A DNA stretch of 55,580 bases from an uncultured Planctomycetaceae bacterium (GTDB lineage: Bacteria; Planctomycetota; Planctomycetia; Pirellulales; UBA1268). The position numbers were made by a program, and so were the translations under genes. The stretch is taken from positions 1 through 55,580 of the forward strand of contig CAIXGY010000108.1 in assembly GCA_903919035.1 (NCBI GenBank), in the 5' to 3' direction. A model generated the notes under the pieces. That model saw only the letters and a list, made by a program, of their open reading frames with translations. It searched no databases and was not told the origin of the DNA. This document shows positions 1 to 55,580 of the stretch, piece after piece (position 1 is the stretch's first letter; every line of letters starts with the position of its first letter).

Positions 1-368
1 GCCGCGGGAGCCGCAGCGGCCACCGGCGCCGGCTGCGGCGTGACCGGCTTGGCGACCGGGGGAGGCGGAGCGGCGGCGGCCTTCGCCGGCGCAGGGCTTG
101 CCGGGGGCGGGGCCTTGGCAGGAGCGGTGCCCGCCGCGTCGAGCAGCACCAGCGCCTGGCCGACCTTCACGGTGTCGCCCTTCTTGACGAGCACCTTCGC
201 GATCAAGCCGCCCGGTGGACACGGCACCTCGATCACCGCCTTGTCGGTCTCCACCTCGAGAATCGCCTGCCCGGGCTTGATGACGTCGCCCTCCGCGACG
301 TGCACGCTCACCACGTCGCCAGAAGCGATGTTCTCTCCCAGGTCGGGCAGCTTGAATTCGGTGGCCAT
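1..368 (-). CDS. aceF: Pyruvate dehydrogenase E2 (dihydrolipoamide acetyltransferase), N-terminal lipoyl domain and Ala/Pro linker; runs off the window's left edge
   Basis: Manual translation from ATG at 368: [49 protein letters not shown]... contains the ETDKA lipoyl-lysine motif; lies directly downstream of aceE; absent from the ORF track. Confidence 0.92.
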
Positions 369-471
369 GCGGACTTCGCCTCGGTGCTTGGGACTTCCGG
401 ATTTGTGAAGAGAGCCGTTCGGTGAATGCAGCCCATGACGGGCATGTCGGGGAGCCGCCGGGCGCCCGGCG

Positions 472-3300
472 TCAGGCCGACGCCGGATCGATCTTGTCGG
501 GATCGACGCCCAGCCGCGCGATCGCCTCGCCGACGGCGTGAGCCCCGATCGCGCCGACCGCCGCCAGCCGCGACAGGGCGCCGATGGCGACGCATTCGCC
601 GTCGACCTCGAAATGGCGACGCAACTTCGGCCGCAACTCGCTGCGGCCGAAGCCGTCGGTGCCGAGCACGAACAACCCGCCTGGAATCCACGGGTCGAGT
701 TGCTCGGGCACCGCCCGCACGTGGTCGCTCGCCGCGACGAACACGCCTTGCTCGTCGGCCAGCAGCGTCTCCAGGTAGCTGCGACGCGGCTCCGCCTCGG
801 GATGGAGCATGTTCCAGCGGCGGCACTCCTGCGCGTCCCGCCGCAACTCCTTCCAACTCGTGACGCTCCAGACCGTGCACGACGCGCCCCAGTGCTCGGC
901 GAGCAACTCCGCCCCGCGGATCACCTCGCGGAGGATGGCGCCCGAGCCGAGCAGATGGACATGCGGCAGTTTCGTGGCCTTGCCGGCGGCCTTCTTCGCC
1001 GGGACCACGTCCCGCAGGCGGTACATGCCCTGGAGGATGCCCGCCTCGCAGCCCGGCGGCATCGGCGGCATCTCGTAGTTCTCGTTGTAGACGGTGAGGT
1101 AGTAGATCCAATCCTCGCCCTTGGCGTACATCCGCTCCATGCCGTCGAGCATGATCACCGTCGACTCGTAGACGAACGCCGGATCGTAGGCCTTGACGGT
1201 GGGATAGGCCATCGCAAAGAGGTGGCTGTGGCCGTCCTGGTGCTGCAGTCCCTCTCCGTTGAGCGTCGTCCGGCCGGCCGTGCCGCCGAGCAAGAAGCCT
1301 CGCGCCCGACTGTCGCAAGCGGCCCAGATCAGGTCGCCGATCCGCTGGAAGCCGAACATCGAGTAGTAGATGAACATCGGGATCATCGGCACGCCATGAC
1401 TGGCGTAGGCCGTGCCGGCGGCGACGAAGCTCGACATGCTTCCCGCCTCGGTGATGCCCTCCTCGAGGATCTGGCCGTCCTTGGCCTCGCGGTAGTAGAG
1501 GAGCTGGTCGGAGTCGACCGGCTCGTAGAGCTGGCCGGTGTGGGCGTAGATGCCGCACTGCTTGAAAAGCGGATCCATGCCGAAGGTCCGCGATTCGTCG
1601 GGCACGATCGGCACGATGTACTTGCCGACCCGCTTGTCCTTGAGAAGCGACGCCATGAGCGTGACCACGCCGGTGGTGGTGGACACCTCGCGGCCGGCGC
1701 TCTTCTCGATGAAGCTCATGTAGTCCGACAGCGGCGGCGTCTCGAGCAGCGGCCCCGACTTCGGGCGGCTCGGCACCTGCCCGCCGAGGGCGGCCCGTCG
1801 CTCCCGCAGGTAGCGCATCTCCTCCGAGTCCTCCGGCGGACGGTAGAAGGGCGCCTTGGCCACCTCGTCGTCGGAGATCGGGATCCCGAACCGCGAGCGG
1901 AAGGCCCGCAACTCGTCCTCGTTGAGCTTCTTCTGCTGGTGCGTGACGTTGCGGCCCTCGCCCACCTCTCCGAGCCCGTAGCCCTTGATCGTCTTGGCGA
2001 TGATCACGGTCGGCTTGCCGTGGCACTTCATCGCGGCGGCGTAGGCCGCATAGACCTTCTCGGGATCGTGGCCGCCGCGCTTCAGCTTCTTGAGCTTCTC
2101 GTCCGACAGGTGGGCCACCATCTCCAGAAGCTGGGGATCGGCCCCGAAGAAGTGGTCGCGGATGTAGCCGCCGGGCATGACGACATACTTCTGGTATTGA
2201 CCGTCCACCACCTCGTTCATCCGCTTGACGAGCAACCCCTCGGCGTCCTTGTCGAGCAGCGGATCCCAGTCCTCTCCCCAGATCACCTTGATCACGTTCC
2301 AGCCGGCACCGCGGAAGACGCCCTCGAGTTCCTGGATGATCTTGCCGTTGCCGCGCACGGGGCCGTCGAGCCGCTGCAGATTGCAGTTGATGACGAACAC
2401 CAGGTTGTCGAGCTGCTCACGGGCAGCCAGCGAAATCGCCCCGAGAGTTTCAGGCTCGTCGGTTTCACCGTCGCCGATGAAACACCAGACATGCTGCCGG
2501 CTCGTGTCCTTGATGCCACGATCCTGCAGGTACTTGTTGAAGCGGGCCTGGTAGATCGCCATGAGCGGCCCGAGGCCCATCGAAACCGTGGGAAACTCCC
2601 AGAATTCCGGCATCAGCCACGGGTGCGGGTAGCTCGACAGTCCGCCGCCGTCCGCGAGTTCGCGACGGAAGTTTTCGAGTTGCTTCTCGGAGATGCGACC
2701 TTCGAGGAAGGCCCGGGAATAGATCCCTGGCGAGGCGTGGCCCTGAAAGTAGACCTGATCGCCGGAGAAGTCGTCGCCGCGGCCGCGGATGAAGTGGTTC
2801 ATCGCCACTTCGACGAGGGTCGCCGAGGAGGCGAACGTGGAGATGTGGCCCCCGATGCTCTTGTCCTCGCGATTGGCGCGGACGACCATCGCCATGGCGT
2901 TCCAGCGGATGATGCTCTTGATCCGCCGCTCGATTTCCCGGTTGCCGGGGAACGGGGGCTGCCGATCGGCGGGGATGGTGTTGATGTAGGGCGTCGTGGC
3001 GGAGAACGGGATCGCCACTCCGAGTCGGTAGGCCTCCTGCTCGATGGCCTGCAGCAGGTAGGCGGCCCGGTCGCCCCCTCGGCTGTTGATCACGTAGCGG
3101 AGCGAGTCGAGCCACTCCCGGGTCTCAGTCGGGTCGGCATCGACGGCGGACACCCCGTCGACCACTTCCGGCTGGCCCGAGGCCCCTTCTCCAACCTGCC
3201 CGATCGCCATGGGAGCATGAACCCCGCGCGGCAGGCCGGCGGGAACTGCACCGCCCGCGTCACGCACCTCGTCGGACTGGTCGATGTCGGGGCTGGCCAT
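472..3300 (-). CDS. aceE: Pyruvate dehydrogenase E1, homodimeric AceE type
   Basis: Motifs [42 protein letters not shown] (ThDP binding), [10 protein letters not shown]; start could be 3300 or 3210. Confidence 0.97.
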
Positions 3301-3332
3301 GGGGGACTCCCGGGGGAACTACGAATTTCCGC

Positions 3333-3361
3333 ATTATTCCGCGGTTTCCCGGGGGCGTAAA
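3333..3361 (-). promoter_or_regulatory. Candidate sigma70-type promoter for aceE-aceF
   Basis: Minus strand reads TTTACG-N17-AATAAT about 30 bp upstream of the aceE ATG. Confidence 0.35.
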
Positions 3362-3480
3362 GGCCGGAAACGGCTGTCCGGAAAAAGCCGCGGGTCTCGC
3401 CCCCGCGCTCCACTCAGACGCACGAGCCTTCGCCACGGCAAACTCGGCACGATGCCGAGGTTTGCCGTGCAGCGGCATCA

Positions 3481-3562
3481 TGCGAGAGGCGGGAGTCGAA
3501 CCCGCACGCCTTGCGGCACTGGAACCTAAATCCAGCGCGTCTGCCAGTTCCGCCACTCTCGC
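3481..3562 (-). tRNA. tRNA-Leu (anticodon TAG), CCA not encoded
   Basis: Reverse complement GCGAGAGTGGCGGAACTGGCAGACGCGCTGGATTTAGGTTCCAG...GGTTCGACTCCCGCCTCTCGCA: acceptor stem, CTGGA-TTTAGGT-TCCAG anticodon arm, long variable arm, TTCGA T-loop. Confidence 0.96.
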
Positions 3563-3852
3563 TCGGGCACGAATCCGGCCGGTCGTGACCATGGTTTCGC
3601 GTCGGGGCGCAGTGCCTCGGTCCGCGTCGTGCCTCGCCCCGACATCCTCGCACAATCGCGCGCTGCCATCCAGGATGCAACCTCATTCCGTGGCATGGAC
3701 CACGTGGGCCGACGAGGGCACTCTCGTGCCAGCCCGGCACCTGACGGCCGGGAACCGTTTCTTGATGGATCTCCCGCTCGAAACTACAACTTCCCGGCTG
3801 CGAGCGAACCGCCGACCGGATCCGAACCGCCGCCCCTGGGAGCGAGACGAGC

Positions 3853-5277
3853 ATGCACGTGCCACTGGTGGTCCTGGGAGGCGGGCCCGGCGGGTATGCC
3901 GCGGCATTTCTCGCGGCCGATCTCGGCATGCCGGTGACACTCGTCGAGCGAGACGAACGGCTCGGCGGCACCTGCCTGCTTCGCGGCTGCATCCCGTCAA
4001 AGGCGCTGCTGCACGTGGGCCGCGTGCTGGCGGAATGCCGGGAACTCGAGGACTGGGGCGTCCACCTTGCCCGGCCGAAGATCGACCTGGGAGCCTTGCG
4101 ATCCCGCAAGGACAAGGTCATCGCCACGCTGACCGGCGGGCTTGGGACGCTGGCCCGGCGGCGCAATGTGACGGTCGTCAGGGGCACGGCCCGATTCACG
4201 AACTCGACGACTCTCGAAGTCGTCTCCGCGGAATCGGGCGGCTCGACCCAGACCCTGACCTTCGACCACTGCATCCTGGCGTCCGGCTCGAGGCCCGCCC
4301 GGATTCCGGCCTTCGACATCGGCAGCCCGCGGGTGATGGATTCCACCGGGGCCCTCGAATTGGCCGACGTCCCGAAGTCATTGCTCGTCGTCGGGGGGGG
4401 CTATATCGGCCTGGAAATGGGCACCGTCTACGCAGAGCTCGGCTCGAAGGTGTCGGTCGTCGAACTCACCGACGGGCTGTTGCCAGGGGCCGACCGCGAC
4501 CTCGTCAAGCCACTGCAGCAACGGCTGGAGAAGTTGTTTGAGAAGATCATGCTTCGCACGAAGGTGGTGGGGCTCGAAGACACCGGCTCGGCAGTCGCGG
4601 TGCGTTTCGAAGGGCCCGACGGGCCCAGCGAGAAGGAGTTTGCGAGGGTGCTCGTCGCGGTGGGACGGCGGCCGAATTCGGACGGCATCGGCCTCGAGAA
4701 CACCGGCGTGAAGATCGATGCCCGTGGATTCGTCGCGGTCGATGGCCAACAACGGACGGCCGATCCCCACATCCTGGCGATCGGCGACGTATGCGGCGAG
4801 CCGATGCTCGCACATCGCGCGAGCCATCAGGGAAAGGTGGCCGTCGAGTGCCTGCACGGCGAGGCCGCGCTCTTCGCCCCGCGGGCGATTCCCGCGGTGG
4901 TGTTCACCGATCCGGAGATCGCCTGGGCCGGCCTGACCGAACAGGAGGCCTCCGCTTCCGGCCGTGCCGTCGAGGTGAGCCGCTACCCCTGGGCCGCAAG
5001 CGGCCGAGCACATGCGCTCGGCCGCACCGATGGCCTCACGAAGATGCTCGTGGATCCTGAATCCGACACGGTGCTCGGAGTGGGCATCGTCGGGCCGGGT
5101 GCCGGCGAACTCATCGCTGAGGGAGTGCTCGCCATCGAGATGGGGTGCTCGGCGCGGGATCTCGCCGAGACGATCCACCCGCATCCGACGCTGGGCGAAA
5201 CGGTCGCCTTTTCGGCCGAAAATTACTTCGGTCTGGCGACCGAGATCTACAGGCCGCGGGCCGAGGCCACGCGCTGA
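3853..5277 (+). CDS. lpdA: Dihydrolipoamide dehydrogenase (E3)
   Basis: GGGPGGY FAD motif, GGTCLLRGCIPSK redox disulfide, GGGYIGLE NAD motif, C-terminal HPHPTLGE. Confidence 0.97.
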   Translation: MHVPLVVLGGGPGGYAAAFLAADLGMPVTLVERDERLGGTCLLRGCIPSKALLHVGRVLAECRELEDWGVHLARPKIDLGALRSRKDKVIATLTGGLGTLARRRNVTVVRGTARFTNSTTLEVVSAESGGSTQTLTFDHCILASGSRPARIPAFDIGSPRVMDSTGALELADVPKSLLVVGGGYIGLEMGTVYAELGSKVSVVELTDGLLPGADRDLVKPLQQRLEKLFEKIMLRTKVVGLEDTGSAVAVRFEGPDGPSEKEFARVLVAVGRRPNSDGIGLENTGVKIDARGFVAVDGQQRTADPHILAIGDVCGEPMLAHRASHQGKVAVECLHGEAALFAPRAIPAVVFTDPEIAWAGLTEQEASASGRAVEVSRYPWAASGRAHALGRTDGLTKMLVDPESDTVLGVGIVGPGAGELIAEGVLAIEMGCSARDLAETIHPHPTLGETVAFSAENYFGLATEIYRPRAEATR

Positions 5278-6083
5278 CGGGTCGGTGCCTGGAGCCGCCA
5301 CGGCACCGCTCCTGCGGCGACCGAGCGGCCGACCGCGTCGGGATACCGCATGCCGCTGGCTTCCGCGGGCTCGTCATCCTCCGCCGCCGGCACCGACGAT
5401 TGATCGAACAGACCGCTCGGCTGCTCTCCGCCGTCGGGCTTGGTCGTCGGTTCGGATGCCGGCCGCCGGAGGTCGCTCGCGGGATCGAGTCGCTGATTCT
5501 CGTCGGGCTCCGGAGCCTTGAACGTGTCGTCGGGAAACGGTTCGGAGGCCGACGGTGCGTCGTCGGGATTCGGAGTGAGCGGCTCCACGCCGGCTGCCCG
5601 CGGCGAGTCGCCCACCGGTGCTGACTCGACGGGCGGCGCCGTGGGATCGTCGTCCGCCAGCGGCGGCGACTCCTCTTCGGCAGAGGGCACCTGCGACGCC
5701 GGTGGCCGCGACGGTGTGACGGCCTCATCAGCGCCGACAGGAACGACGCCCTGCGTTGGCCAGCGGCGCCATTGGGTGCCGTAAAAGCCGTACTGGCTCG
5801 GCCGCACGGGACAATGCGGAGCGCACAGGCCGTCGCGACAGGCCGCCGCATGACCGCGATGGAGCCGACACCCGGACGGGTCGCAGTCATTGCAGCGACC
5901 GCAGTGGTGCCCGCCGGCCGGAGTCACGGCATGATCGACCTTGGCCGGACGCCGCGTCGTCACCGCCGCTTCGCCGCCGACCACCGCGCCCGTGCCTGCC
6001 AGGGCGGCGAGACACCAGGCGGCGATCGGTCCGGACGTCCGGACGACGCCACGACCGAGACGAGTGACGAGGCTGGGTTTCAT
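5247..6083 (-). CDS. Hypothetical secreted protein with Cys/His-rich domain, YGFYGTQWRRWP motif and Pro/acidic tail
   Basis: ATG at 6083 preceded by AAGGGAG; basic then hydrophobic N-terminus; 7 Cys in about 35 aa; overlaps the lpdA 3' end convergently by 31 bp. Confidence 0.65.
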   Translation of the reverse strand: MKPSLVTRLGRGVVRTSGPIAAWCLAALAGTGAVVGGEAAVTTRRPAKVDHAVTPAGGHHCGRCNDCDPSGCRLHRGHAAACRDGLCAPHCPVRPSQYGFYGTQWRRWPTQGVVPVGADEAVTPSRPPASQVPSAEEESPPLADDDPTAPPVESAPVGDSPRAAGVEPLTPNPDDAPSASEPFPDDTFKAPEPDENQRLDPASDLRRPASEPTTKPDGGEQPSGLFDQSSVPAAEDDEPAEASGMRYPDAVGRSVAAGAVPWRLQAPTRQRVASARGL

Positions 6084-6361
6084 CGGATGCGAACTCCCTT
6101 GGTCGCGGCGTCGGATCCGCACGAGGCCCCGGATCGGCACGGAGCGCCGGACCGGCACCTGCGGAACAATCCTCCCTATCGTTCATCCCGGGCGGTGAAC
6201 TTTGGTCAGACTGCCGGCTGGATGGCCCGGGAGCCTGGGAAATCTGCGGCCCAGAAGGCGGCGTTCACCGCCCGCAAATCGTCTCCCCGGATTGGTAGAC
6301 TGCTCAGTGTGGGCGGTTGCCCGCCCTTGTCCTGACCAGACTCCGCGGAGATCGTCGCGAC

Positions 6362-9300
6362 GTGAAGCGAGTCAATTTCAAGCTGTTGCTCGGGCTGTTC
6401 ATCGCCGTCGCGGTGCTCGGTGGCGGCGTATTCGGCCTCCATCGCTACCAGGTCAACCGCAACGCGGGCGGCCTCGTGTCCCTCGCGCGACAGCGTCTCA
6501 AGGACGGCAAGACCGGCGAGGCCCTCGGCTTCTTCGGCCGGTATCTCGGCATGCGACCGGACGACGTCGCGGTGCAGCGTGAATACGCGGAACTCGTGCT
6601 CGCGCAGACGCAGGGCACGAACGCCTCCCAGGCGGAATTGCAGCGGGCGTACAACAGCCTCGAGGAGGCCGTGCGGCGCAATCCCGACGACGATCCACTG
6701 CGACTGAAGCTCGCCGAATTCCAGGTCCGCGTCGGCCGGTTCAGCGACGCTCGGGAGCATCTCGAGACCCTTCGGCAGCGGATGGAAGAGCGGGCCGCCG
6801 ACGGCAAGGACGAAGAACTCGACTCCCAGAAGGTTCAGTTGCTGCTGGCGCGAGCCTTCGCCGGTGAAGGCGACTTCGACTCAGCCTCCCGACTCGCAGC
6901 CGACCTCATCGGCTACGACGTGCAGCAGCGGGCCTTCGATCCCGACCGCCAGCCCGTCGACGACACCGAGCCCTACGTGCTGCTGGCCGCCATCCTCGAG
7001 GAGCGACTCGACGACGCGTCCGCCGCCACGACGGTGTTGGAAGAACTCGGGAAGCGACGCAGCACCGACTCGAAGGCATGGCTGGCCCTCGCCAAGTGGC
7101 ACCGCCAGCGGAGCGACCTCGATGCGGCCGTCCAGGACATGGAAAAGGCGCTCGAAATCGCCCCGGAAGACCCCGACGTGGTGTGGGGTGCGTTCGAGTT
7201 GGCGCTGGCCCAGGGAAACCTGGAAGAAGCCCAGGCGACCGCCACCCGCGCCCGCGAGCTGTTTCCCGGGGATGAGCGGGTGTATCGGGGGCTCGCCGCC
7301 CTGGCCTTGCAGCGCAGCGATCTGCCCGCGGCGGAAGAAGCGCTGCGGGATGGCGTCGACAAGGTGCCTGGCAAGGCATCGTTGATGCTCATGCTCGCCG
7401 ACACGCTGCTCCAGCAGGGCAAGCTCGACGAGACCGACGACACGGTGCAGCAGATCGAGGAACTCTACGGCACCGCGAGCCCGGCCGTGGGCCTGCTCCA
7501 GAGCCGCGTGTTGATCGCCCGGAAGCGTTGGCCGCAGGCTCGGCAGAAGCTCGAGGAAATCCGGCCGCTCGCCGTGGGGCTCACCGAGATGACCCGCCAG
7601 ATCGACCTCTGCCTCGGCCAGTGCTACGAGAACCTCGAGGAGTTCGACGAGCAGCTCGACGTGAGCCGTCGGATCCTGGTCGACGATCCCACGTCGCTGG
7701 CGGCGCGGGTGGCGCAGGCCTCGGCGATGGCGTCGGCCGGCAAGTCCGACGAGGCGCTGGCTGAATTCGAGACGGTGGCCGCGGCAGTGCCCCCGGATCG
7801 GCTGCCTTCGGTGCCGCAGATCTGGTACCCGCTCATGCAGCTGCGGGTCGTCGAGCAGATGAAGAAGTCGGCGGGCGAACGCGATTGGAGCCGCATCGAC
7901 AGCCTGCTCACCCAGCTCGAGGAATCGGCGGCCGTGTCGACCTCGCAACTGGCACTGCTGCGGGCCGACATCCTCTCGCGCAAGGGCGAGAACGAGGCGG
8001 CGCTCGACCTCCTGGAAAGGGCCGCGCAGGCTCCCGATGCCGAGCCCGCCGTCTGGTCGTCGTATGCCCTGCTCACCCTCCGCGAACGCGGAGCGGACGC
8101 GGCCCGCGCGATCATCGCCGGTCTGCCCGCTGATCGGGCCGACCATCCCGCGATGGTGAGCGTGAGGATGCAGCTGGCGGCCAGGGCGGCTCCCGAGGAG
8201 GCCGACCGCGAACTCTCCGCCCTCGAGGAACAGACCGAGCAGATGCCTCCGGAGGAGGCGGCGCGGCTGCTGTCGATGGTGGGTGGTCTGCGGCTCGAAC
8301 TCGGAGACGCGGCCGAGGCGGAGCGGCTGTGGCGCAAGGCCGCGGATCGGCAGGTCGACGACCTGCGATCGCGAACCGCCCTTTTGGAACTCGCCATGAA
8401 GCAGGGCGACATCGAGAAGGCGAAGGCGGCGGCCATCGACATCGAGGCCGTGGCCGGGGCGACCAGTGCCCGGGCCCGCGTGGCCGACGCCGGCGTGAAG
8501 ATCCTCGAAGTCCGCAAGGCCCAGGAGACCAAGGAACTGGAAACCGGCAAGGTGGATCTGACCCCCGATGAGGAACGACTGCTCGACCAGGCTCGCAACC
8601 TCCTCATCGAGGCCGAGAATGACCGTCCTGGCTGGCACCTCATCCAGACCTACTCGGCGGAGATCGATGGCCTCAAAGGCGACATTCCCGCCGCGATCGA
8701 GCGGCTGAAGCGGGCCGTGCGCCTCGGCCCGACGAACCCGGACGTCGTCCGGCAACTCGTCGCCCTGCTCTATTCCTCCAATCGCCTTGACGAGGCGCGG
8801 CAAGCGCTCGACCAGCTCGGCCCCGACGGACTGGCGGGCTTCGAGCGGCTGTCGGCCGAGATGGAGCTGCGCTCGGGCCGCATGGACGAGGCCGTCGCGA
8901 TCGCGGAGCGATCGGTTGGCCTCGACTCCAAGAACGGCAGCGAACTGCTCTGGCTGGCTCAGCTGTTGGAGCGCTCCGGCAAGCGCGAGCGCGCGGGCGA
9001 ACTCTTCCAGAGGGTGGTCGAGGTGGCTCCGGACCGCGCCGACGGCTGGATCGCCCTCTTTTCCCATCAACTGACGACGGGCCGGCGCCGGGCTGCCGAG
9101 GCCACGCTCGACAGGGCTGCCGAGGCTTTGCCGTCGCCCGGGCGAGACCTGGTGCTCGCCCAGGGAGCTGAGATGCTCGGCCGGCTACAGGATGCCGAGG
9201 CGGCCTTCCGCGCCGCCGCCGAGGCGGCTCCTGACGACGTGGGCATCGCCACCGCCCGGGCCGAGTTCCTGGTGCGCACCGGCAGGTTCGATGCGGCCCG

Positions 9301-10729
9301 GCAGTCGCTTCAGGATCTCATCGCGTCGAAGTCAGACACGGCGGCGACGCGAGCGATGCGGACCTGGGCGCGGCGCAAGCTCGCGGAACTCACCGCGGAC
9401 CGCGGCACCTATCCGCAGCTCCGTGAGGCGCTCGCGCTCATCGACGAAAACGTCGCGGCCGAGGGGCGACTCACTCCGGAAGACGCCGCTGCCAAGATCG
9501 CGCTGCTCGCGAACCGGCAGGAGCCGGAGAGCTGGCAGCAGGCGGTGGCGGTGCTGGAGGCCCTGCGCAAGGAACAGACGCTGACGACCGCACAAAGGCT
9601 CACCCTGGCCGGATTGCTCGACAAGGTGGGGCGCTGGGAGGAGTCGCGGCAGGAGTTGATGGCGATCGTGGCGGCGCCGAAGACTCCGCCGGCGTTCATC
9701 GCGATGCTGGCCGACAAGCTCATCACGCACGGCGAGATCGACAATGCCCGCGCGTGGGTCAAGCGGTTGCAGGAGACCGCCCCCGAGGCTCCGGTGACGA
9801 TCGCCCTCGAGGCCCGCCTGGCGATCACCGACAAGGACCGCGCCCGCGCCGCCGATCTGGCCCGGCGGCTCATGCCCGCCGGCTCCGTGCCCACCGACCA
9901 GGGGGCGCAGCTTGCGGCGCTCGCGCAACTGATGGAAGACCTCGGCTTTCCCAAGGCCGCGGACAATGTGCTGGTGCAATATGCGTCCCAGTCGCCCGAT
10001 GGCGTGATCGCCCGCGCGCAATTCCTGGGTCGGCAGATGCGGGCCGACGAGGCTCTCGACGTCCTCGAGGCGTCGTGGGATGCCCTGCCGCTGGAGCGGC
10101 TCATCTCGGTCGCGATCGACGTGGTGCGGCCCAACCCGAAGGCCGAGTCGGCGGCGAATCGTCTCCAGCAGTGGGTCGTCAAGGCCCGCCGCATCGATCC
10201 GGATTCCATTGTCGTCGGACTGGTCGAAGCCGAGTTGTTTGGCATGCAGGATCGTGAAGCCGAGGCCGAGGCCATGTACCGCGAACTGCTGACCAGGGAC
10301 CGCCTGGAGCCGATGCAGGCGGCCATCATTTCGAACAATTTGGCGTTCCACCTCGCCGAGCCCACGACGGCCGCCGAGGCCAAGAAACTGATCGACACGG
10401 CCATCGAGACGATCGGGCCGCACCCCGACCTGCTCGACACGCGCGGTCTGGTCAAACTCGCCCTGGGCGAGGATCGGGAGGCGGTAGCCGACCTCGAGCA
10501 GGCGATCCTCAAACCGACCGACGTGAAGTTCCTGCATCTGGCGTACGCCCATCTGCGTGCCGGCGACAAGTCTGCGGCCCGCGCCGCCCTGGAGCAGGGG
10601 CGGAAGAAGGGGCTCGACACCGAGCGGCTTTCGAGATCGGACCGGTCGCGTCTGCGGGAGCTGGAGACGGCTCTCGGCCTCGCGCCGGAACAAGCCGGCC
10701 CCGCCGCCGCCGAGCCGGGCCGCGGCTGA
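6362..10729 (+). CDS. Very large tetratricopeptide-repeat protein with N-terminal membrane anchor
   Basis: GTG at 6362 after GGAG; hydrophobic segment LLLGLFIAVAVLGGGVFGL; many TPR-like helical repeats (e.g. EKALEIAPEDPDV, NNLAFHLA...LLDTRGLVKLALG). Confidence 0.88.
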   Translation: MKRVNFKLLLGLFIAVAVLGGGVFGLHRYQVNRNAGGLVSLARQRLKDGKTGEALGFFGRYLGMRPDDVAVQREYAELVLAQTQGTNASQAELQRAYNSLEEAVRRNPDDDPLRLKLAEFQVRVGRFSDAREHLETLRQRMEERAADGKDEELDSQKVQLLLARAFAGEGDFDSASRLAADLIGYDVQQRAFDPDRQPVDDTEPYVLLAAILEERLDDASAATTVLEELGKRRSTDSKAWLALAKWHRQRSDLDAAVQDMEKALEIAPEDPDVVWGAFELALAQGNLEEAQATATRARELFPGDERVYRGLAALALQRSDLPAAEEALRDGVDKVPGKASLMLMLADTLLQQGKLDETDDTVQQIEELYGTASPAVGLLQSRVLIARKRWPQARQKLEEIRPLAVGLTEMTRQIDLCLGQCYENLEEFDEQLDVSRRILVDDPTSLAARVAQASAMASAGKSDEALAEFETVAAAVPPDRLPSVPQIWYPLMQLRVVEQMKKSAGERDWSRIDSLLTQLEESAAVSTSQLALLRADILSRKGENEAALDLLERAAQAPDAEPAVWSSYALLTLRERGADAARAIIAGLPADRADHPAMVSVRMQLAARAAPEEADRELSALEEQTEQMPPEEAARLLSMVGGLRLELGDAAEAERLWRKAADRQVDDLRSRTALLELAMKQGDIEKAKAAAIDIEAVAGATSARARVADAGVKILEVRKAQETKELETGKVDLTPDEERLLDQARNLLIEAENDRPGWHLIQTYSAEIDGLKGDIPAAIERLKRAVRLGPTNPDVVRQLVALLYSSNRLDEARQALDQLGPDGLAGFERLSAEMELRSGRMDEAVAIAERSVGLDSKNGSELLWLAQLLERSGKRERAGELFQRVVEVAPDRADGWIALFSHQLTTGRRRAAEATLDRAAEALPSPGRDLVLAQGAEMLGRLQDAEAAFRAAAEAAPDDVGIATARAEFLVRTGRFDAARQSLQDLIASKSDTAATRAMRTWARRKLAELTADRGTYPQLREALALIDENVAAEGRLTPEDAAAKIALLANRQEPESWQQAVAVLEALRKEQTLTTAQRLTLAGLLDKVGRWEESRQELMAIVAAPKTPPAFIAMLADKLITHGEIDNARAWVKRLQETAPEAPVTIALEARLAITDKDRARAADLARRLMPAGSVPTDQGAQLAALAQLMEDLGFPKAADNVLVQYASQSPDGVIARAQFLGRQMRADEALDVLEASWDALPLERLISVAIDVVRPNPKAESAANRLQQWVVKARRIDPDSIVVGLVEAELFGMQDREAEAEAMYRELLTRDRLEPMQAAIISNNLAFHLAEPTTAAEAKKLIDTAIETIGPHPDLLDTRGLVKLALGEDREAVADLEQAILKPTDVKFLHLAYAHLRAGDKSAARAALEQGRKKGLDTERLSRSDRSRLRELETALGLAPEQAGPAAAEPGRG

Positions 10730-10745
10730 TCGAATCGAGACGCGC

Positions 10746-11075
10746 TCAGCGCGGCGGGGCGGATTGCAGCATCCGTGACCGCGCGAGCGCATCCTCGGCC
10801 TCGGGAATGAGGCCGGCCCGCATGCAGGCCACGCTCAACGCCGTGTAACTGAACGGATCCGCCGGCTCGAGCTCGCAGACCCGACGCGCATGCCGGACGG
10901 CGTCGGCATGACGCTCCAGACGGGTGCACCAGGCCGCCAGCGCGGAGTGTGCCAGGGCGAATTCGGGATGGTCCGCCACGACCGACTCGAGCGCGGCCAC
11001 GGCCCCCGCGAGGTCCCCGGTGTCCTTGAGGCGTTCCGCCGCCGCATACCGATCGTCCCGCGTGTCGCTGCCCAT
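10746..11075 (-). CDS. Small TPR protein
   Basis: TPR-like pattern (HPEFALAHSALAAWC...ELEPADPFSYTALSVAC); GACAGGAG RBS upstream. Confidence 0.8.
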   Translation of the reverse strand: MGSDTRDDRYAAAERLKDTGDLAGAVAALESVVADHPEFALAHSALAAWCTRLERHADAVRHARRVCELEPADPFSYTALSVACMRAGLIPEAEDALARSRMLQSAPPR

Positions 11076-11238
11076 GCCGCGTCGGCTCCTGTCCTCGAGG
11101 CCTAGTTCGTTCGGCCATCCGCTCCGCCCACTATATCCGCCCCCGCTGATCCGGGATCGGCGGATCCTTCCCTCGCGGCGGCCGGCTGGGGAAATAGGCA
11201 GGCCCGGCAGACATGGCGGACGCGTCTGAAATTGCCAT

Positions 11239-11265
11239 TGAATCGCTCACCCACGCGGCCGATAA
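11239..11265 (+). promoter_or_regulatory. Candidate sigma28 (FliA) promoter upstream of lpxA
   Basis: TGAA-N15-GCCGATAA versus consensus TAAA-N15-GCCGATAA; 44 bp upstream of the GTG start. Confidence 0.45.
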
Positions 11266-11308
11266 ACCCGACCGGACAGACTCGCGAACGCGTGGCGAAA
11301 GGGATCCC

Positions 11309-12157
11309 GTGAGCATCCATCCGTTGGCCGTGGTGAGTCCCGAAGCCCGTCTCGGCGCGGGCGTGACGATCGCCGCATTCGCCACCGTCGAGGCCGACGT
11401 CGAACTCGGCGACCATTGCCGCATCGGTTCTGGTGCGGTTGTGAAGTCGGGTGTCACGGCCGGCTGTCACAACGAGTTCGCCGAGCATGTCGTGATCGGC
11501 GGCGCGCCGCAGCATGCCGCCCGTCCCGAGCACGTCGGCCGCGTGGTCGTGGGTGATCACAACGTCTTCCGGGAATTCGTCACCGTCCACCGATCCCTCA
11601 AGCCCGGCACGGCGACCGTGGTCGGCAATCACAACTATGTCATGGCGGGCGTGCACTTCGGCCATGACGTGACCGTCGGCAGCAACTGCATCTTCGCCAA
11701 CAACGGCTTGCTGGGGGGCCACGCCACCGTTGAGGATCGGGCCTTCGTCTCGGGAGCGGTGGCCGTGCACCAATTCTGCCGCATCGGCCGCCTCGCCATG
11801 GTCGGCGGGCACGCTCGGGTCGTGCAGGACGTGCCTCCGTACATGCTCATCGACGGACACAGCGGTTGCGTGTGCGGGCTGAACGTGGTCGGCCTCCGCC
11901 GCTCCGGTCACACCGCGGCCGACATCACCGAACTGAAGGATGCGTACCGCGTCATCTACCGCCGCGGCCTGACGTGGAAGCAGGTGCTGGAAACCCTGCA
12001 CGCAGACTTCGGGTCGGGCCCGGTGGCCCACCTTCGCGACTTCCTCGGCTGCGGCACCCGGGGCTTCGCGCAGGAGCGCCGCGCGCCGCCGGCGACGACG
12101 CTACGGCTGCGGGTTCCCGACGAGGACGCCATGGCGGTGCGGGCCAAGGCAGGCTGA
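11309..12157 (+). CDS. lpxA: Acyl-ACP--UDP-N-acetylglucosamine O-acyltransferase (LpxA family)
   Basis: Hexapeptide left-handed beta-helix, IHPLAVV start, HFGHD catalytic His region, VHQFCRIG, GLNVVGLRR; GTG start after GAAAGGGA. Confidence 0.9.
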   Translation: MSIHPLAVVSPEARLGAGVTIAAFATVEADVELGDHCRIGSGAVVKSGVTAGCHNEFAEHVVIGGAPQHAARPEHVGRVVVGDHNVFREFVTVHRSLKPGTATVVGNHNYVMAGVHFGHDVTVGSNCIFANNGLLGGHATVEDRAFVSGAVAVHQFCRIGRLAMVGGHARVVQDVPPYMLIDGHSGCVCGLNVVGLRRSGHTAADITELKDAYRVIYRRGLTWKQVLETLHADFGSGPVAHLRDFLGCGTRGFAQERRAPPATTLRLRVPDEDAMAVRAKAG

Positions 12158-12168
12158 CCCTCAGTGGG

Positions 12169-13320
12169 TCACTCGCCGGACGCGGCCGCCTCGTCGAGTC
12201 CGTACCGCTGCAGTTTGCGGCGGAGCACCGACCGATCGATGCCGAGCATCTTGGCGGCGAGCGACTTGTTTTGCATGGTCGCGGCCAGCGTGCGCTCCAG
12301 GTGCACCCGCTCCACGTCGGCCAGCGTCGGCCAGGCTTCGTCCTTCGTGGCCGCGGGAGCGGCGGGAGCGACCGGGGCGGCCACTGGGGCCGGCTTCACC
12401 TTCGGCTCCACGCGGAACACGCCGGGCAAGGCCGTGGGTGAGACGATGCCACGGTTCGCAGCCGACGCCATCGCGGCGGCAGCGACCGGCGGGGCCGCGC
12501 GGGCGGGTTCCGGGGGCTCCGCGGCGGGCGGCGCGTCGACGCCCATGAGTCCGGTCAGCGCGTCGGGATCGATTTCCTCTCCCGACGAGAACATCACGGC
12601 CCGTTCCAGGACGTTTTCCAGTTCGCGGACGTTGCCGGGCCAGGCGTAGCCCTGGAGCACCTCGATCGCGGCCGGGGAAAGCGTGCACATCGGCATGCCG
12701 TGACGGGCCGCGAGTTCGGCCAGGTAGCGTTCGGCCAGCACCGGCACGTCCTCTGGCCGGTCCTTCAAACCGACCGTCCGGATCGCGACCACGTTGAGGC
12801 GATAAAAGAGATCCTCGCGAAACCGGCCCGCGTCGACCTCCCGGGCCAGGTCACGGTTCGTCGCGGCCAGCACCCGGACGTTGACGGGAATCTCCTGGTG
12901 ACTGCCCACGGGCACGACGACCCGTTGCTGCAGCACCCGCAGCAACTTGGCCTGCAATTCCAGCTCCATCTCCCCGATCTCGTCGAGAAAGATCGTGCCG
13001 GAGTCGGCCGCGCGGAAGCAGCCCAGCGTGGCCGACGAGGCCCCCGTGAACGAGCCTTTCACGTGGCCGAACATATGGCTCACGAACAGCGTACCGGTGG
13101 TGACCGCACAATCGACGGGAATGAATGGTTTTGCCGACCGCGTGCTACAGCCGTGAATGGCCCGAGCGATGAGTTCCTTGCCCGTGCCGCTGGGGCCCAT
13201 GATCAGGACGCTCGACTGGTGGGCGGCGACCAGTTCGATCGACCGCCGGACCTGCTCCGCCCAGGCGGATACGCCGGCGATCCGCTGAAGCGCAGCCTCG
13301 GCTCGTTTGTGATCCGTCAT
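12169..13320 (-). CDS. Sigma54-dependent enhancer-binding protein (AAA+ plus Fis HTH) lacking an N-terminal sensory domain
   Basis: Walker A GPSGTGKE, GSFTGA loop, Walker B FLDEIGE, FREDLFYRLNV, WPGNVRELEN, C-terminal AAKMLGIDRSVLRRKL; start 13320 or 13329. Confidence 0.9.
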   Translation of the reverse strand: MTDHKRAEAALQRIAGVSAWAEQVRRSIELVAAHQSSVLIMGPSGTGKELIARAIHGCSTRSAKPFIPVDCAVTTGTLFVSHMFGHVKGSFTGASSATLGCFRAADSGTIFLDEIGEMELELQAKLLRVLQQRVVVPVGSHQEIPVNVRVLAATNRDLAREVDAGRFREDLFYRLNVVAIRTVGLKDRPEDVPVLAERYLAELAARHGMPMCTLSPAAIEVLQGYAWPGNVRELENVLERAVMFSSGEEIDPDALTGLMGVDAPPAAEPPEPARAAPPVAAAAMASAANRGIVSPTALPGVFRVEPKVKPAPVAAPVAPAAPAATKDEAWPTLADVERVHLERTLAATMQNKSLAAKMLGIDRSVLRRKLQRYGLDEAAASGE

Positions 13321-13589
13321 GGAAGCCATCGGGGAAGCCACCGGTCGCAGAAGACCCTCGTACGATATACCGGACTTCACCCGAGCCTGCCAGAACCCGG
13401 CGGAGCTCAGCGTGATCCGTCCACCAGCCACGAACCCCCTCGCACGACGGGTTCCGGGTGGGGCGATTGTGCCGCTTCCGCGGGGCTCGGCCTTTTTTTC
13501 CGGATCCGGAAGGTCGCCCGGCCGGGAAAGGTAGGCAAAGATTGAGGATCGCGGCCAGATGCCGTGCGCTCGTTCGACCCGGCTCACGC

Positions 13590-14963
13590 ATGACTCACGC
13601 CTTTCCAGCCGACCAGTCGGCCACTCCCCCGGTGTCACGACCGACGCAGCCTGCGGCCGTCCGCCCGGCCACCGATCGGCGCTGGCCGTGGCTGGCCGGC
13701 GTGGCGCTCGCCATGGCGGCCGCCGCCGGCTGGTGGATGCTGGACCGTCTCCTCGTCGATCGCAGCCCCATCGTCGTCGGCATCCTCCATTCGCGAACCG
13801 GTCCCATGGCCGTCAGCGAGAACGCCATGATCGACGCCGAGGTGCTCGCCCTGGAGGAGATCAATCGCTCCGGCGGCCTGCTCGGACGTCCGGTCCGGTG
13901 GGTCGTCGCCGACGGGGCGAGCGACTGGCAGACGTTTGCCAGGCAGGCGGAGCGACTCATTCGCGACGAGAAGGTGAGCGTCATCTTCGGCTGCTGGACG
14001 AGCGCCTGCCGCAAGGGTGTCCTGCCGGTCGTCGAAGCGGCCGATCATCTGCTCCTCTATCCGATGGCCTACGAGGGCATCGAGCAGTCGCCGAACATCG
14101 TCTATACGGGCGCGGCGCCGAACCAGCAGATCACGCCCGCGGTGCAGTGGTGCCACGACGTGCTCGGGGCCCGGAAATTCTTCCTTGTGGGCTCCGACTA
14201 CGTCTGGCCCCGCTGTGTCAACGCCATCATCGTCGACCATCTCAAGGGCATCGGCGCCGAGATCGTCGGCGAGGCCTACATCCCCTTCGGCAGCACCGCC
14301 GTGGAGGATGTCGTCGCCTCGATCGCGTCCGCCAAGCCCGACGTGATCCTCGCCAGCGTGCCCGGCGACTCTGGACTCGCCTTCGCCCGCGGCCTGCGGG
14401 CGGCGGGCATCCGCCCCGACGACACGCCGGTCGTGACGTTCGCGATCGGCGAGAACGAACTGGCCAATGCGGCGGGCGTCGACATGGTGGGAGATTATGC
14501 GGCCTGGAATTACTTCCAGAGCCTCGACCGCCCCGAGAACCAGGCCTTCGTGCGGGCGTTCAAGGCGGCCTATGGCGCCGACCGCACCACCTCGGACGTG
14601 ATCGTGGCCTCCTACAACAGCGTGCGGCTCTGGGCACAGGCGGTGCGCGAGGCCGGCACCACCGATGTCCGCCAGGTCCGCGGCCCGCTCCGGCATCAGA
14701 GCCTCGCCGCCCCCGAAGGCATCATCGCGGTCGACCCCGAGACGCAGCACTGCTGGCGACCGGTGTTCATCGGTCGGGCCCGGGCGGACGGCCAGTTCGA
14801 CGTCGTCTGGTCGAGTCGCACCGCGGTGCGGCCGGTTCCGTTCCCCATCTCACGATCCCGGGCCGAGTGGGAGCGGTTCGTGGCGGATCTGTACCAGTCG
14901 TGGGGAGGCCGCTGGGCCAACCCCTCGGGAAAAGCCGAGACCGGCGGCAGGAGCGGCGGATGA
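13590..14963 (+). CDS. Membrane-anchored urea/short-chain amide-binding protein (UrtA/AmiC family)
   Basis: [55 protein letters not shown] are typical UrtA-family motifs; one TM near the N-terminus. Confidence 0.9.
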
Positions 14964-16981
14964 ACGACGCCCACCACGCCGGCGCGGGCACACGGCGGTC
15001 GATCGCCGGCCGGCTCGTCTTTTGGTTCCTCGTGATCGCGCTCATTCCCTGCGCCATCCTCACGGCGATCACCGCGCGGATCGCGTCGCGGGCACTCGAG
15101 GACTCAGTCCGCACGAACCTACTGCAGATCGCCGCGGCCAAGTCGGGCGAACTCGAGGCCTACGCCGCCGAGCGGGTCCGCGACGGGGCCGCGCTGGCCC
15201 GCGGACCGAGCTTCGTGAACGCCCTGCGCGAACTCGCCGCCATCCCGGACGGCCCCGACGTGGGCCGGAGGCTCGCCGCCCAGTGCCGCGACCTGGAGTC
15301 CTATTTCGTCTACGTCGCGAAATCGTTCGGCTACGTGCAACTCCTGCTGATCGACGAGTCCGGCCGCGTCGTCTACGCCATGGACGATGCGATTCCCCCG
15401 GGGACGTCGGTCGTATCGGGAGGCCTCTCGGCGTCCGAACTGGCGGCCGGGTTCGATCGGGCGCGGACGCTGCTGCAGTCGGAGTTGGGGAGCTTCCAGC
15501 CCTCCGGCGCCTCGGGCGAGCCGATCGCCTACGTGACCTGTCCCGTGTTCGACGAGGGCAAGGTGATCGGCGTGCTGGCGCTGGGCCTGGGCACCCAGCG
15601 GATCTGGCAGGTGCTCTCCGACCTCACCGGCCTCGGCGACAGCGGCGAAATCGTGGCCGTCCAACGCCAGGACGGCGCGGCCCTGGTCACGACCCCACTG
15701 CGGCACGTGCCGGATGCCGCGTTCCGCATGCAGATCCCGGTCGGCGGCCCGCAGGGCGTGGGGGCACAGCGGGCGGCCAACGGCGAACGCGGCTACGGCC
15801 TGGTGCGGGACTACCGCGGCGCGGAGGTCGTGGCGGCCTGGTGCTATCTGCCGAGCTTCCGCTGGGGGATGAACGTCAAGCAGGATGCCGACGAGGCCTT
15901 CGCGCTCGTCCGCTTCCAGAAACTCGCGATCATGGGCCTGTCGCTCGCCACGATCGTGGGCGTGACGCTGGCGGCGCTGCTCGTCGCCCGCACGATCTCC
16001 AACCCGATCCGGACGGCCGTGAGCGTGGCCAAGCAGGTGGCCGGGGGTGATCTCCGGGCCGAGGTGCTGCCCACCACCGATGACGAGACGGGTGCGCTGC
16101 TCGGTGCGATCCAGACCATGACCGACGACCTCCGGGGCCTCATCGGACGCATCCAACGATCGAGCGTGGCCCTCATCTCCACGGCCACCGCGATCCAGGC
16201 GACCAGCAGCGAGCAGCAGCAGGTGATCGCCGACTACGGCGCCTCGACGAGCCAGGCCGTGGCCGCCGTCAAGCAGATCTCGGTGACGAGCCAGGAACTG
16301 CTCCGCACCATGACCGAGGTCAACGACATGGCCGGCCACACCGGAACGATGGCCGCCGAGGGCCGCGGCAACCTCGAGGGCATGGATGGCACCATGCGAC
16401 AACTCGCCGCGAGCACCTCGTCGTTCGGCGCGAAGCTCGCCGTGATCAGCGAGCGGGCGGCGAACATCAACCTCGCGGTGACGACGATCACGAAGGTGGC
16501 CGACCAGACCAACCTGCTGTCGATCAACGCCGCCATCGAGGCCGAGAAGGCGGGCGAGTACGGGCTCGGATTCCTGGTGGTGGCCCGCGAGATCCGCCGG
16601 CTCGCCGACCAGACGGCCGTGGCGTCGCTCGACATCGAGCGGATGGTGAAGGAGATGCAGAACAGCGTCTCCTCCGGGGTCATGGAGATGGACAAGTTCG
16701 CGGAACAGGTCCGCGCGGGCGTCCACGAGATCGGCGAGGTGTCGACCAAGCTCGGCGACATCATCACCGCCGTGCAGGGCATTTCGGGCCGGTTCGGCCA
16801 GGTCACCGAGGGCATGCGGGCGCAGTCGCAGGGCGCGGAGCAGATCCGCGAGGCGATGATCCGCCTGGCCGAGGGGGCCACCCGCACGGCTTCGTCGCTC
16901 GACGACTTCAACAAGGCCACGGTGCACCTCCGCGACGCCGTCGGCGACCTCAAGGAGGAGGTGTCGCGCTTCACGGTTTGA
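14960..16981 (+). CDS. Methyl-accepting chemotaxis protein (WspA-like; periplasmic Cache-like domain, HAMP)
   Basis: ATGA overlap with the upstream gene; two TMs; signalling tip [40 protein letters not shown] characteristic of WspA-class receptors. Confidence 0.93.
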
Positions 16982-17083
16982 CCGCGTCGCGCGGCGGCTG
17001 GCGGAGGCCCCGAGCCGCGCATCCCGTATGCTCGACGGGGAGGCGGGATTCGCACTGCCGGATGTCGGCTCTCCAGTGACACT

Positions 17084-17575
17084 ATGCAACTCCTCACCTT
17101 CACCGTCGCCGGCCAGGCCTACGCGGTCGAGTCGCGCACCGTGGTGGAGGTCCTGCCGCTGGTGCCCGCGCGGCCGATTCCCCATACGCCCGCCTATGTC
17201 CGCGGGATCTTTTCCTACCGCGGCGGCCTCGTGCCGCTCGTCGATCTCGGCATTCGGCTCGGCGGTTCGCCTCCCGAGCCGCGGCTGAGCACGCGGGTGA
17301 TCGTGGTCGAATGCGCGCCGTCCGGTGCCGGCCACCCGCGCCGGCTGGGCCTCGTCGCCGAGAACGTGATCGCGATCCGGTCGTCGGGGGATGCGGAGGC
17401 CGAATCGCCGGCCTGGCAACTGCCCGACGCTCCCTTCCTGGGCCGCCTCATCCGGCTCCGCGACGGCACCATCCAACTGCTCGACGCGTCGCGGCTCCTG
17501 CCGGCCGACCTCGCCACCGGCCTCTTCCCCGACTCGCAACCCGTCCCCGTCCCCGCGCCGACGACCCAGCCATGA
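17084..17575 (+). CDS. CheW-like coupling protein (WspB-like)
   Basis: MQLLTFTVAGQAYA..VVEVLP, YRGGLVPLVDL, LGLVAENV. Confidence 0.9.
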   Translation: MQLLTFTVAGQAYAVESRTVVEVLPLVPARPIPHTPAYVRGIFSYRGGLVPLVDLGIRLGGSPPEPRLSTRVIVVECAPSGAGHPRRLGLVAENVIAIRSSGDAEAESPAWQLPDAPFLGRLIRLRDGTIQLLDASRLLPADLATGLFPDSQPVPVPAPTTQP

Positions 17576-18810
17576 CCGCCGCCCAGGCAGCCACCACCGC
17601 CGCGTCCGTCGAGGATCTGCTCCGCCGCTGGCTCGGCCTCGACGTGACCACCCTGGGCAGCACGGCGCTCTCCCGGGCGATCCGCGGCCGGATGCAGGCC
17701 ACGGGCCTGACCGATCCCGCCGTGTACGCCGCCCGCGTCCAGGCAGACGAGGCCGAGCGCGACGCGCTCGTCGAGGACGTGGTCGTGGCCGAGAGTTGGT
17801 TCTTCCGGGATCCGCAGGTCTTCGCCTTCGTGAGTCACGTCGCCACCACGCTCGCAGCGTTGCCCGGCCGGGCGCCCGTGCGGATCCTGTCGGCACCCTG
17901 CGCGGCGGGAGAGGAGCCCTATTCCATCGCCATGGCACTGCTCGACGCGGGGCTCGAGCCCGGCCAGTTCACGGTGGATGCGGTCGACGTCAGCCGGATC
18001 GCCCTCGCCCGCGCCGCCCGCGGCCGGTACTCGGTCAACGCGTTCCGCAACGCCGACCTGTCGTTCCGCGACCGGTGGTTTCACGCTGCCGACGGGGCGG
18101 CGGTGATCGACGACCGGGTTCGCGGCCCAGTCTCCTTCTCGTGGGCGAATCTACTCGACGAGGGCTTCCGTGCCGGGCGGGGCATCTACGACATCATCTT
18201 CTGCCGCAATCTGCTCATCTACCTCGACACGGAGGCCCGCGGCCGCGTCGAGCGGACGCTCGACGCCCTGCTGGCCACCGACGGCGTCCTGGTGCTCGGG
18301 GCCGCGGAGCCGCCGATCCTGCGGGGCGGATGGATTCCGGCAGGAGGCCTCTCGGTCTTCGCCCTACGTCGCGGCCCACGCGCCGCGGACTCCGGCCCGC
18401 GGGCCGCGACTCGGAGCGCGACTGCCAAGGCGCCGGCCCGCCGGACGGTCGACCGCCCACCGGAGACCGCCCCCGTCGCACCGGTGGCCCCGCTCGACGA
18501 GGTGCTGCGAGAGGCCGGGGCCCTGGCCAATGCGGGCAGCCTGACCGAGGCCCTGGCGCTCTGCGAGCGGGCCCGGCACGAGCGGGCGCCCGCGCCGGAA
18601 TTGTTCTTCCTCATGGGGATGATCCACCAGTCGGCCGGTGATCTCGACCGGGCCGAGGGCTGCTTCCACAAGACCCTGTATCTCGACGCCGCCCACGACG
18701 AGGCGCTCCTGGCCCTGGCGCTGCTCGCGGCCCAGCGGGGCGATGACCGCATGGCCGCGACCTACCGGCAGTCGGCGGCGCGGGCGCTCGCCCGCAGGGA
18801 GGCTCCATGA
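17572..18810 (+). CDS. CheR methyltransferase with C-terminal TPR (WspC-like)
   Basis: ESWFFRDP, ILSAPCAAGEEPYSIAM, DIIFCRNLLIY; TPR tail (FHKTLYLDAAHDEALLAL); ATGA overlap. Confidence 0.92.
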   Translation: MTAAQAATTAASVEDLLRRWLGLDVTTLGSTALSRAIRGRMQATGLTDPAVYAARVQADEAERDALVEDVVVAESWFFRDPQVFAFVSHVATTLAALPGRAPVRILSAPCAAGEEPYSIAMALLDAGLEPGQFTVDAVDVSRIALARAARGRYSVNAFRNADLSFRDRWFHAADGAAVIDDRVRGPVSFSWANLLDEGFRAGRGIYDIIFCRNLLIYLDTEARGRVERTLDALLATDGVLVLGAAEPPILRGGWIPAGGLSVFALRRGPRAADSGPRAATRSATAKAPARRTVDRPPETAPVAPVAPLDEVLREAGALANAGSLTEALALCERARHERAPAPELFFLMGMIHQSAGDLDRAEGCFHKTLYLDAAHDEALLALALLAAQRGDDRMAATYRQSAARALARREAP

Positions 18811-19520
18811 TCGACCGCCACCGCGAGCCTCCGCCCACGGTCGAGGCCCCGATGCCGGAATGCTGGCGGATCGTCGGCGTCTCCGGCGATCGCTCCTGCC
18901 CCGAACTCGAGACCTTCATCCACTGCCGCAACTGCCCGGTGCTGGCCGAGGCCGCCCGCACGTTCTTCGATCGCGCCGCACCCGAGGGCTACCTCGACGA
19001 GTGGCGGGCCATTCTCGAGGAGCCGGCCGCGTCAATCGACTCCGGAACGACGAGCGTGCTCGTCTTCCGGCTCGAACGGGAGTGGTTCGCGCTTCCCGCC
19101 CAGGTGCTCGTCGAGGTGACGACGGTGCGGCCGCTCCATCGGATTCCGCATCGCGCCGGCGGTGGGCTGGCGGGCATCGTCAACATCCGCGGCCAGTTGC
19201 AGTTGTGCGCGTCGCTCCACGCGTTGCTCGGCCTGCCTGGGGGGCCGGGGTCGGCGACGGCCACCGCGGACGCCGCGACGTCCCGGATGTTCGTGGTCGA
19301 ACGAACCGGCGATCGGGGCCTGGAACGGTGGGTGCTCGGGGCCGACGAGGTTGCCGGCGTCCACCGCCTGGCGCGGACGTCCGTGCGGGCGGTGCCCTCG
19401 ACCGTGAGCCATGCCCAGGCCCGCTGTTCGGCGGCGCTCTTCGATTGGCAGGATCGCACGGTCGGCCTTCTCGACGAGGCGCGGGTCTTCGAGGGTCTGC
19501 TCGGGATGGTGACGGCATGA
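18807..19520 (+). CDS. CheW-like protein with N-terminal Cys motif (WspD-like)
   Basis: CWRIVGVSGDRSCPEL..IHCRNCPV N-terminus typical of WspD, followed by a CheW domain. Confidence 0.9.
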   Translation: MIDRHREPPPTVEAPMPECWRIVGVSGDRSCPELETFIHCRNCPVLAEAARTFFDRAAPEGYLDEWRAILEEPAASIDSGTTSVLVFRLEREWFALPAQVLVEVTTVRPLHRIPHRAGGGLAGIVNIRGQLQLCASLHALLGLPGGPGSATATADAATSRMFVVERTGDRGLERWVLGADEVAGVHRLARTSVRAVPSTVSHAQARCSAALFDWQDRTVGLLDEARVFEGLLGMVTA

Positions 19521-19563
19521 TCGGCTTCCGGACGGAACACGTCGACGCGACGGGGAGGCGGCC

Positions 19564-21894
19564 GTGGCCGACGACCTGAGCGGATTCTCGATGCTCGAGC
19601 TGTTCCGGCTGGAGGCCGAGAGCCAGACGGCCGTCCTCTCGGCCGGCGTGCTGGCCATCGAGGAGTTGGAGCGGTCGCCAGCCACGATCGAGTCGCTGAT
19701 GCGGGCTGCGCACTCCCTGAAGGGAGCCGCTCGGATCGTCAACCTGGAGCCCGCGGTGCGGGTGGCCCACGCGCTCGAGGACGTGTTCGTCGCGGCCGGC
19801 AAGGGCACCTGTCGCGTGGGCCCCGACCATGCCGACCTCCTGCTCGCCGCGATCGATTTCCTGGGAGCGATCGCCCGGTCGGACGACGCGCTCGCCGCAG
19901 ATGGACCGTGGACGAGCCGCGCCGACGACCTCGTGGGCCGACTCGCCGGACTCCTGAGCGGGGCCCCGGGAACACCGGCGACCACGTCGCCCGCGCGTCC
20001 GCGGGCCGCCGAGCCTGCCGAGCCTGTCGCGCCTGTCGAGCCTGCCGAGCCTCCGCCGGCCCCGGCCCAGCCCCCCGCGACCGCGACCGCAACCGCGACC
20101 GTGCCAGCCGAAGCCGAACGGCAGCCAGCGAAGGCCCTCGACGGAGGCGACCGCGTCGTCCGCGTCTCCGCCGACAGTCTCACGCGGCTGGTCGGCCTCG
20201 CGGGCGAGTCGCTCGTCGAGGCCCGCCAACTGCGGCCGTTCGTCGACTCACTCCTGCAACTTCGCGGCGTCGAGGTCGATCTCTGCGACCGGCTGACGGG
20301 GCTGGAGGAGCGGATCCGGGCGGCTGAGTTCGCGGTGCCGGCCGCGCTGCCCTCCATGCTCGCCTCCGCTCGCGAGCGGGCCGACGCCTGCCTCGCCCGG
20401 CTCACCGATCTCGTCGAGGACTTCGAGGCCTTCGCCCGCCGCAACGAGGACCTCTCCAACCGTCTCCACCACGAGGTGATCGCGAGCCGGATGCGGCCGC
20501 TCGCCGACGGCATCCGCGGCTTTCCACGACTGGTGCGGGACCTGGCCCGCACCCTCGGCAAGCAGATCCGCTTCGAGGTCCGCGGCGAGCAGACCGGGGT
20601 GGATCGTGACATTCTCGACAAGCTCGAGGCGCCGCTGTCGCACCTCATCCGCAATGCCGTCGACCACGGACTGGAGACGCCGACGGAGCGCGAGACCGCG
20701 GGCAAGGATCCGGTGGGCGCCGTGCGGCTCGAGGCCCGACATCGTGCGGGCATGCTCCACATCACGCTCACCGACGATGGCCGTGGCATCGACGTGGAGC
20801 GGCTCCGCGCCCGGGCGGTGGCCCGCAGCCTCGTGGCCCCGGCCGTGGCCGAGCATCTCACGGAACTCGAACTGCTCGAATTCCTGTTTCTGCCCGGCTT
20901 CTCCACCAAGGACGCGGTGACGGAGATTTCCGGCCGTGGGGTGGGCCTCGACGTGGTCCAGAGCATGGTCAAGGGCGTGGGGGGCAGTGTCCGCGTCGCC
21001 ACGCAGCCCGGCCGACAGACCGTGTTCACGCTTCAGCTGCCGATCACGATGTCGGTGATCCGCGCGCTGCTCGTCGACATCGGCGGCGAACCCTACGCGT
21101 TTCCCCTCACCCGCATCGATCAGATCCTCTTCTGCCCGCAGGCCGACATCCGCACGATCGAGGGCCGCCAGTACATCGACCGCGACGGGCAGTCGATCGG
21201 ACTGGTCATGGCGGCCCAGATTCTCGACCTGCCGCCGGGGCAGCCGGCCGATCCGCTGCCGATCGTGGTGGTGAGCGACCGCGGACAGCAGTTCGGCATG
21301 ATCGTCGACGCCTTCCGCGGCGAGCGCGACCTCGAGGTTCGACCGCTCGATTCCCGGCTCGGGAAGGTGGCCGACATCAATTCGGCGTCCCTGCTCGAGA
21401 ACGGCAACCCGGTGCTGATCGTGGACGTCGAGGATCTCGTCCGCTCGATCGACAACGTGCTCATGGGGCGGCGGTTGTCGCGGGTGGAATTCGAGAAACT
21501 CGCCGAGCAGGCGCGGCAGCGAAAGCGGATCCTCGTGGTCGACGACTCGATCACCGTCCGTGAACTCGAGCGGCAGTTGCTCGCGGCCCGCGGCTACGCC
21601 GTGGACGTCGCGATCGACGGCATGGACGGCTGGAACGCGATCCGCTCGGCCCACTACGACCTCGTCGTCACCGACGTCGACATGCCGCGCATGGACGGGA
21701 TCGGCCTCGTGTCGCTCATCAAGTCGGATCCGGCCCGCAAGGACATCCCGGTGGTGATCGTCTCCTACAAGGATCGGGAGGAGGATCGTCTCCGGGGCCT
21801 CGACGCCGGGGCCAACCGCTACCTCACGAAGAGCAGTTTCCACGACGCCACGTTCGTCGATACGATCACGGACCTGATCGGGACGGCGACGTAG
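19564..21894 (+). CDS. Hybrid CheA histidine kinase-receiver (WspE-like)
   Basis: Hpt AAHSLKGAA, HLIRNAVDHG, GFSTKDAVTEISGRGVGLDVV, CheW domain, C-terminal REC (VVDDS...TDVDMP). Confidence 0.95.
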   Translation: MADDLSGFSMLELFRLEAESQTAVLSAGVLAIEELERSPATIESLMRAAHSLKGAARIVNLEPAVRVAHALEDVFVAAGKGTCRVGPDHADLLLAAIDFLGAIARSDDALAADGPWTSRADDLVGRLAGLLSGAPGTPATTSPARPRAAEPAEPVAPVEPAEPPPAPAQPPATATATATVPAEAERQPAKALDGGDRVVRVSADSLTRLVGLAGESLVEARQLRPFVDSLLQLRGVEVDLCDRLTGLEERIRAAEFAVPAALPSMLASARERADACLARLTDLVEDFEAFARRNEDLSNRLHHEVIASRMRPLADGIRGFPRLVRDLARTLGKQIRFEVRGEQTGVDRDILDKLEAPLSHLIRNAVDHGLETPTERETAGKDPVGAVRLEARHRAGMLHITLTDDGRGIDVERLRARAVARSLVAPAVAEHLTELELLEFLFLPGFSTKDAVTEISGRGVGLDVVQSMVKGVGGSVRVATQPGRQTVFTLQLPITMSVIRALLVDIGGEPYAFPLTRIDQILFCPQADIRTIEGRQYIDRDGQSIGLVMAAQILDLPPGQPADPLPIVVVSDRGQQFGMIVDAFRGERDLEVRPLDSRLGKVADINSASLLENGNPVLIVDVEDLVRSIDNVLMGRRLSRVEFEKLAEQARQRKRILVVDDSITVRELERQLLAARGYAVDVAIDGMDGWNAIRSAHYDLVVTDVDMPRMDGIGLVSLIKSDPARKDIPVVIVSYKDREEDRLRGLDAGANRYLTKSSFHDATFVDTITDLIGTAT

Positions 21895-22006
21895 CCTCCT
21901 CGCCGTCACTGGCCCGCGGGCATGCGTCCGGCAACGGGCTGCCCGGGTCGACAGCGCGGCGTCCGGCGGCCATGATGGTCGAGCGCGAAAAGGGGGTAGG
22001 ACGCTG

Positions 22007-23008
22007 ATGCGGATCGGGATCGTGAACGACGTGCGAGCCGCCAGCGAGGCACTGCGGCGCGTCGTCGACAGTCTGCCGGATCACCAGGTGGCCTGGACGG
22101 CCGCGGACGGCGTCGAGGCCGTGGCACTCGCGAAGCGCGACCGGCCCGACCTCATCCTCATGGATCTCGTCATGCCGCACCTCGACGGCGTGCAGGCCAC
22201 CGCGCAGATCATGGCGGTGGCGCCCTGTGCGATCCTGGTGGTCACCGCCACGGTGAGCGGCAACATTTCGCTCGTCTACGAGGCGATGGGCCACGGCGCG
22301 CTCGACGCGGTCGACACGCCGATCCTGGGCGCTGCCGGCGAGGTGAGCGGCGCGACCGCCCTCGCCGAGAAGATTGGCACGATCGCCAAGATCGTGGGGG
22401 CGACCGCCGAGCCGCGGCGTGCCACACGGCCGGCCTCATCCACGCCGCCGCGGCTGCTCGTCGTCGGGGCCTCCACCGGCGGACCGAAGGCGCTCTCCGA
22501 CCTGCTGGTGCCCCTGCCGCGAGACTGGAACGTCGCCACGCTCGTGGTCCAACACGTCGACGTAGCCTTCGCCCAGGGGCTCGCCAAGTGGCTCGGCGAA
22601 CGGACCGGTCGCGCGGTCCGCGTGGCTGCCCACGGCCAGCAGCCGCAGGCCGGGGAGGTGCTGCTCGCGGGCACGAACGACCATCTGGTGATGACCACGT
22701 CGCGGACGCTCGAATATCGCGCGGAGCCCAGGGACGTCTTCTTTCGCCCGAGCGTCGATGTCTTTTTCGAGAGCATCGCCGAACATTGGCCGCAGCCCGG
22801 CGTCGCGCTCCTGCTCACGGGCATGGGCAAGGACGGGGGCCGCGGACTGCTGAAGCTCCGCGGCCGCGGCTGGCACACCGTCGCTCAGGACGAGGCCTCG
22901 AGCGTGGTCTGGAGCATGCCGAAGGCTGGTATCGACGCCGGTGCGGCCTGCGAGGTGTTGCCGGTCGATCAGATGGCCCGCGTGGTGTCAGCCCGTCTGG
23001 GTGGCTGA
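22007..23008 (+). CDS. cheB: REC-CheB methylesterase (WspF-like)
   Basis: MRIGIVND receiver; catalytic motifs GASTGG, QH, LTGMGKDG. Confidence 0.93.
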   Translation: MRIGIVNDVRAASEALRRVVDSLPDHQVAWTAADGVEAVALAKRDRPDLILMDLVMPHLDGVQATAQIMAVAPCAILVVTATVSGNISLVYEAMGHGALDAVDTPILGAAGEVSGATALAEKIGTIAKIVGATAEPRRATRPASSTPPRLLVVGASTGGPKALSDLLVPLPRDWNVATLVVQHVDVAFAQGLAKWLGERTGRAVRVAAHGQQPQAGEVLLAGTNDHLVMTTSRTLEYRAEPRDVFFRPSVDVFFESIAEHWPQPGVALLLTGMGKDGGRGLLKLRGRGWHTVAQDEASSVVWSMPKAGIDAGAACEVLPVDQMARVVSARLGG

Positions 23009-24459
23009 CGCAAGGCGGCTTCGAGCGTCGCCATCACGCCGAGAATCGTGTGCTCGTCGCTGCCCGGGCAGGCAACGATCTGCACGCCCACCGGCAGCCC
23101 GGCACTGCCGCGGTCGCAGTCGGCCGCGGCCCGGAGCACGGGATCGCGGGAGGCCGTCCGGGAGGCCTGCTCGTCGCCCCGCACCACCGCGATGGGCACG
23201 GCACCGGCCGGCAGATCGAGCAGGTTCGCCAGCAAGCACGGCGCCGCGGCGAGCACCAGCGTGGCCGCGGTGCCGTGACGGAGCGCCGGCAGCGCCGACA
23301 CCGGACACACGACCGCGTCGAGCCCCGCGACGGCAACCGCGAACCGACGGGCGAGGTCACGGCGGCGCGTCAGCAGATTCCGCCTGCCTGCGGGGGTACA
23401 TGGACCCGTCCTGCGGAGTGCCTCGGCTTCGATCCGCCGGCCCGTCAGCCACGCCGCAGCGGCCAGCAGCGACCGCCCGGCTCGTGGAACGCGGGCCAAC
23501 CGCAGGAGCCGCTCCACGCCCTCGATCGGCCGCTCCCCTCCGAAGAGCGCGCGGATGTCGGCGCCCCCGTCCGCTCCCACGATCCCCAGATGCAGCCAGG
23601 CCGCCTCTGCCGCGATGCCGCCATCGAGCCGCACGACGTCCGCCCCGGCGAGTTCCAGTGCACGGATGGCCTCACCCACCGCGCGGGCGATCGCCGGTGA
23701 CGGCGGGATCGGACCTGCATGGTCCCACCATCCGACCCGCAGCCCGGCGGCGCCTGAAACCATGCGGGATGAGGCCTCGACGCGCCCCAGTGCCTCGAGA
23801 GCCAGCCGGAGATCGTCCGTCCATCGCGCGAGAAACCCGGCCCGCGGTCGCACGGCCTCGAGATGCGGCAGCGTGTCGACCGCCCCACCCTCACCGAGCA
23901 CTGCGGAGCGCGGCATGAGCGCCGCGATGCCGCAGGCGTGGGCCGGCTGTCGCAAGCTGCCGGCGAGATCGGTGCCGATCGCCAAGGGCACGACGCCGGC
24001 GGCGACGAGCGCCGCATCGCCGCCACTCGAGCCGCCCGGGCCGCGATCGGGGTCGACCGGGTGGCTCGTGCGGCCCCAGACCGGGTTGGTGGTTTCGTGC
24101 AGGAACATCGCCTGCGGCACGTTCGCCTTTCCCACCACGACCGCGCCGGCGGCCTTGAGCCGGGCGACCAGCGTCGCGTCGGCCGCATCGCGCACGTGTC
24201 GACGCGCCATGATCCCGAGCGTGGTCGTGAGCCCCGCGACCGGAAAGCATTCCTTCACGCTCACCGGCACCCCGGCGAGTGGCCCGGACATTCGTCCTGG
24301 ACCCGACGCGTCAATCCGGGCGGCGGCGAAGCGCGGCTGAACGAGCGCGTTCAGCCGGGCATGTGTCGCCGCATGTCGCGCCTCCACGAGGTCGAGCACG
24401 TCGGCAGCCTGGAGCCCGCCATCCGCCACGGCAGCCGCGATCTGGGATGCCGTCTCCAC
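22969..24459 (-). CDS. Amidase-signature family enzyme (fatty-acid amide hydrolase-like)
   Basis: VSVKE Lys, GGSSGG, GTDLAGSLRQPA Ser: Lys-Ser-Ser triad intact; GLPVGVQIV. Confidence 0.9.
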   Translation of the reverse strand: METASQIAAAVADGGLQAADVLDLVEARHAATHARLNALVQPRFAAARIDASGPGRMSGPLAGVPVSVKECFPVAGLTTTLGIMARRHVRDAADATLVARLKAAGAVVVGKANVPQAMFLHETTNPVWGRTSHPVDPDRGPGGSSGGDAALVAAGVVPLAIGTDLAGSLRQPAHACGIAALMPRSAVLGEGGAVDTLPHLEAVRPRAGFLARWTDDLRLALEALGRVEASSRMVSGAAGLRVGWWDHAGPIPPSPAIARAVGEAIRALELAGADVVRLDGGIAAEAAWLHLGIVGADGGADIRALFGGERPIEGVERLLRLARVPRAGRSLLAAAAWLTGRRIEAEALRRTGPCTPAGRRNLLTRRRDLARRFAVAVAGLDAVVCPVSALPALRHGTAATLVLAAAPCLLANLLDLPAGAVPIAVVRGDEQASRTASRDPVLRAAADCDRGSAGLPVGVQIVACPGSDEHTILGVMATLEAALRQPPRRADTTRAI

Positions 24460-24482
24460 GCGTCGCCAATCCCGGTGAGAGG

Positions 24483-26228
24483 TCAGGATCCGGTGGTCGG
24501 CTCGGCGACGCTCGCGCGGACGTCCGCAGCCCAGATCACGGCCCCATCGAGGGCCACGCCCGTGACGATCACGCGGTCGCCCGCGGCCGCCATCGGCTCG
24601 ACTCGCGAGATGACCGTGAAATCACGGGGCAGACCGTCGGCCCCGGTGAGGGTGACCCGGGCGGCCCAGTAGGGGCCCACCCTCCGGGCCGATTCGAGGG
24701 TCGCCGGCACGACCACTCCGTCACTGCCGCGTCGCTCGTAAGCCAGCCAATCGGGAGCCAGCGTCGCCAGTTCCGCGACCAAGGCATCACTCGCGCCGAT
24801 GTCGCCGTGCAGGGCCCCGACGGTGTCCGGCGACTGGGTGAGGGGCCGGCCCGAGGAGGCGGCCATGTGTTCCACGGCCACGAGCTCTTCAGCGACCCGG
24901 GCCAGGGCCCGATACCACCGGGTTCGCAACAACTTGTAGGCGCGGTTGTTCTTGTCGGCCACGGTCCCCAGGGCGGTGGACAACGCCGCCGCGTCGCCGA
25001 CGGCCGCATCCAGGGCGGCGGTGTCGAGCGGCGGTGGCTCTGGCGGCGACACCGGCGCCGTGTCGAGGGCATCGAGGCCGGCCACGCCAGACTGGTCGGT
25101 GAGCGGCTCCGGTTCAGGGGGTGCCGCCACATCCACGACCGGCTCGGGCTCGACAGCCACGATCGAATCCACGATCGGCCCGGGCTCGACACCTACGACG
25201 GGATCCGCGACCGGAGCGACCTCGTCCGCCACGGGTTCCGCGAGTTGTGCACTCGCCGGCACCGCGGGCTCGTCCGGCTGCACCTCCGGCTCGGGCTGCG
25301 ACTCCGGCTCGGGCTGCGACTCCGGCTCCGGCCCCGGCTCCGATGCCGCTTGCGGCCCTGGCTCCGACGGCTCGGGCTCCGACAACGCCGCAGTCAGCGG
25401 CTCGGGCTCATCGACCGCCGGCACCTGATCGGGCGCCGCGCCGCCTTCGAGGCCGGCCGGCTGAAACGCGGGCGACGGCTGCTGGCCCGGTCTGAATTTC
25501 TGCGGCAGGAGGAACGCGACCTGGGATGGCACCGCCTTCGTCACGCCAAGCGGATCCTTGCCGAGTCCAAAGATCAGAATCGCGAGCGTGATCGGAATGG
25601 CCGCCACGCCGCCCAACGCCACGCCGACCAACGGACCGAGCCCACTCTTCCGGGGGCGGGGCGTCGGCTTCGTCGACGGCCCGGCGTTCACGGCGACACC
25701 CGCAGCGGCCGCCGCATCGACATCGGGAAGACAACCGTCCTCGATCTCGTCCGCTGCGGAGTCGCCAGCGACCGATTCGATGCCCGCCCATGCGGCCGCA
25801 GCCTCATCCGTCACACCGATCTCATCGAGCGCGTTGAAATCGGCGTTGACATCGGCATCGCTACCGACCGAATCGAACGCGCCGTGCGTTCCCGCTCCCG
25901 ACGTGCCGGTGCCGATGTCGATCGCCGACGATCCGGCGGCGGCATCCTCCGGGGCGAACCCCGACGACGGGGTTCCCGCGTGAGGCTCGACCTCAACGTC
26001 GTGCAGCCAATCGTCGATCGCCGCGTCGGCGATGTCATCCGAGGCCGATTGACCGTCTCCCGATGCGGCAGCCGCGCCTGGGGACGTCGCGTCCCCATCC
26101 GCGACCGACGGTGCAGCCGGGTCGTCGCCGTCGGGGCGAAGGGAGAGCTCACCGAGATCGCCATCGAGGCCATCGGCCACGATGTCGTCCCAGGGATCCG
26201 GCTCGGGCCCGCGGTCGTCGTCTGCCAT
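24483..26228 (-). CDS. Hypothetical acidic, Pro/Glu-rich single-pass membrane protein
   Basis: ATG at 26228 after GGGAGA; Asp-rich N-terminus, TM (LVGVALGGVAAIPITLAILIFGLG), EP-rich linker, folded-looking C-terminal domain. Confidence 0.7.
   Translation of the reverse strand: MADDDRGPEPDPWDDIVADGLDGDLGELSLRPDGDDPAAPSVADGDATSPGAAAASGDGQSASDDIADAAIDDWLHDVEVEPHAGTPSSGFAPEDAAAGSSAIDIGTGTSGAGTHGAFDSVGSDADVNADFNALDEIGVTDEAAAAWAGIESVAGDSAADEIEDGCLPDVDAAAAAGVAVNAGPSTKPTPRPRKSGLGPLVGVALGGVAAIPITLAILIFGLGKDPLGVTKAVPSQVAFLLPQKFRPGQQPSPAFQPAGLEGGAAPDQVPAVDEPEPLTAALSEPEPSEPGPQAASEPGPEPESQPEPESQPEPEVQPDEPAVPASAQLAEPVADEVAPVADPVVGVEPGPIVDSIVAVEPEPVVDVAAPPEPEPLTDQSGVAGLDALDTAPVSPPEPPPLDTAALDAAVGDAAALSTALGTVADKNNRAYKLLRTRWYRALARVAEELVAVEHMAASSGRPLTQSPDTVGALHGDIGASDALVAELATLAPDWLAYERRGSDGVVVPATLESARRVGPYWAARVTLTGADGLPRDFTVISRVEPMAAAGDRVIVTGVALDGAVIWAADVRASVAEPTTGS
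25284..25328. repeat. 18-bp in-frame tandem repeat (about 2.5 copies) encoding PEPESQ
   Basis: CTCCGGCTCGGGCTGCGA x2 plus a partial copy. Confidence 0.7.
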
Positions 26229-26460
26229 GGTGTTGTCTCCCACCTGCTTCGAGAAATCGCCGGGGGCGGCGCCCGATGACGTCGGAGGGAAAGTGTACCA
26301 CCGCGGTTTTGCGGCCGGCCAACGGCCGGCCTGCCGTCCACGGGCCGCGATCGCGGCCACCAACGGGGCGTCGGCAGGTGCGCGGCAGGGCCGATCGGTA
26401 TGCTTTCCGGTCCTCGGTCGGCTCGTCGCCGGTCGCCACGCGAATCCACCAGTCGTGTCG

Positions 26461-27144
26461 ATGCTCGACGCTCTCGTCATCGCTCCGCATCCCGACGACG
26501 CGGAACTCGGCATGGGCGGCACGATCGCCCTCATGCTCGCCCGGGGGCTGCGCGTCGGCGTGCTCGACCTCACCGATGGCGAACCCACGCCCCGCGGTTC
26601 GGTCGAACTCAGATCCCGCGAGACTGCGGCGGCCACCGCGGTGCTCGGCATCCCGTGGCGGGAAAACCTCGGCCTGCCCAACCGTCGGCTGCGTGCGACC
26701 CTGGCAGCCCGAGGCCTGCTCGCGGGAGTCATCCGCCAGGTCCGCCCCCGCTGGCTGTTCGCGCCCCACTGGGTCGATGCACATCCCGACCACGTCGCCG
26801 CCACACGGCTCGTGGAGGCGGCGAGATTCTGGGCGAAGCTCACCAAGTGCGACCTGCCGGGTGAACCCTGCCACCCGGAGCGGATCTTCCATTACGCCTG
26901 CGTCCACCTCCGCACCGTCCGTCGACCGGCCTTCATCGTCGACGTGTCGGTGACTGGCGCGGTGAAGCATCGCGCGGTGGCCTGCTACGCGAGCCAGTTT
27001 CCGGGCGATGCTCCCGCACCCACGGTGCCGGAGCGGGTGGCTGCCGCCGATGCCTGGTGGGGATCGCTGATCGGGGCGAGCCACGGCGAACCCTTCTGGT
27101 GCCGAGAGCCGCTCGGCCTCACCGGATTCGCGGACCTGCGGTAG
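26461..27144 (+). CDS. bshB1: PIG-L family deacetylase, BshB1-like
   Basis: APHPDDAELGMGGT, DLTDGEPTPRG, DAHPDH, FWAKLTK. Confidence 0.8.
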   Translation: MLDALVIAPHPDDAELGMGGTIALMLARGLRVGVLDLTDGEPTPRGSVELRSRETAAATAVLGIPWRENLGLPNRRLRATLAARGLLAGVIRQVRPRWLFAPHWVDAHPDHVAATRLVEAARFWAKLTKCDLPGEPCHPERIFHYACVHLRTVRRPAFIVDVSVTGAVKHRAVACYASQFPGDAPAPTVPERVAAADAWWGSLIGASHGEPFWCREPLGLTGFADLR

Positions 27145-27442
27145 CCATCCGTGGATTCGGTCGTCCCTCACCCGCGTGCCCGCTGCCGACCGATGGAGCG
27201 GCGGAGGTTGTGCCCGGGCGGCGATCAGGGCGCCCTGCTCCGGCGGACTCGCTCCACGGCCTGAGATGTGGCCCCCCTCACAGTTTGCCCAGAGTCAGGC
27301 GCCATGGTGTGAATCCCGGACGGTGAGCCCGATCGCGGAGACTCGGGGGGAGCCGCGCGACGGGCTGCGGCCACGGCCGCAGCCCTGCCGATACTTCCCC
27401 TGGGCGGACGTGTGCGCCGCCCAATCGGGCCTGGGGCTCCTC

Positions 27443-27682
27443 ATGAACTCCCGCGACGTCAACGTCATCGCACTCGTCAAGGGAGAAGAGCGGTACGTCT
27501 TCCTGTTCGACGACGACAGCCGCGACGCGGCGATCCGGGCACTCGGCCGCCACGCCGCGAATCCCGAGTTGAACTTCTCGTGGTACGACGCGGCGACGCT
27601 CGCCCACAAGGTCCGGCAGAGCGGTCCGCGGCCGCGGCGGCTGCGATTCCTGCCGCGGGCCGACCGCCCGGCGCAGGGCTGA
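27443..27682 (+). CDS. Small hypothetical protein upstream of xerC
   Basis: MNSRDVNVIALVKGEERYVFLFDD...NFSWYDAA; globular composition; 10-bp gap to xerC. Confidence 0.75.
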   Translation: MNSRDVNVIALVKGEERYVFLFDDDSRDAAIRALGRHAANPELNFSWYDAATLAHKVRQSGPRPRRLRFLPRADRPAQG

Positions 27683-27692
27683 ACGATCGACG

Positions 27693-28616
27693 ATGGGCAC
27701 GTCCTCCCCGTCCGCCGACGGTGAGTTCGCCGCGGCGATCGACCGCTTCCTCGTCCATCTGGCCGCCGAACGGGGTACGTCGCCGCTGACCCGCAAGGCG
27801 TACCGTGAGGATCTTCTGCAGCTGGAGGAGTTTCTGCGGTCGGCGGGCTGCCGCGGCCCGGCCGACGCCACCAGTGCGATCCTGCGCCGCTTCGCCGCCG
27901 GCCTGCATGCGGCCGGCTACGCGGCCTCGACCGTGGCGCGAAAGTTGGCGAGCATGCGAAGTTTCTACACGTTCGGGCAGCGCGAGGGCTGGGTTCGCGC
28001 GAACCCCGCGAAACCGCTCCGCGGCCCGAAGCGGGGCCGCACGCTGCCGAAGTTCCTGACGGGTGACGAGATCGGTCGGCTGCTCGCCGCGCCACGGCCC
28101 CAGGCTGCAGGCGGCGTCCGCGATCGGGCCGTGCTCGAACTCATGTATTCGGCCGGACTCCGCGTGCAGGAACTCGTCAACCTCGACGATGCCGACCTCG
28201 ACCTGACCAACGCCACGGTTCGGGTGCGGGGCAAGGGGCGACGCGAGCGGCTGGGAGTCGTCGGCTCCCACGCGCGATCCGCACTGCGGGCGTGGCTCGC
28301 CGCGCGACCGCGGCCTGCGACGGGTTCACGTGGTCCGCGGCCGCTGTTCACGAACAAGCTCGGCGGCCGGCTCTCGGTTCGCGGAGTCGCCCGCCTGCTG
28401 GAAAAGCATCTGCGATCCGCCGGGCTCGCGGGACGGGCGAGCCCGCACACGCTCCGCCACAGTTTCGCCACCCATCTCCTCGACGCGGGCGCCGACATCC
28501 GCAGCGTCCAGGAACTCCTGGGGCACAAGAGTCTCGTCACCACGCAGATCTATACCCACGTCACGACGAGTCGGCTGCTCGCCGCCTTCGACAAGGCCCA
28601 CCCACGGGCCCGGTAG
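27693..28616 (+). CDS. xerC: Tyrosine recombinase XerC/XerD
   Basis: Catalytic residues present: YSAGLRVQEL, GKG, HTLRHSFATHLL, LLGH..L.TTQIYTHV; N-terminal SAM-like domain. Confidence 0.9.
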   Translation: MGTSSPSADGEFAAAIDRFLVHLAAERGTSPLTRKAYREDLLQLEEFLRSAGCRGPADATSAILRRFAAGLHAAGYAASTVARKLASMRSFYTFGQREGWVRANPAKPLRGPKRGRTLPKFLTGDEIGRLLAAPRPQAAGGVRDRAVLELMYSAGLRVQELVNLDDADLDLTNATVRVRGKGRRERLGVVGSHARSALRAWLAARPRPATGSRGPRPLFTNKLGGRLSVRGVARLLEKHLRSAGLAGRASPHTLRHSFATHLLDAGADIRSVQELLGHKSLVTTQIYTHVTTSRLLAAFDKAHPRAR

Positions 28617-28672
28617 CCCGGCTCGACGGCACGGGCATCCCCGACACCTTGCCCGTCACGAACGAGGAAGGA

Positions 28673-28803
28673 TCGGGTCTGCCCATCCCCTCGAGACGGA
28701 GTCGACGGCAAGGGCAGGCATGGATGCCGGAGCGAAGCCGTCTCCGAGCGAAGTCCAGGATGGACGGAGCGAGCGTCCGTCGAGAGTCTGTGGGCAGACC
28801 CGA
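28673..28803 (+). repeat. Structured intergenic repeat, family A copy 1 (MITE/REP-like, GGA-loop hairpins)
   Basis: 13-bp terminal IR TCGGGTCTGCCCA/TGGGCAGACCCGA; internal hairpins GGCATGGATGCC (28717-28728) and GTCCAGGATGGAC (28753-28765); homologous to 47331-47462. Confidence 0.75.
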
Positions 28804-28872
28804 GCCGGTTGGGCGCAGAGACCGGCTCCCCACGAGATGCCCGAGTCACTCGACGCTCACGTATGAGCCGTG

Positions 28873-29505
28873 TCAGACCAGGCCGCGACGCACCGCCCAC
28901 ACGGCCGCCTGCGTGCGGTCGGAGACGGCGATCTTGCGGAGGATGTTTTGGACGTGCTCCTTCACGGTCTCCACGCTGATCGTGAGGGACTGGGCGATCT
29001 CCTTGTTCGACAGGCCCAACGCCATGTGGCGAAGCACCTGGGTCTCCCGCTGCGTGAGCGGAATGTCCGGGTCGGGCGGGCCGACACGGTTGGCCATCGT
29101 GGTGGCCACCCGCCGCATTTCACCGGCCCGGATGGGCAGTTGGCCCGCCGCGGCACCGGTGATCGAGTTGATGAGTTCACCGCGACTGCAGCCCTTCAGC
29201 ATGTAGTCGTGGGCGCCGGCCGCGACCGCCCGGGCCACGTAGGTCGGGTTGTCGAAGGTGGAGAGCATCACGCAGCGTACCGCCGGCATGTCCTTGCGGA
29301 TCTTCTCGAGCGCTCCCAGGCCGTCCTTGCCCGCCATGCGGATGTCGAGCAACACCACGTCGGGCTTGTGTTTCTTGGTCAACTTCACGGCCTCGTCGCC
29401 GTCCGTTGCCTCGCCGACGATTTTCACGTCGGAACCCGCCAACAGGCTCGCCAGACCGCGGCGAACCACTTCGTGATCGTCCGCGATGACAACCTTGACC
29501 GCCAT
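28873..29505 (-). CDS. NarL/LuxR-family response regulator
   Basis: IADDHEVVRRGL, LLDIRM receiver; LTQRETQVL..MALGLSNKEIAQSLTISVETVKEHVQNILRK HTH. Confidence 0.95.
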   Translation of the reverse strand: MAVKVVIADDHEVVRRGLASLLAGSDVKIVGEATDGDEAVKLTKKHKPDVVLLDIRMAGKDGLGALEKIRKDMPAVRCVMLSTFDNPTYVARAVAAGAHDYMLKGCSRGELINSITGAAAGQLPIRAGEMRRVATTMANRVGPPDPDIPLTQRETQVLRHMALGLSNKEIAQSLTISVETVKEHVQNILRKIAVSDRTQAAVWAVRRGLV

Positions 29506-29617
29506 GCGACCTCCCGGCGCGAGAAATGCCCCGAACCAACCGTTCGTTCGAGTGCCGGAATGCTATCAAGTCAAGAAACTTGAATCAACGGCCGGACGGG
29601 ATGCCGCCCCGCGCACG

Positions 29618-30622
29618 TCATGCTTCCGGCCCGTGCACGGACGCTGTCGCACGCATCCGGGACAGCATCTCGAGCGCTCCTCGCGTGGCAAGGTCCGCCG
29701 CAACCCGGCGTCCGAGCTCGACGGCGGCGCGGCGCGACACCCCGCTCCCTTCGCCGCTGGGGATCGACCCCTCCGCATCGATCCGGCGCACGGCCCCATC
29801 GCGTTCCTCGAAGACGCAGGCCCCCAGCACGAGCCCACGATGCGGTTCGACCCTGGCCCAGCCGCCGATCGGGGCGAGACAGCCGCCGGCGAGTTCCGCG
29901 AGACACGCCCGCTCGGCGCACACGGCCAGATGCGAGGCCTCGTGATCGAGAGCCGCGAGCGTCTGGCTGGTTCGCCCATCGTCGGCACGCATCTGCACTG
30001 CCAGGGCGCCCTGCGAGACGGCCGGCCAGAAGCGGTCGGGCCGCAGGACCTCGGTGATCCGGTCGCGGAGGCCAAGCCGCTCGAGTCCGGCCCCGGCCAA
30101 CACGAGGGCGTCGTAGTCGCCCGCGTCGAGCCGGCGCAGCCGGGTATCGACATTCCCGCGAAGCGGGCGCACCGCGAGATCCGGTCGCAGTGCCAGCACC
30201 TGCACGATCCGACGGACGCTCGACGTCCCAACCACGGACCCTGCCGGCAGGGCGTCGAGCGTCGCCGCGGTGCGACCGATGAGGACGTCGAAGGGTAGCG
30301 CCCGCTCTGGCACACAGGCCACGACGAGCCCCGGCGTCTCGGCGGTGGGCAGGTCCTTGAGGCTGTGCACGGCGGCGTCGATCCGCCGCTCCAGCAGGGC
30401 ACGCTCCAGTTCGCGGACGAATACTCCGTCGGCGCCGAGCGTCGCCACCGGCCCCTGCTGGTCGGTGTCACCGCGGGTGGTGATCACCTCCAGGTCCACC
30501 GCGACGCCCGTGGCCCGCACGCGGTCGGCGACCCAGTTGGTCTGCGTGAGCGCCAGCGCGCTCCCCCGCGTGCCGATGCGCAGCACGTCCGGAACGGTCA
30601 CTGCTGTGCGGTCGGTGGCCAC
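29618..30622 (-). CDS. hemC: Hydroxymethylbilane synthase (porphobilinogen deaminase)
   Basis: LRIGTRGSALAL.Q, AVHSLKDLP, GTSSVRR, RGNVDTRL, LAGGC (cofactor Cys); start approximate. Confidence 0.94.
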   Translation of the reverse strand: MATDRTAVTVPDVLRIGTRGSALALTQTNWVADRVRATGVAVDLEVITTRGDTDQQGPVATLGADGVFVRELERALLERRIDAAVHSLKDLPTAETPGLVVACVPERALPFDVLIGRTAATLDALPAGSVVGTSSVRRIVQVLALRPDLAVRPLRGNVDTRLRRLDAGDYDALVLAGAGLERLGLRDRITEVLRPDRFWPAVSQGALAVQMRADDGRTSQTLAALDHEASHLAVCAERACLAELAGGCLAPIGGWARVEPHRGLVLGACVFEERDGAVRRIDAEGSIPSGEGSGVSRRAAVELGRRVAADLATRGALEMLSRMRATASVHGPEA

Positions 30623-30653
30623 GGTGTTCGTTCGCCGTCGTGATCGACATCCA

Positions 30654-31394
30654 TCAGTCAGAGCCGGCCGCGTCGGCCCGCGCCACGACAGCAGCGTACA
30701 CCGCGGCGGCCCCTGCGGAGACGGCGGCCTCCGCACAGGCCTCCAGCGTCGAGCCCGTGGTCGTGACGTCGTCGACCAGCAGGATGCGCAGGCCGGCCAG
30801 CCGTCCCCGGCTGCGGAAGGCACCGCGCACGTTTCGGCGGCGGTCGCCCACCGGCAGCGTGTTTTGCATCACGGTCGCGCGGCTCCGCCGCAGCAGCCGG
30901 CGGCACGGCAGCCCCAGGCCTGCGGCGACCCCCCGGGCGAGTTCATCGGCGGCACTCGCACCCCGCCCGATCCGCCGCAGCCAGTGCATCGGCACCGGCA
31001 CCACCGCCTCGGGCATCCAGGCGGCCAGCGTGGATCGGTGCCGATGCACGAGGAGCGTCGCGAGCGTCGCAGCCACGGCCGAACCTGCGGGTCGCTTGGC
31101 CCGCAGGACGGCCGACCGCAACTCGTCGGCATAGGAGCCCAGCACCACGATCCCGTCCCAACGCCGGCGCTGACGCCGACATGCCGGGCAGCCCGTGACC
31201 GCGGCGGGCGCCCCGCATGCACCGCAGCGGTCGCCGTCGCGCGACAGCGCCATGACACAGGCGTCGCAGGCCAGCGGGTCGCCGGACGACTGCAACTCAT
31301 CCCCGCACATCGTGCAACGCGGCGGCAGCACCAGATCGAGCCCCGCCGAAGCCCAGCCCGCAGCCGCCGCCCACAGTCGCCCGAACCGTGCCAT
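30654..31394 (-). CDS. comF: ComF-family protein (zinc ribbon plus phosphoribosyltransferase)
   Basis: Paired CxxC motifs, VPVPMH, LLVDDVTTTGSTL. Confidence 0.85.
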   Translation of the reverse strand: MARFGRLWAAAAGWASAGLDLVLPPRCTMCGDELQSSGDPLACDACVMALSRDGDRCGACGAPAAVTGCPACRRQRRRWDGIVVLGSYADELRSAVLRAKRPAGSAVAATLATLLVHRHRSTLAAWMPEAVVPVPMHWLRRIGRGASAADELARGVAAGLGLPCRRLLRRSRATVMQNTLPVGDRRRNVRGAFRSRGRLAGLRILLVDDVTTTGSTLEACAEAAVSAGAAAVYAAVVARADAAGSD

Positions 31395-31528
31395 GCCCGC
31401 ACCGCTCCCGGTTTCGCGCCATCAGGCCGGGTGGCACCTGGGCCACGGCACCAATTGACGCTCCGCGGCCTTCAGCCTACCTTCCCCGCCCCCAACGCCC
31501 CACCTCCCCAGCCCGGCTCCGCAACGGC

Positions 31529-32659
31529 ATGCTCATCGATCGTTACGTCACCCGCGCGATGCTGCACGCGTTCGTGATCGTGTTCGTGAGTCTCGCGGGC
31601 CTGTATCTGGTGTTCGACGCGTTCACGAACATGGAGGAGTTCCTGGCCCACGCGGCCGAACAGGGAGGACTCGCGCGGGTGCTGGGTTCGTACTACGGCT
31701 GCCGGATGCTCTGGTTCTTCGACGCGACGAGCCCGATCGTGTCGATGGCCGCGGCGATGTTCGCCCTGTCGTGGCTGGAGCGTCACAACGAGCTCACTGC
31801 GCTCCTCGCCGCGGGCGTGACCCGCTGGCGGATCGCCCGGCCCGTGCTCGTGGTCGCGGCGGTCGTGAGCACGGCCGCGTTCGTCAACCGGGAGGCCTGT
31901 CTGCCTCGCATCCGCGGGGCCTTCGCCCGCAACGCCCAGGATCTGCGGGGCGATCGGCCTCAGCCCTTCGAGGCCCGCTACGATCACGCGACGGAGATCC
32001 TGTTCCGCGGCCGCGCCGCTCAGGCGGCCACCTGTCGCATCGAGGCCCCGAGCCTGTTGATGCCGCCGCAACTCGGCGAATACGGCACGCAGATCGACGC
32101 CGCAGAGGCGGTGTGGCGGCCAGCGACGGCGGACCACGCCGCCGGCTGGATCCTTTCGGGCGTCACCGAGCCGGCCGACGTCGACCGACTGCAGCCGCTC
32201 GTCACCGGGACGAGAACGGTGGCCTGCACGCGGGCCACGGCCCCGTGGCTGGAGCCGCGGCAGTGTTTCGTGGCCAGCGACGTCACGTTCGAGCAGATGA
32301 TCGGCTCGACCAACTGGAGCCAGTATTCCTCGACGCCCGAACTCGTGCGAGCGATCCGCAATCCGAGCCTCGGCGTGGGAGGCGACGTGCCGCTGCGGGT
32401 GCACTCCCGTTTCGTGGCTCCCCTGCTCGACATGACCCTCGTGCTGCTCGGTGTGCCACTCGTGCTCGGCCCCAGTCGCCGCGGCGTCTGGATTGCGGTG
32501 GGCATGTGCGTGGCCACCACGGTGGTGTTCTTCCTGACGGTGATGGGCGCCCAGGGCCTCGCGATGCAGGACATCTGCAGCCCCTGCATGGGCGCCTGGC
32601 TGCCGCTGCTCGTGCTCGCACCGCTCGCCGCCTGGCGGGCCCAGCCCATGTGGCAATGA
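31529..32659 (+). CDS. LptF/LptG-family LPS export permease
   Basis: MLIDRYV, RHNELTALLAAGV..WRI motif; 3+3 TM arrangement around a periplasmic domain. Confidence 0.87.
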   Translation: MLIDRYVTRAMLHAFVIVFVSLAGLYLVFDAFTNMEEFLAHAAEQGGLARVLGSYYGCRMLWFFDATSPIVSMAAAMFALSWLERHNELTALLAAGVTRWRIARPVLVVAAVVSTAAFVNREACLPRIRGAFARNAQDLRGDRPQPFEARYDHATEILFRGRAAQAATCRIEAPSLLMPPQLGEYGTQIDAAEAVWRPATADHAAGWILSGVTEPADVDRLQPLVTGTRTVACTRATAPWLEPRQCFVASDVTFEQMIGSTNWSQYSSTPELVRAIRNPSLGVGGDVPLRVHSRFVAPLLDMTLVLLGVPLVLGPSRRGVWIAVGMCVATTVVFFLTVMGAQGLAMQDICSPCMGAWLPLLVLAPLAAWRAQPMWQ

Positions 32660-32861
32660 TCCACGTGCCGTGGGCCCGCACGACCGGCACGCGCGGCACG
32701 ACCCGACGGCGCGGCAGGCTTCGCCGCATCCTCCGGGTTTCTCCAGGCCTTTTTTCTCCACGTCGTCCGCCCCGCCTGCCGATCCCTCCAGTGCGGACGG
32801 GTCGTCCGCACCGCGTGGCACAGGAACGCCCGCGGGCAAAACCGGGCGAGGGAGTGCCACC

Positions 32862-33302
32862 ATGCAGATCTTCACGACGAGATTCGGTCGCCTCGAGGTC
32901 GCCGCCGGCGACGTGATCCGGTTTCCCAGCGGACTGCCCGGACTCGAGGACTGCCGGGAATGGGCCCTGCTGGCCGACGCCGCCAACGATGCGGTGGGCT
33001 GGCTGCAGAGCGTCACCCGCGCCGAGGTGGCCCTGGCGGTGGTGAGCCCGCGACGCTTCGTGCCGGACTATCGCGTGCGGATTCCCCGCACCGAGTTGCA
33101 GCCGCTCGACCTCGCCGACATCCGCGACGCGCAGGTCGTGGTCGTGGTCGGTAAAACCGACACGACCCTCGCGCTCAATCTCAAGGCGCCGATCGTCATC
33201 AACGTCGAAACCCGCATGGGCAGGCAAGTCGTCGCCAGCGGCGACCTTCCGCTGCGTCTCGAACTCGTGCCCGGCCGACCGCCTCTCAAACGGAGTGCAT
33301 AA
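32862..33302 (+). CDS. fliW: Flagellar assembly factor / CsrA antagonist FliW
   Basis: TTRFG, I.FPSGLPGLE, WLQS, P..FVPDY, LNLKAPIVIN...GRQVV; adjacent to csrA. Confidence 0.92.
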   Translation: MQIFTTRFGRLEVAAGDVIRFPSGLPGLEDCREWALLADAANDAVGWLQSVTRAEVALAVVSPRRFVPDYRVRIPRTELQPLDLADIRDAQVVVVVGKTDTTLALNLKAPIVINVETRMGRQVVASGDLPLRLELVPGRPPLKRSA

Positions 33303-33310
33303 TCAACCTG

Positions 33311-33356
33311 ACGGAAGGCGTGGAACCGCCGGAGCCACGCCCGGATCGGGAAGGAG
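33311..33356 (+). promoter_or_regulatory. Cluster of putative CsrA-binding GGA sites in the csrA leader
   Basis: Six GGA in about 45 nt, one in hairpin GGCG-TGGAAC-CGCC and one overlapping the SD (AAGGAG). Confidence 0.5.
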
Positions 33357-33362
33357 CCAGCC

Positions 33363-33617
33363 ATGCTCGTACTCTCCAGACAACGAGACGAAAGCATCAT
33401 GATCGGCGACAGCATTGTCGTCACGATCGTCGACATTCGGGGAGACAAGGTCCGCCTCGGGATCAATGCCCCGGCGGAGGTCCCGGTGCACCGACAGGAG
33501 GTCTACGAGGCCATCCAGCGGGAAAACCACCGGGCCAGTCAGTTGCAACCCGGCGATGCTCGGGATCTCGGGAAGTTCGCCGGCCGCAGTCGGCCGGGCG
33601 ACGCCCCACGGCGCTGA
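33363..33617 (+). CDS. csrA: Carbon storage regulator CsrA, FliW-responsive type (Asn55)
   Basis: MLVLSR..ESI.IG...GDKVRLGINAP..VPVHRQEVYEAIQREN. Confidence 0.95.
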   Translation: MLVLSRQRDESIMIGDSIVVTIVDIRGDKVRLGINAPAEVPVHRQEVYEAIQRENHRASQLQPGDARDLGKFAGRSRPGDAPRR

Positions 33618-33687
33618 GCACCTGTCAACGGCCGCGCCTGCCCCGTTCGCCGACGCGCCGAGATTGCGGCCGCGCGACGGGATCGTG

Positions 33688-34269
33688 TCAGGCGTGGAAG
33701 TACGGCGGCTCGTGGCCGGCCTTCCACTTGATGTTGCACCCGATGCTCGGGACCTGATCCGGCACCGGTGGCCGGCCCGCCACGAGCGCGTCGAGCGCCG
33801 CCCGTAGGTCGCTGCCCGTCACGGGCACGTCGCTCCCGGGCCGGCTCGGATCGAGCTGGCCGCGGTAGACGAGCTTGCGTGCGGCGTCGAAAAGATAGAA
33901 GTCCGGGGTGCAGGCCGCCCGGTAGTCCTTCGCCGTCTCCTGCGTCTCGTCGTAGAGATACGGAAATGGATACCCCCGGTCCTCGGCCTCACGGACCATC
34001 TGCTCGGGCGAATCGGCCGGATGCGTGGAGACGTCGTTGGAGCTGATGGCCACGAACCCGATCCCGTGGGATTGGTAGTCGCGGCCGAGCCTCGCCAACT
34101 CGTCGGCCACGTGTTTCACGAAGGGGCAGTGGTTGCAGATGAACATCACGACGGTCCCCTTCGATCCGGCGACGGCGGCGAAGGAGAGGATGCGGCCATC
34201 CACGTTGGGCAGCGAAAAATCCGGGGCCACCGTGCCGAGCGGCAGCATCGTGCTGGGGGTGCGGACCAT
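33688..34269 (-). CDS. Thioredoxin-fold AhpC/TSA (redoxin) family protein
   Basis: FICNHCPFVKH, ACTPDF, SIGCNIKWK. Confidence 0.9.
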   Translation of the reverse strand: MVRTPSTMLPLGTVAPDFSLPNVDGRILSFAAVAGSKGTVVMFICNHCPFVKHVADELARLGRDYQSHGIGFVAISSNDVSTHPADSPEQMVREAEDRGYPFPYLYDETQETAKDYRAACTPDFYLFDAARKLVYRGQLDPSRPGSDVPVTGSDLRAALDALVAGRPPVPDQVPSIGCNIKWKAGHEPPYFHA

Positions 34270-34460
34270 GGGGATCTCCGGGGGCTCGTCGCCTGCCGTA
34301 CAGGACGGATCGCGGCACAGGCCTACAAATAGACCATGAGCCGGTCGATGGCTCCATCACCGCCGGGTTCCGGGCCGGGGGTGCGCGGTGGGCGAAGGGC
34401 CGCCCGTGCGGCAACCAGACCCTTGCCAGGCGCCGGCCGAGGGACGAAAGTATCTGCAGG

Positions 34461-36053
34461 ATGGAAACGCGACCGACATTCGCCAGCACGGCGATCGAAT
34501 TGAACGGCAAGGGCCACCCACCCCGAGTGGTCGTCATCGGTGCCGGGCCGGCCGGCCTCACGGCAGCCTACCTCCTCGCGAGGGAGGGCGTGCCGGTCAC
34601 GGTCTTGGAGTCCGATCCCGAACGCGTGGGGGGCATCTCGCGGACCGTCGTCCACCGTTCCCCGGCCTGTGGCGGGGCGGAATTTCGGTTCGACATCGGC
34701 GGGCACCGCTTCTTTTCCAAGAGCCGGGAAGTCGAGGAACTCTGGACCGAGATCCTGGGCGCGGACATGCTCGTTCGGCCCCGGCTCTCCCGCATCCTCT
34801 ACGGCGGGAAGTTCTACGCCTACCCACTGCAGGCCCGTGAGGCGATCGGCAACCTCGGCGTGTTGGAGGCGGCCCGCTGCGTCGCCAGCTACGCCTGGGC
34901 CCGCCTGTTCCCCGTGCACAATCCCCGCTCGTTCGAGGAGTGGGTCCGCAACAAGTTCGGCCGTCGCCTCTACGAGATCTTCTTCAAGACCTACACCGAG
35001 AAGGTGTGGGGCATGAGTTGCCAGGACATCTCGGCGGACTGGGCCGCGCAGCGGATCAAGGGCCTGTCGCTCTCCACCGCGGTCTGGCACGCGATCTTCC
35101 CACCCGCCGCGCCGCGGGATCGGTCGCAACAGGTGAAGACGCTGATCGGCTCGTTTCGCTATCCCCGCCTCGGGCCCGGGATGATGTGGGAAGCCGCCGC
35201 GCGGCTGACCCGAGAACTCGGCGGAGACGTCCGCCTCGGCTGCCGGGTCACGGGACTCGAGCGACTCGCCGGCGGCGGCTGGCAGGTGGCCTACACGGAC
35301 GACAAGGGGCACCGTGCCACGATCGATGCGTCGCAGGTGATCTCGTCGGCACCGCTGCGGGAACTCGTCGCCGGTTTGTCACCCGCCGCGCCGCCAGCCG
35401 CGGTCGAGGCGGCGGCGGGGCTGAAGTATCGCGACTTCCTCACCGTGGCCCTCGTCGTCCGGCCGACGAACCGCTTCGACGACAACTGGATCTACGTCCA
35501 CGAGCCCGGCGTGAAGGTGGGCCGCGTCCAGAATTTCGGCTCCTGGTCTCCCGAGATGGTGCCCGATCCGGCGCTCGCCTGCTACGGGCTCGAATACTTC
35601 TGCTTCGAGGGCGACGGGGTGTGGACGACGTCGGATTCCGACCTCGTGGCCCTGGCGACCCGGGAACTGGTGCAGTTGGGCCTTGCTCGCGCGGCCGACG
35701 TCCTCGACGGCTGCGTGGTCCGCCAGGCGAAGGCATATCCCGTCTACGACGACGACTACGCGCGGCACGTGGCCACGATCCGGGCCACGATCGAGGCGGG
35801 CTATCCGGGCCTCCACCCGGTCGGCCGCAACGGCATGCACAAATACAACAACCAGGATCATGCCATGATGACGGCGATGCTCACCGTGCGCAACATCCTC
35901 GCGGGCGAGAGCCGCTACGACGTCTGGAACGTCAACGAGGATGCCGAGTATCACGAGGAGGGCAACGCCCTGCACGGCGGCCCCGACGCCGGCGGTGCCG
36001 GCGGACTGCGGCAGGTGCCGCTCCGCATCCGGACGCCGGCCGGGGCATCCTGA
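34461..36053 (+). CDS. FAD-dependent oxidoreductase (HemY/UDP-galactopyranose mutase-like family, often found in glycan loci)
   Basis: VVIGAGPAGL, FDIGGHRFFSK, YTEKVWG, GRNGMHKYNNQDH. Confidence 0.85.
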   Translation: METRPTFASTAIELNGKGHPPRVVVIGAGPAGLTAAYLLAREGVPVTVLESDPERVGGISRTVVHRSPACGGAEFRFDIGGHRFFSKSREVEELWTEILGADMLVRPRLSRILYGGKFYAYPLQAREAIGNLGVLEAARCVASYAWARLFPVHNPRSFEEWVRNKFGRRLYEIFFKTYTEKVWGMSCQDISADWAAQRIKGLSLSTAVWHAIFPPAAPRDRSQQVKTLIGSFRYPRLGPGMMWEAAARLTRELGGDVRLGCRVTGLERLAGGGWQVAYTDDKGHRATIDASQVISSAPLRELVAGLSPAAPPAAVEAAAGLKYRDFLTVALVVRPTNRFDDNWIYVHEPGVKVGRVQNFGSWSPEMVPDPALACYGLEYFCFEGDGVWTTSDSDLVALATRELVQLGLARAADVLDGCVVRQAKAYPVYDDDYARHVATIRATIEAGYPGLHPVGRNGMHKYNNQDHAMMTAMLTVRNILAGESRYDVWNVNEDAEYHEEGNALHGGPDAGGAGGLRQVPLRIRTPAGAS

Positions 36054-36110
36054 CAAGTCCGCGTCGCAGCGTTGCGGCCGAGTCTCCGTCCGGGATATCC
36101 TCGGCCTGCT

Positions 36111-37877
36111 ATGAATTGCCTGCGCGATCTCTGGGCGGTATTGGCGAACCGGCAACGCCGTGCCGCAGGGGGCGTGTTGCTGTTGATGGTTGTCGGCACG
36201 CTGCTGGAAACCCTCAACGTCGGGATGATCCTGCCCGCGTTGGCCGTGCTGACGGGTGACTCATCAGCCGTGCCTGCCGCGCTCCGCCCCTGGATCGGAT
36301 CGGTTGGCGACGACACGACGCCCCGCGCGGTGATCCTCGTGTTGCTCGGCCTCGTCGCGGTCTATGCGGTGAAATCCGCCTACCAACTCGGCGCCGCCTA
36401 TGCGTCCACGCGGTTCGCACAGAGCGTGCAGGCCGACACGAGCAACCGGCTGTTTTCCATCTTTCTCGCCCAGCCCTGGCAGTACCACCTCCAGACCAGT
36501 TCGAGCGCGATCCAGCATGCCATCAGCGAAACGCAGCAACTCACCCTGATCTGCAATCAGGTGATCCAGGTGCTCTCGGAACTGCTCGTGCTGGCAGGGT
36601 TGCTCGTGCTCCTGCTGGTGCTGGAGCCGCTCGGCACCGTCGTGGTGGGCGGCCTGCTCGGCCTCGCCTTTTGCGTGTTCGCCGCCGTCGCGCAACCGCT
36701 GACCCGCCGCTGGGCGGCGGCCCGTCGGCAGCACGCGCGGATGTTGATCGAGCAGACCCAGCAGGCCGTGGGCGGCGCCCGCGAGGTGAAGATCAGCGGC
36801 GCGGAACAGGAATTCCTCGCCCGGTTCCGCGTCCAGGCCGACGGCGTCGCCCGCATGGCCAGCCTCAAGGCACTGGTCGAACAATGCCCGCGGCAGATCT
36901 TCGAGCTGATCGCGCTGATCGCCCTCACGGTCCTTACCGTGACCCTGGCCGCGGAGGGCCGGCCGGCCCGCTCGCTGCTGCCCATGCTCGGGCTGTTCGC
37001 CACAGTCGCCTTCCGCATGCTGCCGTCGGTCAACCACACGGCCGTGTCCATGCAGCGACTGCATCAGTACGAGCCGATCCTCCGTTCCCTGCGCACGCAC
37101 CTGGCGCTCTCGGACTCCCTGCTCCCGCCGGCACCGACCCACTCGCGGCCGTTTCGTGATCAGATCCGCATCGAGAACGTGGTCTACCGCTACCCGGGAC
37201 GGAGCGAGCCGGCGCTGCGGGGCGTCGATCTCGAGATTCCGCGGGGCGCGAAGGTCGGCATCATCGGCGGCAGCGGCGCCGGCAAGAGCACGCTCGTGGA
37301 CGTCCTCCTCGGCCTGCTCGTGCCGTCCCAGGGCCGCGTGACCGTCGACGGCGTCGACGTCCACGACGACGTGCGTGGTTGGCAGTGGACCATCGGCTAC
37401 GTGCCACAGACGATCTACCTGGCCGACGACACCATCCGGCGCAACGTGGCATTCGGCGTTCCGGAGCGCTGCATCGACGACGACGCCGTCCGCCGCGCAT
37501 TGGCGGCCGCCCGCCTCGACGAATTCGTCGCCGACATGCCCGCCGGCATCGAGACGAGCGCCGGCGAGTGGGGCGCGGGGCTTTCCGGCGGCCAGCGTCA
37601 GCGGATCGGGATCGCCCGCGCCCTCTACATCGACCCGCAGCTGCTGGTGCTCGACGAGGCGACCAGCAGCCTCGACGGTGACACCGAACGCGAGGTGATG
37701 GCGGCGGTCGACGCGTTGCACGGCACCAAGACGCTCGTGATCGTGGCGCACCGATTGAGTACGGTGGCGAACTGCGACATCATCTACCGGGTCGAGGGGG
37801 GACGGGTGGTCAAGTCCGGCGCCTTTGCGGAGGTCGTGCCAGCCGGGGCCGGGGCGACGCAGGCCGACCTCGGGTGA
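36111..37877 (+). CDS. ABC transporter fused permease/ATPase (PglK/MsbA-like flippase)
   Basis: N-terminal TM bundle, GGSGAGKST, LSGGQRQRIGIARALY, LDEATSSLD, VAHRL. Confidence 0.9.
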   Translation: MNCLRDLWAVLANRQRRAAGGVLLLMVVGTLLETLNVGMILPALAVLTGDSSAVPAALRPWIGSVGDDTTPRAVILVLLGLVAVYAVKSAYQLGAAYASTRFAQSVQADTSNRLFSIFLAQPWQYHLQTSSSAIQHAISETQQLTLICNQVIQVLSELLVLAGLLVLLLVLEPLGTVVVGGLLGLAFCVFAAVAQPLTRRWAAARRQHARMLIEQTQQAVGGAREVKISGAEQEFLARFRVQADGVARMASLKALVEQCPRQIFELIALIALTVLTVTLAAEGRPARSLLPMLGLFATVAFRMLPSVNHTAVSMQRLHQYEPILRSLRTHLALSDSLLPPAPTHSRPFRDQIRIENVVYRYPGRSEPALRGVDLEIPRGAKVGIIGGSGAGKSTLVDVLLGLLVPSQGRVTVDGVDVHDDVRGWQWTIGYVPQTIYLADDTIRRNVAFGVPERCIDDDAVRRALAAARLDEFVADMPAGIETSAGEWGAGLSGGQRQRIGIARALYIDPQLLVLDEATSSLDGDTEREVMAAVDALHGTKTLVIVAHRLSTVANCDIIYRVEGGRVVKSGAFAEVVPAGAGATQADLG

Positions 37878-37896
37878 CACGGGGCGTCCCGCGGCG

Positions 37897-38676
37897 TCAG
37901 GCTTCCGTCAGCCGGAACACCCGCCGCGCGTTGGCCGTCGTTGCCGCGGCCACCGCGTCGAGCGACTCGCCCCGGGCCAGCGCGAGGCACCGGGCCGTGT
38001 GGACGACGTTCGCCGGCTCGTTCCGCCGGCCCCGGAGCGGCTCCGGGGAGAGGAACGGGCTGTCGGTCTCCACGAGCAGCCGGTCGAGCGGCACCGTCTT
38101 CGCAACATCGCGGAGCGCCGTGGACGACCGGAACGTCACCATGCCGGCGAACCCCAGGCAGCAGCCGAGATCGACGGCCTCGGCGGCCTCGGCGGCCGTG
38201 CCGGTGAAGGAGTGGAGCAGTGGCACGAGCGGCCCGCGGGCGACGGCCTCGCGGAGCATGTCGAGCACGTCGCGGGTGCTTTCTCGCGTATGAATGACGA
38301 CGGGCAGCCCGTGCCGCTGCGCGAGCCGGAGGTGCCGGTCGAAGAACTCCCGCTGGAGTTCGCGCGGAGCGGTCGTGCGGTACCAGTCGAGTCCGGTTTC
38401 CCCCACCGCCGCCGCTCGGCCGGCAGCCACGAGTCGCTCGACCCGATCCCACTCGTCAATGCCGACCTCGGCGACGTCGTTGGGGTGCAGGCCGGCCGCC
38501 GCGACGATGCCCGGCTCCCGGGCTGCGAGATCGGACGCGGCCTCGCTGTCGGTCGCCCGGGTGCCGATCACCGCGAGTCCCGTCACGCCCGCCGTCCGCG
38601 CCCGCGCGAGCACGGCGTTGAGGTCCGCCCCGTAGCGCATCGGGTCAAGATGGCAATGACTGTCGAAGAACTGCAT
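37897..38676 (-). CDS. tatD: TatD-family hydrolase/DNase
   Basis: FDSHCHL, GLHP, VGETGLDWY, IHTRE, LHSF, ETDSPFLSP. Confidence 0.93.
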   Translation of the reverse strand: MQFFDSHCHLDPMRYGADLNAVLARARTAGVTGLAVIGTRATDSEAASDLAAREPGIVAAAGLHPNDVAEVGIDEWDRVERLVAAGRAAAVGETGLDWYRTTAPRELQREFFDRHLRLAQRHGLPVVIHTRESTRDVLDMLREAVARGPLVPLLHSFTGTAAEAAEAVDLGCCLGFAGMVTFRSSTALRDVAKTVPLDRLLVETDSPFLSPEPLRGRRNEPANVVHTARCLALARGESLDAVAAATTANARRVFRLTEA

Positions 38677-38699
38677 CGTCGGGCCACTTCCGGCCGGCG

Positions 38700-39140
38700 T
38701 CAGCCGGGCTGGCCGGCCAGTCCGGCCCGCAATCGCGCAGCCAGGTCGGCGAGCCGGTCGGTGTGCCGACGCGTGGTAGCCGCGGCCTGGGTCGCCAGTT
38801 CGCGGGCCGCGGCGTCGTCCTGGGTGGCGGCGATGCAGTCGAGTTCGCCCAGTTGCCTCCGCAGGCCGTCGAGCAGTCGGGGCATGAGGGCGGCCAGGTC
38901 GGAATCGTGCCAGCCCGTGAAGGCGAGCGGGTAGCCGGGTCGCGGCACGGCCACCTCGCGATCCGCGAGAATCTCCGCCGCACGGGCGACAACGTCCTTG
39001 TGGGCGGCCGCCAGATCCCCGAGGACCCTCCGCACGTCGTCGGGGCCGGGGTAGGTCGTGAGCCCGCAATCGGCGAGATACATGACCGCCGAGGAGTCGA
39101 GCACGGCGACGAGACGGGCGAGTTGGTCGATGGCGGGCAT
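38700..39140 (-). CDS. Hypothetical helical (ferritin-like?) protein
   Basis: Fills the gap between nuoN and tatD in the same orientation with 11-bp and 23-bp spacers; AGGAG RBS; amphipathic helices. Confidence 0.7.
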   Translation of the reverse strand: MPAIDQLARLVAVLDSSAVMYLADCGLTTYPGPDDVRRVLGDLAAAHKDVVARAAEILADREVAVPRPGYPLAFTGWHDSDLAALMPRLLDGLRRQLGELDCIAATQDDAAARELATQAAATTRRHTDRLADLAARLRAGLAGQPG

Positions 39141-39151
39141 GTGTCTCGCTC

Positions 39152-40756
39152 CTACTGCACCAGGCCGCCGGCACGGAGGGCGGCGTCGTACAGGCCCGAC
39201 CAGAAGACGCCCAACACCAGCACCGGCACCGCAAGCGCCGTCACGACCGCGCCGGGCAGCGACACGAGCGGGAATGGCTCGTCCCCTCGTTCGGCTGGCG
39301 GATCGAAGGTCATGACCTTCAGCACGCGGAGGTAGTAGAAGAGGCTGATGACGGTGTTGAGCCCTCCCACCACGAGCAGCACGAGCATGAGGGGCGACTC
39401 GGTGCCGGCCCGGATCGCCTGGACGAGCGCCGAGAAGATCAGGAACTTGGCGACGAAGCCGGCCAGTGGCGGCAGGCCGATGAGGCTCACGAGCACGACA
39501 GCCGTCGCCACGACGATGCCGGGACTCGACCGCACGAGCCCCGCATAGGCCGAAATCTCCTCGCTTCGCAGCCTGTTGCGCAGGAGGGCCACGATCGCGA
39601 ACGCTGCGAGGTTCATGAACAGGTAGGTGCCGAGGTAGAACGCCAGGGCGGCCACGGCGTCGCGGGCCGGGCCGCCACCGACGCCCTGGAGAGCGAGGGC
39701 CGCCGCCCCACCCATCATGAGATAGCCGGCGTGGGCGATCGTCGAATACGCGAGCAGCCGCTTCATGTTCGTCTGCCCGTAGGCGGCGAGGTTGCCGAGC
39801 GTGCAGGTCACGGCGGCCATGGCGGCCACGAGATACACGACGAACTGCCTGACGTTCGCGAGGCCCGATGCAAACTCGGGGCCCGCAGCCGCGATCGCCG
39901 GATCACCGAGCGCGAGGCCCACCCTCAGGAGCAGGGCCAGGGCCGCGGCCTTGCTCGCGACCGACAAAAACGCCCCCACCTCGGCGGCGGCCCCTTCGAA
40001 AACGTCGGGACACCAGAAGTGGAACGGCACGGCCGACAGCTTGAACGCCAGCCCTGCGGCCACCATCAGGCCACCGAGCACGAGCACCAGCGTGGGGGCG
40101 CCGGGCGACCCGACCACCCGGGCAAGTTCCGCGGCGACGCTCGGCAGGTGGCAGACGCCGAGGACGCCGGCCAACAGGCTGATTCCGTAGAGCATGATCC
40201 CGGCCGCACCGGCACCGTACACGGCGTACTTGAGGGCGGCCTCGGAGGCGGCCTTTCGCCCCTTGAGAATGCCGGCGAGGGCGTATGACGGCACGCTCGC
40301 CATTTCCACCGCCATGAAGATGGTGAGCAGATGGTTGGCCGATGCCATGAGGCACATGCCGAGCGTGGCCCCGATCACGAGCGTGTAGAAGTCGGCGCCG
40401 TCCTCGCGATCGGGGATTCCCGAGACCTTCGTGAACACGACGTACATGACCAGGAAGCCACCCAGCAGGAGCCGGATCCAACACGTGAGCGAGTCGACCA
40501 CGAGCAGACCGCCGAAGAGCTCGACCGGGGCGGCGCCGGCCGCGAGGCCCCGAAAATCGACCCAGGCATACCAGGTGGCGAACGCCACACCCCCCAGGGC
40601 CACGATCCCCGAATCCAGCCAGCGGAGCACCGGCAGCATTCGGCACAGAAGCACGAGCACGACCGTCGCCGCGAGGGCGAGCTCCACGCGGAAGTGCGGC
40701 AACGACACGCCGAGCGTGTCGGAGAGCGTGCCGGTGAGGAGGGCGCCGAGATCCAC
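39152..40756 (-). CDS. nuoN: NADH-quinone oxidoreductase subunit N
   Basis: SEAALKY, FKLSAVPFHFWCPDVFEGA, KRLLAYSTIAHAGY, GLPPLAGFVAKF. Confidence 0.95.
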   Translation of the reverse strand: MDLGALLTGTLSDTLGVSLPHFRVELALAATVVLVLLCRMLPVLRWLDSGIVALGGVAFATWYAWVDFRGLAAGAAPVELFGGLLVVDSLTCWIRLLLGGFLVMYVVFTKVSGIPDREDGADFYTLVIGATLGMCLMASANHLLTIFMAVEMASVPSYALAGILKGRKAASEAALKYAVYGAGAAGIMLYGISLLAGVLGVCHLPSVAAELARVVGSPGAPTLVLVLGGLMVAAGLAFKLSAVPFHFWCPDVFEGAAAEVGAFLSVASKAAALALLLRVGLALGDPAIAAAGPEFASGLANVRQFVVYLVAAMAAVTCTLGNLAAYGQTNMKRLLAYSTIAHAGYLMMGGAAALALQGVGGGPARDAVAALAFYLGTYLFMNLAAFAIVALLRNRLRSEEISAYAGLVRSSPGIVVATAVVLVSLIGLPPLAGFVAKFLIFSALVQAIRAGTESPLMLVLLVVGGLNTVISLFYYLRVLKVMTFDPPAERGDEPFPLVSLPGAVVTALAVPVLVLGVFWSGLYDAALRAGGLVQ

Positions 40757-40781
40757 GGTGGGGTTCCTGTGACTGGTGCGG

Positions 40782-42571
40782 TCAGCGGATCGGAGTCGCG
40801 GCCGCCGTGCCGGCCAGCGGCGGCTGGGCCGCCGGGGCGTCGGGCTTCACGGCCCGCGTCCAGTCGGCCAGCGTCGCCACCTGCTGGTTCACGGAGGGCG
40901 TCACGTAGTTGAAGATCGTCTGCGGCGCCACGCCGAAGAGGATCGCGAGAAACACCAGCGGCGTCGCGATCGCAAGTTCACGACCGGTAATCGGCGTCAG
41001 GTGATCGCCGTGCGGCCCCTTGTATTCGGCCCCCAGGTACACCCGCTGGATGGCCCAGAGGATGTAGGCGGCCGTGAGGATCACCGTGAACGCAGAGACG
41101 ACGGCCAGCACGCGGCTGTAGTTCCATGCGGACAGGGTCACGAGCACCTCGCCGATGAAACCGCACAGGCCCGGCAGCCCGAGGCCGGCGAAGAACACCG
41201 CAACCGCGAGCCCCGAGTAGACGGGCATGCGGTTGAAGATGCCGCCGAATTCCTCCAGGTTGCGGTGGTGCACGCGGTCGTAGAGCACGCCGACCATGAA
41301 GAACATGCCGGCCGACGAGATGCCGTGGGCCAGCATTTGGAACATGGCGCCGTTCACGCCCTGGGCCCAGAAGTCGGGATTGAAACCGTTGGCGGCCACC
41401 GCGCTCCACACGCCGAGGCCGAGCATGACGTAGCCCATGTGGCTCACCGAACTGTAGGCCACCATCCGCTTGAAGTCCTTCTGGGCCAGCGCCGCGAAGG
41501 CACCGTAGACCATCGACACGACGCCCAGGCCGCACACGAGCCAGGCCAACGACAGACCCGCGCCCGGGCAGATCGGATAGCAGATCCGCAAGATGCCGTA
41601 GCCGCCGAGCTTGAGGAGCACGCCGGCGAGAATCATGGAGATCGGCGTGGGGGCCTCGACGTGCGCATCGGGCAGCCAGGTGTGCACCGGCACCACCGGC
41701 ACCTTGATCACGAAGCCGATGAGCAGCAGGAGGAAGGCCCACGTCTCCAGGCTCATGCCCCAGAGGCTCACGGCGGCGAACGGCGACTTCGGCAACTGGC
41801 CGAGCTGGGCCAGTGCCAGCAGGTTGAACGTGTGGAGCGGGCCCTCGTGCCTCTGGATCGCCTCGACCGCCCGGGCGGTGCCGGCCTCACCGAGCCCGGG
41901 GGCGATCACGTGCGCCGCTTGCAACTGGCTCGGCGAAAGCTGCTTGAGGTCGCTCGTGAAGTAGAGCATCAGGATCGCGATCAGCATGAGCACGCTGCCG
42001 AGCAGCGTGTAGAGGAAGAACTTGATCGCGGCGTACTCGCGGCGCGGCCCGCCCCAGATGCCAATGAGGAAGTACATCGGCAGGAGCATGACCTCCCAGA
42101 ACACGTAGAACAGGAAGAAGTCGAGCGACACGAACACTCCGAGCATCCCCGTCTCCAGGAGCAGGAACAGCACGTGGTAGGCCTTCACGTGCTTCGTGAT
42201 GGGCCAGCTGGCCGCTGCGGCCACATCGACAGGAACGTGGTCAGCACCACCAGCGGCATGCTGATGCCGTCCACCCCCAGCAAATATTCGATCCCGAAGG
42301 CCGGAATCCAGGGCCGCTGCACGACGCACTGCATACCCGCGTCACCGACGATGAACTGGCCCGGACCGGCGGCGCCAAACAAGGTCGGCCAGGCCATCCA
42401 GAGCGAGAGCACGAACACCACGGCCGTGGTCGCCAGCGTGATCCAGCGAACGGCCTCCTCGCGGGCCTTGGGAATGATCGGCAGCGACAACACGGCTGCC
42501 ACAAGGGCCGGCAGGAAGACGAGCAGCGTGAGTGGCCAGAAGGCGGGCTGGGCGAGCGTGTCGGCGGTCAT
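40782..42571 (-). pseudogene. nuoM: NADH-quinone oxidoreductase subunit M, split by a 1-bp frameshift near 42223 (probable sequence error)
   Basis: N-part MTADTL...YLLGVDGISMPLVVLTTFLSM in one frame; continuation AAAASWPITKH...FWEVMLLPMYFLI...HTWLPDAHVEAPT in another; one inserted base restores LSM(L/V)AAAASWPI. Confidence 0.85.
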
Positions 42572-42627
42572 GACGTGATCCGTGTGGCAGTGGAGGCGGT
42601 TGCGGGGCGGGTGCGAAAAAACCGGGG

Positions 42628-44895
42628 CTACCCGGCGTGCGAGACCCTCATGAACAGGCTCGCGAGCACGAACAGGGCCACGGTGGCCAGGGCGATGAAG
42701 ACGACGTATTGCCGGAGTCGGCCGGTCTGCAGCCGCTTGAGGGCGATGCCGGCGTTCCATGTGGCATTGGCCGTGGCATTCACGAGCCCGTCCACGAGCG
42801 TGCGGTCGATCCACGCGTCGATGCCGGCGAGCCCGCGGGCCGTCCAGGCGAGGCCGTCGATGATCCGGTCGATGATGCCCCGGTCGGCACCGCTGGCGAG
42901 CTGCGCGATCCCGAGCGCGGGCACCACGAAGATCGCCTTGTAGAGCTCGTCGAAGTACCAGCGGCCGGCGAGGAACGCGTACACCGGACGGAAGATGGTG
43001 GCCACGACGTCCGGCGACACGAGCCGCCAGAGATACATGACCGCCGCGAGGGCGACACCCGCCAACGCCGTGCCGAACGCCGTCCAGGTCGCGGCCCGAT
43101 GGATCGCCTCGGCGTGGCTCAGGTGCTCGGCCGGATACGTGAGCGTCTGCCCGAAGGCGAATCCGCCCGTCAGCCCCTCGGCGGTGCCGGCGGGGCGGGC
43201 CTGCTCGAGCAGATTCGCAATCCCGAAGGTGCCGATCGTCCACCCGGCGGCGACCGCCAGCACCGACAGCACGACGAGCGGGGCCACCATCACCGTCGGC
43301 GATTCGTGGGCGTGTTCGTGGACGTGATGGTCGCGGGGCTCACCGGCGAACGTCATGAACCAGAGCCGGAACATGTAGAAGGCCGTGAGGGCGGCACCAC
43401 CGGCGACGGCGTAGAAGAGGACGGAGTGCCGCGGATTGGCCTGGGCGAAGGAGAGCGCCTGGGCGAGGATCGAATCCTTCGAGTAGTAGCCCGACAGGCC
43501 GATCACGAAGGGAATGCCCGCGCCGATGATCGCGAGGCACCCGACGAGCATCGTGTAGGCCGTCCACGGCATGACCCTGGCGAGGCCGCCCATCTTCCGC
43601 ATGTCATTCGTGTGACAGGCATGGATCACCGACCCCGAGCAGAGGAAGAGCAGGCTCTTGAAGAAGGCATGGGTGACGAGGTGAAAAAGACCCGCCACCC
43701 AGCCGCCGACGCCGAGGGCGAGCATCATGTAGCCGAGCTGGCTGACCGTCGAGTAGGCGAGCACCCGCTTGATGTCATTCGCAACGAGGGCGATCGTGGC
43801 CGCGATGAAGAGCGTGATCGCGCCGGTGTAGGCGATCACAAGCAGCACGTCAGGGGAGAGCACGGGAAAGAACCGCCCCACCAGGTAGACGCCCGCGGCC
43901 ACCATCGTGGCCGAGTGCACGAGCGCGGAGACCGGTGTCGGCCCCTCCATCGCATCCGGGAGCCAGACGAACAACGGAAACTGGGCGCTCTTCCCCACGC
44001 AGCCGCAGAAGATGCCGACGCCGGCGATAAAAAGCAGCCAGTTGGTCATGCTCGCGGGAACCACGAGCGCGTGGTCCGGTGCGGGACGCACGGCGGCGAA
44101 CATGTCGGTGAATTGCAGCGTGCCGAGGGCTCCCCACAGGGCCATCAGGCCGATGAGCATCCCGAAGTCGCCGACGCGATTGACGATGAACGCCTTGTTG
44201 GCGGCGTTCGAGGCGCTCTTCCGCTCGTAATAGAAGCCGATGAGAAACCAGGAACAGATGCCGACGAGTTCCCAGAACACGAACACCATCGCGAGGTTGC
44301 CCGCGATCACGATGCCGAACATCGAGAAGCAGAACAGCGACAGGGCCTGGAAGAATCGCGGAAACCGGCCGGGACGGTGGAGATGACCGCCGGTGGAGAG
44401 GTGAACCTCATGGTCGGTCACGTCGTGGAGCTCGTCGTGCATGTAGCCCGACGCGTAGACGTGGATGCAGGTCGCGATGAACGCCACCACCACGAACATG
44501 AGCACGGTCAGGGAGTCGATGTACCAGCCGATGGACAGCTTCAGCTTTCCGCCCTGATAGAGCGTGTACCAGTCGCCGGAGTAGGCCGGCGGGGCGTCCG
44601 CGGCGTGCCCATGGTGGCCCGCCGCATGGCCGCCGTGCTCGTCCTGCCCGGCAGCGGCATGGGCGTCGCCGTGGTGCCCGTGGGCCGGGGCCGTCACGGG
44701 GTGCACGGCGAGCCACGTTCCCGCAGCCATGAGCGAGAGCATCAGCGACGTCACGATGGCCGCGGTCGCCACCCAGGCGGCATTCTTCCCGTGCTTGCCC
44801 ATCCGCGGGCCGAAGAACAGGATGGCCACGAACGACGCGAGCGGCACGAGCCACGCAAGCCCGAGGAGCAGCGGCAGGCGGACGGCGGGATCCAT
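42628..44895 (-). CDS. nuoL: NADH-quinone oxidoreductase subunit L
   Basis: WELVGICS..LIGFY, NRVGD, GKSAQFPL..WLPDAMEGPTPVSALVHSATMV, THAFFKSLLFL. Confidence 0.96.
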   Translation of the reverse strand: MDPAVRLPLLLGLAWLVPLASFVAILFFGPRMGKHGKNAAWVATAAIVTSLMLSLMAAGTWLAVHPVTAPAHGHHGDAHAAAGQDEHGGHAAGHHGHAADAPPAYSGDWYTLYQGGKLKLSIGWYIDSLTVLMFVVVAFIATCIHVYASGYMHDELHDVTDHEVHLSTGGHLHRPGRFPRFFQALSLFCFSMFGIVIAGNLAMVFVFWELVGICSWFLIGFYYERKSASNAANKAFIVNRVGDFGMLIGLMALWGALGTLQFTDMFAAVRPAPDHALVVPASMTNWLLFIAGVGIFCGCVGKSAQFPLFVWLPDAMEGPTPVSALVHSATMVAAGVYLVGRFFPVLSPDVLLVIAYTGAITLFIAATIALVANDIKRVLAYSTVSQLGYMMLALGVGGWVAGLFHLVTHAFFKSLLFLCSGSVIHACHTNDMRKMGGLARVMPWTAYTMLVGCLAIIGAGIPFVIGLSGYYSKDSILAQALSFAQANPRHSVLFYAVAGGAALTAFYMFRLWFMTFAGEPRDHHVHEHAHESPTVMVAPLVVLSVLAVAAGWTIGTFGIANLLEQARPAGTAEGLTGGFAFGQTLTYPAEHLSHAEAIHRAATWTAFGTALAGVALAAVMYLWRLVSPDVVATIFRPVYAFLAGRWYFDELYKAIFVVPALGIAQLASGADRGIIDRIIDGLAWTARGLAGIDAWIDRTLVDGLVNATANATWNAGIALKRLQTGRLRQYVVFIALATVALFVLASLFMRVSHAG

Positions 44896-44903
44896 GTGGT
44901 GCG

Positions 44904-45272
44904 TCAGCCCTTCAGGTCGTCGGCGCGGTCGACGTCGACCGTCGCGTGGTTGTTGTAGAAGTTAAGCGTGATGGCCAACGCCACCGCGGCCTCGGCCGCC
45001 GCGAGCAGGATCACGAACAGGGCGATGATCTGCCCGTCGAGCCCCAGCGACCGCGCCCCGTCGGCCTGCAGATAGGGAGACGCGAAGGCCACGAAGTTGA
45101 CGTTGGCCCCGTTGAGCACGAGTTCGATCCCCATGAGCACGCCCAGGGCGTTCCGCTTCACCGCCATGCACGCCACACCGGCCACGAACAGGACCGCGCC
45201 CACGACGAGATAGTGGGCCACGCTCACGGGGCCGACGAGGGTTGCCAGCGGCAGGACGGTAAGCCCGGTCAT
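44904..45272 (-). CDS. nuoK: NADH-quinone oxidoreductase subunit K
   Basis: LMGIELVLNGANVNFVAF, AAAEAAVALA. Confidence 0.94.
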   Translation of the reverse strand: MTGLTVLPLATLVGPVSVAHYLVVGAVLFVAGVACMAVKRNALGVLMGIELVLNGANVNFVAFASPYLQADGARSLGLDGQIIALFVILLAAAEAAVALAITLNFYNNHATVDVDRADDLKG

Positions 45273-45964
45273 ACGGAACCTCCCGTGAGCACCGAGGCCG
45301 CACGCCCCGCGCTGCGGCCGATCGCGGCGTGTTCCGCGACCGCAGTCGGGGGCTCGGCCGACGCCGCAACCTCGATCGCCCGCGGCGTCTTCCGCCGCTT
45401 GGCCCGGGCGAGGTAGGCCGCGCCGACGAGCACGACGAGCAGGTGGACCGACACGATCTCGAAAGGCAGGAGGTAGCCGCTCCTCACCGCCGCCGCGGGC
45501 GCGTTGGCGGGCGGCGCATCCACCCGGACGCCGACCAGCGCCATCCCGATCGGCGTGGCGGCCGGCTCGGTGAGCCGGTGCGACCCGGGCTGTCGCCAGG
45601 CCTCGACCGACAGACCCGCCGTCACGAGCAAACCGAACAGCCCGAGGCCCACGATCGTCGCCAGGGCCCGGTCACCGGCCGTCGTCTTGATCGACACGAA
45701 GGGCGCCTGGGCCGTGAGCATCACGCCGAACACGAGCAAGACGAGCGTGCCGCCGACGTAAATCATGAGTTGCATCGCGCCCACGAACTCGGCGCCCGCC
45801 AGGAAAAACAGGCCGGCCGTCGCCCCGAGCGAGAGCACGAGGTAGAGCGCCATCCGCACGACGTTGTCGGCCGCCACGACGGCGATCGCTCCGCCACACG
45901 CGACGGCCGCAAACAGGAGGAAAAAGACGGCGTGCCAGTCGATGGCGGCGAGCGTCGGAATCAT
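45269..45964 (-). CDS. nuoJ: NADH-quinone oxidoreductase subunit J
   Basis: GAEFVGAMQLMIYVGG..VL..FGVML, YLLPFEIVSVHLLV; ATGA overlaps with nuoH and nuoK. Confidence 0.93.
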   Translation of the reverse strand: MIPTLAAIDWHAVFFLLFAAVACGGAIAVVAADNVVRMALYLVLSLGATAGLFFLAGAEFVGAMQLMIYVGGTLVLLVFGVMLTAQAPFVSIKTTAGDRALATIVGLGLFGLLVTAGLSVEAWRQPGSHRLTEPAATPIGMALVGVRVDAPPANAPAAAVRSGYLLPFEIVSVHLLVVLVGAAYLARAKRRKTPRAIEVAASAEPPTAVAEHAAIGRSAGRAASVLTGGSV

Positions 45965-47175
45965 GGAGCCACCCGTGCCACGGCTGCGGGTTCGTCGGTC
46001 GCCTGAGCTGGGGCTGCCGCGGCCTTGCCGCCCGGGCCCTCGAGCCAGCCCTCCCGGATCTCGCCGGCGGGCCGCGAGAGGCCGGCCACCAGTCCGCCCG
46101 GCAGCGCCACCTGCCAAAGCATCGCACCGGCGAACATCGCCGCGGCGATCGGCGTGCAGTACTTGAGGCAGGTCGACATCACCTGGTCGATGCGGAGCCG
46201 CGGCAGCGTCCAGCGGATCCACATCATCACGAGCACGCCGAGCGTAGCCTTGCCGAGCAGGTTTGCGAGCCCCAAGAGCCTGACCAGGTAGTGGGCCGTG
46301 TCGCCGGTGCCCTCGGACAGCCCCGCGAGCGTCGCCACCGGAATCGGGCCGTTCCAGCCGCCGAGGAAGAGCACGGCCGCCATCGCACTCACGAGGAACA
46401 TCGAACCGTACTCGGCCATGAAGAAGTAGCTCCACCGCAGGCCGGAATACTCGGTGTGGAAGCCGGCGACGAGTTCGCTCTCCGCTTCGGCAAGGTCGAA
46501 GGGAGCCCGATTCACGCTCGCCACCGCGCAGGTGACGTAGACCCAGAAGATCACGAACGTGAAGGGGTCGTGAAACAGGTACCAGCTCCAGAACCAGCCC
46601 GCCTGTTTCTCGGCGATCGTCACCATGTCCATGGTGCCGGCGAGCATGACCGGCACCACCACGCACATGCCCAGCGGAACCTCGTAGCTCACGACCTGTG
46701 CCGCCTCGCGCATCGCCCCGAAGAGCGACCACTTCGATGCCGACGCGTAGCCTGCCAGGATGACGCCGAAGACCTCGAGACCGAGCACGGCCACCACGAA
46801 AAACACGGCCACGTTGAGCCGCTGGCCCACGACGTCAAATGCGAACGGCAGGCAGATGAACGCGCAGAACGACGCGCAGAAGCTGACGTAGGGAGCGAGC
46901 CGGAAGAGCAGGCCGTCGGCCCCGTCCGGCATCAGATCTTCCTTGGCCAGCAGTTTGATGCCGTCGGCCACCGACTGGAGCCAGCCGAACCGGCCACCGG
47001 TTCGCGTCGGCCCGAGGCGATCCTGGATGCGTCCCGCGATTTTTCGCTCGGCCCAGATGAAGACGAGCGCCCCGCCGGCGATCACATTGAGGATCAGCAC
47101 AGCGGACACGACGGCCGCGACCGTCCACGCCAGCCAGAACGGGAAACGCGCCGTGTTGAACAGGAATTCGACCAT
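45961..47175 (-). CDS. nuoH: NADH-quinone oxidoreductase subunit H
   Basis: ERKIAGRIQDRLGP, ADGIKLLAKE, NRAPFDLAEAESELVAGFHTEYSG, LPRLRIDQ. Confidence 0.96.
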   Translation of the reverse strand: MVEFLFNTARFPFWLAWTVAAVVSAVLILNVIAGGALVFIWAERKIAGRIQDRLGPTRTGGRFGWLQSVADGIKLLAKEDLMPDGADGLLFRLAPYVSFCASFCAFICLPFAFDVVGQRLNVAVFFVVAVLGLEVFGVILAGYASASKWSLFGAMREAAQVVSYEVPLGMCVVVPVMLAGTMDMVTIAEKQAGWFWSWYLFHDPFTFVIFWVYVTCAVASVNRAPFDLAEAESELVAGFHTEYSGLRWSYFFMAEYGSMFLVSAMAAVLFLGGWNGPIPVATLAGLSEGTGDTAHYLVRLLGLANLLGKATLGVLVMMWIRWTLPRLRIDQVMSTCLKYCTPIAAAMFAGAMLWQVALPGGLVAGLSRPAGEIREGWLEGPGGKAAAAPAQATDEPAAVARVAP

Positions 47176-47239
47176 CGTGTTCGACCGTGCCGCGGCGTCC
47201 AAAGTCGCCCGAACCCGCGGATTTCCCGGGCGTTGGCGG

Positions 47240-47263
47240 ACTTCGTGAAAAATCGCACGAAGT
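47240..47263. promoter_or_regulatory. Palindromic operator-like site upstream of nuoH (Rex-like geometry)
   Basis: ACTTCGTG-AAAAATCG-CACGAAGT: 8-bp perfect arms, GTG-N8-CAC core with AT-rich spacer. Confidence 0.4.
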
Positions 47264-47330
47264 TTGCCTTACCCCGCCCCTTTCCACAAGTGCCGGCAGG
47301 CGATCGGCGATTTTTCCGCGCTCACAGTGA

Positions 47331-47462
47331 GGGGTTGCCCGTACCGTCGAGCCGGCATGGGTGACCAGCGTAGCCCGGAGGGCGAAGGGCAGGCACCTTC
47401 GAGTGAGCGGAGGGCATGGATGCCCGCAGCGATCGTCCGTGCGAGATGGTACGGGCAACCCC
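47331..47462 (+). repeat. Structured intergenic repeat, family A copy 2
   Basis: 15-bp perfect terminal IR GGGGTTGCCCGTACC/GGTACGGGCAACCCC; internal GGGCATGGATGCCC hairpin (47412-47425); aligns with 28675-28801. Confidence 0.78.
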
Positions 47463-47557
47463 GGCCGGCCAACGGGCCGCTGACCACTCAAGCGATGCGC
47501 GGCTCGCCCGGACGGCAAGCCGGCGGGCGCCCCGCACCTTGACTGTGCCCCGCCCGC

Positions 47558-47599
47558 CTTCAGCTCGCGAAGGCCAGGGATGGCTTCGCGAGCGTGAAG
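47558..47599 (+). repeat. Long hairpin with CAGGGATG loop abutting the nuoD stop
   Basis: CTTCA-GCTCGCGAAG-GCCA-GGGA-TGGC-TTCGCGAGC-G-TGAAG. Confidence 0.65.
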
Positions 47600-48805
47600 T
47601 CAGCGATCGATCTCACCCATCACGATGTCGAGCGACCCCACGATCGCGGGCACGTCGGCGATCAGGCAGCCCTTGCAGAGCTCGGGGGCCACCGACAGGT
47701 TCGAGAACGAACTCGACCGGGCCCGCGCCCGCCACGGGATCGCCGCGCCGTCGCTGACGACATAGAAACCCATCTGCCCCTTCGGGGCCTCCGTCTCCAG
47801 GTAGGCGTCGCCCGCCGGCATCTTCTCGGTGAGTTTGAGCGGCTCGCCGATCGTGCCCTTGGCGGATGCGTAACGGTCGATCGACTGCCGCACGAGATCC
47901 ATCGATTGCACCACCTCCAGCATCCGCACGAAGAACCGGTGCCAGCAGTCGCCGAGCACCGCGTCGGCGGGCACCGGTGGATACTCGTGGTCGCGGGGGT
48001 AGTGGCCGTCCTTCATGACGGCCACCTCGAAGGCGTAGCCGTCGTACATCGCCGTGTAGATCGCCTCTCCGTCCCGCCGCATGTCCTGGTCGACGCCGCT
48101 GCCACGCAGCACGGGGCCGGAGCAGCCGTAGTCGATCGCCATCTCGCGCGAGAGCACGCCGATGGCGGCCGTGCGCTTCACGAAGATGGCGTTGGTCGTC
48201 AGCAGCGCGTGGTATTCCTTGATGATCGGCTCGAACTGGTCGAGGAACTTCTCGCACTTCGCCAACCAGCCCGGCGGCAGGTCGGCCGTGAGGCCGCCGA
48301 CGGTGATGTAGCTGTAGGTGAGGCGGGCGCCGCAGGCCTCCTCGAAGAGGTCGAGGATCTTCTCCCGCTCACGGAAGGCGTAGAGGAAGGGGCTGAACGT
48401 GCCGAGGTCGAGGCCGTAAGCCCCCATGCCCACGAGGTGGCTGGCGATGCGGCCGAGTTCGCAGATCAGCACGCGGAGGTGACGGGCCTTCTCGCTCACC
48501 TCGTATTTCATCAGCTTCTCGACGGCCAGGGCCCAGCCGAGATTCATGTTCATCGCGGCGAGGTAGTCCATCCGGTCGGTGTAGGGGATGAACTGGCGGT
48601 GGGTGAGGTTCTCGCCGATCTTCTCCGCGCAGCGGTGGAGATAACCGATGTGCGGCTCGATCTCCGAGACGATCTCGCCGTCGGTGCGGAGCACGAGCCG
48701 CAGCACGCCGTGGGTGCTGGGGTGCTGCGGCCCCATGTTGACGAGCATCTCGTCGGTGCGGACGTCGAACTCGATGATCCGCGGGTCGTCGGCGACGGAA
48801 GCCAT
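47600..48805 (-). CDS. nuoD: NADH-quinone oxidoreductase subunit D
   Basis: NMGPQHPSTHGVLRL, IGYLHRCAEK, DRMDYL, EAPKG, GSLDIVMGEIDR. Confidence 0.97.
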   Translation of the reverse strand: MASVADDPRIIEFDVRTDEMLVNMGPQHPSTHGVLRLVLRTDGEIVSEIEPHIGYLHRCAEKIGENLTHRQFIPYTDRMDYLAAMNMNLGWALAVEKLMKYEVSEKARHLRVLICELGRIASHLVGMGAYGLDLGTFSPFLYAFREREKILDLFEEACGARLTYSYITVGGLTADLPPGWLAKCEKFLDQFEPIIKEYHALLTTNAIFVKRTAAIGVLSREMAIDYGCSGPVLRGSGVDQDMRRDGEAIYTAMYDGYAFEVAVMKDGHYPRDHEYPPVPADAVLGDCWHRFFVRMLEVVQSMDLVRQSIDRYASAKGTIGEPLKLTEKMPAGDAYLETEAPKGQMGFYVVSDGAAIPWRARARSSSFSNLSVAPELCKGCLIADVPAIVGSLDIVMGEIDR

Positions 48806-48844
48806 GGTTGGTGTTCCTGAAGATGTACCAGTGTAGTCACATCG

Positions 48845-48936
48845 GGCATCGCAGGATGCGATGCCGGCGATCGAGGGAACACTCGGCGTTCCCTCCGATC
48901 GCCCACGCAGGAGAAGGCATGGAGGACTTTTCCTGC
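48845..48936 (+). repeat. Structured intergenic repeat, family B copy 1 (three hairpins, two GGA loops)
   Basis: GGCATCGCA-GGA-TGCGATGCC; GGCGATCGAGGGAAC-ACTCGGC-GTTCCCTCCGATCGCC; GCAGGAGAAG-GCATGGAGGA-CTTTTCCTGC (contains a G.U pair that works only on the + strand). Confidence 0.75.
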
Positions 48937-48942
48937 ATGAAC

Positions 48943-49473
48943 CTAGCGACCGCGGATGCCGTGGTATTCGAGCGGCATCTCGTAGTCCTTGCGCAGCGGA
49001 TGGCCCTCCCAGTCTTCCGGGCAGAGGATGCGGCGGAGGTCGGGATGGCCGGTGAACAAGACACCGGAGAGATCGTAGACCTCGCGCTCGTGCCAGTCTG
49101 CCGACCGCCACACTCCGGTCACGCTCGGGATCTCCGGAATCTGGCCGGGCACGTCCCCCTTCCACCTCGGCAGCGAGCACTTGAGCACGAGGCTCACCCG
49201 CGAGCCCGTGCTCCACAGGTGGTAGACCATCTCCAAGTGCGGCTGCCACGCAACTTTTGCGGCCTTCTTGGGATCGGGCTCGAACCAGTCGATGGCGGTG
49301 ATGCACTCGATGGCATCGAACCGCACCGGGCTCTTGTGCTTGAGCCAGCCGCAGACCTCGGCGATCCGCTCTGGAGCCACCTCGACCCATGGGTCGAGGG
49401 CGTCGAGTTTCGTGCCGGTGACGGCGCCCGGAAGGGCGGCTTCGAGCTGTTCTAGGAAGGCTGGGCCGCGCAT
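48943..49473 (-). CDS. nuoC: NADH-quinone oxidoreductase subunit C
   Basis: [40 protein letters not shown]. Confidence 0.95.
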
Positions 49474-49500
49474 GGGTGGATCACTCGGGAGACGAAGGGA

Positions 49501-50124
49501 TCAGGCGGCGCGTTCCGCAGACACGGCCCGCACCCAGTCGAGGTCGCCGCGGTACCACACGTAGGCGAAGCCCACGAGCAACACCGCGAAGAACGCGGCC
49601 ATGTCGGCCACCGCCGTCCAGGCGAGCATCGAACCGGTACGGGCGACGGCCCACGAGCCGAGGGCCTGCGCCTCGGTCTTCTCACCGCGACGGGCGGCGA
49701 TCGCCCGGGCCTCATCGAGTTTCGGCGTCAGATACAGCCCCTGCTGTGCGGGCGCGACCGGATCACGGAGCCCGAGTTCGCGATAGAGGCCGGTGGCAGC
49801 GGGAGTCAGCGTGCCGTCGGCCTGCACGGTCTGCAACGCCGGATCGGTCAGTTGCGTGGCCTTGCCGAACACCGTGGCCCACGGAAAGAAGAGGGCCACT
49901 TCCACGTCGAAGATGATGAACAGCAGTGCGACCACGTAGAACCGCAGGTCGAACTGCACGAAGCTCGAGCCGATGGTCGGCTCGCCACACTCGTAGACCT
50001 CGAGTTTCTCCGTGTTCGGCAGCCGTGGCCGCACGAGCCAGCCGACGAGCAGATTGACGGCCAGAAACGCCCCGCCGACCGCAACGAACAGGGCCACGTA
50101 TCCGGCAATGAGGACGGGATGCAT
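49501..50124 (-). CDS. nuoA: NADH-quinone oxidoreductase subunit A with a long loop insertion
   Basis: K...YECGE, FYVVALLFIIFDVEVALFFPWA, GFAYVWYRGDLDW. Confidence 0.93.
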   Translation of the reverse strand: MHPVLIAGYVALFVAVGGAFLAVNLLVGWLVRPRLPNTEKLEVYECGEPTIGSSFVQFDLRFYVVALLFIIFDVEVALFFPWATVFGKATQLTDPALQTVQADGTLTPAATGLYRELGLRDPVAPAQQGLYLTPKLDEARAIAARRGEKTEAQALGSWAVARTGSMLAWTAVADMAAFFAVLLVGFAYVWYRGDLDWVRAVSAERAA

Positions 50125-50145
50125 GAAAGGCCGTGGGGGCTGACG

Positions 50146-50673
50146 TTACTGGTTGGGACCGCCGTGAACCGGCTCGACGATCACCTTCGAGGCGGCGACC
50201 GCGGTGGGGTTGAGCGTGGAGCGGCCCCAGGCGACCTCCACCGGCAGCCGCGCGAAGTCCACGATGGTTCCGTCGCGGCTGTAGCAGGAGAGGTCGAGCG
50301 TGGAGCCCATGAAGATGCAATCGACGGGGCACGGCTCCACGCACAGGGCGCAGAACATGCACTTCGAGTAGTCGATCGTGAATCCGCTGACGCGAAAGCC
50401 CTTGCCGTTCTCGACCCGTTCCTTGCCGATATAGATGCAGTCCACCGGACAGGCCTTCGAGCACTGGTCGCAGGCGATGCACGTGGTGAGGTCGTAGCGG
50501 TGGAAGCCGCGGTAGCGGGCCGCCACGGGGGCCGGCAGTTCCGGATACTGGAAGTGCTCGGTGAACGTGCGACGCTTCTGGTCGTAGGTGCTGCCAAAGA
50601 CCCGCAGCGTCACTGCCATGCCTTCGAGCACCGTGCGGACGGCCGTGACGAGGTTGCGAAACCACTCTCTCAT
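50146..50673 (-). CDS. nuoI: NADH-quinone oxidoreductase subunit I (2x[4Fe-4S])
   Basis: QYPE, RYRGFH, CIACDQCSKACP, CMFCALCVEPCP. Confidence 0.93.
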   Translation of the reverse strand: MREWFRNLVTAVRTVLEGMAVTLRVFGSTYDQKRRTFTEHFQYPELPAPVAARYRGFHRYDLTTCIACDQCSKACPVDCIYIGKERVENGKGFRVSGFTIDYSKCMFCALCVEPCPVDCIFMGSTLDLSCYSRDGTIVDFARLPVEVAWGRSTLNPTAVAASKVIVEPVHGGPNQ

Positions 50674-50918
50674 GGCAGATCCGGGACGGGTGCGGAGCCG
50701 GCGCCCGCGACGGCTCGTGGAAACGACGAGAGTATAGAAGTGCCCTCCCGACCAACAAGCCGCGCGTGCGGCGGCCGCGATTCCGCGCTCGGCCGACGGC
50801 CGCGAGCCCGAAAGTGTCCGATGCCAACCGGATCGAGAAGGCAGCAGACGGGCCACAGATTTTCCGCACAAACTCCGCAGTATACCCGCATTTTTTTACG
50901 GGTTGGCCCGCGATTTGC

Positions 50919-50982
50919 TTGACCGGGGCCTGAAAACCCTTACAGTTCAGGTGTCGGTCACGGTCCCTGCCAAAGGAATGGC
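50919..50982 (+). promoter_or_regulatory. Candidate promoter and GGA-loop hairpin over the SD of the second csrA
   Basis: TTGACC-N16-TACAGT; GCCA-AAGGAA-TGGC hairpin at 50969-50982, ending 2 nt before the ATG. Confidence 0.45.
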
Positions 50983-50984
50983 CC

Positions 50985-51233
50985 ATGCTCGTCCTTTCGC
51001 GGAAAAAAGACGAGAGCATCGTCATCAACAACGACATCACGATCGTCGTTGTCGAAATCCGTGGGGACAAGGTGCGCCTTGGGGTCGAGGCACCCAAGGA
51101 AGTTCCCGTCCACCGACGGGAGGTCTTCGAGGCCATCGCCCGCGGTGAGACGCTCGACCCGGCCGCATCCGCGGATGCCTCAGGTTCGGTCGGCGAACCC
51201 GAGACGGGCGGTGCCGCGGCCGGCGAAGCCTGA
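50985..51233 (+). CDS. csrA: Second CsrA paralogue (Glu at position 55)
   Basis: MLVLSRKKDESIVI...GDKVRLGVEAPKEVPVHRREVFEAI; RNA-binding Leu4 and Arg44 intact. Confidence 0.94.
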   Translation: MLVLSRKKDESIVINNDITIVVVEIRGDKVRLGVEAPKEVPVHRREVFEAIARGETLDPAASADASGSVGEPETGGAAAGEA

Positions 51234-51315
51234 TCGCCCGCGTGGCCGGAGTGCCGGTTCGCGCCTATCAGTTTCTCGGGTACGCTCGCGAAGGTCAGGT
51301 TTAGCCGAGCCACTC

Positions 51316-51388
51316 GGCCCCATCGTCTAGAGGCCTAGGACATCGCCCTTTCACGGCGGTAACCGGGGTTCGAATCCCCGTGGGGTCA
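51316..51388 (+). tRNA. tRNA-Glu (anticodon TTC), CCA not encoded
   Basis: GGCCCCA/TGGGGTC acceptor stem, TCGCC-CTTTCAC-GGCGG anticodon arm, GGTTCGAATCC T-arm. Confidence 0.96.
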
Positions 51389-51398
51389 TTGCTGTACC

Positions 51399-51493
51399 GC
51401 GGCCCGAGCCATTCATGGCCTCGTGCCGCTCTGTCGATCGCAGGCAACGCCGAGGGTTGCCTGGATCGACAGAGCGTTGCATCCAGCGACGCC
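51399..51493 (-). repeat. Structured intergenic repeat, family B copy 2 (inverted relative to copy 1)
   Basis: Central hairpin matches the reverse complement of 48866-48903 at 31/38 nt; flanking hairpins read GCGTCGC-TGGAT-GCAACGC and GCCATGAATGGC on the minus strand. Confidence 0.75.
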
Positions 51494-51525
51494 AGCCATC
51501 GAAACTGCCAATCCATTCTCCCACG

Positions 51526-52608
51526 ATGACCACTCCTGACGCGTCCGACCCCGACCGCCCATCCGCCTACGACGCGGTGCTGTTCGTCTCGTTCGGCGGG
51601 CCGGACGGGCCCGATGACGTGATGCCGTTCCTCGAGAACGTGCTTCGCGGCCGCAACGTGCCCCGCGAGCGGATGCTCGAGGTGGCCGAGCACTACCACC
51701 ATTTCGGCGGCAAGAGCCCGATCAACGAGCAGAACCGGGCTCTCCTTGCAGCCCTGCGGGCGGAACTCGACCGTCGCGGCCCACGGATTCCGGTCTACTG
51801 GGGCAACCGCAACTGGCATCCGTTGCTCACCGACACGCTCCGGGAGATGGCCGACGCCGGTGTGAAGCGGGCGATCGCGTTCGTGACGAGCGCGTTTTCC
51901 TGTTATTCGGGCTGCCGGCAGTACCGCGAAAACATCGCCGCTGCCCGTGAGGCCGTGGGCCCGCGGGCGCCCGAGGTGGACAAGATCCGCGTGTTCTTCA
52001 ACCACCCGGGGTTCGTCGAGCCGATGGCGGCCAACGTCCGCGCGGCGCTCGGGCGATTCGCCGCCGACGTGCGCTCTTCCGTGCCGGTGCTGTTCACGGC
52101 CCACAGCATCCCGATGTCGATGGCCGACACCAGCAAGTATGTGTCGCAACTCACGGAGTCGTGCCGGCTCGTGGCCGAGCGGGCCGGCGTGACCGACTGG
52201 CGGCTTGTCTGGCAAAGCCGCAGCGGCCCGCCCACGCAGCCCTGGCTCGAGCCCGACATCTGCGACACGATCCGCGACCGCCACGCCGCCGGCATGCGGC
52301 GGCTCGTGATCGCGCCAATCGGGTTCATTTCGGACCACATGGAGGTGCTGTACGACCTCGACACGGAGGCGGCCGACCTCTGCCGGGAACTCGGCGTGGA
52401 GATGGTTCGCGCGGCGACGGTGGGCACCGCCCCCGAGTTCGTGTCGATGGTGCGCGACCTGATCGCGGAGCGGGCCTTGGGTCTGGCCGAACGGCCGGCG
52501 ATCGGCAACCTGCCCGCGAGCCACGATGTCTGCCCGCTCGATTGCTGCCCCGCCCCGCAGCGGCCGCAGATGCCGGCCGGCGGCCGGCCCGTGGGACGGC
52601 CCGCATGA
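51526..52608 (+). CDS. hemH: Ferrochelatase with C-terminal Cys cluster
   Basis: SFGGP, YWGNRNWHP, FTAHSIP, WQSRSGP...WLEPD, GFISDHMEVLYDLD, C-terminal CPLDCC. Confidence 0.93.
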   Translation: MTTPDASDPDRPSAYDAVLFVSFGGPDGPDDVMPFLENVLRGRNVPRERMLEVAEHYHHFGGKSPINEQNRALLAALRAELDRRGPRIPVYWGNRNWHPLLTDTLREMADAGVKRAIAFVTSAFSCYSGCRQYRENIAAAREAVGPRAPEVDKIRVFFNHPGFVEPMAANVRAALGRFAADVRSSVPVLFTAHSIPMSMADTSKYVSQLTESCRLVAERAGVTDWRLVWQSRSGPPTQPWLEPDICDTIRDRHAAGMRRLVIAPIGFISDHMEVLYDLDTEAADLCRELGVEMVRAATVGTAPEFVSMVRDLIAERALGLAERPAIGNLPASHDVCPLDCCPAPQRPQMPAGGRPVGRPA

Positions 52609-53237
52609 GCCCGCTCCCCGGCGTGGCGCTCGTCCACGGCTATCTCGCCAATCGCCTCATGATGGCCCCGCTCGGCGGACGGCTGAACCGCCGGGGCTAC
52701 GCGACGAACTCGTGGGGTTACTGGAATCCCGCCTGTTCGCTGCTCGTCCACGCCGACCGGTTCGCGCGGCGGCTCGAGCAACTCGACGCCGATCCGACGT
52801 TCGCTGTGCTCCATCTCGTCACGCACAGCATGGGCGGCATCGTGGCCCGGGCCGCGCTCGACCGCTACCGGCCGCGGAAGCTCGGCCGCGTGGTGATGCT
52901 CGCGCCACCGAACCGCGGGTCGTTCGTGGCCACGCGGGCGGCCGGCACCTTCGGCCGGTTCCTGAAGCCGGTGATGGAGCTCTCGACCGCCACCGACAGT
53001 CTCGTAAACACGCTGCCGATGCCGCCCGATCTCGATCTGGGCGTGATCGCCGCCGAGCACGACGCGTTGGTGTCGGAGTCGAGCACGCGTCCCGAAGCAC
53101 CTCACGACTTCGTGGCCCTGCCGACGTGGCACACGGGCCTGCTCTTCAGGCGTGACACCGCCGATCTCGTCGCATGCTTCCTGGCGACGGGCGAATTTCC
53201 GGAACCTGTCGCCGCACGTCGTCCGGCGACCGCCTGA
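52605..53237 (+). CDS. Small alpha/beta hydrolase (lipase/esterase-like)
   Basis: LVHG, THSMGG nucleophile elbow, LAPPNRGS, D..V and H catalytic positions; ATGA overlap with hemH. Confidence 0.85.
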   Translation: MSPLPGVALVHGYLANRLMMAPLGGRLNRRGYATNSWGYWNPACSLLVHADRFARRLEQLDADPTFAVLHLVTHSMGGIVARAALDRYRPRKLGRVVMLAPPNRGSFVATRAAGTFGRFLKPVMELSTATDSLVNTLPMPPDLDLGVIAAEHDALVSESSTRPEAPHDFVALPTWHTGLLFRRDTADLVACFLATGEFPEPVAARRPATA

Positions 53238-53255
53238 AGACGGTTTCCAGCATCG

Positions 53256-54272
53256 ATGAACCCCACCCCCCGCCGCCTCGGTTCGTCGTCCGTGTCCGTC
53301 GGCCCGCTGGGCCTCGGATGTTGGCCGCTCGCGGGCATGACCCGCGCGGGCGTGACTCGCGAGGCCGCGGTGGCCACGGTCCGCGCGGCGTTCGAGGCCG
53401 GGATCACGCATCTCGACACGGCGTATTGCTATGGCGAGCGGGGCGAGGCCGACCGGGCGATCGGCGCGGCGCTGGGCTGGACGTCCGAGGCACCGGCGGG
53501 CCGCGTGCCGCGCGACGCGGTGGTGATCGCGGGCAAGTGCGGGATCCACTGGGAGCCCGACGCATCGAAGGATCCGCCGCGGCGGCAGGTGGTGGATGGA
53601 CGGCCGGAGCGGCTGCGGGCGGAGGTGGACGAGAGCCTGGCCCGGCTCGGCACCGACCACTTCGATCTGCTCTATCTTCACTGCCCCGATCCGGCGGTGC
53701 CGATCGAGGAGTCAGCTGGAGCGCTCAAACGGCTTGTGGACGCGGGAAAGACCCGGGCGGTGGGCCTCTCCAACGCGGGCGTGGACCTGATGGCTCGGTT
53801 CGCCGCGGTCTGTCCGCTCTCGGCTTGCCAACTGCACTTCAACATGCTGCAGCGGGAGATCGAGGAGACGGCCCTGCCGTGGTGCCGCGAGCGGGGGATC
53901 GCGATGGTGGTCTACTGGCCGCTGATGAAGGGCCTGTTGGCGGGACGGATGCGCCGCGGCCAGGTCTTCCCGACGAGCGACAGTCGCCACAAGTATCCGC
54001 TTTTCAACGGCCCTGAGTTCGAGCGGAACCTCGACTTCGTGGACGCCCTGCGGCCGGTGGCCGCGCGGCTGGGCGTGCCGCTGGCCGACCTCGTCCTCGC
54101 GTGGACGGCCGAGCAGCCGGGGATCACGAGCGTGCTGTTCGGCGCGACGAGTCCCGAGCAGGTGCGGGAAAACGCCCGCGCGCGTGCCTGCGACCTCGAC
54201 GAAGCGGCCCGCGAGTCGATCCGTGCCGCGATCGCCGCCCGCGGCCCGGTGCCCCGCACCCGCGCGGTGTGA
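53256..54272 (+). CDS. Aldo/keto reductase
   Basis: LGLGCW, DTAYCYG, SLARLGTDHFDLLYLH, VGLSN, PL..GLL.G. Confidence 0.92.
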   Translation: MNPTPRRLGSSSVSVGPLGLGCWPLAGMTRAGVTREAAVATVRAAFEAGITHLDTAYCYGERGEADRAIGAALGWTSEAPAGRVPRDAVVIAGKCGIHWEPDASKDPPRRQVVDGRPERLRAEVDESLARLGTDHFDLLYLHCPDPAVPIEESAGALKRLVDAGKTRAVGLSNAGVDLMARFAAVCPLSACQLHFNMLQREIEETALPWCRERGIAMVVYWPLMKGLLAGRMRRGQVFPTSDSRHKYPLFNGPEFERNLDFVDALRPVAARLGVPLADLVLAWTAEQPGITSVLFGATSPEQVRENARARACDLDEAARESIRAAIAARGPVPRTRAV

Positions 54273-54341
54273 ATGTCCTGCCTCTCTGCTCCTGCGTGAG
54301 GGGCGGGGTGAGGGAGGCCCGATCCACGCGGCTTCAGCGGC

Positions 54342-54857
54342 TCAGGCAGCCCCCACCGGCTGCGGTTGGAGCGCAGCGACCGCGACGTAGCCCTGCCGGG
54401 CCTCGAGGCACGTGCGTCGGAACGACTCGGGCCGGCTCACACCCTGGAGTCGGAGCGTCTCCACTTGCCCACGGCGGAACACGAGGTCACCGGCCGCATA
54501 TGCGGCCTGGCCGGGCTGCACGACAACGTCGATCGCATCAAAGCGATCGAGATCGACGTACTGTTCGACGACCGGGTTCACGCCGCGCTCGACGACGACC
54601 CGGCGATTGGTGAGCCGGTAGCGCCTGATGGCCCACGGCAGGCGCATCGAGAGATAGAGCCCGAGACCGAGCGGTATCGTCGCCAAGAGCGCGAGGCGGC
54701 CAACCGACAGCGGGCCGACACCACCCTGGAGGCCATAGAGCCTTCCGAGCGCACGCCCGAGACCGGTCGCCGCCACCGACGGCCAGACGGTCATGACAGT
54801 CGCCTCGGCGACTGACGGGGGCACGACTCCCGAAATACACTGCGTGACAAACTTCAT
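54342..54857 (-). CDS. Bacterial PH-domain (bPH_2-like) membrane protein
   Basis: One TM followed by the YRLTNRRVVVERG motif. Confidence 0.75.
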   Translation of the reverse strand: MKFVTQCISGVVPPSVAEATVMTVWPSVAATGLGRALGRLYGLQGGVGPLSVGRLALLATIPLGLGLYLSMRLPWAIRRYRLTNRRVVVERGVNPVVEQYVDLDRFDAIDVVVQPGQAAYAAGDLVFRRGQVETLRLQGVSRPESFRRTCLEARQGYVAVAALQPQPVGAA

Positions 54858-55093
54858 AGATTTTGATCTATCGCGAGAAAAACAAGTACGACACCAAGTG
54901 CCGCGACAAAACGGTCACAAAGATGACCGATGCGTCACCGTATTGCAACCGTCGGACATACCGTCACGGAAAATTTCCTGCCGGCGTCAATCTTTGCAGA
55001 ACGGCCGGATCATCGTTGAGTCAACCATCGCCGCGACGAAGAAGCGGTTCCCACAAAAACGGTGGTAACGAACCGACTCGCGCATGACATCCT

Positions 55094-55579
55094 TTACTGG
55101 GCGCGCGCGGTACCGCCGCGATCCGAAACGGGGTCATCCACACCCGTATGAATCGGCTCGTACTCGTAGCCCAGGGAGACGAGCGTTGCCTTGACCGTTT
55201 GGAACTGCGAGAACGAGTCCGCATAAACCACGACGGCGATCGTCCACGCCTCGGACGGAAATCGACGAAGCATCGTCTGCAAATCCCGCTCGATCGAATT
55301 CCCGTCAACGATCACGCCGGCATCAGGCCGCGCCATGGCAACCTGCTTTCCGTCCGGCTCCGGAGCAACGATGAAGTGTTCCGCGTTTGGGCCGAGCCGT
55401 TCTCCCTGCTCGCTCCATTGATGCATGACGTAGAGCCTGCCATATCGCATGTAGAGGCCGACTTGTTTCTTGTCGGTCTCACCGATCACGGGCAACACAG
55501 CCGTCTGGACGATCTTCGCCGGGTCGACCGGCCGGTCGAGATCGATCGCTAACTTCGCAAGCGTGGCCGCCTCCTGCTC
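55094..55579 (-). CDS. Hypothetical protein, C-terminal part (start lies beyond the window)
   Basis: Frame stays open to the window end (EQEAATLAKLAIDL...); globular C-terminal domain with VYADSFSQF motif. Confidence 0.65.
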   Translation of the reverse strand, partial: EQEAATLAKLAIDLDRPVDPAKIVQTAVLPVIGETDKKQVGLYMRYGRLYVMHQWSEQGERLGPNAEHFIVAPEPDGKQVAMARPDAGVIVDGNSIERDLQTMLRRFPSEAWTIAVVVYADSFSQFQTVKATLVSLGYEYEPIHTGVDDPVSDRGGTARAQ

Positions 55580-55580
55580 C

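Follow-up and report, generated by a model that had tools for sequence, protein, structure and literature searches.

CsrA binds A(N)GGA presented in a hairpin loop, within the consensus (A/U)CANGGANG(U/A), and one CsrA dimer can bridge two such sites that are 10–63 nt apart on the same RNA. The sRNAs of the CsrB/RsmZ type carry 5–22 of these sites and are encoded by one or a few dedicated genes; the word repeated in CsrB is reportedly CAGGA(U/C/A)G. Correia/NEMIS, ERIC, RUP, and BOX are structured bacterial MITEs and long repeats, which are often co-transcribed with their neighbors, and strand-specific transposition via single-stranded DNA is known from IS200/IS605 and REP/RAYT. For REP/REPIN elements, head-to-head dimers, singletons with partner remnants, and a location at gene ends have been described (PMC3733652). 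In the FliW-type Csr system of Campylobacter jejuni it is reportedly the flaA mRNA and not a dedicated sRNA that titrates CsrA via GGA sites (PMC4894983).

The window analyzed here, a stretch of 55,580 nt from an uncultured Planctomycetaceae bacterium, contains, as the initial annotation had proposed, fliW, directly followed by csrA-1, and a second csrA (Table 1); all three matched Pfam. Both CsrAs are canonical and align over the whole fold with solved CsrA and RsmE, their best solved relatives being 5DMB (chain D for csrA-1), 1Y00, and 2JPP, and the csrA beside fliW encodes a product with a C-terminal extension, as in FliW-CsrA modules. In total the genome has one fliW and four CsrA matches. 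As to flagellin, the third partner of such a module, Flagellin_N and Flagellin_C had no match in the assembly, in which FlhA is present but split at contig ends; the absence of flagellin is probably an assembly gap. Since Planctomycetota usually have many CsrA paralogues (PMC13443453), "two CsrA plus FliW" is nothing special, and several CsrA paralogues together with FliW are ordinary for this order.

Table 1. Features of the window (positions count from its first letter; hairpins are predicted and written on the strand given)
Feature	Position	Strand	Description
Family A copy A1	28617–28872	+	nhmmer 28662–28827; CM R1 28656–28833, 141.5 bits
A1 inverted partner-unit remnant	28620–28643		
A1 leader	28664–28674		GAGGAAGGATC
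A1 Y-shaped core	28675–28801		followed by 3′ tail
A1 hairpin H1	28717–28728	+	GGCATGGATGCC; GGCA-UGGA-UGCC, includes CAUGGAUG
A1 hairpin H2	28753–28765	+	GTCCAGGATGGAC; GUCCA-GGA-UGGAC, includes CAGGAUG
fliW	32670–33302 (longest ORF)	+	PF02623, E 6.8e-30; Pfam match spans 32916–33242
csrA-1	33363–33617	+	PF02599, E 1.2e-25; 84 aa; directly 3′ of fliW
Family A copy A2 (core only)	47330–47463	+	nhmmer match; in nuo operon, antisense to nuo
A2 outer stem	47331–47348 paired with 47445–47462		
A2 hairpin H1	47374–47382	+	CCCGGAGGG; CCC-GGA-GGG
A2 hairpin H2	47412–47425	+	GGGCATGGATGCCC; GGGCA-UGGA-UGCCC
Solo hairpin	47555–47590	+	loop CAGGGATG / CAGGGAUG; fold −23.5 kcal/mol, z −2.2
nuoD	47600–48805	−	Complex1_49kDa, E 9.8e-81; A2 and solo hairpin on one side, B1 on the other
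Family B copy B1	48809–48956	+	nuoC-nuoD spacer, antisense to nuo; CM R2 104 bits
B1 hairpin	48845–48865	+	GGCATCGCAGGATGCGATGCC; GGCAUCGC-AGGA-UGCGAUGCC
B1 central hairpin		+	loop ACUCGGC
B1 hairpin	48916–48927	+	loop CAUGGAGG; CATGGAGG at 48918
csrA-2	50985–51233	+	PF02599, E 3.2e-25; upstream of tRNA-Glu; best solved relative 2JPP
tRNA-Glu (UUC)	51316–51388	+	adjoins B2
Family B copy B2	51378–51515	−	between tRNA-Glu and next + strand gene; CM R2 105.8 bits

The GGA motifs that the initial annotation had located in four intergenic elements and a solo hairpin are all where it placed them, each in a predicted hairpin loop, with B2 degenerate as described. Its view of the four elements as repeats holds: they are copies of two real dispersed families, A (A1 and A2) and B (B1 and B2). 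The solo hairpin, just beyond the nuoD stop and antisense to nuo, belongs to no family and gave only one weak additional nhmmer match. Family A has 287 nhmmer matches in the 3.46-Mb draft genome, of which 165 lie no more than 300 nt from a contig end. Its core of about 170 nt is built from an 18-bp outer stem, an inverted repeat that encloses two arms; a conserved leader and tail lie outside, and no target duplication was resolved. Often the units form head-to-head pairs of two diverged subtypes, and singletons carry partner remnants; among 57 adjacent pairs, 47 are head-to-head, the two units being separated by about 18–20 nt. A1 fills the entire intergenic space between a xerC-like and a response-regulator gene, with its GGA face sense to the former. 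Family B (23 nhmmer or 34 CM matches in this genome) is a row of four hairpins of about 140 nt with ends close to CTAGCAGAC...GACAGCTAG; CTAG is found at both ends in only 7/29 and 1/20 copies, and here, too, no duplication was resolved. In B2 the GGA face is the minus strand, and in the degenerate outer hairpins TGGA is kept while CATGAATG replaces CATGGATG. All matches of both families are 130–260 nt long. A third family, C, also exposes GGA, its exposed word being GGAGGAG.

Within this genus of freshwater planctomycetes, family A was found in 18/18 and family B in 17/18 of the species sampled; in the other families of the order neither was found, except for one weak B match. The sites of A1, A2, and B1 are empty in sister species, which amounts to presence/absence polymorphism: the intergenic space orthologous to that of A1 is only 2–23 nt long in G006, G013, and G033, A2 and the solo hairpin are absent at the orthologous site in G013, G033, and G035, and the B1 spacer has 137 nt here versus 15–39 nt in G013, G016, G033, and G035. 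The nuoD orthologues are 86–91% identical. Being short, non-coding, and dispersed in many copies, A and B are genus-specific small repeats, insertion-variable and MITE-like.

The hairpins of both families are supported by covariation. In family A, 85.5% of the cells are paired versus 35–44% with the partners slid, compensatory changes occur in 30/43 pairs, and the observed values were reached by none of 500 shuffles; in family B the corresponding figures are 86.3% versus 30–44% and 21/40 pairs. Read on the GGA strand, family A has 219 G·U versus 42 A·C cells, and twelve columns hold at least four G·U versus one with at least four A·C. For family B in this genome (19/23 copies used) the numbers are 35 versus 7, and the consensus fold reaches −31.4 kcal/mol on the GGA strand versus −22.6 kcal/mol on the other; across species the family B ratio is only 27 to 21. 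The strand that the pairing pattern singles out as folded is the one carrying the GGA loops.

The loops are kept well beyond background. In other species GGA is present in H1 of 103/117 and in H2 of 104/117 family A copies, on at least 15 different stems; in this genome it is present in 89/111 and 62/111 full copies, a large subfamily (28/111) having ACGAC or ACGAA instead in H2. Family B has GGA in hairpin 0 of 24/29, in H1 of 18/29, and in H3 of 28/29 copies and never in the central loop; the 11/29 copies with no GGA in H1 mostly have ACGAN. By comparison, a set of 572 unrelated hairpins (stems at least 8 bp long) has GGA in 21 sense and 33 antisense loops (about 4–6%). The pattern (N)GGA(U/G) is retained while the stems substitute compensatorily, and the loop words CAGGAUG and CAUGGAUG, both of which fit the CsrA/RsmE consensus, are found repeatedly in A and in B, on hairpins that are not related to one another. 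As in a CsrA site, for which CA(N)GGAUG is the preferred context, GGA is displayed by short hairpin loops, and the predicted sites of A1 (GGA at 28722 and 28758, about 38 nt apart; about 40 nt in family A generally) lie at a distance that one CsrA dimer could bridge. Taken by itself, CANGGANG shows no enrichment in the window (45 matches versus 41.8 expected; 37/100 shuffles reached 45), so that this count gives no support; the signal resides in the repeat families.

The repeats are real, apparently undescribed structured mobile elements with CsrA-type sites, and because their hairpin tips keep the CsrA-type GGA they are candidate CsrA decoys. Our tentative reading, which we consider possible rather than probable, is that A and B are dispersed putative CsrA-binding modules carried by selfish repeats, with no dedicated CsrB-like sRNA tier. 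Each family folds on one particular strand into GGA-loop hairpins, and on this reading the loops owe their conservation to a factor that acts in trans and recognizes them in single-stranded nucleic acid, the most likely reader being CsrA, on RNA. The GGA-containing RNA would arise when a copy is co-transcribed with a gene running into the element. There is opportunity for this, since of the solo A units 85 have a readable 5′ flank and 59 of these lie directly downstream of a co-oriented gene; the effect could be either a weak and diffuse titration of CsrA or a local action on the host transcripts. That the GGA strand is transcribed, that CsrA binds it, and that any regulation follows is our inference. 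Weighing against this reading are the unbiased orientation of family A and the mostly antisense one of family B, the nearly neutral evolution of single copies, the copies with ACGAC, ACGAA, or ACGAN in place of GGA, the small cross-species excess of G·U over A·C in family B, and the results on csrA number, promoters, and Rfam given below.

Rather unlikely, but still to be taken seriously, is that the elements are purely selfish, their own mobilization machinery reading the GGA hairpins while the element is in single-stranded form, as DNA or RNA, and that they resemble CsrA sites by coincidence. Private substitutions affect 3.9% of stem positions, 3.2% of GGA triplets, and 4.5% of unpaired sites, and private stem changes created G·U 40 times versus A·C 30 times. 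This comparison gave no clear sign of purifying selection on single copies, which look nearly neutral since stems and GGA mutate about as often as unpaired sites; selection seems to act on propagating lineages, which favors this view. The insertion polymorphism agrees with this, as does the lack of an orientation preference in family A between co-directional genes (14 sense versus 18 antisense here, 10 versus 7 elsewhere), and strand-specific folding with G·T tolerance would be expected also from strand-specific single-stranded-DNA transposition. The head-to-head heterodimers, moreover, resemble REP dimers (PMC3733652). However, the genome, which is 97.5% complete, has no Y1/RAYT, TnpB, or IS110-type gene (the search for a cognate transposase covered these three families only, and MAGs often come without IS copies), and Y1_Tnp/RAYT is present in only 1/5 well-assembled genomes of the genus. 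The same loop words are, furthermore, common to two sequence-unrelated families and therefore call for one common reader. The hairpin-reading transposases known so far recognize their elements by stems, bulges, or tetranucleotides in the flanks, and not by loops.

Distinctly unlikely in our view is that A and B are REP-like structural elements, acting as bidirectional transcription barriers, as stabilizers of mRNA 3′ ends, or as sites at the DNA level, with GGA incidental or favored for stability. Their placement speaks for it, the elements being overwhelmingly at gene 3′ ends: solo A loci with both flanks called lie between convergent genes in 25, co-directional genes in 32, and divergent genes in 2 cases in this genome, and in 13, 17, and 1 cases in other species. 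The head-to-head A pairs lie between convergent genes, so that incoming transcripts each meet the antisense face first, which counts against the CsrA reading, and the 18-bp outer stem can fold on either strand (−70.5 and −67.3 kcal/mol). This explanation, however, accounts neither for loop conservation over at least 15 stem variants and in two families nor for the excess of G·U over A·C in family A, and no U-tract terminator was found after the stems of the elements.

The "two-tier Csr system" of the initial annotation is plausible but unproven. In a far-reaching form, which we consider improbable, the mobile repeats would have become the RNA side of Csr regulation in this genus, antagonizing FliW-independent CsrA paralogues, with GGA hairpins scattered into 3′ UTRs and operon spacers as a distributed sponge coupled to transcription and as a source of new CsrA-controlled transcripts. 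If true, no earlier case of CsrA being antagonized by RNA would come from outside the Proteobacteria, and none would have been spread by transposable elements. The strong version of the initial annotation, in which the repeats are a regulated second tier, a sponge that antagonizes those paralogues in the CsrB/RsmZ manner, is highly doubtful, although the exposed GGA sites are many (about 290 A matches plus B and family C), one FliW faces four CsrA, and Rfam 15, searched with the whole window at gathering thresholds and with 28600–28900 at E ≤ 10, returned only two tRNAs and thus no Csr sRNA family. No sigma-70-like promoter adjoins the elements in a scan that is weak for planctomycetes, nor was another sign of independent transcription found at them, and single copies evolve nearly neutrally. 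The repeats do not go with csrA copy number: the genus has 3–5 CsrA matches and the repeat-less other families of the order have 2–13, so that relatives with more paralogues do without such repeats. As to orientation, the caveat that the GGA face is antisense to its surroundings is right for A2, B1, B2, and the solo hairpin but does not extend to family A in general, which is unbiased; family B is mostly antisense to genes (1 sense versus 6 antisense here, 2 versus 6 in other species). A dedicated second tier stays hypothetical because the tests of csrA number, promoter, Rfam, orientation, and selection are unsupportive. Very improbable, finally, is that the loops are Shine-Dalgarno mimics or sites for another RNA-binding factor (30S, unknown protein) rather than for CsrA, for although some loops read GGAG or GGAGG (CCCGGAGGG, CUGGAGGCC) and family C exposes the word given above, most have AGGAU or UGGAU with C-G and A-U as closing pairs, which fits the CsrA loop consensus and leaves only 3–4 nt for anti-SD pairing, and the elements are at gene 3′ ends and not before start codons.

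Read as putative CsrA-binding modules, the repeats resemble CsrB, CsrC, and RsmX/Y/Z of the Gammaproteobacteria in having several GGA motifs in predicted hairpin loops; one of their loop words, CAGGAUG, is identical to that reported for CsrB, and the two loops are spaced so that a CsrA dimer could bridge them. Unlike these sRNAs they occur in a different phylum, as mobile elements dispersed in hundreds of copies, each with 2–3 sites, with no promoter or terminator of their own in the weak scan and no Rfam match. With Correia/NEMIS, ERIC, RUP, and BOX they share a length of 100–250 nt and the property of being non-coding, intergenic, high-copy, genus-confined, insertion-polymorphic, and foldable; in contrast to these, A and B conserve the loops of internal hairpins on covarying stems, have a loop motif common to two unrelated families, and lack an identified cognate transposase. 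The head-to-head dimers of diverged A subtypes, the singletons with partner remnants, and the gene-end location are like those of REP/REPIN, which are, however, palindromes of 20–40 bp, whereas family A units are about 170 nt long with a three-way junction, and follow no GTAG or CGTC tag logic; RAYT was found neither in this genome nor in more than 1/5 genomes of the genus. And whereas in C. jejuni a single abundant mRNA, flaA, reportedly titrates CsrA, mobile repeats would here scatter the candidate sites across numerous transcripts.

The predicted GGA loops are the core of the finding. Both dispersed repeat families of the window, A and B, include a CAGGAUG-type and a CAUGGAUG-type hairpin, words that are known from the CsrB repeats and the RsmE/CsrA consensus. 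Family A presents its loops on the hairpins of its two arms (H1 and H2). In a cross-species set of 117 copies, whose loci were selected for a conserved core word or for top model scores and without regard to the loops, GGA stands in H1 of 103 and in H2 of 104 copies; the loops without it belong mostly to truncated copies or to ones bearing an inserted mini-hairpin. The stems beneath the GGA loops vary widely (e.g., GCCA/UGGC, AGGC/UGCC, AGCC/GGGC, CCCA/UGGG, GUCA/UGAC, GACA/UGUC, ACCA/UGGU). For comparison, the sense loop of 572 background hairpins (perfect stems of at least 8 bp, outside family A, between co-directional flanks) reads GGA in 21 and UCC in 33 cases. The loops are thus kept far above background, on varied stems, in agreement with what the initial annotation had expected of CsrA-binding hairpins. 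The mini-hairpin, of about 31 nt (CGGGCACCGAUCCGC..GCGGAUUGGUC), lies within the H1 or H2 loop of some 10 of the 117 copies, as if inserted into the GGA loop or set in its place. Among the 111 full-length copies of the source genome (G000), GGA was found in H1 of 89, in H2 of 62, in both of 49 and in neither of 9, and one subfamily there has the H2 loop ACGAC or ACGAA. In family B (29 copies from 17 genomes), GGA occurs in hairpin 0 (usual loop GUGGAACA) of 24, in H1 (AGGAU) of 18 and in H3 (NGGA) of 28 copies; the central hairpin, with CCUYGGC as its usual loop, has it in none of the 29.

The draft assembly to which the window belongs as contig C108 comprises 3.46 Mb in 338 contigs, with 69.6% G+C and 97.5% completeness. 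All hairpins named by the initial annotation exist, each with a GGA loop in its minimum-free-energy fold, and so do the fliW-csrA pair and the second csrA that it had listed (see table). Compared with shuffled sequence, the bare word CANGGANG is no commoner in the window than chance would give (45 occurrences versus 41.8 expected; at least 45 in 37 of 100 shuffles). Comparison of the window with its own genome revealed two strongly repeated segments, 28611-28909 (depth up to 115) and 47325-47471 (depth up to 103). Family A has 287 matches in this genome by iterated nhmmer; family B has 23 copies by a more sensitive search and 34 by covariance model. The four elements that had been proposed as dispersed repeats are indeed such, A1 and A2 belonging to family A and B1 and B2 to family B, and the hairpin named beside them is a true singleton, member of no repeat family. 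No Rfam family matched the repeats (window scan; A1 region). Three further stretches, 12595-13189, 16444-16660 and 37245-37844, are also repeated, 4-9 times in the genome, and from their position within long ORFs are probably paralogous coding segments.

Repeats, hairpin and genes of the window, with folding energies of the two family A copies
Feature	Position (nt)	Strand	Remark
XerC-like recombinase gene	27693-28616		
A1 (family A)	28617-28872	+	-70.5 kcal/mol on GGA strand, -67.3 on opposite
Conserved 3' tail of A1	28802-28872		
LuxR-type response regulator gene	28873-29505	-	
fliW	32670-33302	+	
csrA-1	33363-33617	+	best likeness: CsrA of entry 5DMB
A2 (family A)	47330-47463	+	-78.1 kcal/mol on GGA strand, -68.1 on opposite
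Solo hairpin	47555-47590	+	
nuoD	47600-48805	-	
B1 (family B)	48809-48956	+	nuoC-nuoD spacer
csrA-2	50985-51233	+	best likeness: RsmE of 2JPP
tRNA-Glu	51316-51388	+	
B2 (family B)	51378-51515	-	3' of tRNA-Glu

Family A begins with a leader (often GAGGAAGGAUC), followed by an 18-bp outer stem, a three-way junction with two arms tipped by H1 and H2, the invariant CGAACGUCCGGCGAGA and a conserved tail. This tail, an extra 3' segment seen in A1 and at many contig ends and ending ...CACGTG.GA.CCGTAT.AG, lies outside the core, so that the mobile unit is longer than the 170-nt core. The fold was curated on 36 diverse copies (from clustering of the 111 full-length copies at 90% identity, with the two window copies added). 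An RNAalifold consensus of the whole HMM-aligned set of 111 had been poor and was rejected. In the curated set 85.5% of cells are paired, versus 35-44% with the 3' partners slid, and 30 of the 43 pairs vary by compensatory change, values that were reached by none of 500 shuffles. Adjacent units are head-to-head, about 18-20 nt apart, in 47 of 57 pairs, which usually join two diverged subtypes; A1, which takes up the entire intergenic space, itself retains 24 nt of a partner unit. It should be noted that for 165 of the 287 matches a contig end is no more than 300 nt away, mostly on their 5' side, which indicates that such pairs break the assembly and that the true copy number is above the count.

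Family B consists of four hairpins in tandem, with 86.3% of cells paired versus 30-44% when slid and compensatory changes in 21 of 40 pairs (20 copies, our own structure). The genome has a third such family, named C, which folds back on itself over about 110 nt and has 54 nhmmer matches (41 of at least 90 nt; e.g., C216:5416-5530), none of them in the window; its internal loop shows GGAGGAG and CGACGGA on the better-folding strand (consensus -41.3 versus -28.2 kcal/mol). A separate block of about 75 nt 3' of nuoD (47222-47300) is conserved in the sister species G013, G033 and G035 and holds the hairpin CTTCGTGAAAAATCGCACGAAG, then a T-run on the plus strand, with a terminator-like match at 47291-47309.

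A G·U pair on one strand is a C·A mismatch on its complement. On the GGA strand of family A (the strand whose predicted loops read GGA), the 42 modelled pairs contain 219 G·U cells versus 42 A·C, with at least four G·U in twelve columns and at least four A·C in one. The folding energies of A1 and A2 (see table) favour that strand as well. For family B in the source genome the count is 35 versus 7 and the consensus folds with -31.4 kcal/mol on the GGA strand versus -22.6 on the opposite one (19 of 23 copies; the remaining four, divergent or truncated, were left out); across species it is 27 versus 21. By these counts, structural constraint acts on the GGA strand, clearly in family A and less clearly in family B. 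This fits RNA and single-stranded DNA alike, and the data do not separate them.

Both families are certainly mobile, structured MITE/REP-like repeats. The covariance model of family A has matches in all 18 other sampled genomes of the genus, at least 86 in several of them, and in none of 12 genomes that represent the order's other families; the family B model has 5 to 100 matches each in 17 of the 18, and one weak match (E 6e-5) among the 12. Copies of family A also occur in public freshwater-lake MAGs labelled Planctomycetia, Pirellulales or Planctomycetaceae, on which ground the source organism is taken here for an uncultured planctomycete of freshwater, and a pattern scan of metagenome contigs gave 119 matching stretches, which have no bearing on expression. 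At orthologous sites the spacers differ. For example, the xerC/regulator spacer with A1 measures 256 nt here versus about 23, 9 and 8 nt in G006, G013 and G033 (match coordinates; by alignment, both stop codons are 2 nt apart in G013), the nuoC-nuoD spacer with B1 measures 137 nt versus 15-39 nt in G013, G016, G033 and G035, and A2 and the solo hairpin are absent from the spacer downstream of nuoD in G013, G033 and G035. The elements were thus gained or lost on a speciation time-scale. Target-site duplications were resolved for neither family. A search of the 97.5% complete genome, confined to Y1_Tnp, TnpB and IS110-type genes, found none, and RAYT/IS200, TnpB and IS110 were rejected as mobilisers; Y1_Tnp is present in one of five well-assembled relatives.

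With respect to the neighbouring genes, the antisense placement seen in parts of the window is not general in family A: between co-directional genes, solo units are 14 sense and 18 antisense in the source genome and 10 and 7 in other species. For family B the numbers are 1 and 6, and 2 and 6, respectively. Some of these loci may be orthologous and hence not fully independent. Head-to-head pairs of family A lie mostly between convergent genes, so that incoming transcripts meet the antisense face first. Of the solo units with a readable 5' flank, 59 of 85 are directly 3' of a co-oriented gene, and read-through could therefore often transcribe the GGA strand. GGA is retained in H2 of 24 of 36 such units versus 2 of 10 others, a small sample confounded by subfamily and therefore given no weight. 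Promoter scans, which have little power in this phylum, found no sigma-70-like promoter at the elements. Private substitutions in four subfamily clusters of family A affect 3.9% of stem, 4.5% of unpaired and 3.2% of GGA sites, those in stems producing 40 G·U and 30 A·C, with no clear signal of purifying selection on single copies (84 of 111 copies). Individual copies thus look nearly neutral in sequence, the constraint being seen between lineages, not within. Nor is csrA copy number tied to the repeats: genomes of the genus have 3-5 CsrA matches, and those of the other families (G019-G030), in which neither repeat was detected, 2-13.

Repeat families of one genus that are otherwise unrelated share a loop motif, and carry it on the folding strand, which suggests that a single trans-acting factor reads the GGA loops of them all. 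To our knowledge, CsrA is the sole well-known factor specific for such loops, and the source genome has four canonical copies of it. The repeats may be dispersed CsrA-binding modules, a reading that we put forward tentatively as the likeliest of those weighed. Our estimates for the different readings overlap and are not meant to add up to one. Orientation, copy-level neutrality, csrA numbers, the negative promoter scans and the negative Rfam search count against a host-level CsrA function. That the repeats are purely selfish is rather unlikely; their mobility, the nearly neutral single copies and the lack of orientation bias in family A suit it, the loop motif shared by unrelated families does not. 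We regard a REP-like structural role as unlikely; the pairs between convergent genes would agree with it, the varied stems under constant loops and the G·U asymmetry less so. The regulated sponge of the initial annotation, its strong version, is improbable; the negative promoter scans, the csrA numbers and the nearly neutral single copies weigh on it. A Shine-Dalgarno-like or other reader of the GGA loops is very unlikely.

Planctomycetota have numerous CsrA paralogues. The genome has four CsrA matches, all canonical, and one FliW match, and we know of no RNA antagonist of CsrA in Planctomycetota, so that the control of the remaining CsrAs is the question at stake. Flagellin_N and Flagellin_C were not found in the assembly, which contains FliW, CsrA and FlhA (the last split across two contig ends), and probably fall into a gap that repeated flagellin genes have left in the assembly. 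The assembly thereby leaves FliW with no visible partner and offers no flagellin leader as native CsrA site for comparison. Two or three unrelated families with a shared CsrA-type loop on the folding strand are a concrete and cheaply testable case. If binding is real, mobile elements can spread sites for a global RNA-binding regulator, which would open a path to fast rewiring of post-transcriptional networks; if it is not, the families remain well-defined structured repeats that are worth covariance models for annotation, the more so as family A fragments MAG assemblies of this freshwater lineage.

CsrA is described as prevalent across Planctomycetota, and among bacteria in general some genomes carry up to 15 copies (PMC13443453). 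In a search of full texts, neither the repeats nor CsrA sites on MITE/REP elements were found described. The closest published context is a survey of REP repeats that covers head-to-head heterodimers and also families that have no dedicated transposase (PMC3733652).
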